A stretch of DNA of 64,000 bases from Thermoanaerobaculia bacterium (GTDB lineage: Bacteria; Acidobacteriota; Thermoanaerobaculia; UBA5066). Shown piece after piece: positions 1 through 64,000 of the stretch. Within the stretch, counting starts at the first letter, position 1. Every line of letters starts with the position of its first letter. The DNA lies in NCBI GenBank assembly GCA_038245905.1, contig JBBRRY010000001.1, positions 192,001-256,000 of the forward strand, read 5' to 3'. The position numbers and the translations under genes were made by a program. The notes below the pieces were generated by a model. The model was not told the DNA's origin and made no database searches. It saw only the letters and a list, made by a program, of their open reading frames with translations.

Positions 1-429
1 TGGAAAATCGCGAAGGGCCCGCACCTCGCGCTGCTCGCTGCGGCGGACGTCGTTCTGGTGGCGTCCGGGACCGCGACCGTGGAGGGACTTCTCGCGCGCG
101 CTCCCATGGTCGTCGTCTACCGCGTGCACCCCCTGACATTCTGGCTCGCGCGCCGGATCGTGAAGGTCCCGTTCGTGGCGATGGCGAATCTCGTGAGTGA
201 CGACCGCTCGGGGATCGGAGCGGTGCCGGAGCTGCTACAGGGTGACGCTACCCCCGAGCGAATCGCGTTCGAAGCCGCCCGGTTTCTGGACGATCCCGGC
301 CTCTCCGCACGGACACGCGCGCGCCTGGCGCGCGGTCTGGAGGAACTGGGGCCTCCCGGGGCGCCGGGCCGGACGGCCGATGCGGTTCTCGCCGCACTCC
401 GGCCGGCCGGCACGGGGAGTCTCGCGTGA
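1..429 (+). CDS. lpxB: Lipid-A-disaccharide synthase, C-terminal part (5' truncated by window edge)
   Basis: ASGTATVE..PMVVVY..MANL..VPELLQ motifs; abuts msbA. Confidence 0.9.
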   Translation, partial: WKIAKGPHLALLAAADVVLVASGTATVEGLLARAPMVVVYRVHPLTFWLARRIVKVPFVAMANLVSDDRSGIGAVPELLQGDATPERIAFEAARFLDDPGLSARTRARLARGLEELGPPGAPGRTADAVLAALRPAGTGSLA

Positions 430-2342
430 AGGATTTCCGGCGGCTCCTCGTGCTTTTCCGCCCGCACGGCGCCGCAGCGTTGGCGGCGGTGCTCGCGATG
501 GTCGGCGTCGCCGTCTTCACGGGCCTCGTGACGTATCTTTTCGGCCCGCTGTTCGATCAGGTCCTCACCCCGGAGGCACGTACCGCCGTGATGGTCCACG
601 CTGGCGAAACGCCCGGCCTCGGATCCGTCGTGGGCGAGAAGTCCGTCGTGCGGCGCACCGCGATCGCCAAAGGCTTCGATGCCGGTCTCGCGTCGTTCAC
701 CTCCTTTCTCGAGTCTTTTCTCGGCGTCAAGCCGGGGGCGCGCGTCTTCGTCCTGCCGCTCCTTCTTTTCGCCGCTTTCGTCCTCAAGAACCTCTGCGCA
801 TTTGTCGCAGAGTACCGGTTCAACGCCGTCGGGCTCGCGTTCGTCCGGGACCTTCGGAAGACCCTCTACGAGAAAATCCTCGGCCAATCAGGGGCGTTCC
901 TCGCCCAGAACCCTTCCGGGGACCTCATCGCACGCGTCACCGGCGACGTCGACCGCATCCAGAGCCTCTTCGGAACCGATCTCGCGGACCTCGTCCAGTC
1001 CCTCGCGACCCTCGCGGTTCTCGTCGTCGTCGTCGTCTCGCTCTCGCCGCAGCTGACGCTCGTCGCGCTCCTCATCACCCCCGCCATCGTCGTCCCGGTG
1101 ATCCTCATCGCGAAGCGGCTGCGCGTCCTCTCGCGCGCAGCGCGCGAACGGATGGGCGACCTCACGGGCGTCCTGTCGGAGACGATCCGCGGGGCGCGCG
1201 TCGTCCAAGCGTATGGAGCCGAAAAGTGGGAAAGCGAGCGCTTCTCGGACGTGAACGACCGGACGTTCCGTCTTGCGCGCAAGGGGGCACGCGTCATGGC
1301 GTTTGCCTCGCCTCTCGTCGAAACGGCCTCCGTCCTCGCGTTCCTGCTTCTCCTCGCATATGCGACGACGCGCATCGCGGCCGGGAAAATGACGCTCGGC
1401 ACGTTCATCTCCTACGGCGTCGGCCTCGCGATGATGTATCAGCCCTTCAAGCGGGCGACCCGGACGAACCTGGCTCTCCAGCAGGCGCTTGCATCCGCCC
1501 GCCGCCTCTTCGAGGTTCTCGACGCTCCGAACGACGTCGCGGACGCGCCCGGAGCGCGGCCGCTCGCGCCATTTGGACGGGAGATTCGTTTCGAGAACGT
1601 GTCGTTCTCTTATGGAGGCGATATCCGCGTCCTCGCGGACGTCGATCTCGTCCTCCCGCACGGTTCGGTCACGGCGCTGGTCGGGCCGTCCGGCGGCGGC
1701 AAGTCGACGCTCGTGAGCCTCCTGCCGCGCTTCATGGACCCCACGGCAGGCCGCGTGCTCGTGGACGGGACCGACGTGAGAGGGGCGACGCTCGCGTCGC
1801 TGCGCGCCCAGATCGGCCTCGTGACGCAGGAGACGATCCTCTTCGACGAGAGCATCCGGCGAAACGTGGCTTACGGGCGTCCCGACGCCTCGGACGGCGA
1901 CGTCTGCGCAGCCCTCGCGGCGGCGAACGCGCTCGCCTTCGTGGACGCGCTTCCCGCCGGGATCGACACGCGGGTGGGCGAGGCCGGCGCCCGCCTTTCG
2001 GGCGGACAGCGTCAGCGGCTCGCGATCGCGCGCGCACTCCTGAAGAACGCCCCGATCCTCGTCCTCGACGAGGCGACGTCGGCGCTCGACGCCGAAAGCG
2101 AGCGGGCCGTCCAGGAGGCCCTCGAGCGGCTGATGGCGGGACGAACCGTCCTCGTCATCGCGCACCGGCTTTCTACCGTTCGAAGAGCCGACCAGCTCGT
2201 CGTCCTCGACGCCGGGCGGATCGTGGAGCGCGGGAGGCACGCGGAGCTGCTCGCGGCCGAGGGGATGTATCGTCGCCTTCACGACCTGCAGGTTTTCGAA
2301 GCGTCGGGCAGCGCGCCGGGGGCGGGGAGCAACGCACCATGA
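426..2342 (+). CDS. msbA: Lipid A flippase, ABC exporter (TMD + NBD)
   Basis: Walker A GPSGGGKS, LSGGQRQR, LDEATSALD; N-terminal TM helices; follows lpxB. Confidence 0.85.
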   Translation: MKDFRRLLVLFRPHGAAALAAVLAMVGVAVFTGLVTYLFGPLFDQVLTPEARTAVMVHAGETPGLGSVVGEKSVVRRTAIAKGFDAGLASFTSFLESFLGVKPGARVFVLPLLLFAAFVLKNLCAFVAEYRFNAVGLAFVRDLRKTLYEKILGQSGAFLAQNPSGDLIARVTGDVDRIQSLFGTDLADLVQSLATLAVLVVVVVSLSPQLTLVALLITPAIVVPVILIAKRLRVLSRAARERMGDLTGVLSETIRGARVVQAYGAEKWESERFSDVNDRTFRLARKGARVMAFASPLVETASVLAFLLLLAYATTRIAAGKMTLGTFISYGVGLAMMYQPFKRATRTNLALQQALASARRLFEVLDAPNDVADAPGARPLAPFGREIRFENVSFSYGGDIRVLADVDLVLPHGSVTALVGPSGGGKSTLVSLLPRFMDPTAGRVLVDGTDVRGATLASLRAQIGLVTQETILFDESIRRNVAYGRPDASDGDVCAALAAANALAFVDALPAGIDTRVGEAGARLSGGQRQRLAIARALLKNAPILVLDEATSALDAESERAVQEALERLMAGRTVLVIAHRLSTVRRADQLVVLDAGRIVERGRHAELLAAEGMYRRLHDLQVFEASGSAPGAGSNAP

Positions 2343-3229
2343 AATCCATGACCGGATTCGGCCGCGCGGCGGGAACGCTTCCCGACGGGACGGAGGTCTC
2401 AGTCGTCATCCGAGGCGTAAACCACCGTTTTCTCGATCTCTCGATCAAGCTGCGAGACGAGTACACCTCCGCCGAGCCGGCGATCCGGAAGGCTGTCGGT
2501 GCCATCACGGCCCGCGGTCACATCGACGTCATGATCCGGACGACGCGGCCTCCGGGCGTCGCGGGCGCGGCGCCCGCGGCGCGTCTCGACATGGACGCGG
2601 CGGAGCGTTATGCGAGGTTCTGGAAGGAAGATGCTTCGAAAAGGGGTTTGCCGGCGGATCTCTCACCGAGAGACCTTCTCGCGCTGCCCGGCGTCGTGCG
2701 CTCGGACGATGCGGCGGCCGAGCCGGATTCCTCCTTCGAAGAATCTCTCGTTTCCGTGGTCGAAAAGGCTCTTCGCGATTTCGACGGGACCCGCTCACGG
2801 GAAGGCGCGTCTCTTTCTCTTACCTTCAAAGAGATTCTTGGACGAATCGAATCTGGCGTGGCGCTCCTCGACGCAGCACGGGCGGGGATCTGCGAGCGCA
2901 TCGCGGCGACCCTTCGCGAGCGCATCGCGAAGCTTGCCGCGGGCGTGGCGCTCGACGAGTCCCGGCTCGTCCAGGAGGTGGCCCTTCTCGCCGACCGCGC
3001 CGACATCACGGAGGAGATCGACCGCCTCAAGACCCACCTCGTCGAGCTGCGGCGTCTTCTCGCCGCGGGGGGGGCCGTCGGCCGCCGCCTCGACCATCTC
3101 GTGCAGGAGATTCACCGCGAGGTGAACACCTCCGGATCCAAGGTACGGGAGACGGGCGCCACGCGGCTCGTCCTCGACCTCAAGACCGATCTCGAAGCCT
3201 TCAAGGAACAGGTCCAGAACGTCGAATGA
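2339..3229 (+). CDS. yicC: YicC/YloC family endoribonuclease
   Basis: MKSMTGFG, VNHRFLD, DITEEIDRL, REVNTSGSK, KEQVQNVE; ATG overlaps msbA stop; upstream of gmk. Confidence 0.92.
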   Translation: MKSMTGFGRAAGTLPDGTEVSVVIRGVNHRFLDLSIKLRDEYTSAEPAIRKAVGAITARGHIDVMIRTTRPPGVAGAAPAARLDMDAAERYARFWKEDASKRGLPADLSPRDLLALPGVVRSDDAAAEPDSSFEESLVSVVEKALRDFDGTRSREGASLSLTFKEILGRIESGVALLDAARAGICERIAATLRERIAKLAAGVALDESRLVQEVALLADRADITEEIDRLKTHLVELRRLLAAGGAVGRRLDHLVQEIHREVNTSGSKVRETGATRLVLDLKTDLEAFKEQVQNVE

Positions 3230-3239
3230 GAGGATTGCA

Positions 3240-3863
3240 ATGAGCCGAGGCGACCTCTTCATCGTTTCCTCGCCTTCGGGGGCGGGAAAGACGACCTTGA
3301 TCCACCGCGTTCTCCAGGACCCGCGGATCGGGGGCTCCCTCTACTTCTCGGTTTCTCACACGACGCGGCTTCCGCGGGCCGGAGAGCGCACGGGAGTGGA
3401 ATACCACTTCGTCGACGAGAATGCGTTCCGCGCGATCGAGGCACGCGGCGGGTTTCTGGAGTGGGCGGCCGTCCACGGCAACCTCTACGGCACCTCCCGC
3501 GAAGAGGTCGAGCCGCGCCTCGAGAGCGGAATCGACGTCCTGCTCGACATCGACGTCCAGGGAGCGCGCCAGGTGCGTTCTCACGTGCCGGATGCCGTCA
3601 AGGTGATCGTCTTCCCGCCGTCGCGCGAGGTCCTCGAGAAACGGCTCAAGGCTCGGGGGTCCGACGCCCCGGACGTCGTTCTCCGCCGGCTCGCCGCGGC
3701 CCGGAAAGAGATGGAGGAATGGGGCGAATTCGACTATGCGATAATCAACGAGGATCTGGAGGCTGCGGTGGACGAGCTTCGCTCGATCCTCGTGGCGCGG
3801 CGGGCGGGCAAGGGCCGCCGGCGCGAACGCCTCGAATCGATCCTCAGAACATTCGCGCCCTGA
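3240..3863 (+). CDS. gmk: Guanylate kinase
   Basis: SPSGAGKTT, SHTTR, YGT, DIDVQGA. Confidence 0.96.
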   Translation: MSRGDLFIVSSPSGAGKTTLIHRVLQDPRIGGSLYFSVSHTTRLPRAGERTGVEYHFVDENAFRAIEARGGFLEWAAVHGNLYGTSREEVEPRLESGIDVLLDIDVQGARQVRSHVPDAVKVIVFPPSREVLEKRLKARGSDAPDVVLRRLAAARKEMEEWGEFDYAIINEDLEAAVDELRSILVARRAGKGRRRERLESILRTFAP

Positions 3864-3887
3864 ATTTTCACGGAGGACAACCTCTTC

Positions 3888-4118
3888 ATGTCGCAGCTAC
3901 CTCCTAACGTCGAGTCGAAGTTTCGCCTCGTTCACATCGCCGCCCGCCGGGCCGAGCAGCTCGTTCAGGGCGCGCGTCCCAAGATCGACAGCAAACATGC
4001 GAAGGTCACGCGCGTCGCGCTCGAAGAGGTGAACCTCGACCTCGTGCGCTGGCAGCTTTCGTCCCCAGAACCGGCCGCCGAAGAGATCCCGGCCGTCGAC
4101 CTGCTCCCGACCGAGTGA
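3888..4118 (+). CDS. rpoZ: RNA polymerase omega subunit
   Basis: SKFRLVHIAARRAEQL..ALEE; follows gmk. Confidence 0.92.
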   Translation: MSQLPPNVESKFRLVHIAARRAEQLVQGARPKIDSKHAKVTRVALEEVNLDLVRWQLSSPEPAAEEIPAVDLLPTE

Positions 4119-4125
4119 TCTTCGG

Positions 4126-4863
4126 GTGACCCCCGCGCGGCCCCCCGGCTCCGACGCGCTCCGGGAAACCCTCGCCTACTATCTCGACCTCGGCGTGGCG
4201 GAGCTGTACCTCGACGCAGGGTCCGAAGAGCACCGGGAGGAAGAGATTCCTTTGGTAGTGAATAGCGGAGGGGAGGAAGCCGCAGCGCTCCTGGGGCCCC
4301 TCGCTCTTGAAGTCTCCACCTGCGTCACGTGCCGGCTGTGCAAAACCCGCAAGCAGACCGTGTTCGCCGATGGTTCGCCCGCCGCCCGGATCATGTTCAT
4401 CGGCGAGGCGCCGGGGGCCGACGAGGACGCGCAAGGCGTGCCGTTCGTGGGGCGCGCGGGCCAGCTTCTCACGCGGATGATCGAGGACGGCATGGGGCTG
4501 CCTCGCTCGTCCGTCTACATCGCGAACGTCCTGAAGTGCCGTCCGCCCGAGAACCGGAACCCGGAGCCCGACGAGATCGCCGCATGCCGCGGCTACCTCG
4601 AGCGACAGATCGACCTCGTGAAGCCAGAGGTGCTCGTCGCCCTCGGCAAGTTCGCCGCGCACTTCCTGCTGGAAACCGAGGAGGGCATCACGCGCCTTCG
4701 CGGTAAGTGGGGGAGCTATCGCGGCATTCCGGTGATGCCAACTCTCCATCCGTCCTACCTCCTCCGCCAACCGGCCCAGAAGAAGGAGTCGTGGGAGGAT
4801 CTGCTTGCGGTGCTCGCAAGGCTCGGGATCGACGCACCTGCACGCAGGGAGAAGCAGCCGTGA
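4126..4863 (+). CDS. Uracil-DNA glycosylase family 4 (Fe-S type)
   Basis: CxxCx[31 protein letters not shown]. Confidence 0.93.
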
Positions 4864-5519
4864 CCGCTCGCATTCGCTACGTCCTCTTCGTCCTCGCCGT
4901 CGCCGTCGCGACCGCCTCCGCCGCCTTCTTCCTGACGAGGCGGGTCCCGAAGCCCGTGAAGCCCCTCGCGAAGGCGCCGAATGCCGAAGAGCGTGGCCTC
5001 GACGCGTCGGGCCGGACGAAGGCCGAACGGCTCGCCATCGAACAGTCGCTCGAGACCTTCAAGAAAGACGGGCTCCTCGTGAGGGCGGCCGAGGACGCCG
5101 ATTCGGCGGGATCGGACGAACACCGCGATCTCGAGGAGGTCTACGGGGGTTATCACCCGTTCTTCGTCCGCGGAGATCTCGACGGCGATGGCCGGCTGGA
5201 CTTCGCGCAGGCGTTCGTCGAAAAGGGATCCGGCGGCCCCTGGTTCCACGTGGCAGTCTTCTTCGGCGCGGGGAACGGCACGTTCCAGCAGCCGATCTGG
5301 GCCGAGCGCGCGATCTCGCTCAGTGCCGGCGACCTCACGATCGAGCGCTCACTCCTGATCGTCACGCCCGACCTCGGGCTGGATTCGACGCGCCGCTGGC
5401 GCTGGGAGCGAGGGGAAAAGCGATTCGTCGACGCCGACGAAGCGTCCCGGCGGAGCGGCGCGACGGAGGACGACGTGCCCGACGAAACTCCCGAACAGAA
5501 GCCGAGGGCGCGCGTCTGA
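4860..5519 (+). CDS. Hypothetical membrane-anchored/exported protein with a DxDxDG loop
   Basis: GTG overlaps udg stop; N-terminal hydrophobic helix; GDLDGDGRLD. Confidence 0.65.
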   Translation: MTARIRYVLFVLAVAVATASAAFFLTRRVPKPVKPLAKAPNAEERGLDASGRTKAERLAIEQSLETFKKDGLLVRAAEDADSAGSDEHRDLEEVYGGYHPFFVRGDLDGDGRLDFAQAFVEKGSGGPWFHVAVFFGAGNGTFQQPIWAERAISLSAGDLTIERSLLIVTPDLGLDSTRRWRWERGEKRFVDADEASRRSGATEDDVPDETPEQKPRARV

Positions 5520-7918
5520 CGCGCGTCGCGCTTCTCCTTCCCAACCACTTTCCCGGACTGCCGACTTACCGGGTACCGGAGGATGTCGGGCCGCTGATCC
5601 CGGGCGCGCGGGTCGCCGCGCCGTTCGGGAGCGCTCTCGCAACCGGCCTCGTCGCATCGCTGGACCCGCCGCCCGCCCCCGAGGGCACGGTGGAGCGCGA
5701 CGTAGTGGCCGCGCTCGACGACGCGCCGTTTCTCCCGGAGTCTCTCGTCGCGGTTCTCGTCCGGGCGGCCTCCTACTATCTCGTCCCGCCAGGCGAGCTC
5801 CTCCGCGCGGCAGTCCCCGCCCGCCTCCTCGCGGCGGGCGAAGCGGTTTACGTGCCGGCGTCCGGCGCCGTCGGCGCGGAAACCGAAGGCCTTGCCGGAG
5901 AGATTCTCGCCGTGCTTCTCGAGAAGGGAGAGGCCCGCCTTCGCGATCTCGTGGAACGCGTCGGGCGAAAGGGCCTCACGACGGCGCTCAAGCAGCTCGT
6001 CGCCGGGGGGCTCGCGAGGATCCGCTCCGAGAGCCTCCGCGCGGGCGCGGCTCCGTCCGACCGGGCCTGGGTCGCGCGCCCCGCCCCGTCCGATCACCCC
6101 GCCTTCTCGCGCGCGCCGAAGCGCCGCGCCCTCCATGCCAGGCTCCTCGCGCTCGGCCGGCCCGCCTCGATCGCGGAACTGCGTGAATCCGGCGGCACCG
6201 CTGCCGTGCTCTCCGCGCTCGCGAAAGCGGGACTCGTCTCTCTCGTCGAGACCGAGCGCCGCGCGGACATCTCGCGGCACGTCGGAAGCGCCGGCCAGGA
6301 CCGCAGGCCCGTCCCCACCGAAGCTCAGCGGGCTGCGATCGACGCGATCTCCGGGAGCGTTCTTGCGCGGGCGTCGAGGGAGTTTCTCCTCGACGGTGTG
6401 ACGGGCAGCGGCAAGACGGAGGTCTACCTCGCGGCGCTCGAGTCCGCGCGGGACGCGGGCAGGCGCGGGATCCTTCTCGTGCCGGAGATCGCGCTCGCTC
6501 CGGCCCTCGTGAGACGGCTCGTGGCGCGCTTCGGGGACCGGATCTCGCTCCTCCACAGCGGCCTCTCGGACGGCGAGCGCGCCGCCGAATGGGAGCGCGC
6601 GCGCCGGGGAGACGTCGACGCCGTCGTGGGCCCCCGCTCCGCCGTCTTCGCGCCTCTGCCCGATCTCGGCCTCATCGTCGTCGACGAGGCGCACGACGCC
6701 GCCTACAAACAGGGAGACTCGCCACGCTACGACGCCCGCGCCGTGGCCCGCGTCCGCGCTCACGAGGAAAAGGCCACGCTCGTCCTCGGCTCGGCAACGC
6801 CTTCGATGGAGCAGGAACGTTCCGCGCGCGAGGGACGTCTGCCGCGCCTCGCGCTCCCGGACCGTCCCGGAGCGCGCCCCCGGGCGAGAGTCGAGGTCGT
6901 CGATCTGCGGGAGGAGAAGGCTCAGGAAGGCGACCACGGACGCATTCTGCTGGCCGTTCGCACCGCGGAAATTCTCACGCAGTGCTTCGAACGAGGCGAG
7001 CAGGCCATTCTCCTCCTCAATCGCCGGGGGTTCTCGCCCAGCCTGCTCTGCCGGGCGTGCGGCGAGGATTTTCGCTGCGCGAACTGCTCGGTCGCCCGCA
7101 CCTACCATCGCCGTCACGAGCGCCTTTTGTGCCACTACTGCGGCGACGACATTCGCCGCCCTCCCGCCTGTCCGAAGTGCGGCGCGGACGCGCTCCAACC
7201 GATCGGCTTCGGGACGGAACGCCTGGCCGACAGGTTCCAGGAGCGCTTCCCGGGAATCTCCTATGCCGTCCTCGACCGCGACGCGGCTGCGCGGCGCGGC
7301 GGCGCCGCGGGAGTGCTGCAGGATTTCGAGGAGGGGCGCGCGCAGGCGCTTCTCGGGACGCAGATGGTCGCGAAAGGGCACGACTTTCCGAACGCGACGG
7401 CTCTGGCGGTCCTCGACGCCGACGCACTCCTTTCGTTTCCGGACTTCCGCTCGGCCGAGCGGACCTTTCAGCTCGTGACGCAGGCCGCGGGGCGCGTCGG
7501 GCGCGGGGAGAAGCCGGGTCTCGTCGCCGTCCAGACGTCCCGGCCCGATCACGAGGCGATTCGCGCCGCGGTCAGGCAGGATCATCCCGCGTTCGCCGAA
7601 GCCGAGCTGCGCTTTCGGAAAGCGTTCCGCTATCCGCCCTACACGCATCTCCTCCTCGCGCTCTTCGTGGACGTCGAGCTGTCGAAGGCTCATCACGCGG
7701 CGGGCGCCGCTTTCGCGGCCCTCGCGTCGGCGGAGGTGGCGCGGGAGATCCGCATGCTCGGGCCCGCGCCGGCGCCGCTCGAACGCCTGAAGGGCCTCTG
7801 GCGCTATCACCTGTTGATCAAAGCCGAGCGCCGCGAGGCGATCGCAGAGGCCGGCCACCTCCTCGCGGCGCTTCCGGATCCGCCGCGCCTCGACGTCGAC
7901 CCGCAGAACCTGCTTTAG
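5516..7918 (+). CDS. priA: Primosomal protein N' (replication restart helicase); start uncertain, probably CTG
   Basis: GVTGSGKTEVY, VPEIAL, DEAH, NRRGF, Cys-rich Zn region, GTQMVAKGHDFP. Confidence 0.93.
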   Translation: MTRVALLLPNHFPGLPTYRVPEDVGPLIPGARVAAPFGSALATGLVASLDPPPAPEGTVERDVVAALDDAPFLPESLVAVLVRAASYYLVPPGELLRAAVPARLLAAGEAVYVPASGAVGAETEGLAGEILAVLLEKGEARLRDLVERVGRKGLTTALKQLVAGGLARIRSESLRAGAAPSDRAWVARPAPSDHPAFSRAPKRRALHARLLALGRPASIAELRESGGTAAVLSALAKAGLVSLVETERRADISRHVGSAGQDRRPVPTEAQRAAIDAISGSVLARASREFLLDGVTGSGKTEVYLAALESARDAGRRGILLVPEIALAPALVRRLVARFGDRISLLHSGLSDGERAAEWERARRGDVDAVVGPRSAVFAPLPDLGLIVVDEAHDAAYKQGDSPRYDARAVARVRAHEEKATLVLGSATPSMEQERSAREGRLPRLALPDRPGARPRARVEVVDLREEKAQEGDHGRILLAVRTAEILTQCFERGEQAILLLNRRGFSPSLLCRACGEDFRCANCSVARTYHRRHERLLCHYCGDDIRRPPACPKCGADALQPIGFGTERLADRFQERFPGISYAVLDRDAAARRGGAAGVLQDFEEGRAQALLGTQMVAKGHDFPNATALAVLDADALLSFPDFRSAERTFQLVTQAAGRVGRGEKPGLVAVQTSRPDHEAIRAAVRQDHPAFAEAELRFRKAFRYPPYTHLLLALFVDVELSKAHHAAGAAFAALASAEVAREIRMLGPAPAPLERLKGLWRYHLLIKAERREAIAEAGHLLAALPDPPRLDVDPQNLL

Positions 7919-8877
7919 GGTCGGCGGAGCTCGAGGACGAGATAAGGATTCAAGGGAGTGCCGGCGAGCCACGTGAAGCCCGGCACGGACGTGAGCGCGT
8001 AGAAGGCCGCCATCGGCGCGCGAAACACCCGTCCGTACCAGTGCGCGCCCACCTGGTTGAAACGCAGACGGTGATGCGGCGAGCGGGCGGAGACGTGGAG
8101 AAAGGGATCCAGGCGCGCCGCGAGCCGGCGGATCTCTCTCACGTTTGGAAGAAATCCTTCGAAGGGGGAATGCCAACGGGCGCCGCCTGCCGTCGGTCCG
8201 TGCCAGAAGTCGACCGGAAAGGCCCCGTTCGGAAAGTCGAGGTAGAGCGCGCCCCCCGGCCTGATCACTCGCGCGAGGCCCGCGAGGAACGCCTCGCGCC
8301 GCGCGTCACGATCCGGGAGCGGCGAGACTTCATAGACCCCGGGCCCGCCACGCTCGTCGACACCGACGTGTTCGAGGACGCCGGACGAGATCACGGCGTC
8401 GAAAAACGCGTCCGGAAAGGGGAGCCTGAGCCCGTCCGCCACAACGAGTCGCTCACGGTGAGCGCGTGCCCGCCACTGCCACTTGCGAAACGACGACAGG
8501 TCATGCCCCCAAGCGTCGAACCCCGCCTCCGAGAGCGTGTCGACCGCCTCGCCGTTCCCGCACCCAGAGTCGAGGACGCGTCGCGCGCCCGTCGAGCGCA
8601 GGAGTGGCAGGTAGTAGTCCTCGATGCGGCGGCCCGCGGTCTCGTTCTCGTATCCGCGGAGCGCCTCTTCGGAAAGGCAGGTGGGGTCCGGGTGGTCGTC
8701 GAAGTACTGCCGTTCGGAAAAATCGGCGATCCCGTCGTCGACGGGGTAGACCTTTCCGCACGCACGGCAGGAGAGAGACGAGGAGCCGGAGAAAGGAGAA
8801 GATTCTTCGAATGTTCCTAAGCAACGGGGGCAGACGAGCGCTTCGGGCGAACGAGCCTCTTCCTCTTCTCTTTCCAC
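7915..8877 (-). CDS. Class I SAM-dependent methyltransferase with N-terminal Trm112-like Zn ribbon (start approximate)
   Basis: CPRC..CRACGKVYPVDDGI; VLDSGCGNG; LPFPDAFFD; VLEHV; VIRPGG. Confidence 0.8.
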   Translation of the reverse strand: MEREEEEARSPEALVCPRCLGTFEESSPFSGSSSLSCRACGKVYPVDDGIADFSERQYFDDHPDPTCLSEEALRGYENETAGRRIEDYYLPLLRSTGARRVLDSGCGNGEAVDTLSEAGFDAWGHDLSSFRKWQWRARAHRERLVVADGLRLPFPDAFFDAVISSGVLEHVGVDERGGPGVYEVSPLPDRDARREAFLAGLARVIRPGGALYLDFPNGAFPVDFWHGPTAGGARWHSPFEGFLPNVREIRRLAARLDPFLHVSARSPHHRLRFNQVGAHWYGRVFRAPMAAFYALTSVPGFTWLAGTPLNPYLVLELRRP

Positions 8878-8958
8878 TCGAAGAAATCTCTCTTCGAAGC
8901 TTGCCTCGGACGCGCCTCGCTGTCGAGAGACTCGCGGGAGGTCTGCTACAGTCTCTTC

Positions 8959-9909
8959 ATGGCGAACGAGGCGAGATTCGAGGAGCCAATCCAGCGTGTC
9001 CGGAGGCGTCTGGACGAGCTGAAGGGCTTCGCGGAGTCCCCGGCCAGGGATCGGGAGGTCGAGAAGCTCGAAGGAAAGCTCAAGAAGCTTTCCCGCGAGG
9101 TCTACGAGAACCTGACGCCCTGGCAGAAGACGCTGGTCGCGCGGCATCCGAACCGTCCGTTCACGCTCGACTACGTGCGGGTCCTGGTTCGCGATTTCGT
9201 GGAGTGGCACGGCGACCGCGCCTTCGCCGACGACCCGGCGATCGTGGCGGGCTTCGGATTTCTGGGCGCGCGCGCCGTGGCCGTGATCGGTCACCAGAAG
9301 GGCCGCGACACCAAGGAGAAGATCCGGCGTAATTTCGGGATGCCGCGCCCGGAGGGTTATCGCAAGGCGCTTCGGGTCATGAAGCTGGCCGAGAAATTCC
9401 GCCGGCCCGTCCTCACGTTCATCGACACCCCAGGGGCGTTTCCGGGCCTCGAGAGCGAGGAGCGGGGCGTCTCGGAGGCCATCGCGCGGAATCTCCTCGA
9501 GATGTCCGCTCTCGCAACCCCGATCGTCACGACGGTCATCGGCGAGGGCGGCTCCGGTGGCGCGCTTGGGATCGGAATCGCCGACGCCGTTCTCATGCTC
9601 GAGCACTCCGTGTACTCGGTGATCTCGCCCGAGGGGTGCGCCGCGATTCTCTGGAAGGATCAGTCGCGCGCCCAGGAGGCCGCGGAGGCCCTTCGTCTGA
9701 CGGCCGCGGACTGCAAGGCGCTGGGCGTCATCGACGAGATCCTGCCCGAGCCGTCGGGTGGCGCCCATGCCGACCCGGTCGCGGTCATCGACACGGTCGG
9801 GCGCGCGCTCGAAGAACGCCTCGAACGCCTCGCGCAGGTCTCTCTCGAAATGCTCCTTGAGGCGCGCTACGCGAAATTCCGCGCGATGGGGGCCTGGGAG
9901 AACGCGTGA
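8959..9909 (+). CDS. accA: Acetyl-CoA carboxylase carboxyltransferase alpha
   Basis: GMPRPEGYRKA, DTPGA, GEGGSGGAL, YSVISPEGCAAILW. Confidence 0.97.
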   Translation: MANEARFEEPIQRVRRRLDELKGFAESPARDREVEKLEGKLKKLSREVYENLTPWQKTLVARHPNRPFTLDYVRVLVRDFVEWHGDRAFADDPAIVAGFGFLGARAVAVIGHQKGRDTKEKIRRNFGMPRPEGYRKALRVMKLAEKFRRPVLTFIDTPGAFPGLESEERGVSEAIARNLLEMSALATPIVTTVIGEGGSGGALGIGIADAVLMLEHSVYSVISPEGCAAILWKDQSRAQEAAEALRLTAADCKALGVIDEILPEPSGGAHADPVAVIDTVGRALEERLERLAQVSLEMLLEARYAKFRAMGAWENA

Positions 9910-11666
9910 ACGCCCGGGCGCGCGCGCCGCGCCTCGTGCGGCGTCACCTTCGGCCCCAGCACCCGGACGCGGCGGACCGCCTCTCCCGGGAGCTCGGCCT
10001 GCCCGCACCCGCGGCCCGCATTCTCGCGGCGCGGGGCTTCGGAGACGTCGACGCGGCGCGCACGCATCTTGCGCCCGCTCCCGACGCGCTCCACGATCCG
10101 TTCTCGATGGCGGGCCTGCCTGCCGCCGTCGAGATGCTCGCGGCCACCGCCCGGCGCGGCGGCCGCATCGTCGTCTTCGGCGACTACGACTGCGACGGTG
10201 TGGGCGCGCTCGCGATTCTCACGACGGCGCTCCGGAAGCTGGGTGCCGATGCCCGGCCTTTCATCCCGCACCGGCTTCAGGACGGCTACGGCCTCCGGGC
10301 CCCGACTCTCCGGCGCGCGCTCGAAGAGCACGAGCCGGAGGGGATCGTGACCGTCGACTGCGGCATCACCGCGGTCGAGACCGTGGCGGAGGCCACGAGC
10401 CGCGGTGTCTACGTCATCGTCACGGATCATCACCTGCCTCCCGCGGCGCTGCCCGATGGCGCGGTGCTCGTGGATCCGAAGCTTCCTGGCTGCCGTTATC
10501 CCTTCAAGGAGCTTTGCGGCGCCGGTATCGCGTGGAAGCTGGCCGAGGCGCTCTTCGTCCACTCCGGGGAGCGCGTGGGCGTGGATGCCGCGGGCCGCCG
10601 AAGGTGGATGGCTTCGTTCGCGAAGATCGCGGCGCTCTCGACCGTCGCCGACATGGTGCCTCTCACCGGTGAGAACAGGGTGCTCGTCGCGTGGGGGCTC
10701 GCGGGACTCGCGGACCCGCGTGCTCCCGGCCTCGCGGCTCTCCTCCGGCGTTCGGGCGTTCCCGCCGGCCGTGCGCCCTCCACGCGTGAGGTCGCGTTCC
10801 GCATCGCGCCCCGCCTGAACGCCATGGGTCGCCTCGACCACGCGGCGCGCGCCTTCGAGCTGCTGACGACGGCCGACGCCGCGCGGGCGGAGGTCCTCGC
10901 CGGCGAGATCGAGGCCGCGAACGACGAGCGCCGCGCCGTCCAGGAGCGCGTCGTCGACCTCGTCCTCGCGCGGCTCGCCGTCGGATTCGACGCGGCACGC
11001 GACGCGATCGTCGTCGAAGCGGGGGAGGCCGCGGACGGCTGGCACCGCGGCGTCCTAGGAATCGCCGCGTCCCGTGTTGCGAAGGAGCTGGCGCGGCCCG
11101 TACTGCTCCTCGCCCGCGAGGGAGACGTCGTGTCGGGCAGCGGCCGGAGCTACGGGAAGACACCGCTCTTCGAGCGCCTCGCGCCCGTCGCGCGCCGCTA
11201 CACGAAAGAGTTCGGAGGGCATGCCGCCGCGCTCGGCCTCACCCTGCCGGCGTCGTCCTTCGAGGCCTTTCGCGACGATCTACGCGCCGCGTTCGCGGAA
11301 GCGCGAGACGAAGGGGAATGGGCCGAGGAGCTCTTCGTCGACACCGAAGTCGAGGCCCCCGAGGCGGACGATGCGCTCGCGCGCGCCCTCGAGCGCTTCG
11401 AGCCGCACGGCCAGGAAAATCCGAAGCCGCTTCTCGGATTCCGCGGCCTCGACTGGGACGGTCGCGGCCGCGCCGTCGGCGAGCGTGGCCTTCGCATCGC
11501 GCTCGCGTCCAACGGGCGGCGCCTCGAGGCCGTGGGCTGGACGCTTGCCGACGTCCCGCCCGCCGCCCGCGCCGGACGCGTGGATGTGGCCGCGAACCTC
11601 GCGATCGACTCCTATACGGGCCGCCCCTCGCTCACCGTCGTCGATCTCGCGCCGGCGGCGGCATGA
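9906..11666 (+). CDS. recJ: ssDNA exonuclease RecJ
   Basis: GDYDCDG, DGYG, TVDCG, TDHH, PRLNAMGR, GSGRS, GGHAAA. Confidence 0.95.
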   Translation: MNARARAPRLVRRHLRPQHPDAADRLSRELGLPAPAARILAARGFGDVDAARTHLAPAPDALHDPFSMAGLPAAVEMLAATARRGGRIVVFGDYDCDGVGALAILTTALRKLGADARPFIPHRLQDGYGLRAPTLRRALEEHEPEGIVTVDCGITAVETVAEATSRGVYVIVTDHHLPPAALPDGAVLVDPKLPGCRYPFKELCGAGIAWKLAEALFVHSGERVGVDAAGRRRWMASFAKIAALSTVADMVPLTGENRVLVAWGLAGLADPRAPGLAALLRRSGVPAGRAPSTREVAFRIAPRLNAMGRLDHAARAFELLTTADAARAEVLAGEIEAANDERRAVQERVVDLVLARLAVGFDAARDAIVVEAGEAADGWHRGVLGIAASRVAKELARPVLLLAREGDVVSGSGRSYGKTPLFERLAPVARRYTKEFGGHAAALGLTLPASSFEAFRDDLRAAFAEARDEGEWAEELFVDTEVEAPEADDALARALERFEPHGQENPKPLLGFRGLDWDGRGRAVGERGLRIALASNGRRLEAVGWTLADVPPAARAGRVDVAANLAIDSYTGRPSLTVVDLAPAAA

Positions 11667-13705
11667 CGCGCTTCCGGCGAATCGCCCGGCCGGCGGTCCT
11701 CGCTCTCGGGGCCAGCTTCGCGCTCCTCGTCGTCTTCTCCTACCGCAAGCCCGGAGCGCGGACAGAAGGCGCCCGAGATCCGGTCGCCGAAACGCTGCTG
11801 AAGGAAGCCGGCGGGAAACGCGACACGATGCGCTTTCGGGACTTTCAGTACGACGAAACGCGGGAATCCGAAGGCCGGTATCGCCTGCGCGCCACGGAGG
11901 CCGTCAAGTTCGAGGAAAAGGGGGAGAAGCTCTTCCGCCTCAAGGACGTCGTCTTCGAGTCACGGGAGGGTGCGCGCGAACCGGTGATCTCGGTGCGCGC
12001 GCCGCGCGCAGAGATGATCGAAGGCTCGAAGGCCTTCCGGATTTTCGACGGCGTGAGGATCGAGGGCGAGGAGACGAGCCTCTCGGCCGCCTCGTTTCGC
12101 TACGACCCGTTGTTCCGCGTCCTCGCGTCGGAAGGTCCGGTCGCGGCGCTCCGGGGCGCGCTCGTAGCCCACGCCGCCTCCGGGAAACTCGGCGTCGGCG
12201 ACGGAAATCTCGTGCTCGACGGCGACGCGCACCTCAGCGGGCGCGCCGAGGGTGGGCGCGCCATGGATCTGGCCGCGCCGCACGTCGTCATCTCCCGCGA
12301 CGGAAAGCTCGAGGCCACGGGCGGCGCCACCCTGAAGACGGACCGAATGATCCTTCGCAGCAAAAGCATCTCCCGGCTCGCCGAGCCCGAGGGAAGCCGC
12401 CTCAGGGCGACCACGGATGCCTTCCTGCTCGTGCTGCCGGACGGAGACCAGCCGCCCGCCGCGCTCACGGCGCAGGGCGATGAGCTCGAGCTGCGCCTCG
12501 ACGCGTCCGGACAGCCAGCCGCCCTCGAAGCGAATGGGGGCGCTCCGGGCCTCGCCCGCCTCGACCTCGGTCCCGCCGGGTCTTCCGGGGCTTCCGGCAC
12601 CTCCGGAGCTCGCCGCGCGCGTGCCCCGCACTTCTCGGGGCGGTTCGAAAACGGGCGCTTCCGCGAACTCACCGTGCCCGATCGGCTGGACGCCGCCGAA
12701 TCCGGACGAACCGGCGGCCCCGTTGGCTCGGGGCTTCGCACGCTCACCGCCGGCTTCGCCCGGGTTCTCTTCCTGCCGGACGGACGCTCGATCGAGACGG
12801 CCGTTTTCGAGAACGGAGTCGAGCTGACAGACGGAAAGAGGGCAACCCTGAAGGCCCCGCACGGCACGCTGCGCGGGTGGGACGACACCGCCGTCTTCTC
12901 GGGCGAGCCCGACGTCCCGGCGCGCTACCGCGACGAGCGCGGCACGATCGCGGCCCGATCACTCTCTTGGAATGCGCGGGAGGAGCGCCTCGACGCCGCC
13001 GGAACGGTGAAAGCCTCGTACGCGCCCGGAGCCGGGCCTGGGCGGGGCGGCTTTCTCGGCGGAGACGGCAAGAGCCCGTTTTTCTCCGAGTCCGACACGT
13101 TGAAGCTCGAGTCCCGAACGTCGAAGCTCGTTCTCACGGGCTCGGTCCGTGCCTGGCAGAACGAGAACGTCATCCGGTGCGGCACGCTCGAGCTCGACGA
13201 CTCCCTGAAAACCATGCGGGCCGAGCAGAAGGTCCAGGCGTTCTTCCGGCGCGAGACGACTCCCGCAAAGGGAATGCGGTTGCCGCCTAGCAGTCGTCCG
13301 AGCGAAACCATCAACGCCGCGGGAGACGTCCTCGTCCATCGGGAAGAGGAGCGCTTCGTTCGCCTCGAGGGCCATGCGACGATGACGTCCGGGATCTTCA
13401 CGATGACCTCCGACGTGACGGACATTCGCCTCGCCCAGGACCGGACCGTCGAGTACACGGAGGCGCGAGGCACCGTCGTCGTCGAAGATCGCGCCCAGCA
13501 CCGCCGGGGCGAGGGCACGAAGGCAATCTGGCGCCCCGAGACCGAGGCGGTCACTCTAGAGGGCGCGCCCGCGACCGCACTCGACGGGAAGGGCAACCGC
13601 TCGACCGGTGCGATCCTCACGTTTCGGCAGAAGAGCTCTCAAGTAGACGTGGAGACGGGCGGGACCGTGCGAACCGAGACGATCCTCAAGCCGGAGGGTT
13701 CGTGA
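11663..13705 (+). CDS. Long LptC/LptA (OstA)-like beta-jellyroll LPS transport protein
   Basis: N-terminal TM anchor then about 650 aa of repeated beta-strand pattern (xGxVxA); directly upstream of lptB. Confidence 0.7.
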
Positions 13706-14439
13706 GCAGTTCCAAGCCGGTCCTGGAGGCCCGCGACCTCGTGAAGGCCTACGGCGGCCGCACGGTGGTCGACGGGGTGTCGGTCCTCGTCTCCGGGGGA
13801 GAGGTCGTGGGACTTCTGGGCCCGAACGGAGCGGGGAAGACGACGACATTCTCGATCGTCGTCGGGCTCGTGGCGCCCGACGCCGGCTCGGTGCTTCTGG
13901 ACGGGGAGGACATCACGACGCTCCCGATGTACCGCCGCGCGCGGCGGGGCCTCGGGTACCTGCCGCAGGAGGCGTCCATCTTCCGGAAGATGACCGCCAT
14001 CGAGAATCTTCTCGCGATTCTCGAGACGCTTCCGGGGAATCGGGCGGCGCGCGAAGCGGCCGCACACGGCCTCCTCGACCGTTTCAAGCTCTCGCACCTC
14101 GCCCACGCCGTCGCGGACACGCTCTCGGGAGGCGAACGGCGCCGTCTCGAGATTGCCCGCGCCATCACGCTGTCACCCCGGTTCATCCTGCTCGACGAGC
14201 CGTTCGCGGGGATCGACCCGATTACCGTGCTCAACCTCCAACAGGTGATCCGGGATCTCTCGGCGGCGGGAATCGGCGTCCTCATCACGGACCACAACGT
14301 GCGCGACACGCTCGCGATCGTGGACCGCGGTTACATCATCCACGCGGGCGCTATTTTCAGAGCGGGATCACCCGCCGAGCTCTCCGGCGATCCCGAGGTG
14401 CGCCGCGTCTATCTCGGCGAGCGATTCCGTCTCGACTGA
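13702..14439 (+). CDS. lptB: LPS export ABC ATPase
   Basis: [44 protein letters not shown]. Confidence 0.96.
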
Positions 14440-14502
14440 ATCCGGGGCTTGCGGCGGTAGAATCGGCGCGGCCTCCGCCTGAGCGGGGCTTCGGACAACA
14501 CA

Positions 14503-16143
14503 TTGGGACTCGAACAGAAACTCTCGCTGAGGCTCTCCCAGCGGCTCGTCATGACGCCGACGCTGCAGCAGGCCATCAAGCTGCTCCAGATGACGCGCCT
14601 CGAGCTGCAGGACGTCGTGAACCAGGAGCTCGTCTCGAACCCGGTGCTCGAGGAACAGGATCCTGAGAGCGCGGCAACGCCCGACGAGGACTCGGGTGCC
14701 GCCGAGACGCGCGAGCGCGAGCTCGCCGAAACGCCGGGGACCGGAGCCGAAGGTGCCGGCGCCCTTTCCGACGATGCAGAAGGGGGCTCGGAGCCCGCCG
14801 CCACCATGGCCGACGCGCCCGCCCCCGAACCGGTCGTCGACGCGCCACCGTCCGAAACCATGGAAGACGCCCTCGGCGACATCGACCTCGAGGCCTACTT
14901 CGGCGACTACATGGACGGTACGGCGACGGCTCCACGGATGAGCGAGCAAGCCGAGGAGTTCTCGCTGGAAAACCGGGCCGACGCGCCACCCGGCCTCGAG
15001 CCACACCTCACGGAGCAGCTCGGGGTCTCGGATGCCCCTCCGGGCCTCCGTGAGGCCTGCGGGTTCATGATCGGAAACGTCGATCCGGACGGCTGCCTAC
15101 GGCTGACGCTCGACGAGGTTTGTGCGGCCATGCCGTGTTCGATCGAAACGGCGGAGAAGGCGCTTGCACTCCTTCAATCGTTCGACCCGTGCGGGGTCGG
15201 CGGGCGCAACCTCGCCGAGATCCTCCTCCTCCAGGCGAGGGCCGCGAACATCGCGACCCCGCTTCTCGTCGAGCTCGTGACCCACCGCTTCGCGGAGCTG
15301 GGCTCGAAGCCTGCCGCCCTGCTTGCGCGCCAGATGAACGTGCCGCTCGAAGACATCCAGCAGGCGCTCGAGTGGATCCGGAGACTCGACCCGAAGCCCG
15401 GGCGCGCCTATGACTCGTCCCGGACGATCTACGTGGAACCCGACGTGGCCGTCGTGAAGGTCGAAGAGGAATACGTCGTCCTGTTCAACGACGACGGCCT
15501 GCCGCGCCTTCGCGTGTCGGCGCTCTATCGCCGAATGCTCCTCGCCCGGGATGGCGCCCTCGACGGGGAGGGCAAGAGCTACCTGAGGGAGAAAATGCGC
15601 GCCGCTCAGTGGCTGCTGAAGAGCCTCGACCAGAGAAAGCGCACCATCGTTCGTGTCGCCGAGTCGATCGTCAAGAAACAGCACGACTTCTTCGACTACG
15701 GGGTGGCGCAACTGAGGCCCCTCGTCCTTCGCGACGTCGCCGAGGACATCGGCATGCACGAATCCACCGTCTCGCGGGTCGTCTCGAACAAGTGGATGGC
15801 GACCCCACGCGGCCTCGTTCCGATGAAGTTCTTCTTCCATTCGGCGATCGCGTCGTCGGTGGGGGAGGACGTCTCCTCGCTCGCCGTGAAAGGCAAGATC
15901 CGCAGTCTCGTCGAGGCGGAGGACCCCGCGCATCCCGTCTCGGACGCCCGCCTCGCCGAATTGCTTCTTCGCGACGGGATTCGCATCGCGCGCCGAACCG
16001 TCGCGAAGTATCGCGAGGAGCTCCGCATTCCGGCTAGCTCGATTCGCCGCGTCGGAGAGACCGTTGCCGGGGCCGGCCCCGGCGAGGCGGAACCCGAGCA
16101 GATCGGCGAGACGGATCCGGCCGTTCCCAAGGAGGAAGCATGA
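14503..16143 (+). CDS. rpoN: RNA polymerase sigma-54
   Basis: TPTLQQAIKLLQ; HESTVSR; RpoN box ARRTVAKYRE; TTG start. Confidence 0.97.
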   Translation: MGLEQKLSLRLSQRLVMTPTLQQAIKLLQMTRLELQDVVNQELVSNPVLEEQDPESAATPDEDSGAAETRERELAETPGTGAEGAGALSDDAEGGSEPAATMADAPAPEPVVDAPPSETMEDALGDIDLEAYFGDYMDGTATAPRMSEQAEEFSLENRADAPPGLEPHLTEQLGVSDAPPGLREACGFMIGNVDPDGCLRLTLDEVCAAMPCSIETAEKALALLQSFDPCGVGGRNLAEILLLQARAANIATPLLVELVTHRFAELGSKPAALLARQMNVPLEDIQQALEWIRRLDPKPGRAYDSSRTIYVEPDVAVVKVEEEYVVLFNDDGLPRLRVSALYRRMLLARDGALDGEGKSYLREKMRAAQWLLKSLDQRKRTIVRVAESIVKKQHDFFDYGVAQLRPLVLRDVAEDIGMHESTVSRVVSNKWMATPRGLVPMKFFFHSAIASSVGEDVSSLAVKGKIRSLVEAEDPAHPVSDARLAELLLRDGIRIARRTVAKYREELRIPASSIRRVGETVAGAGPGEAEPEQIGETDPAVPKEEA

Positions 16144-16676
16144 AGGTCACCTTCACCGCCCGGCACGTTCGGCTCCATCCGCGGCTGCGCAGCATCGTCG
16201 AGACGAAGCTCGCGAAGCTCGGGCGCACTCTTCCCGGTGACGCGGAGGCGCATGTCGTCGTGACGGCGGGAAAGAAGGACCTGGAAGTCGAGGTCTCGGT
16301 GGCCGGCCGCCACGGCACGCTCACCGCCGTGGCGCGCGCGGGCGACCAGACAACCGCGGCGCAGGAAGTCATGGACCGGGTTTTCGCGCAAGCGGTCAAG
16401 GCGAAGACGAAGGCGACGGGCGTCAAGAAGCGCGCGGCCTCACCGGTCCGGAACCCCCGGACCTGGCCGGCCGAACCGCCGGCCGAGCCGGCGCGGCACG
16501 TCGGGCCCAGGCGCGAAAGCCAGTCGCCGCGTGCGATGTTCGAGGAGGACGCCCTCACAGCGTTCGCCGCCTCACGGCGGGAGGTCTTCGTCTTCCGCGA
16601 TCCGGCCTCCCACCACGCTCTGCGCTTCTTGTACCGGCGTAAAGACGGGACGCTCGGCCTCGTCGTCCCCGAGTAG
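16140..16676 (+). CDS. hpf: Ribosome hibernation factor (long HPF/RaiA-like)
   Basis: Follows rpoN; C-terminal FVF..LYRRKDG.LGLV motif. Confidence 0.75.
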   Translation: MKVTFTARHVRLHPRLRSIVETKLAKLGRTLPGDAEAHVVVTAGKKDLEVEVSVAGRHGTLTAVARAGDQTTAAQEVMDRVFAQAVKAKTKATGVKKRAASPVRNPRTWPAEPPAEPARHVGPRRESQSPRAMFEEDALTAFAASRREVFVFRDPASHHALRFLYRRKDGTLGLVVPE

Positions 16677-16681
16677 ACGCG

Positions 16682-17704
16682 ATGCGAGATCCGGCCGAAA
16701 CGAAGCCTCTGGTGCGCGCCGGCGACCTGCGCTCTCCCGCCCTCGCCTCGCTCGGCCTCGAGCTCGTCGTCGGGCACAAAGGGCTCGAGCGGCCCGTCGA
16801 CTGGCCACGCGTGCAGAAGCCCGGCCTCGCCATCGCGGGCTTCATGGACTACGTGAAGCCGAATCGCGTCCAGATCCTCGGAAAGAGCGAGTTCGACTTC
16901 CTGAGGACGCTGTCTCCGAGCGTGGCCAAGGAACGCCTCGACGCCTTCACCCAGCTGCCTCTGGCCTGCGTCGTCGTCACGAAGGGAATCGAACCAGGCT
17001 CGGTGCTGACGAACATGTGCCGCCGACGAGGCATCCCGCTCTTCACGACCTCGCGTATGACGAGCGTCGTCATCGAGGGGCTCACCGCGTTTCTCGAGGA
17101 ATCGCTCGCACCGCGCGCGACCCTTCACGGCGTCCTCCTCGAGGTCGGCGGCCTCGGCACCCTCCTGCTCGGCGATTCCGGCGTCGGAAAGAGCGAATGC
17201 GCTCTCTCCCTCGTCCAGCGCGGGCACCGGCTCGTCGCGGACGACCTCGTCGTCGTGCAGCGCTTTCCGAACGACGTCCTCATCGGGTCCTCGTCCGGAC
17301 TCATTCGACATCATATGGAGCTGCGCGGCCTCGGAATCGTGAACGTCCCGATGCTCTTCGGGGTCGCCGCCGTCCTCGAACGTCACACGGTCGAGTTCGT
17401 CATCCAGCTGACCGACTGGGACGCGCAGCAGACGGTCGACCGCCTTGGGCTCGACGAGGAATTCGAAGACATCCTCGGTGTTGCCGTGCCGCGCGTGCGG
17501 ATGCCGGTTGCGACCGGCCGCGACGTCGCCCTGCTCGTCGAGATCGCCGCGCGCAACCAGCTCCTGAAGAGGCGCGGATTCAACGCGGCGCGCGAGATCG
17601 CGGCGAAGGTCCATGACGAGATCGCCCGGAAGGCGGCACTCGATCGATTCACGATCGGGCGGCGGGCCCGACGCAAGCTCAACGCCCGCGAGAGGGCGCG
17701 GTGA
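16682..17704 (+). CDS. hprK: HPr kinase/phosphorylase
   Basis: HGV, GDSGVGKSE, LVADD, MELRGLGI. Confidence 0.95.
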   Translation: MRDPAETKPLVRAGDLRSPALASLGLELVVGHKGLERPVDWPRVQKPGLAIAGFMDYVKPNRVQILGKSEFDFLRTLSPSVAKERLDAFTQLPLACVVVTKGIEPGSVLTNMCRRRGIPLFTTSRMTSVVIEGLTAFLEESLAPRATLHGVLLEVGGLGTLLLGDSGVGKSECALSLVQRGHRLVADDLVVVQRFPNDVLIGSSSGLIRHHMELRGLGIVNVPMLFGVAAVLERHTVEFVIQLTDWDAQQTVDRLGLDEEFEDILGVAVPRVRMPVATGRDVALLVEIAARNQLLKRRGFNAAREIAAKVHDEIARKAALDRFTIGRRARRKLNARERAR

Positions 17705-18570
17705 CGGGGGACGGCACGCGCCTCGTCGTCGCCACAGGACTGTCCGGCTCCGGAAAGTCCTATGTCGCCCACGCGCTCGAGGACATCGGCTTCACGACGG
17801 TCGACAACCTGCCTCTCTCCCTCCTTGAGGAGTTCGCCGGCGAGGTGGCCGCGGGCCGGATGCCGCGCCGGAGGAACGCCGTCGTGCTCGACGTCCGCAA
17901 TCCCGACTTCGCCGAGCACTTTCCGGGTCTTCTCGACAAGCTTCGCCAGCGGCTTCCCATTACGGTCGTCTTCCTCGATTGCGAAGACCGGGAGCTCCTG
18001 AACAGGTTTTCGGCGACACGGAGGCCGCATCCGCTCGCGGACGGGCGTTCTCTCGGCGAGGCTGTCGCGTTCGAGAGGCGGCTCCTGGCCGAGGTGAAGG
18101 AGAAGGCCGATCTCGTGATCGACACGACGGCGATGACGGTCCACGAGCTGCGGGCCGCCGTCGCGCAGAGCTTCCGGGAGCCGGGAGACCCGGGCGTCCT
18201 CGCGGTCTCGCTGATCTCTTTCGGGTTCAAGCACGGGCATCCTTCCGCGCTCGACCTCTGCTTCGATGTCAGGTTTCTCGCGAATCCGCACTTTGACGCG
18301 CGCCTCAGGGCCCGGACGGGACGCGATCCTGAGGTGGCGCGGTTCATCGAGGCTGGGGACCAGACCGAGCCTTTCTATACCCGCCTGAGGGATTTCCTCG
18401 CATTCTGTCTTCCGAACTACCGGCGCGAGAACCGCGCGTACCTCACGATCGGCATCGGATGCACGGGAGGCCGGCACCGGTCCGTGTACGTCGCCGAGCG
18501 CCTCGCGCGCGACTTCGCGACCATGGGCTATCCGGTGCGCGTCTCGCACCGGGACGAGGCGCTCGACTGA
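17701..18570 (+). CDS. rapZ: RNase adaptor RapZ/YvcJ
   Basis: TGLSGSGKS, VDNLP, TRRPHP, SFGFKHG, FDVRFL, GCTGGRHRS. Confidence 0.95.
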   Translation: MTGDGTRLVVATGLSGSGKSYVAHALEDIGFTTVDNLPLSLLEEFAGEVAAGRMPRRRNAVVLDVRNPDFAEHFPGLLDKLRQRLPITVVFLDCEDRELLNRFSATRRPHPLADGRSLGEAVAFERRLLAEVKEKADLVIDTTAMTVHELRAAVAQSFREPGDPGVLAVSLISFGFKHGHPSALDLCFDVRFLANPHFDARLRARTGRDPEVARFIEAGDQTEPFYTRLRDFLAFCLPNYRRENRAYLTIGIGCTGGRHRSVYVAERLARDFATMGYPVRVSHRDEALD

Positions 18571-18572
18571 AT

Positions 18573-19019
18573 ATGACGACGTCCACCGGTCCCTTCGTGG
18601 GTCTCCTCCTCTTGTCGCACGGGCCTCTCGCGAACGCGATGCGCGAGACCGTCCATATGCTCGAGCCCGACGAGCCCGATGACCTCGGCGCCCTGTCGCT
18701 CGCGTGGGACGAGTCTCCCGAGGCCGCGAGCCGACGGCTCGAGAGGGCGATTTCCGAGGTGAACCGCGGGAAGGGCGTTGTGCTCCTGACCGACATGTTC
18801 GGGGGCACTCCGTCGAACCTCGCGCTCGCGTTCCTCGAGCCGGGGACGATCGAGATCGTTTCGGGCATCAACCTTCCGATGGTCGTGAAGGCGCGCTCCC
18901 TCGCGCGAGAGGGCAGGAGCCCTCGCGCCATCGCCCACACGCTCGTGGAGCGAGGGCGCCGGGCGATCGTGGCGGCGGCCGAGCTCGTCGACGGCCCTCC
19001 GGGGAGCCCTCGGCGATGA
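18573..19019 (+). CDS. PTS EIIA, mannose/fructose family
   Basis: LSHG, TDMFGGTPSN, GINLPM. Confidence 0.92.
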   Translation: MTTSTGPFVGLLLLSHGPLANAMRETVHMLEPDEPDDLGALSLAWDESPEAASRRLERAISEVNRGKGVVLLTDMFGGTPSNLALAFLEPGTIEIVSGINLPMVVKARSLAREGRSPRAIAHTLVERGRRAIVAAAELVDGPPGSPRR

Positions 19020-19285
19020 AGGAGCAGACCCTCACGCTCAAGAACCGTCTCGGCCTGCACGCGCGCGCCGCCGCGAAGCTCGTGCACACGGCATCCTCGT
19101 TCGACGCGAAGATCACGCTTGCGCGCGACGGCGACGAAGTGGACGGCAAGAGCATCCTGGGCCTCCTGCTGCTGGCGGCGGGGAAGGGCACGCCGCTCGT
19201 CGTGCGCGCCGAGGGGAGCGACGAAGAGCAAGCGCTCGCCGCCCTCCAAGACCTCGTGGATCGCAAGTTCGACGAGGCCGACTGA
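19016..19285 (+). CDS. ptsH: Phosphocarrier HPr
   Basis: GLHARAA (His15), DGKSILG (Ser46). Confidence 0.93.
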   Translation: MKEQTLTLKNRLGLHARAAAKLVHTASSFDAKITLARDGDEVDGKSILGLLLLAAGKGTPLVVRAEGSDEEQALAALQDLVDRKFDEAD

Positions 19286-19305
19286 GCCGCGGTTAAGATA
19301 TCCGG

Positions 19306-21084
19306 GTGAAGCGCCCCCTTTCGCTCACCGGCATTCCCGTTTCCCCCGGCGTCGCCGTCGGCCGGGCGGTCCTGTGGGTCTCGCGGGAAGGCTCCTCGCC
19401 GAAGCGAACGCTCGAGCCCGAGGAGATCGAATCCGAGATCGAGCGGTTCCGCCGGGCCTCGGAAGCCGCGGCCGAAGAGATCGAGTCGACGGCCCGCCAC
19501 GTGAAAGAGCGTCTCGGCTCGGAATACGCGGGAATCTTCCACGCGCACGCCCTTTTTCTGAAAGACCGGACTTTTCTCGGCCCGATCGAGCGGCGAATCG
19601 CGCATGAAAAGGTCAACGCCGAGTGGGCCGTTTCGGAGACAAGCGCCGACCTCATGGCGCGTTTCCGGAGCCTGCCGGACGAGGACTTCGCGAACCGTGC
19701 CGTCGACATCGACGATGTCGCTCGCGCGCTGAAAAGGCACCTCGGGGGCGATGAGAATTCGCGCCTTCGGATGGAGGACCTCGTGGGCGAGGCGATCGTC
19801 CTCGTGGCGGACGAGCTCACGCCCTCCGACGCCGTGCGCATTCCTCGCGACCGGGTCGTGGGGTTCGTGACCGAGCGGGGCGGGCGCACGTCCCATGCGG
19901 CGATCCTCGCGCGCTCCTTCGGCATTCCCGCCGTGGTCGGGATCCCGCAACTCCTCGCCGAGGTCGGAGAGGGCGATCGGGTCGTGGTGGACGGCCGCGA
20001 CGGAATCATGTGGCGGGAGCCGTCCGAGGACGTCATCGCATTCTTCCGGGAACGGCGCGATCAGGAAGCGCGCCACGAGCGGTCGCTCAAGGAGCGCAGC
20101 CACGGCGGAGTCACCCGCACGCGCGACGGCGCCGAAGTGATCGTGCGAGCGAACATCGAGCTCGCGAGCGAAATCGGCGACGTCCTGGAATACGGCGCGG
20201 ACGGTGTCGGTCTGTTCCGGTCGGAGTTCCTGTATCTCTCGAAGGAGGGGATTGAGTTCCCGTCAGAGGAGGAGCAGGCGGCCGCCTACCGCGAGGTCAT
20301 CCAGCGGCTCGCGCCGCGCCCGGTCGTGATCCGCACGTACGACCTCGGCGGGAAGAAGGGGGCCCGTCACCTGATCGGCTCCGACGAGTCGAACCCCGTC
20401 CTGGGTCTTCGGGGCGTGAGGCTCTGCTTCGCCCGGCCGGAGATGTTTTCGACGCAGCTGCGCGCGCTGCTCGCCGCCGCAGCGGGGGGCAACCTCCGCA
20501 TCCTCGTCCCGATGGTCTCGGGAGTCGAAGAGATCCGACGGGTGCGGATTCTCCTCAAGAAAGCGCGCGAAGACGTCCTCGAGCGGGGAATGCCGGTGCC
20601 TGACGACATCCCTCTCGGCGCCATGATTGAAGTTCCATCGGCGGCAATGACCGCGGACTTGCTCGCGCCCGAGGTCGATTTTCTCGCTCTCGGGACGAAC
20701 GACCTCATCCAGTACACCCTCGCCGTCGATCGCGCGAACGAAACCGTCGCGGATCTCTTCCGGCCGACACACCCAGCGGTGCTTCGCCTCGTCGCGCGCG
20801 TCGCCGAAGCCGCCCGCAACGCGAAAAAGCCCCTCTCCGTATGCGGCGAGATGGCCGCGGACCCCGCTCTCGTCGTCTTGTTCCTCGGGCTCGGAATCCG
20901 GGAGTTCTCGATGGGGCCGCGCACGGTCCCCGTGGTGAAGGAGTTCCTGCGCGGCATCTCGATCCTGGAGGCCGAGCGTGTCGCGCGTGCAGCGTTCTCG
21001 CTCTCCACCGCCGACGAGGTCTCGTCGTTCCTCGCGCAGGAGCTGCGCGATCTCGCGAGAAACGGCGCCGAGGTGCGCGCATGA
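19306..21084 (+). CDS. ptsI: PTS enzyme I (no GAF domain)
   Basis: GGRTSHAAI, GVGLFRSEF, GTNDLIQY, VCGEMA. Confidence 0.93.
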   Translation: MKRPLSLTGIPVSPGVAVGRAVLWVSREGSSPKRTLEPEEIESEIERFRRASEAAAEEIESTARHVKERLGSEYAGIFHAHALFLKDRTFLGPIERRIAHEKVNAEWAVSETSADLMARFRSLPDEDFANRAVDIDDVARALKRHLGGDENSRLRMEDLVGEAIVLVADELTPSDAVRIPRDRVVGFVTERGGRTSHAAILARSFGIPAVVGIPQLLAEVGEGDRVVVDGRDGIMWREPSEDVIAFFRERRDQEARHERSLKERSHGGVTRTRDGAEVIVRANIELASEIGDVLEYGADGVGLFRSEFLYLSKEGIEFPSEEEQAAAYREVIQRLAPRPVVIRTYDLGGKKGARHLIGSDESNPVLGLRGVRLCFARPEMFSTQLRALLAAAAGGNLRILVPMVSGVEEIRRVRILLKKAREDVLERGMPVPDDIPLGAMIEVPSAAMTADLLAPEVDFLALGTNDLIQYTLAVDRANETVADLFRPTHPAVLRLVARVAEAARNAKKPLSVCGEMAADPALVVLFLGLGIREFSMGPRTVPVVKEFLRGISILEAERVARAAFSLSTADEVSSFLAQELRDLARNGAEVRA

Positions 21085-21464
21085 GCGAACAACTCACCGC
21101 CCGCCGTCCGCGCGTCGTACCAAAGCCCTGGGGCGAGGAGCGGATCTTCGCGGAAACCAGGCGTTACGCCGGGAAATTGATCCTGATCCGCGCGGGCGAA
21201 TCGCTCTCGTTCCAGTATCACAACCGCAAGGAAGAGACGATCCATGTGCTCGAGGGAACGCTCGGGCTCGAGGTCGAGAGAGAAGGCGAAAGGGCGGACC
21301 TTCGTCTGGCCCCGGGAGAGAACTTTCACGTGTCGCCGGGCACGCGCCACCGGATGTATGCGGAAGGCGCCGATTGCCTCCTGGTTGAAGTCTCGACGCC
21401 GGAACTCGACGACGTCGTCCGGCTCTCCGACCGCTACGGGCGGGAAGGGACCTCCAAGCCATGA
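21081..21464 (+). CDS. Cupin domain protein
   Basis: KPWG, SFQYH..KEET, HRM, EVSTPELDDVVRLSDRYGR. Confidence 0.85.
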   Translation: MSEQLTARRPRVVPKPWGEERIFAETRRYAGKLILIRAGESLSFQYHNRKEETIHVLEGTLGLEVEREGERADLRLAPGENFHVSPGTRHRMYAEGADCLLVEVSTPELDDVVRLSDRYGREGTSKP

Positions 21465-22195
21465 AGATCCAGATCGCAGCCTCTCTCCTCGCCCTCGCCG
21501 CTCTTGCCGTGCTCGCCGGTCCTCGGGAGGGGAACGCGCAAGAGCCCGCACTGTCAGGCCTGACCGTTGAACCGACTCCGGCGTCAGCAACCTCGCTCAC
21601 GCCCTCGCCAAGCCCGGCTCCCTCCACCCTATCCGGAGGAAAAGCCCAGATTCCGGGCGCCGGACGCGGCAGTTCCCTCGCGGACGTCGTCAAGCTGTCG
21701 AAGGAAAATCGCAAGGATAGGGATCAGCCCCCGAAGAAATCCCTTGGAACGATTACGAACGACACTCTTCGGAAGGGCGCAACGCCGAAACCCACCGCAG
21801 CCGCAGCAAAAGGGACACCCGTCAAGACGGTGCCGGGCAAGGTCGCGCGGGGTGCGGCCTTGCCGACTCCCACGCCGGGCGCTCCCGAAGTCGCCCGCGA
21901 CGACAAGGGCCGGAGCGAGGACGACTGGAAGGCTCTCGTCGGCCAACAGAGGGCCCTCGTCACAGATGGGGAGGCCCGCGTACGCGACCTCGAAACTCGG
22001 ACGAAGCAGCTCGAGAACGACTTCTACGCGATGAGCGACGGGAACCGCCGGGATGCGGTCGTCAAGCCCGCCTGGGACCGCGCCCGCGAGGAGCTCACGA
22101 AGGCCCGGCAGGAGCTCGAAGACGCGAGGCGGACCGTCGACGGGCTTTCCGAGGACGCCCGCAAGTCGAACACGCCGCCCGGTTGGCTGCGGTAG
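21461..22195 (+). CDS. Hypothetical secreted protein with Pro/Thr linker and coiled-coil C-terminus
   Basis: Signal-like N-terminus; heptad region; ends PPGWLR; coupled to the cupin gene. Confidence 0.7.
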   Translation: MKIQIAASLLALAALAVLAGPREGNAQEPALSGLTVEPTPASATSLTPSPSPAPSTLSGGKAQIPGAGRGSSLADVVKLSKENRKDRDQPPKKSLGTITNDTLRKGATPKPTAAAAKGTPVKTVPGKVARGAALPTPTPGAPEVARDDKGRSEDDWKALVGQQRALVTDGEARVRDLETRTKQLENDFYAMSDGNRRDAVVKPAWDRAREELTKARQELEDARRTVDGLSEDARKSNTPPGWLR

Positions 22196-22225
22196 CCGCC
22201 CGGACGGCCCTGCTAAGCTCGCGCG

Positions 22226-23668
22226 GTGAGAGAGCCCGCGCTTCCCCGCAAGGCCCGCAGCGTCTTCGTCGAGACGTGGGGCTGTCAGATGAATGTGCTC
22301 GATGGGCGGCGATTCATAGGGCTTCTGGAGCGAGAGGGGATCGTCGAGGCCGGGACGCCGGAGGAAGCCGACGTTGTTCTGCTCAACACATGCTCGGTGC
22401 GCGACAAGGCTGAGCAGAAGGTCTACGACCGGATCGGACGACTCGCGAAACTGAAGCGTGAACGCGCGGGGATGGTCATCGGGGTTTGTGGCTGCGTGGC
22501 GCAGCAAGAAGGGGAGGACCTCCTGGAGCGCCTCCCACAAGTGGATTTCATCCTCGGGACCGGGCGCATCGAGGCTCTCCCGTCGGTGCTGCGGCGGGTC
22601 GACGAAGAAGGCGACCGACCCTGCGAGACGGGATTCGACCTGGATGAAGTCGTCTATACGCCCGGCGCCGTCGCTCACGCGGTTCCGCACCGTGCCGGGA
22701 TCACGGTGATCGAGGGCTGCAACAAGAACTGCACGTTCTGCGTCGTTCCGAGAACGCGCGGGCGCGAGCGCAATCGCCGCCTGCGTGACGTCGTGGACGA
22801 GGCGCGTTCCCTGGTAGAGGCCGGTGCCCTCGAAATCGAGCTCCTGGGGCAGACCGTGAACGCCTTCCGCGACCCAGAAACGGGCGAGGATCTCGCGGAC
22901 CTCCTGCGCGCCGTCGGCGCCCTGGCAGGAATCCGGCGCCTACGCTTCGTCACGTCCCATCCCGCTAGTTTCTCGGACCGGCTCATCGCCGCGATGAGCG
23001 AGACGCCGGCAGTCGTTCCCGCGCTCCACCTGCCCGTGCAGTCAGGCTCCGACACGGTCCTTCGGCGCATGAAACGTCAGTACACCCGGGCGGAGTACCT
23101 CGACCTCGTCGCGCGGCTCCGCGCCGCAGTTCCAGGCCTCGCACTCTCGACCGACGTCATCGTGGGGTTCCCGGGTGAGACGGAGACTGATTTCCTGGAG
23201 ACGCTTTCGCTCTTTGAAGAGGTCCGGTTTGCCGGCGTCTTCTCCTTCACGTATTCGCCGCGCCCACAGACGGCGGCGCTCAGGTGGGAGCACGACGTCA
23301 CACCGCAGGAAGCATCCGCTCGCCTGGTGCGGCTCGAGGCGCTGCAGCAGGGAGTCCAGAGGGGCCTGAACCGCGCACTTGAGGGGAGCACCCTGGAGGT
23401 GCTCGTCGAAGGCCTCGACCGCAAGCGGCGCAACTGCTCGGGCCGATCGCGCTGTGGACGCGTCGTGAACATCGCTGGCGAGCTGAACCTCGCGCCCGGC
23501 ACGCTCGTGGACGTCCGGATCGAGCGAGGATTTCCGAATTCTCTGCTCGGACGAAGACAGGAAAAGACCCGGGAAAGCGCCCAGGAAAAGATCGAAGAGG
23601 AGATTTCTTCGAAAGTGATTGGGGGCGGAGTCACGGGTGCGACGCAAGTGCTCGACTTGCTCTTGTGA
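22226..23668 (+). CDS. miaB: tRNA methylthiotransferase MiaB
   Basis: ETWGCQMN, NTCSVRDKAE, GCVAQ, CNKNCTFC radical SAM motif, HLPVQSGS, TRAM domain. Confidence 0.95.
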   Translation: MREPALPRKARSVFVETWGCQMNVLDGRRFIGLLEREGIVEAGTPEEADVVLLNTCSVRDKAEQKVYDRIGRLAKLKRERAGMVIGVCGCVAQQEGEDLLERLPQVDFILGTGRIEALPSVLRRVDEEGDRPCETGFDLDEVVYTPGAVAHAVPHRAGITVIEGCNKNCTFCVVPRTRGRERNRRLRDVVDEARSLVEAGALEIELLGQTVNAFRDPETGEDLADLLRAVGALAGIRRLRFVTSHPASFSDRLIAAMSETPAVVPALHLPVQSGSDTVLRRMKRQYTRAEYLDLVARLRAAVPGLALSTDVIVGFPGETETDFLETLSLFEEVRFAGVFSFTYSPRPQTAALRWEHDVTPQEASARLVRLEALQQGVQRGLNRALEGSTLEVLVEGLDRKRRNCSGRSRCGRVVNIAGELNLAPGTLVDVRIERGFPNSLLGRRQEKTRESAQEKIEEEISSKVIGGGVTGATQVLDLLL

Positions 23669-23788
23669 ATTCTTTCCTAACTCATTCTAAGAAAATAAGT
23701 TAGATGCAGAAACGTTGCTGCTCGTTTGCGGGCTGACCTTGCTTTATCCCTTATCTCTCCCTAGATTGAGTCCGGGAGAACCCCCATT

Positions 23789-24274
23789 TTGAGCGTCCGG
23801 ATGGAAGTGAAGGCACTGATTGTGGATCCAATAGCGAACATGCCTGTCGTGATCCTGCGCGACGCGGAGGAGAAGAACTTCCTGCCGATCTGGGTCGGCG
23901 TCTTCGAAGCAAATGCGATCGCCCTCCAGATGGAAGGCATTACGACCCCCAGGCCGATGACGCACGATCTTCTGAAGAACCTCATCACACAGATAGAGGG
24001 CGACGTCCTCAGGGTCGTCATCAACAACCTCAAGGAAAATACGTTCTACGCCCAGATCCATCTTCGTGTCGCGAACCGAGACGTGCTCGTGGACAGCCGT
24101 CCCTCGGACGCGATCGCACTCGCGCTCCGGCTCGCCGCTCCCGTGTTCGTAGAAGAATCGGTTCTCGAAAAAAGCCGTAGCGGGCAAGACACCTCGGAGT
24201 CCCAGAATTCCGAGCGCCTCCGGAAGTGGTTCGAGGAAGCCGATCCGGACACGCTCGGCAAGTACCGGATGTAG
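23789..24274 (+). CDS. Bifunctional nuclease family (BFN/DUF151); alternative ATG at 23801
   Basis: LPIWVG.FEA.AI, RPMTHDL, DSRPSDAIALALR. Confidence 0.92.
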   Translation: MSVRMEVKALIVDPIANMPVVILRDAEEKNFLPIWVGVFEANAIALQMEGITTPRPMTHDLLKNLITQIEGDVLRVVINNLKENTFYAQIHLRVANRDVLVDSRPSDAIALALRLAAPVFVEESVLEKSRSGQDTSESQNSERLRKWFEEADPDTLGKYRM

Positions 24275-24346
24275 TTTTCGGAGCCGGGGAGCGAATTCGT
24301 CCTTGATGCGCTCTCGGACCCTCCGTATCATCTGCGGCTCGAGCGC

Positions 24347-25108
24347 ATGATCATCACAGTTGCGAACCAGAAAGGCGGCGTGGGAAAGACCACGACGGCG
24401 ATTAACCTCGCTGCCGCACTTGCCCAGAAGGGCCTTCGCACGCTCCTCGTCGATCTGGACCCGCAGGGGAATTCCACCATGTCCTTCCTCGACCGCAAGG
24501 ACGTGGAGAAGTCGATGTACGACGTCCTGACGGATTCGAACGTCTCGGTCTTCGACATCGTCAAGCCCACTAAGGTACCGAAGCTCACCGTCGCCCCGGC
24601 CCGCATCTCGCTCGCGAAGGTCGAGTCCAAGCTCCTCGGGGAAATCGACGGTCACTTCAGGCTGAAGGACAAGTTCCAGGTCGTGCGGGAGTCAGGGGAG
24701 TACGACGCCATCCTCATCGACACGCCACCCACTCTCGGCATGATCACGGTAAATGCGCTCGTCGCGTCCACGCACATTCTGATTCCAATCCAGTCGTCCT
24801 ACTTCGCCCTGGAGGGCACCGACGACCTGCTCGAGACGATCGAAAAAATCAAGAGCCGTCCGAACCCGAATCTCCAGATCCTCGGGGTCGTCATCACGCT
24901 TCACGACAAGCGCACGACGCTTGGAAGAGACATCCAGGGCCAGATCGACCAGGTCTTCAAAGGGAAGCTTTTCAAGACGACGATTTCGAAATCCATCCGC
25001 CTCGAGGAATCGCCCGCTTACCGAGAATCCATTTTCACTTTCGCTCCGCGTTCGTCAGGCGCGCTCGAGTATTACAGCCTGACTGAGGAGATTCTTTCCC
25101 GTGTCTAA
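24347..25108 (+). CDS. parA: ParA/Soj family ATPase (no N-terminal HTH)
   Basis: NQKGGVGKTT deviant Walker A, DLDPQGN, IDTPP. Confidence 0.92.
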   Translation: MIITVANQKGGVGKTTTAINLAAALAQKGLRTLLVDLDPQGNSTMSFLDRKDVEKSMYDVLTDSNVSVFDIVKPTKVPKLTVAPARISLAKVESKLLGEIDGHFRLKDKFQVVRESGEYDAILIDTPPTLGMITVNALVASTHILIPIQSSYFALEGTDDLLETIEKIKSRPNPNLQILGVVITLHDKRTTLGRDIQGQIDQVFKGKLFKTTISKSIRLEESPAYRESIFTFAPRSSGALEYYSLTEEILSRV

Positions 25109-26009
25109 GCGTCGCGGTCTCCCCGAATCCTCTCGCATGCGCCACGACTCTCACTTCGTCGATCAGCTCGTCCGCGCGGACGAACTTCCCGTCGGTCGCC
25201 GAATCGCCATTCACCTCATCGAGGCGAATCCCGATCAACCCCGAAGCGTGATGGGAGATCTGGCAGAGCTCACGAAGTCAATCGTCGACAAGGGCGTCCT
25301 CGAGCCGATCCTGGTCCGCCCACGCGGCGACGGTCGCTTCACGATCATCTCCGGCGAGCGCCGGTTCCGGGCTTCGCTGGAAGCGGGACTTGCCGAGGTT
25401 CCCTGCATCGAGATGGACGTCCCTGACAACGAGCTCCTCGAGATCGCGCTCGTCGAGAATCTTCAACGCAGGGATCTCAGTCCGTTTGAAGAGGCCGAGG
25501 GCTATCGGGCACTCAAGGAACGCCATGGATATACGCACGAGCAGATTGCGGATGCCGTGGGGAAGTCGCGCGTCACGGTCACCGAGGCGCTGTCGATCGC
25601 GAGGCTTCCTGATCGCGTCCAGGCCGAATGTCGGCGCGCCGACATCGGCTCGCGTTCCTTCCTCCTGGAGCTAGGCCGCCTTAAGGATGAGGACCTCATG
25701 CTTGCCGCCGTCGCTGCGATGACGAGCGGTGACTCCATGAGCCGCGACGTTCTCCGTGAGGCAAAGAGGGACACGCGGCGAGGAGCTGTTTCGAAGAAGC
25801 TCGGAGGCCTCAAGAAAGCCTATTCACTGGACTTCACTCCTGAAGATCGGAACTACAGAGTCAGCCTCGTACTCAAGGGACGGCTCCACAAGAAGGACGA
25901 GATTCTCGAGGCGATCAGGGACCTCGCGCGCCGAATCGAGGCAGGGGACATCGATCTCGAGACGCAGGGGAAATTCGTCAGGACAAAGGCAAAGAAGAAG
26001 ACCTCATAG
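25101..26009 (+). CDS. parB: ParB/Spo0J family CTPase DNA-binding protein with atypical HTH
   Basis: NPDQPR, GERRFRA, ENLQR.DLSPFEEA, HTH THEQIADAVGKSR; overlaps parA stop. Confidence 0.9.
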   Translation: MSKRRGLPESSRMRHDSHFVDQLVRADELPVGRRIAIHLIEANPDQPRSVMGDLAELTKSIVDKGVLEPILVRPRGDGRFTIISGERRFRASLEAGLAEVPCIEMDVPDNELLEIALVENLQRRDLSPFEEAEGYRALKERHGYTHEQIADAVGKSRVTVTEALSIARLPDRVQAECRRADIGSRSFLLELGRLKDEDLMLAAVAAMTSGDSMSRDVLREAKRDTRRGAVSKKLGGLKKAYSLDFTPEDRNYRVSLVLKGRLHKKDEILEAIRDLARRIEAGDIDLETQGKFVRTKAKKKTS

Positions 26010-26170
26010 GAAGACAGAACAGAGGCACCAGGCCAGCTCGCCGCCCGCCGCGCCCTCTCAGTCAAATCGCCGTGCGCTTTCATTAACGCCTTCAAATTCC
26101 CTTTCTAAGAAAACCCCTAATGCCCTTTTCCTTCCGCGCGCCTAATGATTTCATGTCTTGTAATTCTGAT

Positions 26171-26198
26171 ATTTAACATAATAAATCTTATCGGACCT
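26171..26198 (-). other. dif: dif site (XerC/XerD chromosome dimer resolution site)
   Basis: Minus strand AGGTCCGATAA-GATTTA-TTATGTTAAAT: 11-6-11 layout; XerD arm identical to E. coli dif; intergenic AT-rich; gene orientation converges here. Confidence 0.9.
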
Positions 26199-26242
26199 TG
26201 TGTTCTGGCCTCGGAATGAGAGCGCTTCGGCTACGATCTGCC

Positions 26243-28555
26243 GTGCTCTCGCGCTTGAATCGCTACGTCTTCCTGGAAGTAGCCGGTCCCACGGTCATAG
26301 GCTTCCTCGCGTACACCGGCTTCATGGCGGTACGAGGGCTGGTGCAGTTTTCCGAGCTCCTCGTCCAGAGCGAGCGCCCGTTCGCCGAAGCAGGTCTCGT
26401 GGTAGCGCTCTCGCTCCCGCACATCGTGGTTCTCACGCTGCCCGTCGCGTTCCTTCTCGGACTCCTCATCGGCATCGGCCGCCTCTCGGCTGACTCCGAG
26501 CTGACTGCCCTTCGAGCCTCGGGCGTCGATCTTCTCGTGCTCTATCGCCCGATCGGGGTGCTCGCGACCGTCACTGCCGGCGTGACCCTCGTCCTGATGC
26601 TCACCGTCGTCCCCCGCACGAATCACCTTCTGTATGCCATGAAGCTTCGCCTCTCGAGCTTTGCATTCGCCCAGAGAATCCAGCCGGGCGTGTTCAGCCC
26701 GGAGATCGCCGGCTTGCGCGTCTACGCCGAAGGGGCGTCTCCGGACCGGCGCGAGCTCACCGGGCTCATTATCTCGGACCGTTCCAATCCCGAAGGGGCT
26801 GAGTTGACGCTCGCGCGGCGCGGCTGGCTCGAGCTCGAGGAGGAGCAGGGCCGCTTGTGGCTCCGGGTAGAGGACGCGGAGCGGCACCACCTCTCGGAGG
26901 ACGGGCGGCGATACGACGTCACCTCGTTCTCCCGGCAGCGCATGGTCCTGCAAGACAACGGACCGACCCTTGGCGTCTCCGAAAAGCAGATCCGGGAGCA
27001 GACCCTCCGCGAGCTGCTGGACCGAGCCTCCGCCCGGGCGCGCCGCCCCGAGGACCGGCGACTCGCCCTCACCGAGGTCCACAAGAAGTTCGCGCTCCCG
27101 GCAGCCTGCCTCGTCTTCGGTCTGATCGGGCTCCCCCTCGGAATCGTCAACCGGCGAGGCGGCCGCGCGGCCGGGTTTGCGGTGTCGATCGGGATCGTGC
27201 TCTTCTACTACGCTCTCCTCGCCACGGGCGAGGCCCGCGCCATCGAAGGCCGCATGTCGCCCGCTCTCGCCATGTGGTTGCCAAACCTCCTGCTTCTCGG
27301 CTTCGGCGCATACGCCCTGGCTCGCGTGCGGCGCGACAAGAGCATCGTCGCCCTCCCCTTCAGGACGTCGCTCGTCGCCACCCGTGCCGAGATCTTGGGC
27401 CCCGGCTCGATCGCCGCCTCCGCTCCGATCGAACGCCCAGTCGCGACGCCCGGCCGCCGCGCTTCCCTGCCGGGCCTCCTTCTCGTTGACCGTTACATCG
27501 CAAGGCGATTTCTCGGCGTCTTCGTTCTCGTCGTGGCCTCGATCGCGACTCTGTACATGCTGATCGACTACCTCGAGATTTCAGACGACATCGCGCGCCA
27601 TCGGCCACCGACGTCCTTGATCCTCCGTTACGTCCAGGCTTCGCTCTCCCCCATCGTTCTGGCCATCGTGCCGTTCGCCTTCCTCGTCGCGGCCCTCGTC
27701 ACGGTTGCGAGCCTCGTGCGCTCGGCCGAGACGACCGCTCTCCTGGCGCACGGCGTTTCTCTCTACCGGACGACGGCCCCGATTCTCGTCCTCGCCGTGA
27801 TCGCAGGAGGCCTCCTCTTCCTCTTCGCCGAGCGCATCGTCCCGACGGCCGCCTCCGAAGCCGATCGACTCAGGTTCCTGTTGAAGGGACAGACGCCACC
27901 TGCAAGCAACGCCGGCGGTGTCTGGTTCCGCGGCGACGCGGGGCGTTTCTATTCCGCGGACGCCTACGACCCCGCGTCGCGCATCGCCGTCGGCGTGACG
28001 GTCTTTCAGATCGATCCGTCGACCTGGAGGCTTGTCTCCCGTCACGACGCGGCACGGGCACGCCTCGCCCCTGGGAAAGGCCTCCTCGCGGAGGACGGGT
28101 GGATCCGTACGTTCACCGAGGGCCATACTCTCGCCATCCGGCGCGACGGCCCGTTCTTCATCGATTCTCCCGAATCCGCGGCCGGATTCGTCTCTGGCCG
28201 GGCGGACCCACGCCAGATGACCTACCGCGAGCTGGCGCGCTTCATCGAGGTGCGGCGCCGGGCGGGTGCCGACACGGCGATGCTCGCGACCGGGCTGCAC
28301 CAGAAGACCGCTGGGGCGGCTTCCGCACTTCTCCTGACACTCGTCGGGCTTCCCTTCGCGTTCGCGTACGGAAAGCGAGGCGCCGTCGCGGGCGTCGGCA
28401 TCGCGCTGTTCCTTGGCCTGACCTACCTGTTCCTGTCCGCGCTCCTCGTTTCGTTCGGCGAGCAGGGAGCCATTCCACCCCTCATCGCGGCATGGGCGCC
28501 GAACGTGTTCTTCGGGCTCGGGGCGGCGTGGGGGCTTTTGGGGGTCAGGACGTAA
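26243..28555 (+). CDS. Fused LptF-LptG LPS export permease
   Basis: Two tandem YjgP/YjgQ units (RLSADSELTALRASG..WLPN; SAETTALLAHG..WAPN). Confidence 0.88.
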   Translation: MLSRLNRYVFLEVAGPTVIGFLAYTGFMAVRGLVQFSELLVQSERPFAEAGLVVALSLPHIVVLTLPVAFLLGLLIGIGRLSADSELTALRASGVDLLVLYRPIGVLATVTAGVTLVLMLTVVPRTNHLLYAMKLRLSSFAFAQRIQPGVFSPEIAGLRVYAEGASPDRRELTGLIISDRSNPEGAELTLARRGWLELEEEQGRLWLRVEDAERHHLSEDGRRYDVTSFSRQRMVLQDNGPTLGVSEKQIREQTLRELLDRASARARRPEDRRLALTEVHKKFALPAACLVFGLIGLPLGIVNRRGGRAAGFAVSIGIVLFYYALLATGEARAIEGRMSPALAMWLPNLLLLGFGAYALARVRRDKSIVALPFRTSLVATRAEILGPGSIAASAPIERPVATPGRRASLPGLLLVDRYIARRFLGVFVLVVASIATLYMLIDYLEISDDIARHRPPTSLILRYVQASLSPIVLAIVPFAFLVAALVTVASLVRSAETTALLAHGVSLYRTTAPILVLAVIAGGLLFLFAERIVPTAASEADRLRFLLKGQTPPASNAGGVWFRGDAGRFYSADAYDPASRIAVGVTVFQIDPSTWRLVSRHDAARARLAPGKGLLAEDGWIRTFTEGHTLAIRRDGPFFIDSPESAAGFVSGRADPRQMTYRELARFIEVRRRAGADTAMLATGLHQKTAGAASALLLTLVGLPFAFAYGKRGAVAGVGIALFLGLTYLFLSALLVSFGEQGAIPPLIAAWAPNVFFGLGAAWGLLGVRT

Positions 28556-28556
28556 A

Positions 28557-28615
28557 GAGGATTTTCTTAGAAGGTGCCCGTGCTCCCGACCACTCTTCCC
28601 TTCTAAGAAATCCTC
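28557..28615. repeat. Inverted repeat between convergent genes; cleanest copy of the dispersed motif pair; may also act as a terminator
   Basis: GAGGATTTTCTTAGAAGG-N24-CCTTCTAAGAAATCCTC. Confidence 0.75.
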
Positions 28616-28630
28616 CTCTTCGTCTTCGTC

Positions 28631-32150
<3,520 letters not shown>

Positions 32151-32210
32151 GTTTCTGCGCTCCAAAGCCGCCACGCGGCGAAGGGCGGAGTTTAGCAGGG
32201 CACACCGAGC

Positions 32211-32804
32211 TCAAGGCCGGAATATAAGGAATCGAGTCGTTCCGTATCGGCGGCGGTCGGCGGGCTCGAGACCCGACGGGCGATAGACCTCGTCGTCGCC
32301 GCGTTCGTGAAACAGCCAGCCCGCCGGTCTGACGAGAGCGAGTAGAGATTGAAGATCGGATTGGGAATTTGCTCCGAAAGGGGGATCGTGGAAGACCACG
32401 TCGAACAGGGAGACGCCTCGGTTCCCGAAAGGGCCCGCGGCGGCGCCTGCGATGTCGGCGCCCGAGACTCCGGCGCGTCCCTCTTCATCTTTCGAAGCAA
32501 ATCTCTCTACGGACGTCACCTCGACGCGAGACGCATCCCCCGCACCCAGCCGCTCCAGATTCCCACTCAAAGCCCTCGCAACCATCCGGTCCGCCTCGAC
32601 GAAGGTCGCGTGCTTCGCTCCGCGCGAGAGCGCCTCGAGCCCATACGCTCCCGAGCCCGCGCACGAATCGAGGACGCGCGCGCCGCGCACGGCCTCGCTG
32701 AGGATGTCGAACGCGGCCTTGCGCGCGAGCTCGGTTGTCGGGCGGATGCCTTCGGGTACTTCGAGCCGGCGTCCCCGCCACAGGCCGCCCGTCAGGCGCA
32801 CCAC
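32211..32804 (-). CDS. rsmD: 16S rRNA m2G966 methyltransferase RsmD family
   Basis: RPT, AGSGAYGLEALSRGA, DPPF, RRYG. Confidence 0.85.
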   Translation of the reverse strand: MVRLTGGLWRGRRLEVPEGIRPTTELARKAAFDILSEAVRGARVLDSCAGSGAYGLEALSRGAKHATFVEADRMVARALSGNLERLGAGDASRVEVTSVERFASKDEEGRAGVSGADIAGAAAGPFGNRGVSLFDVVFHDPPFGANSQSDLQSLLALVRPAGWLFHERGDDEVYRPSGLEPADRRRYGTTRFLIFRP

Positions 32805-32806
32805 GC

Positions 32807-33526
32807 TCAGCGCCTCTTCGCCGGAGAGGCTTCCGGCGGGCGTGACCCGGCCGCGGAGGGATCCTCGAACAGCCGCGGCAGATCGCCGCGGTATGCGAAG
32901 ACCCTCATCTTGTAGCCTCCGTGCTCACCTCCCGGGGCGAGCTCCTCGAGCTCGAAGTCGTGATCCAGGGTGTCGTCGTGAACGACGCGATACCAGACCC
33001 CGTCGACCCGCCGCCGGAGAAACGCCCCGGGCTTCAGGGCTCCGGTGTCCCACTTCGTCTCGGCCAGATCCTGCTTTTCGAAGCGGTCTCGAAGATCTTC
33101 CAGCGCCCCCCGCGCCCGCCCCACTGCCAAGGGAAGCGAGACGAAATCGTCGAACGTATACAGGCGGGACCCTCCGGCGGGATCGACGATCTCGAGTGTG
33201 ATCCGCCGGCCGCCCGCGTCACCGAGGACCGATCGGCCCGGGTCGTCGACGTCCTTCGCCCGCACCGCGAGCGCCTCGAGACAGACCCCACGCACGACCG
33301 CCACCTCCTCGGGCGCCAGCGCCTTCCGGTCGACGATCCGCTCACCCCTGAACCCACGGACACGGACGAGAGCGCCGTCGTCGAAGAGTGCCACGCGCTC
33401 CATGCCGACGCCCTGGTGCGATTCGAGAGCGGCGACGAGGTGCGGGTCGCGCTTTTCGGGCGTCGGAACAGGTGCCGGGACGGCCGCCGGAGCGAGCAGA
33501 ACGAGGAGGAGCAGGCCTCCCATCAT
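32807..33526 (-). CDS. Hypothetical secreted protein
   Basis: Signal-like N-terminus; coupled between the nucleotidyltransferase and rsmD. Confidence 0.6.
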   Translation of the reverse strand: MMGGLLLLVLLAPAAVPAPVPTPEKRDPHLVAALESHQGVGMERVALFDDGALVRVRGFRGERIVDRKALAPEEVAVVRGVCLEALAVRAKDVDDPGRSVLGDAGGRRITLEIVDPAGGSRLYTFDDFVSLPLAVGRARGALEDLRDRFEKQDLAETKWDTGALKPGAFLRRRVDGVWYRVVHDDTLDHDFELEELAPGGEHGGYKMRVFAYRGDLPRLFEDPSAAGSRPPEASPAKRR

Positions 33527-34494
33527 CGCGGCTCCAGTCCCGCGGCATGCCTCAGGGCCTTCGAAAAGTTCAAGCGCGACGCGATGGCGGCGCGCTCGGG
33601 CCGCGGCAGCGGCTCGAGGAGGCGTCGCCAGACTTCTCCTGGTTTCGGACGCGCATCCACCCCGCGCGGCCCGTCTGCAGATGTCTTCGGAGAAAGTACC
33701 GATAGATTTTTCTTAGAAGGAAATACGGGCCCCAACCACCCGGGAAGGACGTCACCGAAAAGTGAAGGGCCGCTCGCGAGGGCCGCCGCAGCCTCCCATT
33801 CACGTTCTAAGAAAATCTCTTCTATTCCTTTCCTCATTCGGTCGCCCGAGAGAGCTGCGAAAGCGCCTGCGGCTCTCGCCGCCTTCAACGCCTTCAGAAA
33901 CTCTCCGTCCCAGCCGAATCCGAGCCGCGCTGCGTACTTGACCGCGCGGTAGGCCCGCGTCGGATCGTCGACGAGCGATTTCGGATGGAGGAGTCGGATC
34001 TTCCTTGCTTCGAGGTCGGCGCGCCCTCCAAAGGGATCGAGCACGCGCCCGACGAGGCCGCGACGTCCGACCCGCCGCGCCATCGCATGGATCGTGAAGT
34101 CCCGGCGGCCGAGGTCGTCCTCGATCGTGGTCGTGCCGATCACGACCGGCAGACTGGCTGGCGACGGGTATTCCTCGCGGCGGGTCGCCGCGATATCGAC
34201 GCGGAGGCCGCTCGGCCCGCGGAGAGTCGCGGTCCCGAAACGGACGTGCGTCTTCTCGAGCGTCCAGCCGGGCAGAGCGCCCAGGCGGGCCGCAAACTCC
34301 AGAGCGCTCGCCGCACCTGCCTCGACGGCCAGATCGACGTCGCGAAGAGGGCGCCCAAGAAGGAGGTCGCGCAGCGCGCCTCCGACGAGCCACAGTCCCA
34401 CCTCGCGCCGGTCGGCAACCTCGCCCGCGCGCGCGAGATGAACCCCGATTGCTTCGGCATCGAGCCTGGGAACGGGCTCGCCGATTTCGCTCAT
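33523..34494 (-). CDS. tRNA nucleotidyltransferase class II (CCA family, A-adding-like)
   Basis: VGG.LRD..L..DVD, FGTA, RRDFTI.AM, DPFGG, DDPTR; ATG overlaps dnaE stop. Confidence 0.85.
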   Translation of the reverse strand: MSEIGEPVPRLDAEAIGVHLARAGEVADRREVGLWLVGGALRDLLLGRPLRDVDLAVEAGAASALEFAARLGALPGWTLEKTHVRFGTATLRGPSGLRVDIAATRREEYPSPASLPVVIGTTTIEDDLGRRDFTIHAMARRVGRRGLVGRVLDPFGGRADLEARKIRLLHPKSLVDDPTRAYRAVKYAARLGFGWDGEFLKALKAARAAGAFAALSGDRMRKGIEEIFLEREWEAAAALASGPSLFGDVLPGWLGPVFPSKKNLSVLSPKTSADGPRGVDARPKPGEVWRRLLEPLPRPERAAIASRLNFSKALRHAAGLEPR

Positions 34495-37400
34495 GAAGCG
34501 GATGCGTAGACGTATCGGACGGAGCCGGGGCCGAGTAGGGTCTGCATAGACGCCGTGAATTCGGGCGAGGGTCGGACCCACAGGCGGGAGTCGATCCTTT
34601 GGCGGGCGGCGAAGTGGCCGGGCCGGCGCAGCTCAAGCGATACGGGCACCGAGCCCGCATATCTTCTGAGAACCTCCCTAAGGGCCTCTTCGTCGAAGGT
34701 CTCGAAGTTCTGAGGAACGATCAGCACTTCCCGCGCGGCCTGCTCGCGCATGCCCTCGAGAGGCTGGATCTCGCGCGCGATGAGCTCGACCGGAATGCCG
34801 GCGGTCTCGCCCTCGGAAGCGTCGTGCGTCGCACCGCCGGGCGCCATCGAGAGGCGCACCGTCCCGGTGACGAGCACGGCCCGCCCGGGGGCGAGCCACG
34901 AGCCCACCCGCTCGAGAAGACTCGCGAAGACCGTGACGGGCACGGAGCCCGTCAGGTCCTCGACGACGGCTTTCGCCATCATCTTTCCTTCGTTCTGCCC
35001 CTTCTTGATCTGATTCTTCTTGATCGCGCCGACGAGGCCCACGAGCTTCACCGGCGCGTCGAGACGATCGCGCAACGTCTCGCACGTCACGTCGCCGAAC
35101 AGCCGGATCTCGTCCTCGAAGCGCGCGAGGGGGTGGCCCGTGATGTAGAAGCCGAGCGTCTCCTTCTCGTAGCGGATCTTCTCGTCGACGTTCCACTCCG
35201 GCTTGTCCGGGAACTGGTCCTCGACCCTCGATTCTTCGGGGACGTCGAAGAGAAGGTTCTGGCTCGACGCCGCGGCGTCGCGAGCCGCCGCCGCGACGTC
35301 GACGGCATGGTCGAGCCCGTCCAGAAACGCCGCGCGGCTCTTTCCCAGCGAGTCGAAGCAGCCGGACTTGATGAGCGCCTCGATGACTCTCTTGTTGTTG
35401 AGACGGAGATCGACGCGCGAGCAGAAGTCCGTGAGGGACTTGAACGGCCCGTCGCCTGCGCGCGCCGCGAGAACGGACGCGACGGCGCCTTCTCCGACAC
35501 CCTTGACGGCTCCGAGCCCGAAACGGATGGCCGGCCCGTCGGGCGTGAACGAGAGATCCGACGCGTTGACGTCGGGCGGCAGCACGGCGATCTTCATGTC
35601 CCGACACGTGTTCACGTACTTCACGACATCGTCCGAGCTCCCCGAGCTCGCCGTCAGGGTGGCCGCCAGGAACTCCACCGGGTAATGCACCTTCATCCAC
35701 GCGGTGCGATACGCGAGAAGCGCGTAAACGACCGAGTGAGACTTGTTGAAGCCGTACCGGCCGAAGGGCAGGATGAGGGCCCACAGCTCCTCGGCCTTCC
35801 TCTTCGGAGTCCCGTTCGCGACGGACTTCTTGATGAACTTGTCGCCCTCGGCCTTGAGCAGCGCGTCGTCCTTCTTGCCGATCGCCTTCCGGAGCTTGTC
35901 CGCTTCGCCCGGCGTGTAGCCCGCCACGGCCCGCGCCGCGAGCATGACTTGCTCCTGATAGACGAGGACGCCATGCGTCTCCCGGAGAATCGGCTCGAGC
36001 TGCGGCAGCGGATACTCGAACTTCGTTCCCCGGCGTCTCTGGATGTAAACCTCGACGGTGCCGGCGTCCAACGCGCCCGGACGATAGAGCGCGTTGAGCG
36101 CCGCGAGGTCGTCGAACACCTCGGGCTTCACGCGGCGGAGAAGATCGCGCATCCCGGACGACTCGAACTGGAAGACCCCGTCCGTCCGACCGTCGGCGAA
36201 GAGCCTGTAGACCTCGGGGTCGTCGAGTGGAATCGCATCCACGTCCGGGCGCTTTCCGTCCTTCTTCTCCGCGAAACGCAGCGCGTCGTCGAGGATCGTC
36301 AGCGTGATGAGTCCGAGGAAGTCCATCTTCAGGAGGCCCATCCGGTCGACGGACTTCATCTCGAACTGCGTCGTGATTTCGTCGTTGCTGTTCCGGTAGA
36401 GAGGGAGGTACTCCACGAGCGGCCTCGGGGCGATGAGAACGCCGGCCGCGTGCACGCCCGCGTGCCGCGACACACCCTCGAGGCGCTCGCCGAGGTCGAA
36501 GAGACGCCGGTAGGTCTCGTTGTCCCGGAGCGCGTCGGCAAGCTCCTTCACGTCCCGGCGCGCCTCGGCGAGCATCGTCGGCTTTCCCGGGTTCGCCGGG
36601 ATGAGCGAGCAGAGGCGGTTCACCTCGGCCAGCGGCACGTCGAGGACGCGGCCCACGTCGCGGATGACGGCCCGGGCCTTCATGGAGTTGAACGTGATGA
36701 TCTGGCCGACGTTCTCGCGCCCGTACTTCGTGCGCACATACTCGATGACCTCCCCGCGGCGCCGCTCGCACAGGTCGACGTCGATGTCGGGCATCGAGAT
36801 GCGGTCCGGGTTCAGGAAACGCTCGAACAGCAGATCGTACTTGAGCGGGTCGACGTCCGTAATCTTGAGCGCGTACGCGACCAGCGAGCCGGCCGCGCTC
36901 CCCCGCCCCGGACCCACGGGAATAGCCTGGTCCTTCGCGTACTTGATGAAGTCCCACACGATGAGGAAATAGCTCGAGAGGCCCATCTTCCGGATGACGG
37001 ACAGCTCCCAGGTCAGGCGTTCGTCGTACTCGACCCGAGTCTTTTTCGCCGTGCCGTTCTCGAACGACGCGCGCAGCGGCTCGAGCCGGCGCTCGAGGCC
37101 CTCCTTCGCGAGGTCCTCGAGATACTCCTCGGGGGTCTGCTCCCCTCCCGGAACGGGGAACGTGGGGATCTTGAGGCCGGTATCCAGGATGACGCTCGGT
37201 GTGACGCGCTCGGCGATCGCGGCCGTGTTCTTCACCGCTTCGAGCGTGTATGGGCGGAACACGTCGCTCATCTCCTCGGCGTTCTTCACGTAGAACTCCG
37301 AGTTGTAGAACCTCATCCGCTTCGCGTCGTTGAGCGTCTTCCCCATCCCGATGCAGAGAAGGACGTCCTGCGCCGCGGCGTCGTCCCGAGTCAAATAGTG

Positions 37401-38036
37401 CGAATCATTCGTCGCGACCGGCGGAATGCCGGTCTCCGAAGAAAGCCGCAGGAGATCCGGGAGGATCTGCCGCTGCTCGGGGAGACCGTGATCCATGAGC
37501 TCGATGAAGTAGCGGTCCTTCCCGAAGAGGTCGCGGTATTTCAGCGCCGTCTTCTTCGCCCCTTCGTAGTCGCCGATCCGGAGCCTTTTGGAGACCTCCG
37601 AGTTCAGGCAGCCGGACAGGGCGATGATCCCTTCGTGGTACTTCTCGAGGAGCTCCCAGTCCATCCGCGGCTTGTAGTAGAAGCCGGAAAGGAACGCCTC
37701 CGAGACGAGCCGCGCGAGATTCCGGTAGCCGTCGGGATTCTCCACGAGGAGCGTCAGGTGATAGTTGCTTCCTTCTCCGTCGAACGTCTTCACGCTTTCG
37801 CGGTCGAATCGCGAACCGGGTGCGATATACGCCTCGACGCCGAGGATCGGCTTGATCCCCGCCTCGAGCGCGGTCGTCTGGAGCTCGTACGCCCCGAACA
37901 TGTTTCCGTGATCCGTGACCGCGACGGCGTCCATGCCGGTCGACTTGACCTGCCTGATCAGGTCCTTGAGCCGGTTCGCGCCGTCGAGGAGGGAGTACTG
38001 GGTGTGGAGGTGGAGGTGAACGAAGTCGCCGGACAT
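34491..38036 (-). CDS. dnaE: DNA polymerase III alpha subunit
   Basis: HLHLHTQYSLLDG PHP domain, GPGRGSAAGS, SMPDIDVD, KMDFLGL, FNKSH. Confidence 0.98.
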   Translation of the reverse strand: MSGDFVHLHLHTQYSLLDGANRLKDLIRQVKSTGMDAVAVTDHGNMFGAYELQTTALEAGIKPILGVEAYIAPGSRFDRESVKTFDGEGSNYHLTLLVENPDGYRNLARLVSEAFLSGFYYKPRMDWELLEKYHEGIIALSGCLNSEVSKRLRIGDYEGAKKTALKYRDLFGKDRYFIELMDHGLPEQRQILPDLLRLSSETGIPPVATNDSHYLTRDDAAAQDVLLCIGMGKTLNDAKRMRFYNSEFYVKNAEEMSDVFRPYTLEAVKNTAAIAERVTPSVILDTGLKIPTFPVPGGEQTPEEYLEDLAKEGLERRLEPLRASFENGTAKKTRVEYDERLTWELSVIRKMGLSSYFLIVWDFIKYAKDQAIPVGPGRGSAAGSLVAYALKITDVDPLKYDLLFERFLNPDRISMPDIDVDLCERRRGEVIEYVRTKYGRENVGQIITFNSMKARAVIRDVGRVLDVPLAEVNRLCSLIPANPGKPTMLAEARRDVKELADALRDNETYRRLFDLGERLEGVSRHAGVHAAGVLIAPRPLVEYLPLYRNSNDEITTQFEMKSVDRMGLLKMDFLGLITLTILDDALRFAEKKDGKRPDVDAIPLDDPEVYRLFADGRTDGVFQFESSGMRDLLRRVKPEVFDDLAALNALYRPGALDAGTVEVYIQRRRGTKFEYPLPQLEPILRETHGVLVYQEQVMLAARAVAGYTPGEADKLRKAIGKKDDALLKAEGDKFIKKSVANGTPKRKAEELWALILPFGRYGFNKSHSVVYALLAYRTAWMKVHYPVEFLAATLTASSGSSDDVVKYVNTCRDMKIAVLPPDVNASDLSFTPDGPAIRFGLGAVKGVGEGAVASVLAARAGDGPFKSLTDFCSRVDLRLNNKRVIEALIKSGCFDSLGKSRAAFLDGLDHAVDVAAAARDAAASSQNLLFDVPEESRVEDQFPDKPEWNVDEKIRYEKETLGFYITGHPLARFEDEIRLFGDVTCETLRDRLDAPVKLVGLVGAIKKNQIKKGQNEGKMMAKAVVEDLTGSVPVTVFASLLERVGSWLAPGRAVLVTGTVRLSMAPGGATHDASEGETAGIPVELIAREIQPLEGMREQAAREVLIVPQNFETFDEEALREVLRRYAGSVPVSLELRRPGHFAARQRIDSRLWVRPSPEFTASMQTLLGPGSVRYVYASAS

Positions 38037-38079
38037 TCCGGGGCCGATTGTAGTGCCTCATAATTCCGTAGCGGGCCCA

Positions 38080-39243
38080 ATGCGCTTCCTGTCTCTCGTC
38101 CTCAAGAACCTCCTCCGCAAGAAGACGCGGACGCTCCTGACGGTCGGTTCGGTCCTATTCCCCGTGTTTCTCGTCGCGTTCATGGCGACGTTCCTGAGGA
38201 CTCTCGCCCTTCCCGATCCGGCGCGCGAGCGCGGCCTCTACCGGCTCGTCACGCGGCACAAGGTTGGCCTCACGACACCTCTCCCGTATGGGATCCTCGC
38301 GAAGATCGCCCCCCTCGAAGGCGTCCGTGCGATCACGCCGATCGACCGTTTCGGCGGCCTCTATCGCGATGCGAGCGCCGGGAACGTCTTTCCGCGGTTC
38401 GCCGTGGATGCCGAGCAATTTCTCCGGGTCTTCGACGACGCGACGATCGTGAAGGGGTCGGCCGACGACTGGAAACGGGACCGGGCGGGCGGCCTCGTCG
38501 GGATCGCCCTCGTGAAGAAATACGGCTGGAAGATCGGCGACCGCGTCACGATCACAGGCACGCTCTATCCGGTGGACCTCACGTTCACGGTCCAGGGCGT
38601 CTATAGCCTCCCGTACGAGAACTCCGCGAGCATCTTCTTCCACCGCGCGTACCTCGAGGAGGCGTACCCGCCCTTCCGCGGCAACGTCTCGACCGTATGG
38701 ACTCGCTGCACGGACGCAGCCTGCGCCGGGCGGCTCCCGCGGCAGATCGATGACTTCTTCGAGAACTCACCCGCCCCGACGAAGACCGAGAGCGAGAACG
38801 CCTTCACGTTGGGTTTCGTCTCTCTCCTCGGGAACGTCCAGTTCCTCCTGACCTCGATGGGCGCGATCATCATCGGCGTCGTCGTCCTGATCGCGGCGAA
38901 TACGATCGCGCTCAACGTGCGCGAGCGTGTCGTCGAGGTCGCCGTCCTCCGGACGCTCGGTTTCTCGCGCATGCGGGTCGTCGGCCTCATCGTGAGCGAA
39001 AGCATTGCCCTTGCGGGCGTCGGCGGTGGCCTCGGATTTCTCCTGTTCGTGGCCGCGTTCTCGCGCCTCAAGAGCGCTCTCATGGAGACGAGGATGTCGC
39101 CCTTCGCCGCAGGAATGAAGATTTTCCCCGAGGTCGTCGCGCTCGCGGCGGCCGTCACGCTCGTCGTGGGCCTGCTCGCGGCGATCGTCCCAGCGGCGAG
39201 AGCCGCGCGGCGGCCCATCGTGGACGGCCTGCGCGCGCTTTGA
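38080..39243 (+). CDS. MacB/FtsX-type ABC transporter permease
   Basis: KNLLRKKTRTLLT; RERVVEVAVLRTLGF; PAARAAR. Confidence 0.88.
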   Translation: MRFLSLVLKNLLRKKTRTLLTVGSVLFPVFLVAFMATFLRTLALPDPARERGLYRLVTRHKVGLTTPLPYGILAKIAPLEGVRAITPIDRFGGLYRDASAGNVFPRFAVDAEQFLRVFDDATIVKGSADDWKRDRAGGLVGIALVKKYGWKIGDRVTITGTLYPVDLTFTVQGVYSLPYENSASIFFHRAYLEEAYPPFRGNVSTVWTRCTDAACAGRLPRQIDDFFENSPAPTKTESENAFTLGFVSLLGNVQFLLTSMGAIIIGVVVLIAANTIALNVRERVVEVAVLRTLGFSRMRVVGLIVSESIALAGVGGGLGFLLFVAAFSRLKSALMETRMSPFAAGMKIFPEVVALAAAVTLVVGLLAAIVPAARAARRPIVDGLRAL

Positions 39244-39255
39244 CCGGGCGAGCGC

Positions 39256-39729
39256 CTAGAGCCAGCGGTGCGTGCGCGCCTTGAAGGCCCAGTACTCTTC
39301 CCCGAACTTCCGCTCGAGGTAGGCCTCCTCCCGGTCGATCACGAAACGCCGGAGCGCGAGCCATACGGGCGGCAGCGCCGCGAGAAGCCATGGCGTGTTC
39401 GCGATCAGCGCGATCCCCGCCACCCCGGCCGAGAGACCGACGTACATCGGGTTACGCGAGACGCGGTATGGCCCCGACGTCACGAGGGCGCTCACGGCGT
39501 GGTTCGGGTGCGGCGTCGTCCGCGCCCTCAGGAACATCGCGAGTGCCCAGCCTCCGAAGGCAAGACCGACGAGGGCGAGTGCGGAGCCCGCGATGCGGGC
39601 GGGCCCCTCGAGGGCCGGCGGGACCACCCGGACCGGGACGAGCCACTTCAGGAGGAAACCCGCCGCGAGCCCGAGCCCGAAGAGGACCGGCGGGATGACG
39701 GGGACGTTCGCGTGGGTTTCCGTCGGCAT
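39256..39729 (-). CDS. Isoprenylcysteine carboxyl/phospholipid methyltransferase family membrane protein
   Basis: LVTSGPYRVSRNPMY, EEAYL..FGEEY. Confidence 0.88.
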   Translation of the reverse strand: MPTETHANVPVIPPVLFGLGLAAGFLLKWLVPVRVVPPALEGPARIAGSALALVGLAFGGWALAMFLRARTTPHPNHAVSALVTSGPYRVSRNPMYVGLSAGVAGIALIANTPWLLAALPPVWLALRRFVIDREEAYLERKFGEEYWAFKARTHRWL

Positions 39730-39759
39730 GGCTTCTCCCCGCACAGGATACCCGCGCCT

Positions 39760-40494
39760 TTACCGCACGTCGCCGTACCAGTAGCGGTCCAGAAAGCGGG
39801 ACCCCTTCTGGCCGCGCCGAAGCACCTCGAGGGCGACGGCAGGCATCAGCCGGAAGTAGTGCCAGTCGCCGTACGCGTCGAATTTCCGGACGGACGCGAT
39901 TGCCTTGGCACTCCGGAGGCGCGTCAGGTGCTGGCCTCGGGGCCGGCCGAGGCGCCTCAGCGCGAAGAGCAGCGCCACGTCTTCGGCCACGAGCAGACTC
40001 TCGTCGTATCCGCCGATCGCCTCGAAATAGGATCTCGGGACGAACGTGGGGCCCGTGTCCATGCGCATCAGCCACACCATCGGCATGAGAGCGGCGTAGG
40101 TCAGCGCGAGCCCGATCGACATGCGCTCCAGACGCACCCCCGTCGCGCCGCCGACGACGCGACCCGTCGCGAGCGCCGCGTCGATCGCGTCGAACGTCCC
40201 GGGATGCATCCGGATGTCCGCGTCCACGAACACGAGGACCTCGCCGCGGGCCTCGTGGGCTCCCCCGTTCCGGACGGCGCCGATCACGCGTTTCTCGACT
40301 CTCACGACCCGGGCGCCCGTCGCGCGGGCGACCTCGGCCGTTCGGTCGGTCGAGATGTTGTCCGCGACGACCACCTCGACCCGCTCCGCGCCCCCGCGGT
40401 AGGCCCGGCGTGCCGCCTCGACCGTGTCGAGCAGTCGCGGCAGAACCTTCTCTTCGTTCCGGGCCGGAATGACGACCGAGAACCTCACTCCCAT
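39760..40494 (-). CDS. Glycosyltransferase family 2
   Basis: SVVIPARNEE, ADN.STD, RNGGA, FVDAD, GGYDE..ED. Confidence 0.9.
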   Translation of the reverse strand: MGVRFSVVIPARNEEKVLPRLLDTVEAARRAYRGGAERVEVVVADNISTDRTAEVARATGARVVRVEKRVIGAVRNGGAHEARGEVLVFVDADIRMHPGTFDAIDAALATGRVVGGATGVRLERMSIGLALTYAALMPMVWLMRMDTGPTFVPRSYFEAIGGYDESLLVAEDVALLFALRRLGRPRGQHLTRLRSAKAIASVRKFDAYGDWHYFRLMPAVALEVLRRGQKGSRFLDRYWYGDVR

Positions 40495-40562
40495 TCGAGT
40501 GTGCCGAATGCCATCGAAATCCAGAACAGCAGTGGATTCACGAGACGGGACCTCAGGCAGTC

Positions 40563-40961
40563 CTATGCCGGGCCCGGCGATCCCGGTTTCGGAAGGGGCG
40601 GCGCCTCCCTTTTCTCGTCGAGGAGGTGCCGGATCGCGAGGGCGGGGTGCCGCAGGAGCATCCGCGGCCCCGCGAAGCGCATGACCTCGTGCATCTGCTC
40701 GCGCTTGTCCTTCGTGTAGCAGTGGATCGGGCACTTCTTGCAGGTCGGCTTCTCCTCGCCGTACGGGCACTTCAGGAGCCGGTAGCTCGCGTACTCGAAC
40801 AGCCCCTCGCACGCCGCGCAGAGCTCGCCGTACGGGGCGCGCACATGGAGCGGGTGCGCCTCGCACCAGATGTGGAGCATCGCCGCGATCGTGCGCTGCT
40901 CGCGGCGGAGGCGCGGGGTCGTGAGAAGGAGGTCCTGGTGTTCCTTCGGGACGGCGATCAC
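40563..40961 (-). CDS. YgbA family (nitrous-oxide-stimulated promoter) Cys-rich protein
   Basis: CPYGEEKPTCKKCPIHCY; VMRFAGPRML.RHP. Confidence 0.88.
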   Translation of the reverse strand: MIAVPKEHQDLLLTTPRLRREQRTIAAMLHIWCEAHPLHVRAPYGELCAACEGLFEYASYRLLKCPYGEEKPTCKKCPIHCYTKDKREQMHEVMRFAGPRMLLRHPALAIRHLLDEKREAPPLPKPGSPGPA

Positions 40962-42289
40962 GGGAGTTTCAGACCCCGGTCGAGATGCTCCATCAGCACG
41001 TCCGGCCCCTCGAGCCCGACGCTCATCCGGATGAGGCCGGGGGTGATGCCGCGGGCGAGGCGGTCGGCCTCTGGGACGACGGCATGCGTCATCGTCGCGG
41101 GCTGCTCGACGTATGTGATGGCCCCACCGAGGCTCACGGCCAGCTCCGTCGGGACGTCCTTACGGGCGAGGTAGTTCATGAGCTTCTCGCCCGCTGACGC
41201 GCCACCCTTCACCTCGAACGAGATGAGGGAACCGCCGTCGCGCATCTGCTTTTTCACGACGTCCTTCTGCGGGAAGTCGTCGAAGCCGGGGTACGTCACG
41301 CGCGCGACCCCCGGGTGGCTCTTGAGAAAGGCCGCGATCATCGCGGCGCTTTCGCTCTGCGCCTTCTGGCGGACGGCAAGGGACTGGACCGTCATCGAGT
41401 TCAGCCACGAGTCGAACGGCGATGGCGTCGCACCGAGATCCTTGTACCAGGGAAAAAGGTCTGCCTTGAGGAAGCGGAACGGCCCGAGGAGGGCGCCGCC
41501 GACGGACGTCGAGTGGCCATTGATGAACTTCGTGAGCGAGTGGACGATGAAGTCCGCCCCGAGGCGGAAGGGCTGCTGGAGGTAGGGCGAGCAGAATGTG
41601 TTGTCGACGATTAGAGGGATGCCGAGCGCCTCGGTCAGGCGCGAAATCGCCTCGATGTCCGAGATGCGGAGCGTCGGGTTCTCGGGGGATTCGAGGAAGA
41701 CGGCCGCGATGTTCGGGTGCTGCTCGAGATGGCGCGCGACGTCGTTCACGTCGCCCGTGTTGCAGAACACGGCTTCGACGCCGAACTTCGACATGTTGCG
41801 CAGAAGGCTGTCCGTGCATCCGTAGATGTTGCCCGCGAGGACGGCGTCGCCCGCCTTGAGCAGCGAGAGGAGGAGCGTCGAGATCGCCCCCATGCCCGAA
41901 CCGAAGATGAGGCAGCCGATCGTCGGCTCCGTTTCGTCGGCGGCAAGCGCCTTCTCGATGACATGCTGCGCCTCGAGGCGGAAGAGAACGCGCTCGAGGT
42001 ACTCGGAGGTCGGGTTGCCAAGGCGCGTGTAAATGCGCGCGTACGGCCGCTCGCCGCCCTTCGACATGCCGAGGAAGCGGTCGGCGCCGTCCTTCACGTT
42101 TTGGAAGGGGAAGGTCGAGCGTTGGTGGATGGGCGGCAGCCCGGTGCCCGCCGCGAGCGCGCGGAAAATGCCTTCGTCCATCTGGTGGACGTCGTCGCGC
42201 ACCCAGCGGGTCTTGCGGTCGACCCACCACTCCCAGAACGAGAAGCGCGCGGCGCCGTGGAGGACGGGGGAAGGCGAGGTGGTGCTCAT
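40958..42289 (-). CDS. PLP-dependent trans-sulfuration enzyme, likely methionine gamma-lyase
   Basis: YTRLGNPT, SGMGAIS, YGCT (MGL-type Cys), VDNTF, HSLTKFING. Confidence 0.82.
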   Translation of the reverse strand: MSTTSPSPVLHGAARFSFWEWWVDRKTRWVRDDVHQMDEGIFRALAAGTGLPPIHQRSTFPFQNVKDGADRFLGMSKGGERPYARIYTRLGNPTSEYLERVLFRLEAQHVIEKALAADETEPTIGCLIFGSGMGAISTLLLSLLKAGDAVLAGNIYGCTDSLLRNMSKFGVEAVFCNTGDVNDVARHLEQHPNIAAVFLESPENPTLRISDIEAISRLTEALGIPLIVDNTFCSPYLQQPFRLGADFIVHSLTKFINGHSTSVGGALLGPFRFLKADLFPWYKDLGATPSPFDSWLNSMTVQSLAVRQKAQSESAAMIAAFLKSHPGVARVTYPGFDDFPQKDVVKKQMRDGGSLISFEVKGGASAGEKLMNYLARKDVPTELAVSLGGAITYVEQPATMTHAVVPEADRLARGITPGLIRMSVGLEGPDVLMEHLDRGLKLP

Positions 42290-42372
42290 GCGGAGGAATT
42301 TAGGCCCTTTGCGGCCCCGGTGCACTGATGCGCGTGGCGGGGACTCCCCTGGGTCGTAGACTAGGGTCTTCC

Positions 42373-44223
<1,851 letters not shown>

Positions 44224-44257
44224 CGGGCCCTCTTGTCTCGTGCTCCCCGGACCCGGC

Positions 44258-44686
44258 TCACGGAATCGCGATCGCCTTCAGGATGTTGACGACCATCCCC
44301 GGAAGGCGACCCGGTTCGTGTTCGAGAGAGGACAGGACGCTCCCGATCGTCGTGGCGCCGTCGAGCTCGGCCCAATTGGAGACCTCCTCGGCGCTCGGAC
44401 TGAGATAGGCCATGTTCCACGACGCGAAGGCGCGCTCGTCGGTCTCCTCCTCGTGGAAGACTTTGACGCCTTTGTGCCTCGGGTCGCGCTCGATCCTCTC
44501 CATCAAGGCGAGGACATCATCCTTCTCCCCTTCGAGGATCTGGAGGAAGGCGCCGTCGACGTATACGAGCACGCCGGTGATCCCGCATACCCGGTTTCGG
44601 ATCCGGGACTCCGCCAGCATTCCCTCGAGGTCCGGCGTGGCGAGGCCCGGCGCCGCCTCGGAAGAGTAGATCAGCCGAAAGGGCAT
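44258..44686 (-). CDS. Stand-alone BLUF blue-light sensor
   Basis: LIYSS, N..GITGVL, FLQILEG, DPRH, RAF.SWNM. Confidence 0.92.
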   Translation of the reverse strand: MPFRLIYSSEAAPGLATPDLEGMLAESRIRNRVCGITGVLVYVDGAFLQILEGEKDDVLALMERIERDPRHKGVKVFHEEETDERAFASWNMAYLSPSAEEVSNWAELDGATTIGSVLSSLEHEPGRLPGMVVNILKAIAIP

Positions 44687-44817
44687 GGAGCGCCTCCTTC
44701 GGACGGAGTCTAGAGCCCCGGGCCCCCGTTTCGTTCAGGTTTGCGCACGCAAACTCCGCAAGGGTCGGGATCTGACAAGACGAGCGCCTTCGCGCGTCTT
44801 TCCCTACGATGGTCGCA

Positions 44818-45393
44818 ATGGCCGAAGAGCTGGACGGGTTCCTCCCGGTTTCGGAAGTCTCGTGGGGAGACGCGCTTCGCGCGCCTTTCGCCGCTCTTGC
44901 CGCCGGAGACCGGGACGCGCTCGAGACGGTCTGGCTCCTCGCCTCGCGGCGGCTCTACGCGCTCGCGCTCTGGCGTACGGGAAATCTCGAGGACGCCGCC
45001 GACGTCGTTCAGGATGTCTTCGTGAGGCTTGCGTCCGGGCGGGCCGACCTCCGGAAAGTCGAAGTGCCGCACGTCTGGCTCCTCGCGGTCGCGCACCGCG
45101 CGGCCGTGGACGTGACACGCCGCCGGGCGCGCCGCCGCGCCGAGCCGCTCGAGAACGCCGGCTTCCTCGTCACGAAAGACGGGGACCCCGAGCGGGACGC
45201 CCGTGCCGGCGAGTTGTCACGAGCCGTCGCGCTCCTGCCGGAGACCCAGCGCGAGGCCGTCGCGCTCCGGCATTTCGGCGGCCACTCGTTCCGCGAGATC
45301 GCGCGGATTACCGGCGTCCCGACGTTCACTGCTGCGAGCCGCTGCCGCCTCGGCCTCGCGCGGCTGCGCGCGCTCCTTGGAGGATCACGATGA
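44818..45393 (+). CDS. ECF sigma factor
   Basis: DAADVVQDVFV, WL..VA, LPETQREAV.LR, SFREIA. Confidence 0.88.
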   Translation: MAEELDGFLPVSEVSWGDALRAPFAALAAGDRDALETVWLLASRRLYALALWRTGNLEDAADVVQDVFVRLASGRADLRKVEVPHVWLLAVAHRAAVDVTRRRARRRAEPLENAGFLVTKDGDPERDARAGELSRAVALLPETQREAVALRHFGGHSFREIARITGVPTFTAASRCRLGLARLRALLGGSR

Positions 45394-45725
45394 GCCACGA
45401 CCTCTTCCCGCCCGGCTTCGAGCCGCCTCCCCCGCCGCCGGACCTCCGCGATCGCGTCCTTGGCGCCGCGGCGCGCGCTTTTGAAGCGGCGCCCCTCGCA
45501 GACCTGTGGACAAGGGCCTTCCGCAGCCACATGCTGCGCGTCGCGTGGGCGGCCTCGGTCGCGGCCCTCGCGGCGGCCCACCTTTTCGCTCCGCTGCGCC
45601 CGGCGCGCAGCGAGGACCCTGAGCCGCCCGAGATCCGCCAACTCGCCCGCCTGCCGCGCATCGACAGCCGCAATCTTCCCACCGAAAGCACGGCCCCTCC
45701 CGCACCACCGGAGAAACGCTCATGA
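45390..45725 (+). CDS. Small single-TM protein, probable anti-sigma factor
   Basis: SD GGAGG; PPPDLRDRVL followed by a hydrophobic helix; overlaps sigma stop. Confidence 0.6.
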   Translation: MSHDLFPPGFEPPPPPPDLRDRVLGAAARAFEAAPLADLWTRAFRSHMLRVAWAASVAALAAAHLFAPLRPARSEDPEPPEIRQLARLPRIDSRNLPTESTAPPAPPEKRS

Positions 45726-46813
45726 AGAACGCCCGTACTCTCGTTCTCGCCGCTCTCACCGTCGTCCTCGTCCTCGCCGGCGGACTCGCCTGGCGCCTCT
45801 ACGGGCGACCCGCGGCCACGCCGGCTCATCCGGTCGCCGCCCTGCCGCGTTTCACGGCGGCGGCGCCGCCGGCCCGCGTTCCGGCGCCGAAGCCTGTCGT
45901 CCTCGCCGAGCTGAGGCCGCCCTGCTGGGGCTGCCCGGAGGCCGAGAAGTGGCCCGTGCAATTCCGGACCGACCTCGATCTCCTCGCACCGCTCGGCGAC
46001 GGTGCCACTAACGCGGCGCTCTGGCTCAAAGACTTCGCGCGCCCGGTCGGTTCGCGGCTCGCCGAGGCCGAGGCCGCAATGAAGAGGCGCGTGGAGGGTC
46101 GGGATGGCGTCGGCCTCGTCCTGCCGCCGGAAGACCCGCTCCTTCGAGAGGCGGAATCGTGGGCGGACCAGTCGACGATGCGCTTCTATCCGCACGTCTG
46201 GGCGCTCGAGGGCTTCTCGACTCCAATTCCGAACCTCCTCGTCGCACTTTCGTTCGCGCGTTCGTGGGTCGAGCGCGCGCGGCTGCATCCCGACTCGCCC
46301 GAAGCGCTCGAGGATTGCCGGCGTGCGCTCCGCTGGGGCCGCCTCCTGCGCCAGGAGGACGTGACCGTCATCCAGGACCTCATCGGTCTCGCGTGCATCC
46401 GGGTCGGTGCCGACGAGATGTACGACCTCGCCAGGCGGCGGGGCGATCAGCCCCTCATGCTCGCCGCCGCGATTGTCGTTGGCGAACATGCTCCCCAGCG
46501 GCTTCGGACGGCGCAATCCCTGACGAGGGTCGGCCTCGCGCCCGGCGACATGGGCCGAGGCGCCCTCGAACCGAACGACAAACTGGTCGACGAGGTCATC
46601 GGCATTGCCCGGAACGACCCGGACCGCCGCTTCCGTCTCGAGGCGATCACCCAGCTCGCGTTCGCGAGATCGAAGGGCTCACGCGAGCAGAAGAACAAGG
46701 CGGAAAATGCTCTCGACAGCCTCTTGTCCCCTCCGAGGAGCGAGGCCGACGCCGCCCAAGCGCGATGGGCGCGTCGCGTCGACGTGCGGGAACTCTCCCG
46801 GTCCCTCGAGTAG
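45722..46813 (+). CDS. Hypothetical membrane-anchored alpha-helical protein
   Basis: N-terminal TM, CWGC motif; third gene of the ECF operon. Confidence 0.65.
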   Translation: MKNARTLVLAALTVVLVLAGGLAWRLYGRPAATPAHPVAALPRFTAAAPPARVPAPKPVVLAELRPPCWGCPEAEKWPVQFRTDLDLLAPLGDGATNAALWLKDFARPVGSRLAEAEAAMKRRVEGRDGVGLVLPPEDPLLREAESWADQSTMRFYPHVWALEGFSTPIPNLLVALSFARSWVERARLHPDSPEALEDCRRALRWGRLLRQEDVTVIQDLIGLACIRVGADEMYDLARRRGDQPLMLAAAIVVGEHAPQRLRTAQSLTRVGLAPGDMGRGALEPNDKLVDEVIGIARNDPDRRFRLEAITQLAFARSKGSREQKNKAENALDSLLSPPRSEADAAQARWARRVDVRELSRSLE

Positions 46814-46828
46814 CGCCGCCGCCCGCCG

Positions 46829-47401
46829 TCAGCGCGCCGCGGCCGCCTTCTCCGCGATGAGCCGCGCCCGCGTGTACGGGATCAGCCCGCCCGCGTCGAT
46901 GATCGCCTGACGGGCGAACGGGAGCGGCACGATGTCGAACGCCGTGCGCTTCGTGCGGTTCTCGACTCCGCCGCCGTCGAAGCCGATCTCGTCGCCCTCG
47001 TCCGCGGCGAAACCGGGCGCGACGACCACCTTGAGACCAAGGTTGATCGCGTTCTGCAGGAAGATGCGCGCGAAGCTTTTCGCGACGACGACGACGTCGA
47101 GGCCCTTAAGGCACGACGCGGCCTGCTCGCGCGAGGAGCCGCAGCCGAAGTTGTCGCCCCCGGAAATCACGGCGCCCTTCGGGATCGACTTCGCCTTGAC
47201 GGCCGCCTGGAACTCCGGGACGTCCGCGAACGCGAACGCGGGAGTCTCGGACGGGAGCACGGTCGCCATGTAGCGGCCGGGGTAAATGAGGTCGGTCGAC
47301 ACGTCGTCGCCGAGGCTCAGGATGACGCGGGCCGTCGGGACCGCCGGCGGCGCCGCCGCCTTCCGGCCGCGGGCTGATCCGGCCTTTTTCGCACGGGGCA
47401 T
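46829..47401 (-). CDS. 3-isopropylmalate dehydratase/homoaconitase small subunit
   Basis: DDVSTDLIYPGRY, NFGCGSSREQA, SFARIF..NA.N.G. Confidence 0.88.
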   Translation of the reverse strand: MPRAKKAGSARGRKAAAPPAVPTARVILSLGDDVSTDLIYPGRYMATVLPSETPAFAFADVPEFQAAVKAKSIPKGAVISGGDNFGCGSSREQAASCLKGLDVVVVAKSFARIFLQNAINLGLKVVVAPGFAADEGDEIGFDGGGVENRTKRTAFDIVPLPFARQAIIDAGGLIPYTRARLIAEKAAAAR

Positions 47402-47402
47402 C

Positions 47403-48707
47403 TCAGTGCTCCTTCCGCGGGTCCGTGATGACACCCGTGAGGGCCGACGCCGCCGCGACGGCGGGCGACGCGAGGTAGACGTCGGCTTCCGGGTTCCCCA
47501 TCCGCCCCTTGAAGTTCCGGTTCGTCGTCGAGATCGCCGTCTCGCCGTCGCCGAGCGCCCCCTCGTGGATCCCGAGACAAGGGCCGCAGCCCGCGTTCAT
47601 GACGACGGCGCCGGCGGCCATGAAGTCCGCGAGATAGCCGAGCTTCATCGCCTCGGCGTAAATCTTCGCGGAGGCTGGAAAGACGAGCATGCGCGTCCCG
47701 GCCGCCACGTGTCGCCCTCTCACGATGCGCGCGGCCTCGGCGAGGTCGTCGAGCCGCCCGTTCGTGCACGAGCCGATGACGACCTGGTGGACAGGAATCC
47801 CCTCGACCGCCGTGACAGGTTTCACGTTGTCTACGGTGTGCGGGCACGCGACGAGCGGCACCAGCGACGAGACGTCGATTGCGATCGTCCGTTCGTACAC
47901 CGCATCCGCATCGCTCGTCACGAGGTCGAGCGGATCGGTCACGCCCGCCTCCTCGCGGAGGTAGCGCACCGTCTCCTCGTCGGCCGGCACGATGCCCGAC
48001 GTGGCGCCCGCCTCGACGGACATGTTGCACAGGACGAGGCGGCCCGAGGTCGAGAGGCGCGCGATGGTCTCGCCGGTGAACTCGAGGACGCGGAAGTTCG
48101 CGCCCTGCGCCGTCAGGACACCAATGAGGTGCAGGATGAGGTCCTTCGGGCCCACGAGGCCGGGAAAGCGCCCGGAGATCTCGACGCGGATCGTCGCGGG
48201 GACCTCGATGTTCAGGGCGGCGCCGAGCGTCCAGGCGCTCGCCATCTCCGTGGCGCCGATCCCGAACGCAAACGCCCCGAGCGCACCGTGGCTCGTCGTA
48301 TGAGAGTCCGTCCCGACGACGACCATGCCGGGCCGCACGTAGCCACGCTCGGGGAGGATCTGGTGGCAGATGCCACCCGTGTCGCCGCGGATGTCGTGGA
48401 ACTTCGCGATCCCATGTTCGGTGACGAAGGCGCGGACCATCTTCTGATTCGTTGCGGTCTTCGCGGACTCGGCAGGGACGCGGTGGTCGAAGATGATGGC
48501 GATGCGTGAGGGGTCCCACGGCTTCGGGGCGACGCCCGTTCCCTCGTGGATCTCCTTGAACTGGTTGATCACGAGGGCTGCGTTCTCGTGCGACATCGCG
48601 AGGTCGACACGCGGCTCGACGACATCCCCTGCGCGGACCGCCTCCTTCCCCGACGCCCGTGCGAGAATCTTCTCGACGATAGTGGCCCCCAAGTTCTTCT
48701 TCTTCAT
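47403..48707 (-). CDS. 3-isopropylmalate dehydratase/homoaconitase large subunit
   Basis: DH, GICHQ, GTDSHT, GSCTNGR, GCGPC, TNRNFKGRMG. Confidence 0.9.
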   Translation of the reverse strand: MKKKNLGATIVEKILARASGKEAVRAGDVVEPRVDLAMSHENAALVINQFKEIHEGTGVAPKPWDPSRIAIIFDHRVPAESAKTATNQKMVRAFVTEHGIAKFHDIRGDTGGICHQILPERGYVRPGMVVVGTDSHTTSHGALGAFAFGIGATEMASAWTLGAALNIEVPATIRVEISGRFPGLVGPKDLILHLIGVLTAQGANFRVLEFTGETIARLSTSGRLVLCNMSVEAGATSGIVPADEETVRYLREEAGVTDPLDLVTSDADAVYERTIAIDVSSLVPLVACPHTVDNVKPVTAVEGIPVHQVVIGSCTNGRLDDLAEAARIVRGRHVAAGTRMLVFPASAKIYAEAMKLGYLADFMAAGAVVMNAGCGPCLGIHEGALGDGETAISTTNRNFKGRMGNPEADVYLASPAVAAASALTGVITDPRKEH

Positions 48708-48718
48708 CGTCGTTCCTT

Positions 48719-49846
48719 TCAATTCTTCGGGAGAGCGCGGGCGACGGCTTCGCCCATCTCGCGGCACGTCGAGGCACCACCCATGTCGTACGTTCGGACC
48801 TTTCCCTCGAGGAGAACCTTCGCGACGGCGGCCTCGACGGCGCGGCCCTTGGCGCCCTCTCCGAGCCAGTCGAGCATCATTTTCGCGGCGAGGATTGTCG
48901 CGATCGGGTTCACCTTGTTCTGCCCCGTGTACTTCGGCGCCGAGCCGTGCGACGGCTCGAACACGCCGAGCTTTACGCCGATGTTTCCCGAGCAGCCAAA
49001 CCCGAGGCCGCCGACCATCTGTGCGCAGAGGTCGGAAATGATGTCCCCGTAAAGGTTCGGCGCGACGAGGACGTCGTAATTCGCGGGGTTCTTCAGGAGC
49101 CACATGCAGATTGCGTCGACGTTCGCTTCGTCCACCTGGATGTGCGGATAGTCCGCCGCAACCTTGCGCGCCTCCTCGAGGAAGACGCCGTCCGAGGCGC
49201 GGACGACGTTCGCCTTGTGGACGACCGTGACCTTCTTTCGCTTGTTCGTGCGCGCGAACTCGAACGCGGCGCGCACGATGCGTTCGGAGCCCTTACGCGT
49301 GTTGATCTTGCAGGAGATCGCGTAGTCGTCCGGCCTGAGGTCCTTGAATGGCGCGAAAGCCGGCGCAAGCTTCGCAAGTGTCTCCGAAAGCTCCGGAGGC
49401 ACTGGGGAAAACTCGACGCCCGCGTAGAGATCCTCCGTGTTCTCACGGAAGACGACGAGATCGAGGCCTTCCTTGAAGTTGAGCGGGTTGCCTGCGTAAC
49501 CCTTGCAAGGCCTCAGGCACACGTACAGGTCGAAGAGCTGCCGCATCCGCACGATCGGCGAGCGGTAGACGAGGCCCTTTTCCCTCAGAGCGGGCGCCAG
49601 CTCGTCGTGAGCCGCTTTCGACGGCTTGGACGTGATCGCGCCGAACATCGCGGCGTCCACGTTTCGGAGGAGGTCGACCGTGCGGGCGGGAAATGCATCC
49701 CCTTCCCGGCACCAGAACTCCCAGCCGATGTCGCCGTGACGGTACTCGGCGTCGAGGCCCGCCGCGTCGAGAACGAGCCGCGTCGCGTCCATGACTTCCA
49801 CGCCCACGCCGTCCCCCGGGAGCCACGCAATCCGGTAACGAGGCAT
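48719..49846 (-). CDS. Beta-decarboxylating dehydrogenase (isopropylmalate/homoisocitrate family)
   Basis: [39 protein letters not shown]. Confidence 0.9.
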   Translation of the reverse strand: MPRYRIAWLPGDGVGVEVMDATRLVLDAAGLDAEYRHGDIGWEFWCREGDAFPARTVDLLRNVDAAMFGAITSKPSKAAHDELAPALREKGLVYRSPIVRMRQLFDLYVCLRPCKGYAGNPLNFKEGLDLVVFRENTEDLYAGVEFSPVPPELSETLAKLAPAFAPFKDLRPDDYAISCKINTRKGSERIVRAAFEFARTNKRKKVTVVHKANVVRASDGVFLEEARKVAADYPHIQVDEANVDAICMWLLKNPANYDVLVAPNLYGDIISDLCAQMVGGLGFGCSGNIGVKLGVFEPSHGSAPKYTGQNKVNPIATILAAKMMLDWLGEGAKGRAVEAAVAKVLLEGKVRTYDMGGASTCREMGEAVARALPKN

Positions 49847-49961
49847 AAGCACCCCCGCATAAGGGTGCGCGCTCGCGCCCGCCGTGCCCGTGACGCAGAT
49901 GCATCAGGGACCATTCTTTACACAAGCCCTGTTGCAGGCTTTCCGCCGGATCTCCGGGCGG

Positions 49962-51266
49962 CTACAGTTCCGACCGGACCGGGGTGACGAGCCACTCCGT
50001 CACCCTCTTCTTCAAGGGGCGTTCCTTCCACATCGCGAGCGTGTAAGGACGGCAGCGCGACAGATCCCGCCGAAAGCTCTCCTTCATCTGCCCGGCGAAC
50101 GCGGTGTCGTACACGAACAGGTTGATCTCCTCGTTCAGATGGAAGGAACGATCGTCGAAATTCGCGGAGCCCACCGTGGAAAAGACCCCGTCCACGACCA
50201 TCGTCTTCAGGTGGAACATCGTCGGCTGATACTCGAAAATCTTTACGCCCCCCTCGAGAAGCGGCCCGAAGGACGAGCGCCCAGCCGCTTTCGTCGCGGG
50301 CACGTCGCTCTCCTCGTCCGACGGGACGATCACCCGCACGTCCACTCCCCTCTTCACGGCGGCGACGAGGAGGCCGATCGTCGCATCGTCTGGAAGAAAG
50401 TAGGAATTCGCGATCCAGATCTCCTTCACGGCGGCGGCGAGCGAGATCGCGTAGACACGGCCCGCTCCCGACATCGGAGCGAGCGGTGACGACGGCACGA
50501 CTGCGACGGCGCTCGCGCCGGCCTCTCGAAGCGCCGGAAAGAACTCGTCGCCCACGAGCGCTTCGCCGGTGACCTCCGACCAGTTCTCCTGAAACGCGCG
50601 CTGAAGACCGCGGACAGCGGGCCCCGCCACCCGCACCTGCGTGTCGCGCCAGTGCACCTTCGAATCGGCGTTGCCGCTCCAGGGATCGGCGAACCCGACG
50701 CCGCCGGTGAAACCGAGCATGCCGTCCACGACCAGAACGCGCCGGTGGTTGCGATGGTTGAACACCCAGAGCATCCAGGGTCTTGTCGAGTGGAAGAACT
50801 CCACGCGGCAGCCAGCCTTGCGCAGGAGGTCGACGTCGCCCGCCTTCATGCGCCGGCCCGGGGAACCGACGGCGTCGAGAAGGACGCGGACGGCGACGCC
50901 GTGCGCGGCCCGCTCGGCGAGCGCGTCGCGGAAACGCGTGCCGACCCCGTCCGACCAGAAGATGTAGGCCTCGAAGTTCACGGTCTTCCGCGCGCCGCCG
51001 ATCGCGGCGAGCATGGCGGGAAAGATCGCGTCGCCGTTCTCGAGGAGATCGAGGCTGTTGCCGGACGTCATGGACGCGCCGGGCAGCGCCGACGGCAGAA
51101 ACGTCGGCGCGTTCAACGTGAAGTCGTGAGGCAGCTCGTAGACGGTCTGCTTCGGAGCGCCCGCCTTCGCAATGGTGACGGCCAAGGCGTAGCCCGCCGC
51201 GACCGAGACGAGAATGATCGCGACGACGGGGAGCCGCTTTGGGCGCCGGGGGCCGGAGGCTTTCAT
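49962..51266 (-). CDS. Cardiolipin synthase-like phospholipase D
   Basis: N-terminal TM; LLDAVGS; HRRxxxxD and HLKxxxxD motifs; GSANFD.RS..LNEE. Confidence 0.88.
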   Translation of the reverse strand: MKASGPRRPKRLPVVAIILVSVAAGYALAVTIAKAGAPKQTVYELPHDFTLNAPTFLPSALPGASMTSGNSLDLLENGDAIFPAMLAAIGGARKTVNFEAYIFWSDGVGTRFRDALAERAAHGVAVRVLLDAVGSPGRRMKAGDVDLLRKAGCRVEFFHSTRPWMLWVFNHRNHRRVLVVDGMLGFTGGVGFADPWSGNADSKVHWRDTQVRVAGPAVRGLQRAFQENWSEVTGEALVGDEFFPALREAGASAVAVVPSSPLAPMSGAGRVYAISLAAAVKEIWIANSYFLPDDATIGLLVAAVKRGVDVRVIVPSDEESDVPATKAAGRSSFGPLLEGGVKIFEYQPTMFHLKTMVVDGVFSTVGSANFDDRSFHLNEEINLFVYDTAFAGQMKESFRRDLSRCRPYTLAMWKERPLKKRVTEWLVTPVRSEL

Positions 51267-51424
51267 CGACCGCAAGAGTACCCTTCTGCGCCCGGGGCGG
51301 CCGCTCTCGCACTGCTGCCTCGGGAAACTCCCTCGCGATCCAGCTCCAGTTCCGTCACCTGCCGCACTGGGATCCGAAACTCTAGCCCCGGTACCCGGCG
51401 CCGCCATCCGCCTACAATCGCCGG

Positions 51425-52270
51425 ATGGACGGAGCACGGGCGAGGCAGCGCGTCACCGAGGCGCGCCGAATCGTGGTCAAGGCCGGGACGAACGTCATCA
51501 TGCGCGACGACGGTGCCGTCGCGCTCGGGCGCCTCTACGGGCTCATCGAGTCCGTCGCGACCCTGAAGAAGCAGGGACGGCACGTCCTGATCGTGTCCTC
51601 GGGCGCCGTCGGACTGGGGGCCCAGCGCCTCCGCCTGGAGAAGAAGCCGAGCTCGCTCGCCCTCAAGCAGGCGTGCGCCGCCATCGGGCAGAGCCGGCTC
51701 ATGTCCGTCTACGAGGAAGGGTTCGAGAAGATGGGCCTGACGACCGCGCAGGTCCTCCTCACCGAGGACGACTTCGCGGACAAGGCGCGTTTCTCCAACC
51801 TCTCGGCGACGCTCGAGAAGCTCCTCGAGCTGGGCGCCGTGCCGATCCTGAACGAGAACGACACCGTTTCGACGGCCGAGCTGGAGTCGCCCGACGGCAA
51901 AGGCGCTCCCCGCGGACTCTTCGGCGACAACGACCGGCTCTCCGCCCTCGTGATGAGCAAGATCCGCGCGGACGTCCTCGTCATCCTCTCCGACGTCGAC
52001 GGCCTCTTCACGGGCAATCCGGCACACGACCGCAACGCCACGCTCATCCCGGTCGTCCGCGAGCTCACCGACGAGGTCGTCCGTTACGCGGACGGTGGAG
52101 GTGCGCGCGGACGCGGCGGGATGGCCTCGAAGCTGGACGCCGTGAAGATCGCGACGCAGGCGGGCGGAATCGCGGTGATTGCGAACGGGCGGACACCCGG
52201 AGTGCTCGACAGGCTCTTCGGCGGCGACGCGATCGGGACGCTCTTCGTGCCGGTCGCTGCTCGCAGGTAG
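51425..52270 (+). CDS. proB: Glutamate 5-kinase (short form, no PUA domain)
   Basis: IVVKAGT, SSGAV, NENDTV, FGDNDRLS, GGMASK. Confidence 0.94.
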   Translation: MDGARARQRVTEARRIVVKAGTNVIMRDDGAVALGRLYGLIESVATLKKQGRHVLIVSSGAVGLGAQRLRLEKKPSSLALKQACAAIGQSRLMSVYEEGFEKMGLTTAQVLLTEDDFADKARFSNLSATLEKLLELGAVPILNENDTVSTAELESPDGKGAPRGLFGDNDRLSALVMSKIRADVLVILSDVDGLFTGNPAHDRNATLIPVVRELTDEVVRYADGGGARGRGGMASKLDAVKIATQAGGIAVIANGRTPGVLDRLFGGDAIGTLFVPVAARR

Positions 52271-52272
52271 AG

Positions 52273-53613
52273 ATGTCCGAAGAGAAGATTCTCCTGGAAG
52301 GTGAAGAGGGGGCCCGGCGCGTCGCCGCGGCTGCGCGGACTGCTGCGCGGCGCCTCGCGGTGCTTTCTCCCGGGGAGAAGAGCTCGGTCCTCCTGGCGGT
52401 CGCCGACGGAATCGAGGCGGCGCGAGACGCCATTCTCGAGGCGAACCGGGCGGACGTGCTCGACGCTCGCACCACCTTCAAAGAAATCAACTCTCCGGTC
52501 TCCCTCCTCGACCGGCTCGTCCTCGACGAGCAGAAGGTTCGCGACATGGCCGCCGGCGTCCGCGCCGTTGCGGCGCTGCCCGACGCGTCCGGGCGAGTTC
52601 TCTCCCGCACGCTCCTCGACGACGGCCTCGTCCTCGAGAAGGTCGCCTGCCCGCTCGGCGTCCTCCTCGTCGTCTTCGAGTCGCGGCCCGACGCCGTCCC
52701 GCAGATCGCGTCGCTCGCGCTCAAGTCCGGCAATGCGGCGATCCTCAAGGGCGGGCGTGAGTCCGCCCGCTCGACCGCGGCGATCCTGGACGTCTTCGCA
52801 GGCGTCTTCGCGCGGCACCCTGAGATTCCCGGAGGCGCGCTGCAGTCCGTCGGCGGCCGCACCGACGTCGATGCCCTGCTCGCGCTCGACGACGACATCG
52901 ATCTCGTCATTCCCCGCGGCGGCTACGACCTCGTGAAGCACGTGAAGGCGAAGACGCGCATTCCGGTGCTCGGCCACGCCGAGGGCGTTTGCCACGTCTA
53001 CCTGGACCGCGCGGCGGACGAAACGATGGCGACGGCGATCGCCCTCGACGCGAAGCTCCAGTACCCCGCGGCGTGCAACGCGGCCGAGACGCTCCTCGTC
53101 CACCGCGAGGCGGCCGTCCGCTTCCTCGTTCCCCTGCTCGGACGCCTCGCCGCGGCGGGCATCGAGCTCCGCGCATGCGCGGCGACGCGCGCCCTCGCGC
53201 CGTCGCTCCGGCTCACGCCTGCGACGGAGGACGACTGGCGCGCTGAATACGGAGCGCCCGTCCTCGCCGTGAAGATCGTCGAGTCGCTCGACGAGGCGAT
53301 CGAGCACGTGAACCGCTACGGCTCGCACCACACCGAGGCGATCGTCACCGGCGACGCCGCGGCGGCGGAGATGTTTCTGTCTCGTGTCGACGCCGCGGGC
53401 GTCTTCCACAACGCGTCCACGCGCTTCGCGGACGGATTCCGTTACGGGTTCGGGGCGGAGATCGGCGTCTCAACTTCGCGTCTCCATGCACGCGGACCGG
53501 TCGGTCTCGAGGGGCTCGTGACGTACAAGTACGTCCTTCGAGGCAGCGGCCAGGTCGTCGCGACGTACTCGGGGAAGGGCGCGCGGCCCTTCCGGCACGA
53601 GCGCCTAGGCTAG
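52273..53613 (+). CDS. proA: Gamma-glutamyl phosphate reductase
   Basis: ESRP, KSGNA.ILKGG, ACNA.ET, NASTRFADG, HARGPVGL. Confidence 0.96.
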   Translation: MSEEKILLEGEEGARRVAAAARTAARRLAVLSPGEKSSVLLAVADGIEAARDAILEANRADVLDARTTFKEINSPVSLLDRLVLDEQKVRDMAAGVRAVAALPDASGRVLSRTLLDDGLVLEKVACPLGVLLVVFESRPDAVPQIASLALKSGNAAILKGGRESARSTAAILDVFAGVFARHPEIPGGALQSVGGRTDVDALLALDDDIDLVIPRGGYDLVKHVKAKTRIPVLGHAEGVCHVYLDRAADETMATAIALDAKLQYPAACNAAETLLVHREAAVRFLVPLLGRLAAAGIELRACAATRALAPSLRLTPATEDDWRAEYGAPVLAVKIVESLDEAIEHVNRYGSHHTEAIVTGDAAAAEMFLSRVDAAGVFHNASTRFADGFRYGFGAEIGVSTSRLHARGPVGLEGLVTYKYVLRGSGQVVATYSGKGARPFRHERLG

Positions 53614-53618
53614 AAGCC

Positions 53619-55157
53619 TCACTCCCACTCGATCGTGCCGGGGGGCTTGGACGTCACGTCGTAGACGACGCGGTTGACGCCGCGCACCTCGCCGACGATC
53701 CGCCGGGATACCTTGTCGAGGAGGTCGTGCGGGAGACGCGCCCAGTCGGCGGTCATGAAGTCCTCCGTCGTGACGGCGCGAAGCGCGAGGACGCTCTCGT
53801 ATGTGCGGCCATCGCCCATCACGCCGACGGTTTTCACGGGCAGGAGGACCGCGAACGCCTGAGAGGTCCTCTCGTACCAACCCGAATCGCGCAGCTCCTC
53901 GATGAAGATCGCGTCGGCCTCCTGCAGGATGCGCACGCGCTCCTTCGTGATCTCGCCCGGAATGCGCACGGCGAGACCGGGCCCCGGAAACGGATGCCTC
54001 GAGAGCATCTCCTTCGGGATCCCGAGCTCCGCGCCGAGGCGCCGGACCTCGTCCTTGAACAGCTCGCGGAGCGGCTCGAGGAGTCGGAAGCCGAGCTTCT
54101 CCGGGAGTCCGCCGACGTTGTGATGCGTCTTGATGACCGACGAGGGGCCCTTGATCGAGACCGACTCGATCACGTCGGGATAGAGCGTGCCCTGCAGAAG
54201 CCACTCGGCGCCGTCCACGGCCTTCGCGTTTTCGGTGAAGACGTCGATGAAGAGGCCGCCGATGATCTTCCGTTTCTGCTCCGGCTCGATCACGCCCGCG
54301 AGAGCCGAGAGGAACCGTTCCGACGCATCGACTCCCGTGACGGGCAGCCCGAGGTGGCGAAACGCCTCCATCACCTGCGGCCCCTCGTTCTTCCGGAGGA
54401 GCCCGGTGTCGACGAAGACGCCACGGAACCGCTCCCCCACCGCCTCGCGGATCAGCACGGCCGCGACCGTCGAGTCCACGCCTCCCGAGAGCGCGCCGAG
54501 GACGATGCCGTGCGAGACCTCCTCCTTGAGGCGAAGGACGGTCGCGTCGCGGAATCCGGCCATCGTCCACGTCGCCTTCGCGCCGCAGACGTCGTACAGG
54601 AAGTTCTCGAGCATCTGGGCTCCGTGCACGGAGTGATGCACCTCCGGATGGCCCTGGATGCCATACAAGCCGCGCTCTGTGTCTTCGAAGGCGGCGACCG
54701 GCGCGTTCTCGGTGTCGGCCGTCACCACGAAACCCACGGGGGCGGCCTCGACGTGGTCGCCGTGGCTCATCCAGACCGTCTCGACGGGCCCGAGACCCCG
54801 GAAGAGACGACCGCCGCGCACCTTCACGGACGCCCTCCCGTACTCCCGCCCCGGCGCGCTGCCGACGCGCCCGCCGAAGCGCTGGGCGATCCACATCATT
54901 CCGTAGCAGAGCCCGAGGACGGGGACGCCGAGATCGAAAAGCTTTGCGTCTCCCTGCGGGGCCCCGCTGTCGTAGACGCTCGACGGGCCTCCGGAGAGGA
55001 TCAGTCCCCTCGGCTTCAATTTCGCAATCTCGTCGGCCTTCGCGTCGAACGGAAGGACGATCGAGCGGACCCGCGCCTCGCGGATCCGCCGGGCAATCAC
55101 CTGAGTGAACTGGGAGCCGAAATCAAGGACGACGACGGTGTCGGACGGTGCGTTCAC
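53619..55157 (-). CDS. guaA: GMP synthase
   Basis: LDFGSQ, CYG, MSHGD, HPE, SGGVDS, KTHHN, KPPGTIEWE. Confidence 0.98.
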   Translation of the reverse strand: MNAPSDTVVVLDFGSQFTQVIARRIREARVRSIVLPFDAKADEIAKLKPRGLILSGGPSSVYDSGAPQGDAKLFDLGVPVLGLCYGMMWIAQRFGGRVGSAPGREYGRASVKVRGGRLFRGLGPVETVWMSHGDHVEAAPVGFVVTADTENAPVAAFEDTERGLYGIQGHPEVHHSVHGAQMLENFLYDVCGAKATWTMAGFRDATVLRLKEEVSHGIVLGALSGGVDSTVAAVLIREAVGERFRGVFVDTGLLRKNEGPQVMEAFRHLGLPVTGVDASERFLSALAGVIEPEQKRKIIGGLFIDVFTENAKAVDGAEWLLQGTLYPDVIESVSIKGPSSVIKTHHNVGGLPEKLGFRLLEPLRELFKDEVRRLGAELGIPKEMLSRHPFPGPGLAVRIPGEITKERVRILQEADAIFIEELRDSGWYERTSQAFAVLLPVKTVGVMGDGRTYESVLALRAVTTEDFMTADWARLPHDLLDKVSRRIVGEVRGVNRVVYDVTSKPPGTIEWE

Positions 55158-55175
55158 GCGCGGAGTATAGGTGCC

Positions 55176-55589
55176 TCAGTACATCTCTCCCTGACCCAGC
55201 ACGCGGCAGGTGAAGGACTTCTGGTCCGCGCCCGGCGTGCATTTCGGGTGGTCGGCCGGCGCCTGACTGACGGCGGACATCTGCATCGAGACAGCGCTGC
55301 TCTCGTTCGAGGTTCCTCGGTAGTCGCACCACAGAAGATCGCTCGTGGCGCCCGGAACGCGCCGGGCCTGAAACGCGGTGAAGCCGTCCCTGTGGAGGGC
55401 CTTCACCCTCCACGTCGCATCTCCCTTGAGGGTCACGTCGACGCTCGTTCCGCCGTTGAGTCCGGTCGCCATGATGGTAGTTGGGCACGTGAGCGTGATC
55501 GGATCAGAGGGCTTCGGCGCCGCATGCGCGGAGCCGGAGGACATGCCCGCCACGAGGATCAGGGGGATCAGGCTGCGAGAGGATTTCAT
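55176..55589 (-). CDS. Small secreted Cys-containing protein (paralog A)
   Basis: SD AAGGAG, signal peptide ending AHA, 4 Cys shared with the neighbouring gene. Confidence 0.72.
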   Translation of the reverse strand: MKSSRSLIPLILVAGMSSGSAHAAPKPSDPITLTCPTTIMATGLNGGTSVDVTLKGDATWRVKALHRDGFTAFQARRVPGATSDLLWCDYRGTSNESSAVSMQMSAVSQAPADHPKCTPGADQKSFTCRVLGQGEMY

Positions 55590-55610
55590 CTTCGCTCCTT
55601 CCGTGATCAT

Positions 55611-56033
55611 TCAGTAGAACTCGCCCGGCTTGAGCGAATAGCAGGAAAACGACATCTTCGCGGAATCCGCCTGGCAGACGGGCTTTCCGGGAGTCGATTC
55701 CCTCTCGAGGAGGAAATTCGTCTCGGACCCCGCGACGTGGTCCGAGAGCGCCTTGTAGACGCACCAGCAGGAATCGTGAGAGACGCCGGGTGTCGTGTAT
55801 GCCGACTGCGCCGTGAGACCGGCCTTCGTGAAGTTTTTCTGCGTCCACGGGGCGATCACGCCAATCGCGGCTGTGGCGGAAACGACGGGACATGCGAAGG
55901 TCAGGGGCTCGGCCAGGATCAGCTTCTTGATTTTCGCGGAGAGCTGCGGATTGAGCTGCGCCGGGGGCGCGGCGAGCCCGATACCGCTCGTGAGAGCGAA
56001 AACGAGGGACGTACACTTCAGGAGTGCCTTCAT
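55611..56033 (-). CDS. Small secreted Cys-containing protein (paralog B)
   Basis: SD GGAGG, signal peptide, aligns with paralog A. Confidence 0.72.
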   Translation of the reverse strand: MKALLKCTSLVFALTSGIGLAAPPAQLNPQLSAKIKKLILAEPLTFACPVVSATAAIGVIAPWTQKNFTKAGLTAQSAYTTPGVSHDSCWCVYKALSDHVAGSETNFLLERESTPGKPVCQADSAKMSFSCYSLKPGEFY

Positions 56034-56125
56034 CGACTATGTCCTCCCTCGGGCCAGACGACCCGATTCGGGAGGACTGACGGGACGGAGGAGCTTCCGG
56101 CATAGACGGCGGGAAGGGATTCCGG

Positions 56126-56665
56126 CTATTCCGCCTTCGCGGGCCGCCGCAGCCGGCCGATCAGGGCACGCGGCCCGGCCGCGATGCCGCCCGCGACGAG
56201 CCCCGTCGCCACGGCCGCGAACGCGGCGAGGGCCACGAGCAGCGGCCCCACGTTGATGCCCCCAGGAAGGTCCCCGCCGTGCGCGACACGGTTCAGGGAG
56301 GCGCCGAAGGTCAGCGCGGCTAGCGCCGTGCCCCCGAGAAATGCCCACCGGCTCTCCCTGGGCATAGACAACTCGGCCTTGCGGGCTGGGCCTCGCGACC
56401 AGAGAGGCGCCGCGACCGACACGCCGGCGTCGGCGAAGAAAAGCAGCAGGCCCGCCATGAGATAGGGCGGCAGGAAAGCCAGGATCGACGCCACGATGAA
56501 ACGCACGAGAGGCCTTTTCGTCAGGGCAGCCCCGAGCGCATCGGCGAGAAACGGATACGCCGTGAACGACTCAGCGGCGTGGGGGTGAGCCACGAGATAC
56601 GCGCCGAGAACGAGAAGGAAGGCTCCCGGAGAGACCAGGAGGAACGCGCGCACCGTCCGGAACAT
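56126..56665 (-). CDS. Hypothetical membrane protein (about 4 TM)
   Basis: Hydrophobic segments; starts 2 bp after the transglycosylase stop. Confidence 0.65.
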   Translation of the reverse strand: MFRTVRAFLLVSPGAFLLVLGAYLVAHPHAAESFTAYPFLADALGAALTKRPLVRFIVASILAFLPPYLMAGLLLFFADAGVSVAAPLWSRGPARKAELSMPRESRWAFLGGTALAALTFGASLNRVAHGGDLPGGINVGPLLVALAAFAAVATGLVAGGIAAGPRALIGRLRRPAKAE

Positions 56666-56667
56666 CG

Positions 56668-57453
56668 TCAGAGGGCCGCTCGTGCGATCCGGCCGGGCGG
56701 GCCCCACAGCGCGAGCACGCGTTTCACGTAGTCGAGGGTCTCCCGGTAAGGCGGCACGCCGCCGTATTCCTCCACCGCATGCTCTCCCGCGTTGTACGCC
56801 GCCAGGATGAGATCCGCGTTCGTCTCACCGAACCGCTCGGCGAGCTCGGCGAGATACGCGACGCCGCCACGGATGTTGTCCCGCGGATCGAACGGGCGCT
56901 TCACGCCGAGGCGCCGCGCCGTGGCCGGCATGAGCTGCATGAGACCGCGCGCTCCCTTCCGGGACACGGCATGCGGGTGGCCGTTCGACTCGACCTTGAT
57001 GACGGCCGCGATGAACGCGGGATCGACTTTGTGCTCCTTCGCGGCCGCGAGAATCTGCGAGGAATAGGGGGACGAGAAGGAGGAATAGGGCGATTCCGAG
57101 AGGGTGCGGACGGAACGGCTTGCTTCCAAAGGCGCGCCGACCGGGACCCCACCGGCGTCTCCCGGCTTCGTCGGCGCCGGACGCTCGTACTCGTCGTCCA
57201 CGATGCGCGCGACGACGTCGAGGGGAATCGTCATCGAGCCGCCGCCCACGAGCCCGACCGTGAGCCGGTCGCCGTCCACGACCTCGTAGCTCGCGACCCG
57301 GAGATGTCGCCCGTCCTCGAACACGACGAGCGTGGCGGCCGCTGGCGCCGCGCAGAGGCCTAGAAGAGCGAACCCTGCACAGACGAGGACGATCCCTCTT
57401 CCCCTTCTGAGCAAATCCCTCTCTTTCTTCTCTTTCCGACTCATCGCCATCAT
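56668..57453 (-). CDS. Lytic transglycosylase (SLT domain)
   Basis: VES, AVSRKGARGLMQLMP, AAYNAG, PPYRET..YV. Confidence 0.92.
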   Translation of the reverse strand: MMAMSRKEKKERDLLRRGRGIVLVCAGFALLGLCAAPAAATLVVFEDGRHLRVASYEVVDGDRLTVGLVGGGSMTIPLDVVARIVDDEYERPAPTKPGDAGGVPVGAPLEASRSVRTLSESPYSSFSSPYSSQILAAAKEHKVDPAFIAAVIKVESNGHPHAVSRKGARGLMQLMPATARRLGVKRPFDPRDNIRGGVAYLAELAERFGETNADLILAAYNAGEHAVEEYGGVPPYRETLDYVKRVLALWGPPGRIARAAL

Positions 57454-58376
57454 GCCCTCGGGTGCGTCCGGTCGTAGACCTTGCGGATGCGCGAGCGGGA
57501 GACATGCGTGTAGATCTCGGTCGTGGCGATGTCCGCATGGCCGAGCATCATCTGAACGGCCCTGAGGTCGGCGTCGTTGTCGACGAGATGCGTCGCGAAC
57601 GCGTGCCGGAGGACGTGGGGAGATACGGCGGAAGCCGGCAGGTCCGCTTTCCGTGCCGCGGCCTTCAGTGCGAGAAAGACGGTCTGCCTCGTGATCGGCT
57701 TTCCGCTCGCACCCGGGAACACCCATCGCCCCGCCGCACCCGGCTTCACGGCCCGTACCGCCTGCAGGTAGCGCGCGACCCATCGCGCGGAGGAATCCGC
57801 GATCGGCACGACCCGCTCTTTCGCGCCCTTGCCGCGAACCACGATGAAGCCTTCCGGGAGGCGCAGCGCCTCCAAGGGAAGAGTCGCGAGCTCCGAGACC
57901 CGGAGGCCGCAGGCATAGAGCAGCTCGAAAAGCGCGCGGTTGCGCAGGCCTCGCGGGGTCGTCACGTCCGGCGCGTCCAGAAGACGCATCACGTCGTCTG
58001 GCGAGAGAACCTTCGGAAGCATCGCCCATCGCCGGGCGTTCGCGAGGTCGGCCGTCGGGTCCGCCGTGAGGACCTTCTCCGCGGCGAGAAATCCATAGAG
58101 CCCACGCAGCGCCGAGGTGAGCCGCGCGAGGGTGCGGGGCGACATCCCCTCCGCGCGGCGGACGCCGAGATACGCGACAACGTCGCCGCGCGTGACCCGG
58201 GATGGATCCCTCCTAGAGGACGCGATATACGTCCCGAACGCCGCGAGATCGCGGCGGTATGCTTCGAGCGTATTCGATGAGAGGCCCTTTTCCGCCGAAA
58301 GATAGTCGAGGAAGAGCGGGAGGTGCTTCTGAAAGAAGACGCCGGCCGGCGTTTTGGCAGGAGATCCCGAACTCAC
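57450..58376 (-). CDS. xerD: Tyrosine recombinase XerD
   Basis: LYACGLRVSE, GKG.KER, SPHVLRHAFATHL, LGHADIATTEIYTHV. Confidence 0.9.
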   Translation of the reverse strand: MSSGSPAKTPAGVFFQKHLPLFLDYLSAEKGLSSNTLEAYRRDLAAFGTYIASSRRDPSRVTRGDVVAYLGVRRAEGMSPRTLARLTSALRGLYGFLAAEKVLTADPTADLANARRWAMLPKVLSPDDVMRLLDAPDVTTPRGLRNRALFELLYACGLRVSELATLPLEALRLPEGFIVVRGKGAKERVVPIADSSARWVARYLQAVRAVKPGAAGRWVFPGASGKPITRQTVFLALKAAARKADLPASAVSPHVLRHAFATHLVDNDADLRAVQMMLGHADIATTEIYTHVSRSRIRKVYDRTHPRA

Positions 58377-58413
58377 TCGATGATTCTACGGAAGCCGGGC
58401 CGCCCGCGTCGGG

Positions 58414-59688
58414 TCACGAGCCCCGGACGCGTTCCACGGCGGGGGCCACCAGGCCGGCCGGATCCGGCAGGGCCGACAGGATCGTCCGGATCTCGGGCTC
58501 GGAAAGGACATGGTCGGAGGCCTTCGCGGCGCGATAGAGCGCGGCGACTCGCTGGGGCGTTGGCTCGACGCCCCGTTCCCGCAGCCAGAAGATCACGTTG
58601 GACTCTCCGGACATCGGGCCGACTTCGATCACTTGCGTAAGACCGACCATCGCGGCGGGAACGCCGGAGTAGACCCGGTCCGCGAGCCAGTCGTGACCCT
58701 TCGCGCGCGCCTTCACGATCGCGGCCGCGTGAACGCCCGTCCCGGTCCGGAACGCGTCGCGCCCGACGACCGGGTAGCCGTCGGGGATCGGCACCTTCAC
58801 GTACGCCGACACCTTCGAGACGTAACGCGGCAGAGCGGTCAGGTCGCGGTCGATCCAGCCGAGGAGCTGGAGGTTCACGAGGAGGAGGTCGAGCGGAGTA
58901 TTTCCCACGCGCTCCCCCACTCCCAGCGCACAACCGTGAACCCGGTGCGCCCCCGCGCGCAGGGCGGCGAGGGAGTTCGCGACGGAGAGCCCGCGGTCCT
59001 GATGGCCGTGCCAGTCGATGCGCACGGCTGGATTCTCCCGCGCCACGAATTCCGCGAGGAAGCCTACGAGCGCAGCGGCGCCCTCGGGCGTCGCGTGTCC
59101 GACCGTGTCGCAGGCACAGATCCGGGACGCCCCCGCGGCGATCGCCGTCCCGTAGAGAGCGACGAGATCCTCGGGGCGCGCGCGCGTCGTGTCTTCCGTG
59201 ACGTACGTGACCGACAGGCCGTGACGCACTCCGAGCGAGACGGCGTCGCGCGTCAGCTTCATCATGCGCGAGAGCTCCCAGTCCTCAACGTACTGCCGGA
59301 TCGGCGACGAGCCTATGAACGTCGTCATCTCGAGTGTCCGGCCCACGCGCTGGGAGATCCCGATGATCGGTTCTATGTCGGAGGCGAGCGTGCGGGCCGC
59401 GCACCCGGGGTTCACCGCGAGACCGGCCTCCGTCATGCGACGGACGAGCCACTCGACGTCCTCGCGGGAGCTCCCTCCCGCGGCCGGAATGCCGATGACG
59501 GCGGTGTCGATCCCGAGCCGCTCCATGAGGACGATCAGCTCGAACTTCTCGTCGAGGGTCGGCGTGACGGCCGACGGGGACTGGAGGCCGTCGCGAAGCG
59601 TTTCGTCGACGAGCTCGACGGGAAGGTGCCGTGGCCGGCCTTCGCCAGCGGCTCTGTTCCAGTCGTATACGAGGCGTTGAGGGTCCAT
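58414..59688 (-). CDS. DRE-TIM Claisen condensation enzyme (LeuA/homocitrate synthase family, no regulatory domain)
   Basis: DETLRDGLQ, CDTVG, HGHQDRG, GVGERVGN. Confidence 0.85.
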   Translation of the reverse strand: MDPQRLVYDWNRAAGEGRPRHLPVELVDETLRDGLQSPSAVTPTLDEKFELIVLMERLGIDTAVIGIPAAGGSSREDVEWLVRRMTEAGLAVNPGCAARTLASDIEPIIGISQRVGRTLEMTTFIGSSPIRQYVEDWELSRMMKLTRDAVSLGVRHGLSVTYVTEDTTRARPEDLVALYGTAIAAGASRICACDTVGHATPEGAAALVGFLAEFVARENPAVRIDWHGHQDRGLSVANSLAALRAGAHRVHGCALGVGERVGNTPLDLLLVNLQLLGWIDRDLTALPRYVSKVSAYVKVPIPDGYPVVGRDAFRTGTGVHAAAIVKARAKGHDWLADRVYSGVPAAMVGLTQVIEVGPMSGESNVIFWLRERGVEPTPQRVAALYRAAKASDHVLSEPEIRTILSALPDPAGLVAPAVERVRGS

Positions 59689-59705
59689 CGGGCTAAGATT
59701 GCATT

Positions 59706-60862
59706 ATGGTCGATTCACTCGGCATCGTGGGCTACGACTCGTTCCATTTCGTCGTTAAAGACCTCGAACGCAGCCGCCGGTTTTACGCGGACGCGCTCGG
59801 CTTCACCGAGGTCGCGCGTGCCTCCGCATCAAAGATCGAAAAGGGCGGCGAGGTCGCATCTGTCTTCGGCGCCGGCCAGATCAGGGTCCTCGTCTCCAGC
59901 CCGAAGCGGAATGACTCGAGGGCGGCGCGGTTCCTGAAGATTCACCCCGACGGCATTTCCTCCCTCGCGCTCCGCGTGCGCGACATCCAGGCCGCCTGGG
60001 ATTTTCTGGCGACTCGGGGCGCCACGTTCCTGTCGGACATCGCCGTGGATGAAGTCGAGGGCGGCGCGTTCCGGACTTTCAACATCGCGACGCCGCTCGA
60101 CGACACCACGTTCCGTTTCATCGAACGGGACGGGAAGTACCCGTGCTTCGCTCCCGACTTCGAGAACGTCGGCGACGGCAAGCCGCGTGAAAACCCGCAC
60201 GGCTTCGCCACGATCGACCATGTGACGTCGAACGCCTATACGATGCTTCCGGTCGTGAACTGGTACCGCGATGTACTCGGTTTTTCGCACTACTGGGACG
60301 TCGAGTTCCACACGGCCGAGGTGGGCGCCCGCCGCATGACGGGTTCCGGCCTCCGCTCGATCGTCATGGCCGACCCCGGCAGCGGGGTGAAGTTCGCCAC
60401 GAACGAGCCCATGCGGCCGTTCTTCCGCGACAGCCAGATCAACCGCTTCTGCGAGGATCATCACGGCGCGGGCGTCCAGCACGTCGCGTTTCTCGTGAAG
60501 GAGATCATCCCGGCCGTCGAGTTCCTGCGCGCGAAAGGCATCCAGTTCCTTCCGGCGCCCGGCGCGTATTACGACCGGCTGCCGAAGCGCCTCGAAGACG
60601 TGAAGATCAGGAACATCAAGGAGTCCATGGACGCGCTGCGCCGGAACCACATCCTCGTGGACGGCGCCGACGACAAGTACATGCTCCAGATCTTCATGCT
60701 CGATGCGATGGCGATGTACGGCGACGAGCATGCCGGCCCTTTCTTCTACGAGATCATCCAGCGCGAGGGCGACCGGGGCTTCGGCTACGGCAACTTCCGC
60801 GCGCTCTTCGAGTCGATCGAGGCCGCCCAGCGCACGGACGCGAGCGCGCTCGAGGTGGTCGG

Positions 60863-60866
<4 letters not shown>
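59706..60866 (+). CDS. hppD: 4-hydroxyphenylpyruvate dioxygenase
   Basis: IDH, NEP, SQI, GVQHVA, LQIF, FFYEIIQR, GFG.GNFRALFESIE. Confidence 0.93.
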
Positions 60867-62014
<1,148 letters not shown>

Positions 62015-62017
62015 CCT

Positions 62018-62452
62018 TCAACCGACGAGCGGGTTCCGGACTTTCAGATCGGGAAAGCGGCCGAAGTCCCGGTCAGCCGACCACAGCTCCTTCACTCCGT
62101 GGAGGACGCAGAGCGCCGCGATGCGGGCGTCGTGGACCCGGGGCCCCGAAACGCCGCTCGAGAGAACGGTCGAGGAGAGCTTCTCCCAGTAACCAATCTC
62201 CTCCCCGAGGAGAACGAGAGAGGGAGATTCCATCCACATGGAAACCTGCTCGAGCGCCCGCTCGACGGGCGAAGGCGGGTTGAAAACTCTCGGATGGGTC
62301 ACGACCGCAAGAAACTCGTGAACACAGGGCCAGGGAATCGCCCACGTCTCGTCCGAGGTCGCCAGGTTCGCGATACTGGTTCGGGCCGCCTCGTGCGCTT
62401 CCGACTCCGAGCGGTGGGCGTGTACCAGAATGTTGGAGTCGACCGCGATCAA
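62018..62452 (-). CDS. vapC: VapC PIN-domain toxin (TTG start)
   Basis: IAVDSNIL, HEF, HDARIAA, SADRDF. Confidence 0.9.
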   Translation of the reverse strand: MIAVDSNILVHAHRSESEAHEAARTSIANLATSDETWAIPWPCVHEFLAVVTHPRVFNPPSPVERALEQVSMWMESPSLVLLGEEIGYWEKLSSTVLSSGVSGPRVHDARIAALCVLHGVKELWSADRDFGRFPDLKVRNPLVG

Positions 62453-62694
62453 CCGCCGCGCCCTTCGTAAATCAGCGATCGCATTTTCTCCCAATTCGAC
62501 AGATCGACCCCTGGCTGAAGTCCCTTTCCTCTGAAGCTGCCGTCGCGCAGCCGGAATTGGCCTCTTTTCCTGTGCCCCGCGAGGACCCCGCGGAGGCCTT
62601 CTTCGAGGAGGGAGCGCAGGGTTCGACCTTCGCGAACCGCGGCCGCGCGCGCCTCGCGCATCAATGGGTCGCTGATTTCGACAGTCGTCTTCAT
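62449..62694 (-). CDS. vapB: VapB-type RHH antitoxin
   Basis: MKTTVEISD.L; TLRSLLEEGLR; overlaps vapC start. Confidence 0.85.
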   Translation of the reverse strand: MKTTVEISDPLMREARAAAVREGRTLRSLLEEGLRGVLAGHRKRGQFRLRDGSFRGKGLQPGVDLSNWEKMRSLIYEGRGG

Positions 62695-62729
62695 ATGGGA
62701 GACTATATCATTGAGTATGGCAGCCCATA
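62694..62729. promoter_or_regulatory. Tandem palindromic operators of vapBC overlapping the -10 element
   Basis: TATGG-N4-CTATA (62694-62707) and TATGG-N4-CCATA (62716-62729), 22 bp apart. Confidence 0.7.
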
Positions 62730-62748
62730 TTAGCGGCTCCGGGCGGCG

Positions 62749-63534
62749 TCAGCGCCCGGTGAACTTCGCCGGGCGCTTCTCGAGGAAGGCGCCGACGCCT
62801 TCCTTCATGTCCTCCGTCGAGACGCAGAGGCCGAAGAGCGTGGCTTCGTAGTCCTCGGCCGCGGGGAAGGACATGTCGAGACCGTGGTTCACGGCGTCGA
62901 GGACGCACCCCACGGCGATCGGAGCGCGCGAGAGGATCTTCGCGAGAAGCGCACGCGAAGCCGGGATCAGCTCCGCCGGCTCGACGACTTTGTTCACGAG
63001 CCCGATGCGAAACGCTTCATCCGCCGACACGGCATCGCCCGTGAGCAGGATCTCGAGGGCGCGGCCCTTTCCCACCAGACGCGGGAGGCGCTGCGAGCCC
63101 GCGTAGCCCGGCATGACGCCGAGGTTCACTTCGGGCTGACCCAGCTTCGCGGTGTTCGAGGCGACGCGCAAGGTGCACGCCATTGCGAGCTCGCAGCCGC
63201 CGCCGAGGGCGAAGCCGTTCACGGCCGCGACCACGGGCTTGCCGAGGTTCTCGATACGGTCGAAGAGCGCCTGTCCCTTCTTCGCGAACGCGCGCGCTCC
63301 GGCTGGCGTGAACGTCGTGAAGATGCGTACGTCGGCGCCCGCCACGAATGCCTTTTCGCCGGCGCCCGTCAGGATCACGCCGCCCACCGCCTCGTCGTAC
63401 CGGGCGCTCTCGAAAGCAGCGGCGAGCGCGTCCATGACCTCGGGGTTCAACGCGTTGAGCTTGTCCGGACGGTTGATGGTGACCGTGAGGATGCGATCTG
63501 AGGTTTCGGTGAGAACGACGGACATCTTGGGCAC
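62749..63534 (-). CDS. Enoyl-CoA hydratase/crotonase
   Basis: NRPDKLNALN, FVAGAD, GFALGGGCELA, GQPE. Confidence 0.93.
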   Translation of the reverse strand: MPKMSVVLTETSDRILTVTINRPDKLNALNPEVMDALAAAFESARYDEAVGGVILTGAGEKAFVAGADVRIFTTFTPAGARAFAKKGQALFDRIENLGKPVVAAVNGFALGGGCELAMACTLRVASNTAKLGQPEVNLGVMPGYAGSQRLPRLVGKGRALEILLTGDAVSADEAFRIGLVNKVVEPAELIPASRALLAKILSRAPIAVGCVLDAVNHGLDMSFPAAEDYEATLFGLCVSTEDMKEGVGAFLEKRPAKFTGR

Positions 63535-63543
63535 TCCCTCGTC

Positions 63544-64000
63544 TCAGGCGAACGGATTCTCGTCCGCGCTGGGGCCGTACATGCCGGGAACGGGCACGTC
63601 CAGGAGCCTGAGGTAGACGGACAACTGGCCCCGGTGATGCACCGAGTGGTTGAGGATCATGGTCCTGACGACGGCGAGACGCGGCATGGAGAAAACCGGG
63701 TTTCCGTTCATGGAGAGAGTCCAGAGCCCCATCGCCCGGGTGTCGTCGAGTGCGTTCAGCGCCGTCTTCGCATCGGCGATGGTCTTGTCGAACAGCGCGA
63801 CGAGACCGACCGCGGTCGGAGGAGCGGGCGGGACGCCGACCGTGTTCACGCCGACGTCGAACCCGTCGTCCTTCAGGGAACTCGACCAGCTCGGAAGCGT
63901 CGCGACATGGGTCGCGAGCTTTCCGAGAGTCATCGACTTCGCGTGCGGCGCCCATGCGTGCTTGTCGTCCGGCACGCGCTCCAGCATCTTCCGGGTCGAG
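63544..64000 (-). CDS. DinB-like protein (5' truncated by window edge)
   Basis: PHAKSMTLG.LA.H; H..HHRGQLSVYLR..VP..YG. Confidence 0.85.
   Translation of the reverse strand, partial: STRKMLERVPDDKHAWAPHAKSMTLGKLATHVATLPSWSSSLKDDGFDVGVNTVGVPPAPPTAVGLVALFDKTIADAKTALNALDDTRAMGLWTLSMNGNPVFSMPRLAVVRTMILNHSVHHRGQLSVYLRLLDVPVPGMYGPSADENPFA

Follow-up and report, generated by a model that had tools for sequence, protein, structure and literature searches.

Paired Islands in the Window

The window, that is the whole stretch of 64,000 nucleotides analysed, belongs to a 3.8-Mb Thermoanaerobaculia genome (G000, 96.4% complete) and contains a ParAB operon with a dif-like site beside it, as well as genes for LptFG, AdoHcy hydrolase (ahcY), MetK, DnaE and ProA. 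Copies of a short motif, here called arms, lie between and within the genes, and many of them form islands where a reverse arm is followed by a forward one (Table 1). The window holds 16 matches to the IUPAC form of the motif with at most three mismatches, while 100 shuffles gave a mean of 2.56 and at most 7. The arms were scored by a 26-nt weight matrix built from copies of the motif in the genome itself. A sequence-only reading of the window had named ten forward and seven reverse copies. Nine of the forward copies are recovered by the matrix; the tenth lies within dnaE at 34664 and, with a score under 8, is probably a chance match. All seven reverse copies are recovered, those at 23604, 28563, 32369 and 33709 as strong arms and those at 2631, 8802 and 52290 as weak ones (scores 9-14), and the pair 61240/61355 is additional to the copies named earlier.

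Table 1. Arms and arm pairs of the window. Weight matrix scores are given in brackets after the position of each core.
Feature	Position	Strand	Reverse core	Forward core	Spacing (bp)	Context
Weak pair	2623..2752		2631 (9.3)	2735 (18.4)	104	Within + strand ORF 2339-3229
Extra forward arm	2825	+		2825 (22.3)		Near pair 2623..2752
Pair	8794..8894		8802 (13.7)	8877 (26.1)	75	Both arms read through in frame by - strand ORF (7915 to ~8950), one of them between two CxxC pairs
Pair	23596..23702		23604 (32.6)	23685 (24.8)	81	Reverse arm in final codons of MiaB-like gene, forward arm in spacer ahead of bifunctional-nuclease gene
Forward arm	26095..26120	+		26103 (31.8)		Between ParB stop (26009) and dif-like site (26171-26197); no strong partner
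Pair	28555..28618		28563 (26.5)	28601 (34.2)	38	Fills spacer of convergent LptFG and AdoHcy hydrolase genes
Pair	32361..32508		32369 (14.4)	32491 (29.8)	122	656-bp spacer upstream of metK
Pair	33701..33822		33709 (28.7)	33805 (33.1)	96	Between two - strand genes
Pair	52282..52494		52290 (10.6, degenerate)	52477 (25.5)	187	Inside proA (52273-53613); reverse arm is codons 3-13, forward arm about codon 68, AAA replaces in-frame TAA
Single forward arm	57397..57422	+		57405 (23.6)		On the - strand codes residues 11-16 of charged N-terminus, gene 56668-57453
Pair	61232..61372		61240 (16.3)	61355 (15.1)	115	Inside + strand gene 60875-62014

A purine-rich stretch across the ParB stop, noticed by eye, may be a decayed partner of arm 26103. 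The pair in the metK leader is found at the matching place in all four relatives whose fetched DNA covers it, and in a related population a 30-nt insert carries a reverse-type arm at 32432. The lptFG/ahcY island is present in the genome studied and in G001, and in G009 and G003 only GA/CT hairpins are left of it; it is absent from G004 as well as from related populations in three metagenome runs. No clear target duplication was seen at this spacer island (28556-28630), which is present or absent among relatives.

Anatomy, Number and Geometry of the Arms

In the whole genome the matrix finds 584 arms, about one per 6.5 kb, where some eight would be expected, and every large contig carries them. 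An arm is about 40 bp long and consists of a near-palindromic AT-rich core, CC TTC T/A/G AAG A/C AA A/T, inside a pyrimidine-rich tract. The sequence logo displays purines to the left and pyrimidines to the right, as had been noticed in the window, and the copy numbers on the two strands are equal. The reverse arm resembles a Shine-Dalgarno sequence and is often found just ahead of a start codon. Comparison with Rfam gave no matches, and a literature search found no paper describing the motif.

The reverse-then-forward order first seen in the window holds genome-wide. Adjacent arms 21-260 bp apart are reverse-forward in 162 cases and forward-reverse in six, with 17 forward-forward and 23 reverse-reverse neighbours. 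A partner on the inner side was found for 205 of 322 strict arms and on the outer side for seven, the chance rate being 1.6%, and facing pairs take in about two thirds of the arms. The spacing peaks at 75-89 bp (42 of 130 pairs) and displays no clear helical period; the best is 9, with p ~0.01 before correction for 12 tests. The pairs are indifferent to gene strand, as the sequence-only reading also held (the flanking strands divide about 50/50), and equally to frame and gene boundary: of 64 pairs, 23 are crossed in frame by a gene, 13 are found at the start of a gene and about ten at the end of one. In some of the spacer islands a GC hairpin followed by a T-rich run can be seen by eye between the arms.

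When it comes to the DNA between the arms, the interiors are unrelated to each other. Of 55 compared, 51 match only themselves in the genome, and the remaining matches are kinase paralogs and arm tails. Between the arms lies unique host sequence, which includes conserved stretches of ProA, TrpC and a protein kinase. Two partner arms resemble each other no more than arms that are not partners do (inner side 0.398 versus 0.405, outer side 0.311 versus 0.321), so that each arm fits a common consensus rather than its partner, as it should if a trans-acting factor reads the sites. Long-range facing pairs able to bound a parent element are not in excess in the genome. An inversion check used assembled contigs from four runs, where rare variants drop out; among the joints listed (15 of 82) there were no strand changes, all being skips.

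Arms Within Genes and Among Genomes

Confidently called genes contain 331 of the 584 arms (57%), and these intragenic arms run against the GC3 bias. The proA arms are kept in six of six aligned orthologs, and in G005 and G007 this gene has a further reverse arm, which has replaced sequence with the length unchanged. Similarly, the AspS arms align without gaps to a sister genus, from which they differ by shifts towards A/T, for the most part synonymous or conservative.

The distribution over gene classes is biased. Arms are found at nine of 11 aminoacyl-tRNA synthetase loci, compared with 168 of 1072 genes of like size. Among the control families, arms occur in none of 17 other core genes, seven of 60 ABC ATPases, none of ten PALP enzymes and one of eight amino-acid kinases; the enrichment does not extend to amino-acid enzyme families in general. 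The 20 sampled host genes serve diverse functions, and this diversity together with the lack of enrichment in amino-acid enzyme families means that a simple regulon is not demonstrated. Codon typicality is lower in genes that bear arms, and tolerance of rare codons may in part determine where arms are found. For annotation purposes, the arms account for odd AT-rich patches of rare codons, and for Ser/Pro or Glu/Lys stretches of low complexity in proteins of these genomes that are conserved apart from them.

A 12-mer core of the motif is present in 21 of 21 genomes from one Thermoanaerobaculia genus, with 45-210 copies in each. It was found in none of six genomes from other genera of the same family, and 135 genomes of other families contain at most two copies each.

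A Possible Reader of the Paired Arms

The data establish the motif and the geometry of its pairs, and also that it is restricted to one genus, written by substitution and biased towards certain gene classes. A protein as its reader, DNA rather than RNA as what is read, and the effect of binding are our inference. Our tentative preference is that the islands may be paired recognition sites in double-stranded DNA for a candidate two-armed DNA-binding protein. Each island would then be a pair of oriented sites that face each other across ordinary host sequence, most commonly at 75-89 bp. A protein with sequence specificity and two DNA-binding units, for example a dimer of dimers, might grip both arms and bend or wrap the DNA between them, acting as a regulator or a local architectural protein rather than as a terminus organiser. 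The sites are kept at particular loci, namely the tRNA synthetase genes, the his-trp-aro and dap-lys operons, proA and the metK leader, and those within genes are written in through synonymous or conservative substitutions. Counted against a two-armed protein are the diverse host genes, the lack of a clear helical period, the lower codon typicality of arm-bearing genes and the intragenic share of the arms (331 of 584), which is unusual for operators.

A more far-reaching version, which we consider rather less likely, is a genus-specific system where a DNA-bridging or DNA-wrapping complex acts from within coding DNA on about 160 defined islands, each about 150 bp long. Essential genes would contain many of them, among these nearly every tRNA synthetase gene tested and the other loci just named, and the complex could serve for instance as a switchable roadblock or a local topological clamp in a general control of amino-acid supply, its signal being imposed on the proteins via recoding. 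We know of no described bacterial system with such an anatomy.

If a protein does read the pairs, a DNA signal has been laid over conserved coding sequence throughout a genus since its split from the sister genera, which would show at what speed genome-wide cis-codes can evolve. Gene control or DNA exchange in this uncultured acidobacterial lineage, widespread in sediment and soil, would also become more accessible to study. The strict genus boundary should make the reader protein findable by phylogenetic profiling, and the strong bias towards tRNA synthetase genes provides a concrete functional hypothesis.

Alternative Explanations

An uptake or recombination signal like USS and DUS, spread by molecular drive, is unlikely, though the least unlikely of the alternatives. 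Fragments bearing the motif would be preferred in uptake or recombination, and copies would accrue by substitution across the gene pool of the genus, genes included. Known uptake sequences are also found within genes, with orientation and position biases (PMC2346458). The strict genus-specificity of the core (21/21 genomes of the genus against 0/6 from other genera of the family), the equal numbers on both strands, the substitutions against the GC3 bias and the diversity of host genes all agree with such a signal, and the genome encodes ComEC and a PilT-family ATPase. The motif is, like USS and DUS, lineage-specific and over-represented on both strands, also in genes. However, about two thirds of the arms sit in facing pairs with a mode of 75-89 bp, and uptake would not predict so sharp a contrast between tRNA synthetase genes and the remaining core genes. 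To our knowledge a fixed pair geometry has not been described for USS or DUS, and their density is several-fold above the one per 6.5 kb found here. Competence genes, moreover, are commonly carried by non-transformable bacteria.

It is less probable still that the islands act as RNA, with a purine arm followed about 80 nt on by a complementary pyrimidine arm and the resulting long stem acting on mRNA processing, stability, termination or translation. The reverse-then-forward order does give the same RNA polarity from either strand. The short-loop island 28545-28635 folds significantly better than its shuffles (-32.3 kcal/mol, z -4.45), and the arms are paired in the minimum-energy folds of two other islands. 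The GC hairpins with T-rich runs seen by eye in some spacer islands, and the Shine-Dalgarno-like reverse arm, often directly before a start codon, would also fit. Purine and pyrimidine arms can pair as RNA in any register, so the missing covariation is compatible with a stem. Against this, four of the five folded islands are unremarkable (z -0.09 to -0.96), complementarity specific to partners was not found, Rfam gave no matches, and an RNA role offers no obvious reason for the loop to have a preferred length when the sequences within it are unrelated. Simple stems need no common core, yet one core is kept at hundreds of loci.

It is very unlikely that the islands are what remains of a small palindromic mobile element akin to MITEs, REP/REPINs or RPEs (Rickettsia palindromic elements), with the arms as its inverted ends. 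Inverted doublets are also formed by REPINs, the lptFG/ahcY island is present, reduced or absent among relatives and populations, and the 30-nt insert of one related population carries a reverse-type arm at 32432. Read-through in frame within unrelated genes is described for the palindromic repeats of RPEs (PMC10969869). The interiors, however, are unique host sequence, long-range facing pairs are not in excess, partner arms are not more alike, and arms have arisen in proA and AspS with no change of length. No Y1/RAYT transposase gene was found, PF01797 having no match in the genome. For the intragenic pairs a mobile-element origin is already largely refuted.

The sequence-only reading had proposed that the pairs are densest around dif and serve a MatP-like terminus organiser, or are non-canonical parS sites for the adjacent ParB. 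It is true that the window has all six of its exact TTCTAAGAAA copies within 23685-33814, around the dif-like site, and that no other 10-kb cluster in the genome has as many exact copies (six, with four in the next); an arm is found about 70-130 bp from dif in four of the six genus genomes compared, and the window has a ParAB operon with no canonical parS at three or fewer mismatches. By the matrix, on the other hand, the dif cluster has nine arms and ranks about tenth, denser clusters being found on the contigs C14, C17 and C5 (the top three on other contigs have 18, 15 and 14 arms), and the density does not recur in relatives. Five of these have 1-7 relaxed copies in the 20 kb around dif compared with 11 in the window. 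On the 3.9-Mb contig of G011, + strand copies are evenly spread over 2.5 Mb, with none within 50 kb of the dif equivalent (3.5 expected) and seven within 100 kb (7.0 expected). Full-length orthologs of the window ParB (48-73% identity) are encoded in five of five genomes tested, from four sister genera and a sister family; these genomes, G058, G066, G111, G118 and G016, have no copies of the 12-mer. The single perfect canonical parS (C3:51693) has a second ParB gene at a distance of 0.9 kb and dnaA at 7 kb. The MatP profile PF06303 has no match in the 96.4% complete genome, while an E. coli control was matched. The arms are genome-wide, and a terminus or ParB role is already contradicted and hardly credible; what fits the evidence is the more general idea of paired sites for a DNA-binding protein.

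Comparison with Known Systems

Like matS/MatP and parS/ParB, the arms are dispersed DNA sites of similar core length, their binding of a protein being putative, and one cluster lies beside dif and a ParAB operon. They are neither terminus- nor origin-restricted, and they are oriented and paired, whereas canonical parS is a 16-bp palindrome clustered near the origin.

With REP/REPIN sequences the arms share dispersed inverted doublets in hundreds per genome, independent of gene strand. REPs are extragenic and accompanied by RAYT, while 57% of the arms are intragenic in a genome where no RAYT gene was found; furthermore, a single arm is not a stable hairpin by itself and the interior is host sequence. 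An RPE is an insertion of about 150 bp whose interior is conserved, whereas here the two arms alone are common, and the interior is the conserved sequence of the gene itself. What RPEs have in common with the arms is that they are palindromic repeats which unrelated genes read through in frame (PMC10969869). A conserved interior as in MITEs and RPEs is lacking (51 of 55 match themselves alone), and no length has been added in proA or AspS.

The USS of Pasteurellaceae and the DUS of Neisseriaceae are, like the arms, short lineage-specific motifs with hundreds of copies on both strands, which are found in genes and spacers, are accommodated by substitution and form inverted pairs in intergenic spacers. 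The arms differ in facing each other at a preferred 75-89 bp even within genes, and in their long pyrimidine tails, strong bias towards tRNA synthetase genes and several-fold lower density.

CodY is a global regulator that binds AT-rich near-palindromes inside genes of Firmicutes. No match to its family (PF06018) was found in the genome. Its boxes resemble the arms in the AT-rich near-palindromic core, the many sites per genome, the location of sites within coding regions and the association with amino-acid-related genes. Unlike CodY boxes, the arms are about 40 bp long and oriented, their pairing is obligate, and they are confined to one genus.

A Facing Pair of Oriented Motif Copies

The degenerate motif described in the sequence-only reading has 16 matches in the window against 2.56 expected, and none of 100 shuffles reached 16. 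The genome under study (G000) is a 3.80-Mb assembly of 113 contigs with 67-68% G+C, and the window corresponds to positions 192001-256000 of its contig C1. Counting both strands, the exact 10-mer TTCTAAGAAA is found in 109 copies genome-wide, whereas less than one copy would be expected from base composition. A longer consensus is common to these copies: a run rich in pyrimidines is followed by CC, the core, A/T, and then 16-26 more pyrimidines. A 26-nt weight matrix was trained on the genome's own copies, and a score of at least 14 was taken to define an arm, that is, one oriented motif copy. The matrix finds 584 arms genome-wide, while a first-order Markov model yields two per simulated megabase, or about eight per genome, and the motif is thus over-represented as had been claimed. 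Nine of the ten forward copies first seen by eye were recovered, the copy at 34664 in dnaE being left without support; all seven reverse copies were found again, three of them weakly, and the matrix adds a pair at 61240/61355 that had been overlooked.

The arms are organized as islands, in which a reverse arm is followed by a forward arm. Among adjacent arms 21-260 bp apart, the reverse-then-forward order occurs 162 times genome-wide and the forward-then-reverse order six times, with 17 forward-forward and 23 reverse-reverse neighbors, which upholds the pairing originally proposed. Strict patterns with arms at most 300 bp apart give 33 reverse-forward versus no forward-reverse pairs, and the loci of other MAGs give 67 versus five. 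The opposite-orientation partner of the 322 strict arms lies on the inner side in 205 cases and on the outer side in seven, the outer count being equal to the chance rate of 1.6%. Measured from core start to core start, the spacing shows a sharp mode, with 42 of 130 pairs at 75-89 bp and a tail to about 240 bp; a search for helical phasing of the spacings gave nothing convincing.

Different islands have unrelated interiors, 51 of 55 matching nothing but themselves in the genome, and a repeat element whose body is shared among copies was therefore rejected. An arm resembles its partner no more than it resembles arms from different islands, and a co-evolving hairpin was rejected on this ground. 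Given the orientation bias, the spacing mode, the unrelated interiors and the lack of partner-specific similarity, the unit consists of two copies of a single oriented motif, independent of each other but fixed in mutual orientation.

Taxonomic Range

This dialect of the motif is genus-specific. Within the genus, 21 genomes have 45-210 copies each of the 12-mer CCTTCTAAGAAA (12 of 12 in one count and nine of nine in another, some of these nine being new). It is missing from six genomes that represent four further genera of the family, and has at most two copies in 135 genomes from 16 other families of the class, which equals the level of a reversed-pattern control. The zero-copy genomes include the unpublished G018, and the genus boundary is independent of it. 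Among the matches listed, 72 of 80 records sharing the motif are Thermoanaerobaculia or Acidobacteriota MAGs, and eight are single hits in unrelated taxa.

The AspS gene of the sister genus (G066) displays near-arms at both arm places. The 10-mers over-represented in 200-kb samples of G066 and of G016, a single-contig relative outside the genus, are ordinary coding words, and an order-asymmetry scan for a sister dialect had low power, failing even on a 200-kb positive control from G000. Because these tests lacked power, sister genera may still use a GC-richer dialect.

Relation to Genes

The window genes surrounding the islands are ordinary housekeeping genes. LptF and LptG apparently form one fused ORF of 770 residues with two stretches matching the LptF_LptG family, and the SAM-cycle operon encodes a protein that joins an ArsR-type HTH to a SAM-dependent methyltransferase.

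Principal features of the window and their coordinates
Feature	Position	Strand	Remark
MiaB-like gene	22226-23668
Bifunctional nuclease gene	23840-24274
ParA	24347-25108
ParB	25137-26009
dif-like site	26171-26197
Fused LptF/LptG gene (lptFG)	26243-28555
AdoHcy hydrolase (ahcY)	28631-29974	-
ArsR-methyltransferase gene	29971-30936	-	between ahcY and metK
MetK	30984-32150	-
DnaE	34491-38036	-
ProB and ProA	51425-53613

Coding potential dips from about -120 to +60 around the core. Flanking genes lie about equally often on either strand, in agreement with the earlier statement that the pairs occur regardless of gene strand. Confidently called genes make up 81% of the genome and contain 331 of the 584 arms. 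Among 64 strict pairs, 23 lie within coding sequence that continues on both sides and reads through them in a single frame; in 13 others a gene begins at the entering arm, and in about 10 a gene ends inside the island. A minus-strand ORF from 7915 to about 8950 reads through both arms of the island at 8802/8877. The N-terminus of the window ProA, MSEEKILLEGEEG, is the reverse arm, and its forward arm is translated as TTFKEIN (TAA to AAA). In a Ser/Thr kinase the arms are translated as EDFLEGEER and FEEIPGSLSSSS and flank a conserved kinase segment, while the start of TrpC lies between the arms and its forward arm constitutes a Ser-rich insert ahead of the first strand. Arms are somewhat commoner in genes of lower codon typicality, a slight difference that might be confounded by crude gene calls, and tolerance of rare codons may therefore shape where arms persist.

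Genes for aminoacyl-tRNA synthetases (aaRS) were listed using three Pfam families, and an arm was counted if found within the gene or in the 150 bp on either side. At least one arm is present at nine of 11 such loci, or 11 of 13 when AlaS and CysS, which were met in clusters, are included. As background, 168 of 1072 confidently called genes of 1.2-3.6 kb carry arms. The same listing gave none for 17 other conserved genes (10 EF-Tu-family GTPases, GyrA, ParC, RpoB, and four ATP-synthase-type ATPases), and compared with a wider control list of 22, where two control hits are really neighboring islands, the bias has a Fisher p of 7e-5.

The his-trp-aro and dap-lys operons rank among the densest arm clusters. 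However, ABC ATPases are at background (seven of 60), PALP enzymes (none of 10) and amino-acid kinases (one of eight) are not enriched, and the hosts of intragenic pairs are functionally diverse. Of the 86 hosts, 68 were not yet annotated, and 20 of these were sampled, among them NADH dehydrogenase subunit G, acyl-CoA ligases, LigD, a Mur ligase, MnmE, AroA, transporters, and glycosyltransferases. The aaRS bias is strong and specific, yet these counts and hosts do not amount to a simple amino-acid regulon. An amino-acid biosynthesis regulon was rejected from the PALP and kinase counts and because the fourth cluster contains anion transporters.

Origin and Turnover of the Arms

Comparison of orthologs shows that arms arise by both insertion and substitution, with substitution dominating inside genes. 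Six proA orthologs of the genus were aligned, leaving out G008 and G011, which were in the wrong orientation, and both arms are in the same places in all six. The relatives G005 and G007 have an extra reverse arm, which lies about 85 bp ahead of the forward arm and takes the place of the G000-type sequence without a gap, and length variation is confined to the pyrimidine/purine tails and comes in multiples of three. For AspS, a small number of substitutions, going towards A/T, separate the two arms of G000 and its relative G001 from the sister-genus sequence. The forward arm has two of them, both synonymous and at third positions, and they run counter to the strong GC3 bias of the genome; the reverse-arm changes are in part conservative replacements. 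In more distant relatives the sequence at the arm places is unrelated.

Spacer islands turn over faster than intragenic arms. Both G000 and G001 have a motif pair in the lptFG-ahcY spacer; G009 and G003 have short GA/CT hairpins there, and G011 a 1.3-kb insert, while G004 has no island and the two stop codons overlap. In related populations from three metagenome runs, contigs join 28545 directly to 28633. Among the joints listed, assembled contigs gave no sign of inversion between arms, though contigs drop rare variants and inversion may still occur.

The G011 insert (L005) has at its ends an inverted repeat of about 22 bp, different in sequence from the motif, with CTAG on both sides; it resembles an insertion sequence and is placed exactly where other species have the motif island. 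In runs X2 and X3, a related population has contigs with a 30-nt insert that includes a reverse-type arm at 32432, in the middle of the metK-leader island; the distance between arms would thereby shrink to nearer the preferred one.

The Terminus Region

The 11-base XerD-type arm of the dif-like site is unique in the genome, and such an arm is found in the same place in five of five relatives. The region behaves like a terminus, since the gene strands change from all plus to mostly minus at about 28.5 kb of the window and the G016 ortholog of the window ParB lies 49.6% of the chromosome from dnaA.

The cumulative GC skew of contig C1, weak in this genome, peaks near 145 kb, which is about 70 kb away from both the dif-like site and the switch of gene strand at 220 kb. 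The apparent terminus also holds a complete ParA-ParB operon, which directly adjoins the dif-like site (24347-26197). G016 has two ParB genes 1.91 Mb apart on its 3.84-Mb chromosome, and the arrangement with a terminus ParAB and a dnaA-side ParB is conserved across the order.

It had been proposed that the motif is densest around dif. The densest 14-kb windows found with the matrix contain 18 arms (C14), 15 (C17, the cysS-aro-his-trp operon) and 14 (C5, asd-lysC-dap-lysA) versus nine in the dif cluster, and by this measure the proposal fails. The 20 kb around dif hold one to seven relaxed copies in five relatives versus 11 in G000. The plus-strand copies listed for G011 are evenly spread (gap CV 1.13), with none versus 3.5 expected within 50 kb of dif and seven versus 7.0 within 100 kb.

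G000 has two ParB_N genes, and the second lies 0.9 kb from the sole perfect canonical parS of the genome and 7-8 kb from dnaA (G000:C3:44126-52869). No canonical parS was found near the window ParB, and this protein is conserved at 48-73% identity in five genomes without the motif, which belong to sister genera or to a sister family, so the idea of a non-canonical parS for the adjacent ParB was abandoned. Nor does an analogy with matS/MatP hold, as MatP is not encoded in G000 and the motif is not terminus-specific.

What the Islands Might Be

The islands might be double-stranded DNA sites for a predicted protein with two binding units, one protein that would recognize the DNA and hold both arms together. 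This reading, the likeliest of those considered though still tentative, is suggested by the fixed mutual orientation and the preferred distance around arbitrary sequence, and further by the mutual independence of the arms, their indifference to gene strand and frame, and the conservation of their place at several loci.

The genus boundary and the writing of arms by substitution would also be accounted for by a drive similar to that of USS/DUS uptake sequences, an explanation that seems rather unlikely and leaves both the pair geometry and the aaRS bias unexplained. Somewhat more doubtful is an RNA stem formed by the purine arm with the pyrimidine arm, conceivable because such arms can pair in any register; of five window islands folded, only the short-loop island at 28563/28601 in the lptFG-ahcY spacer was significant. 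Nothing in the window matched an Rfam family at its gathering score. The 656-bp stretch upstream of metK (32151-32806) has stops in the frame translated and contains a conserved motif pair, and it holds no recognizable SAM riboswitch, since Rfam had no match in 32100-34000 at E up to 1.

Origin from a mobile element is improbable and suits only some of the spacer islands. Long-range facing pairs able to bound a parent element show no excess, and the search for such an element among them was negative. The terminus/ParB reading is contradicted by the spread of the motif, the distribution of ParB, the place of parS and the absence of MatP, and has very little probability left.

REP/RAYT and CodY were rejected as candidates, as neither a RAYT nor a CodY gene was found in G000. 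In the literature, matches to the motif letters are unrelated, those at the class level are ecology papers, and no published description of the motif was found. Of known systems, RPEs were used for comparison (PMC10969869), and uptake sequences have intragenic biases of their own (PMC2346458).

Follow-up and report, generated by a model that had tools for sequence, protein, structure and literature searches.

A candidate second ParABS system beside dif, predicted to serve the chromosome terminus in Acidobacteriota

The locus described here lies in a window of 64,000 nucleotides, the whole stretch of DNA that was analysed, on the 347-kb contig C1 of a 3,797,265-bp draft assembly in 113 contigs (positions are those of the window unless a contig is named). 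It contains two forward-strand genes whose reading frames overlap by 8 nt: parA2 (24347..25108), which encodes a 253-aa deviant Walker A ATPase of the Soj/ParA type, and parB2 (25101..26009), which encodes a 302-aa protein of the ParB/Spo0J type with a CTPase fold and putative DNA-binding activity. An earlier note on this DNA had described an intact parA-parB pair ending at 26009, and both the coordinates and the Pfam/NCBIfam matches agree with that description. Inside parB2 lies a perfect 16-bp palindrome, TGTCGGCGCGCCGACA (25629..25644), a candidate centromere which the note had not spotted and which we call parS2. A 28-bp dif, the XerC/XerD recombination site with 11-6-11 architecture (26171..26198), follows 161 bp after the end of parB2 and 527 bp from parS2. 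Directly 5′ of parA2 is a gene for a BFN (bifunctional nuclease domain) protein (23789..24274, forward strand; PF02577, 142 bits), preceded by a miaB-type radical-SAM methylthiotransferase gene (22226..23668, forward strand; Pfam UPF0004, Radical_SAM and TRAM). A sigma-70-like promoter match (24303..24331, forward strand; TTGATG-17-TATCAT, 9 of 12 positions, a match to the consensus alone) ends 16 nt 5′ of the parA2 start codon. Directly 3′ of dif, a fused lptF-lptG permease gene (26216..28555, forward strand) combines TIGR04407 (residues 20-375) and TIGR04408 (430-781) within a single 785-aa ORF, which opens at a TTG at 26198 and likely starts at the ATG at 26216.

Judging from its motifs and profile matches, ParA2 is an intact Soj-type ATPase. 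Its translation contains KGGVGKTT, DLDPQGN and LIDTPP, which we take to be the deviant Walker A, Walker A′ and Walker B motifs, and in its length of about 250 aa and its lack of an N-terminal HTH it resembles ParA/Soj proteins of type Ib. The Pfam families AAA_31 (192 bits) and CbiA (97 bits) match it, its closest solved structures are ParA/Soj (8ray, 5e-53; 1wcv, 1e-50), and the MipZ and MinD profiles match weakly, far below the ParA-type scores. ParA2 is 41% identical to ParA1, encoded on another contig (C3:51728), and 58-98% identical across the phylum.

ParB2, as far as its sequence can tell, is likewise intact and of the ParB type: every CTP-binding box is present, the recognition helix is altered and the C-terminal unit is its own. 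It matches ParB_N (PF02195) at 90.6 bits against a cut-off of 26.3 and TIGR00180 (NCBIfam) at 141 bits against a cut-off of 58, and the N-terminal boxes are followed by an HTH after the N-domain, as in ParB/Spo0J proteins. The GERR box (G85-E86-R87-R88) is invariant in 15 aligned sequences, as are E119, N120, R123 and D125 of the ENLQR..DL box. HTH_ParB (PF17762, 55 bits) covers just profile positions 2-63 of 102; the GKSR of the HTH is conserved, and E162, a Glu in at least 90% of the 15 sequences, stands at the position of Asn178 of ParB/Noc, a DNA-contacting residue kept in both proteins according to PMC7383237, from which the numbering is taken. ParB2 also carries its own N-terminal motif, with the conserved peptide KRRGLP..., and has no match to ParB_C (PF23552) in the Pfam search, where ParB1, its counterpart at the origin, has one. 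In an AF2 model (pLDDT 79.6), residues 241-281 form a C-terminal beta-beta-alpha unit with pLDDT 81-90. The closest solved structures are chromosomal Spo0J/ParB proteins, a protein homologue search with ParB2 returned only close, generically named ParB relatives, and the identity to ParB1 is 49%, over 138 aa only.

The palindrome within parB2 is a candidate centromere of ParAB2, with ParB2 as its putative binder. It extends to 18 bp if the flanking A/T is counted, occurs once in this genome with no further site at ≤1 mismatch, and differs from canonical parS at 5 of 8 positions per half-site. Across 40 distinct sequences the codons lying over parS2 are TGT (40), CGG (40), CGC (38), GCC (40) and GAC (40), and the invariant Arg/Ala codons that flank the site use 4-5 synonyms. 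This freezing of synonymous codons points to a DNA-level element tied to ParB2; because the site also encodes the conserved peptide CRRADI, coding and DNA constraint are not fully separable in this genome alone. The palindrome or a symmetric variant also occurs in non-coding DNA, 5′ of parA2 (L066-68, L071, L069, L074 and L082) or 3′ of parB2 (L080 and L081), in loci that have lost or altered the copy inside the gene. A repeat search seeded with 9 nt, which missed the 8+8 palindrome, had pointed to a 22-bp near-palindrome at 25165-25186; this was rejected, being present in 4 loci only.

The distribution of the site follows that of the protein. The pattern TGTCGGCNNGCCGACA is found in 65 of 151 genomes, namely in 64 of the 90 Acidobacteriota with ParB2 and in 1 of the 61 without, and a reversed control pattern is found in 4 genomes of the 151. 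The other 26 ParB2-positive genomes are without the strict pattern, some of them having variants such as TGTCGACATGTCGACA. Among 80 tabulated sites, 57 are in parB2 or at most 1.2 kb away and a further 14 share its contig at distances of up to 60 kb. In larger genomes, 2-5 perfect sites lie around the terminus and outside the operon, in clusters that span 50-130 kb; the closed 6.49-Mb genome G144, for example, has its only five between 875,554 and 1,005,002, with dif (928,245) among them.

The dif site, ATTTAACATAA-TAAATC-TTATCGGACCT, had already been read as an 11-6-11 site starting at 26171, and this was confirmed. It is a 28-bp imperfect palindrome present in a single copy per chromosome: its 11-nt XerD-type arm, which we take to be identical to the XerD arm of E. 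coli, occurs once in the assembly at ≤1 mismatch, and searches of five near-closed genomes gave exactly one dif match each and 0 control matches. Its 26-nt core is the only near-perfectly conserved block in an otherwise diverged intergenic region. The xerD gene, expected about 31 kb away, was found at that distance on the reverse strand (57453..58313, that is C1:249453-250313; TIGR02225, 331.1 bits against a cut-off of 329.6), a XerC-like gene lies at C3:14763-15647, and C6 encodes an FtsK that has a gamma domain. With a XerC-like gene, xerD and FtsK-gamma present, polar motifs converging on the site and a position opposite the origin, dif is predicted to function in recombination.

The origin locus is on C3, with the gene order gyrB-recF-dnaN-dnaA / yidC-mnmE-gidB-parA1-parB1. 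The parA1-parB1 locus is 8 kb from dnaA (C3:44126-44611), and the only perfect canonical parS (TGTTTCACGTGAAACA) of the genome is at C3:51693. The next-best canonical sites, each with 3 mismatches, are on C6, C7 and C18; none is present on C1 at ≤3 mismatches, and neither dnaA nor a canonical parS lies in the 64-kb window, in keeping with what had been reported for it. The genome has two ParB_N genes in all. Because a canonical parAB with a perfect parS is found near dnaA on C3, the pair in the window is the second one, a paralogous pair as the earlier note had proposed. In closed relatives the pair is far from dnaA, and its contig here is without a canonical parS, which sets it apart from origin-proximal parABS. 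A ParB phylogeny agrees, in that the ParB1 and ParB2 proteins of the same six genomes separate into two groups with 100/100 support.

As the earlier note had supposed, several observations place the locus at the terminus and not at oriC. The shorter arc between dnaA and parB2, expressed as a share of the contig, is 0.45-0.50 in seven closed or near-closed genomes (0.496 in G028, 0.470 in G109, 0.476 in G128, 0.473 in G144, 0.489 in G042, 0.453 in G117 and 0.495 in G190). It is about 0.48 in G077, calculated from a rounded genome size, and about 0.49-0.50 in G027, G033 and G040 when ParB1 is taken as origin proxy. Gene strands converge on dif as well: with a crude GC3-based gene caller, 17 of 19 genes of the window to the left are on the forward strand and 18 of 31 to the right are on the reverse strand, so that the convergence claimed earlier (25 of 26 and 27 of 37) stands in direction but not in its exact counts. 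Over the whole 347-kb contig, a cumulative strand walk has its maximum at C1:221.3 kb, which is 3 kb from dif.

Only one motif family, the G-rich GGGGGAG/CGGGGGAG, switched strand sharply. GGGGGAG is found 45 times on the forward and 9 times on the reverse strand to the left of dif, and 0 and 27 times, respectively, to the right; the break-point that suits the motif best falls in C1:207861-219131, and this stretch includes dif (218171), with the caveat of selection that the motif was chosen first at the dif break-point, its own optimum and the other contigs being checked afterwards. An unbiased 8-mer break-point scan was discarded, as it pointed to about C1:134 kb and was dominated by codon and strand effects. 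GC skew (bulk and third codon position), which had been put forward as the means of placing the terminus, failed to do so on the 347-kb contig: the signal is weak, with its maxima 70-110 kb left of dif (about 70 kb in the case of cumulative skew), and therefore skew does not alone place ter here.

ParB2 (threshold E ≤ 1e-40) is present in 90 of 151 genomes from many families, with conserved flanks. In a smaller set, 40 of 41 genomes have a ParB2-type match. These figures include the unpublished genomes G025, G030 and G183, on which no conclusion hinges; without them, ParB2 is found in 88 of 149 genomes (38 of 39 in the smaller set), the parS2 pattern in 63 of 149 (62 of 88 among ParB2-positive genomes) and dif within 2.5 kb of parB2 in 45 of 53. 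The 61 genomes that lack ParB2 include whole families (f24, 0 of 8; f26, 0 of 11), and the system must be dispensable in those lineages. BFN and parA2 are adjacent in nearly all loci with enough flanking sequence, miaB precedes BFN-parA2-parB2 phylum-wide, and lptFG follows dif in relatives too. The order miaB-BFN-parAB-dif-lptFG is kept in dozens of independent assemblies from several Acidobacteriota classes. Some of the MAGs are titled Chrysiogenia or Alphaproteobacteria; the flanks of L074 look Thermoanaerobaculia-like.

Among ParB2-positive genomes with a dif match, 47 of 55 have dif no more than 2.5 kb from parB2, at a median distance of 255 bp. Counted by loci, dif is linked in 23 of 24 from the genus (the exception being truncated by a contig edge), in all 6 from family f2 and in 37 of 44 named MAG loci. 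As the linkage recurs in dozens of assemblies, single-contig genomes among them, it is not an assembly join, which the earlier note had named as a refuting outcome. In Vicinamibacteria-type loci (6 of 6), as in G042 and G117, the search found no dif closer to parB2 than about 5 kb, which shows that tight adjacency to dif is not universal; in G042 and G117, parB2 is still opposite dnaA. The orientation of dif relative to parB2 varies within family f2. Overall, the module has been inherited vertically beside dif, opposite oriC, through much of the Acidobacteriota. The refuting outcomes listed in the earlier note were each looked for, and the results favour its interpretation.

By analogy with known ParABS systems, we consider that parA2, parB2 and parS2 probably form a complete second ParABS, vertically inherited, orthogonal to the origin system and dedicated to the terminus, where it would act in segregation, positioning or division coupling. 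ParB2 dimers would load onto parS2, form closed clamps in a CTP-dependent manner and spread onto neighbouring DNA, including dif 527 bp away; the partition complex so formed would mark the terminus. Through its N-terminal peptide (KRRGLP...), ParB2 would stimulate nucleoid-bound ParA2-ATP, and the resulting ParA2 gradient would keep the single unreplicated terminus at mid-nucleoid, as ParABS does with a single-copy plasmid. After replication of the terminus, and resolution of any dimer by XerCD/FtsK at dif, the same gradient would separate the sister termini and move them off the closing septum. Such a chromosome would have two centromeres, with ParAB1 acting on parS at ori and ParAB2 acting on parS2 at ter. 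We put forward with moderate confidence that much of the phylum has a two-centromere chromosome of this kind, in which parS2 (of the TGTCG-N6-CGACA type) and ParAB2 at dif actively position the terminus and pull sisters apart together with XerCD/FtsK. This suggests that both the start and the end of the replication cycle are actively managed in this soil bacterium and many of its relatives.

The strongest alternative, which we regard as unlikely, is that ParB2-parS2 is a landmark of the terminus and not a segregation device, acting in Z-ring placement, in SMC loading or unloading at ter, or in the timing of XerCD/FtsK at dif, with ParA2 (compare the MipZ, PomZ and MinD-type relatives) or ParB2 itself as effector. 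ParA-family ATPases that position division proteins are established, and so is ParB-dependent SMC loading. The latter is described in PMC7333895. The short distance between parS2 and dif (at most about 2.5 kb in most lineages), which would matter more for an action on dif than for bulk movement and puts dif where ParB2 clamps would be expected to spread, would fit such a role, as would the weak MipZ and MinD matches of ParA2. Against it, those matches score far lower than the ParA-type profiles and ParA2 is nearest to chromosomal Soj/ParA structures, division and SMC genes are absent from the conserved neighbourhood, and the multi-site clusters of 50-130 kb look like centromere arrays and not like the single site of a regulator.

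It is quite improbable that the palindrome is an autoregulatory operator of parAB2 only, the cargo being a protein cluster or an unassembled replicon and the position at ter a matter of history. Autoregulation is common among ParB proteins, the one site of the present genome (G000) is inside the operon, and a small replicon could be missing from a draft in 113 contigs; but single-contig genomes carry both systems on one chromosome, larger genomes have perfect sites around ter outside the operon, and history alone would not maintain a dif-adjacent position across classes.

A last alternative would make the module the relic of a small plasmid or of an IMEX, an element that exploits Xer, which entered at dif and persists as a hitch-hiker or selfish stabiliser with no role for the host chromosome. 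The cassette lies exactly between BFN and dif, the overall GC of parAB2 (0.58-0.61) is below that of its neighbours, genomes that lack ParB2 show 'empty' forms (miaB-BFN-dif in G146, with BFN about 86 bp from dif, and dif-lptFG in G057), and elements that integrate at dif are known (PMC5357621). We nevertheless judge this reading very improbable, as no tRNA, Rfam match or second dif-like site was found nearby (loose matches to the XerC arm number 6 against 9.5 expected in 64 kb, none of the 6 having dif architecture), GC3 is host-like (0.80 and 0.73), no plasmid ParB is more than 41% identical to ParB2, ParB2 forms one group against ParB1 across many families with its flanks conserved, ParA2 is well conserved, and extra parS2 copies tens of kb away around ter are not expected of a dead relic. 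The absence of plasmid or phage context asserted in the earlier note is borne out by the same results. Ancient integration followed by domestication may be the origin of the module, and is compatible with a ParABS dedicated to the terminus.

What is known of how bacteria handle the terminus late in the cell cycle concerns mainly FtsK/XerCD, with the addition of MatP in enterobacteria, and we know of no model bacterium in which the locus that segregates last has a dedicated, mitotic-like apparatus. ParAB2, if our reading is true, would be such an apparatus, and would provide a directly testable system for active positioning of the terminus. The new orthogonal ParB/parS pair, with its site TGTCGGCGCGCCGACA, would serve as a DNA-labelling tool beside existing pairs, and parAB2/parS2 offers a simple in-silico marker of dif and ter for Acidobacteriota genomes, where GC skew is weak. 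Our search of the literature, for the most part open-access, found no description of a ParABS linked to the terminus or to dif, or of this site.

ParABS systems are described in PMC7333895 as machines for the segregation of origins. ParAB2 shares with canonical ParABS at oriC the protein families, the overlapping operon with parA followed by parB, a ParB with CTP-binding boxes, HTH and C-terminal beta-beta-alpha unit (modelled in the case of ParB2), and a 16-bp palindromic site of the form TGT...ACA in or beside parB. It differs in lying opposite the origin by dif and in coexisting with a full canonical system on the same chromosome, and ParB2 differs in having Glu for Asn178, an N-terminal motif of its own and no ParB_C match.

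The gonococcal genetic island, an example of an IMEX at dif, carries parA/parB homologues. ParAB2 resembles such elements in that its genes lie directly beside dif (PMC5357621), and differs from them in having no second, degenerate dif-like site and no mobile-element genes, in its host-like codon usage and in its phylum-wide synteny and vertical inheritance. Noc, like ParB2, is a ParB paralogue that occurs alongside ParB and has changed its site specificity, and its sites are found throughout the chromosome except near ter (both points from PMC7383237), the reverse of parS2 sites, which are confined to ter. Noc is without a dedicated ParA, whereas ParB2 has ParA2, and ParB2 reaches 143 bits with the Noc profile TIGR04285 against a cut-off of 315.

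A further parallel is offered by MatP/matS, which organises the Ter macrodomain of E. coli, and by other terminus-binding proteins: here too a protein that binds DNA sequence-specifically has its sites confined around dif and, like ParAB2, presumably links the terminus to late events of the cell cycle. MatP belongs to an unrelated family and acts without an ATPase motor partner or a CTP clamp, at about two dozen sites, whereas parS2 sites typically number 1-5. Finally, ParAB2/parS2 of Vibrio cholerae chromosome 2 is likewise a second par system within one cell, orthogonal to the first and specific for its own site. That system, like those of other secondary replicons, serves a separate replicon and lies near the origin of that replicon, whereas single-contig genomes of Acidobacteriota have both systems on one chromosome, with the second at ter.

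The ParA–ParB pair in the window is intact, as the earlier note had read it: parA2 (24347–25108) and parB2 (25101–26009) are whole genes on the + strand that overlap by 8 nt, and their products match ParA-type and ParB-type profiles. ParA2 scores 192 bits against AAA_31 and 97 bits against CbiA, carries the KGGVGKTT, DLDPQGN and LIDTPP motifs and has chromosomal ParA/Soj proteins as its closest solved structures. ParB2 matches TIGR00180 (141 bits, cut-off 58) and ParB_N (90.6 bits) and aligns to a portion of the ParB HTH profile (55 bits), while a profile search found no match to ParB_C. A Noc identity was rejected, given a score of 143 bits against a Noc-model cut-off of 315; among solved structures, the Thermus and Caulobacter Spo0J/ParB proteins and an entry named “ParB family protein” come closest, with Noc next.

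This pair is the second of its kind in the genome, as had been proposed. The assembly (113 contigs, 3.80 Mb; the window corresponds to C1:192001–256000) contains two ParB_N genes, the other being on contig C3 within a textbook origin region, where yidC-mnmE-gidB-parA1-parB1 lie on the opposite strand to gyrB-recF-dnaN-dnaA. That region also holds the genome's sole perfect canonical parS, at the start of parA1 (C3:51693); the next-best matches have 3 mismatches. ParB2 and ParB1 align only across 138 residues in the N-domain and HTH, with 49% identity, and ParA2 is 41% identical to ParA1. In a 19-row tree, rooted by midpoint only and without an outgroup, the ParB1 and ParB2 proteins of the same six genomes formed two groups with a 100/100 branch between them. 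Canonical parS variants of the relatives G028 and G144 occur only beside ParB1 and dnaA. A third ParA-like gene (C2:131918–132652), 30% identical to ParA2, may encode MinD or some other orphan ParA.

The site proposed as dif (26171–26198; 28 bp, 11-6-11, ATTTAACATAA-TAAATC-TTATCGGACCT) starts 161 bp past the parB2 stop. Its XerD-type arm is single-copy genome-wide, even with 1 mismatch allowed, its 26-nt core is the sole near-perfectly conserved block of an intergenic region otherwise diverged among relatives, and the genome encodes XerD (57453–58313), an XerC-like protein and FtsK with a gamma domain, all of which bears out the assignment. A 21-nt pattern derived from dif had exactly one match in each of five near-closed genomes and its control had none. 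The orientation of dif (arm facing parB2) is flipped in some sister-family genomes (loci L026, L027 and L031, as against L028–L030 and the genus loci), the flipped sites still lying just downstream of parB2.

Gene strands do converge here, the strand walk along contig C1 peaking 3 kb from dif. The motif GGGGGAG, partly selected because it was first noticed at the dif break-point, is found on C1 in 45 + and 9 − copies left of dif and in 0 + and 27 − copies to the right; its best switch point, between C1:207861 and 219131, brackets dif at 218171. Most other contigs also show a strong one-sided bias (24:2, 1:18 and 12:0, for example), and the motif is a candidate FtsK-orienting sequence of this lineage. 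GGGGGAG (extended form CGGGGGAG) is strongly polar and KOPS-like, with 12 sites within window positions 4709–54432. An unbiased 8-mer scan was discarded as a break-point locator, being swamped by other signals. The GC-skew check that had been suggested was weak on C1, with a peak about 70 kb from dif, and so did not locate the terminus; cumulative skew in bulk and at third codon positions peaked 70–110 kb off dif (C1 about 110–150 kb, left of the window), in disagreement with the polar-motif and gene-strand switch.

The strongest positional evidence for the terminus comes from closed relatives, in which we measured the shorter dnaA-to-parB2 arc as a fraction of the contig. This was 0.496 in G028 (3,837,011 bp), 0.470 in G109 (3,949,503 bp), 0.476 in G128 (5,989,545 bp) and 0.473 in G144 (6,493,506 bp), and on the largest contigs of G042 (5,870,592 bp), G117 (5,761,898 bp) and G190 (3,986,945 bp) it was 0.489, 0.453 and 0.495. 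Arcs of 0.453–0.496 in closed or near-closed genomes place parAB2 at the terminus and not at the origin. The value was about 0.48 in G077, with a rounded genome size used as the circle, and about 0.49–0.50 in G027, G033 and G040, with ParB1 as origin proxy.

The linkage recurs well beyond this genome. A ParB2-type match, alongside ParB1-type matches, was found in 40 of 41 genomes of the host's order, the exception (G038) being 51% complete. Of 24 genus loci, 23 have dif 3' of parB2 (the remaining one stops at a contig edge), as do 6/6 loci from a second family. Named MAGs supplied 44 further-flung loci to compare: dif was within 2.5 kb of parB2 in 37, one locus ended directly past parB2, and no dif was found within about 6 kb in 6 Vicinamibacteria loci. 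When 151 genomes, each at least 90% complete, were drawn from across the phylum, ParB2 was present in 90 (E ≤ 1e-40) and absent at that threshold from whole families (0/8 and 0/11, for example). Matches to a degenerate dif pattern came from 82 genomes, of which 55 have ParB2; in these 55, the distance from parB2 was ≤2.5 kb in 47 (median 255 bp) and ≤7 kb in 51, and the two were on separate contigs in 3. Dropping the unpublished genomes G025, G030 and G183 shifts each tally by at most 2 and alters no conclusion.

The order miaB-BFN-parA2-parB2-(dif)-lptFG-metK, whose synteny the earlier note wanted checked, was found again across classes. The BFN (bifunctional nuclease domain) gene (23789–24274) is directly 5' of parA2 phylum-wide. 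On the other side is a fused lptF-lptG (26198–28555; a 785-aa ORF with TIGR04407 at residues 20–375 and TIGR04408 at 430–781), whose likely start, ATG 26216, is only about 18 bp past dif, so that dif falls within the lptFG leader or promoter region. The parB2–dif intergenic region of some genus relatives (L036–L040) holds an inverted pair, TCTTAGAAGG / CCTTCTAAGA-like, about 100 nt apart, and the window has one copy of this element (TTTCTAAGAAA, about 26103–26113).

A scan of all loci for common perfect palindromes returned TGTCGGCGCGCCGACA in 35 loci. In the window this candidate centromere, parS2, lies inside parB2 (25629–25644) and is single-copy in the genome, with no other site at ≤1 mismatch and two at 2 mismatches. 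Because the palindrome encodes the peptide CRRADI, coding and DNA constraint had to be told apart. Across 40 distinct Thermoanaerobaculia sequences its codons are TGT (40), CGG (40), CGC (38), GCC (40) and GAC (40), and the invariant Arg, Ala, Leu and Ser codons flanking it use 3–5 synonyms each. Of the 151 genomes, 65 contain the pattern TGTCGGCNNGCCGACA (64/90 ParB2-positive, 1/61 ParB2-negative) and 4 contain its reversed control. The ParB2-negative exception, G101, has an imperfect in-gene-type site on a small contig, possibly part of a fragmentary parB2. A 22-bp near-palindrome in the 5' part of parB2 (25165–25186, core TCGTCCGCGCGGACGA) is common to only 4 loci and therefore probably incidental.

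At the level of sequence, these comparisons establish a complete second ParABS (ATPase, predicted CTPase-fold ParB and cognate-looking palindrome) with its putative cis site at the terminus beside dif, and a terminus-linked arrangement that has been kept through much of the phylum. Its most likely function, which we consider probable, is active positioning of the terminus: ParABS2 would hold the terminus at mid-nucleoid and would separate sister termini once replication and dimer resolution are completed. This reading is drawn by analogy with ParABS action in other settings (PMC7333895). Our search, which mostly did not reach subscription journals, turned up no publication describing the parS2 palindrome or a ParABS linked to dif or the terminus. 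The same parts could have another output, as a landmark for division, SMC or Xer timing; we regard this as rather unlikely. More doubtful is that the palindrome is an operator only and the pair serves another cargo.

In other lineages the identical parS2 palindrome or a symmetric variant is in non-coding DNA, about 90–180 bp 5' of parA2 (L066–68 and L071, TGTCGACATGTCGACA; L069; L074 and L082, TGTCGGCCGGCCGACA), or 3' of parB2 (L080, L081). Among 80 tabulated sites, 30 are within parB2, 27 ≤1.2 kb from it, 14 on the same contig at 1.2–60 kb, one at 76 kb and 7 on other contigs, and one belongs to the ParB2-negative genome; 5 further sites, from G082, G121 and G177, lie outside this tabulation. 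The closed G144 has five sites (875,554; 906,860; 928,746, inside parB2; 978,827; 1,005,002) around dif at 928,245, and none with these arms elsewhere across 6.49 Mb, while perfect sites ≤35 kb from dif number 3 in G135 and 2 in G124 (8.3–8.4 Mb); all copies in these three genomes are within tens of kb of dif. Copy number seems to increase with genome size: 1 (3.8–6 Mb), 5 (6.5 Mb) and 2–3 (8.3–8.4 Mb).

About as doubtful as the operator reading is that parAB2 is a domesticated relic that does nothing for the chromosome; an ancient Xer-mediated capture with later domestication may be how the pair originated. The reading of the locus as free of plasmid or phage context held: no second dif-like site was found (6 loose XerC-arm matches, 9.5 expected), neither a tRNA (within 15 kb) nor an Rfam family was detected, GC3 of parA2 (0.80) and parB2 (0.73) was placed in the host range (0.78–0.87), with total GC lower, and the top match among plasmid ParB proteins in PLSDB shares 41% identity with a portion of ParB2. 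“Empty” forms in genomes lacking ParB2, namely miaB-BFN-dif in G146 (L086; BFN to dif about 86 bp) and dif-lptFG in G057 (L083; dif 135 bp 5' of lptFG), fit gain or loss alike.

In an alignment of 15 sequences (14 ParB2 from distant lineages and ParB1), the GERR and ENLQR.DL..FEEA boxes are invariant or almost so; ParB2 has a specific N-terminal motif, KRRGLP...RMRHD.HFV, where ParB1 has an LGKGL-type peptide. The ParB2 C-terminus aligns as strand-strand-helix, and an AlphaFold2 model (mean pLDDT 79.6, from a shallow alignment) predicts an N-domain, a helical domain for DNA binding, a linker of low confidence and, at 241–281, a beta-beta-alpha unit. Asn178, a DNA-contacting residue kept by both ParB and Noc (PMC7383237), corresponds in ParB2 to Glu162 (≥90% of the 15 sequences), whereas GKSR is retained. 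This substitution is consistent with a parS2 palindrome that differs from canonical parS, the two having only the outer TGT/ACA in common.
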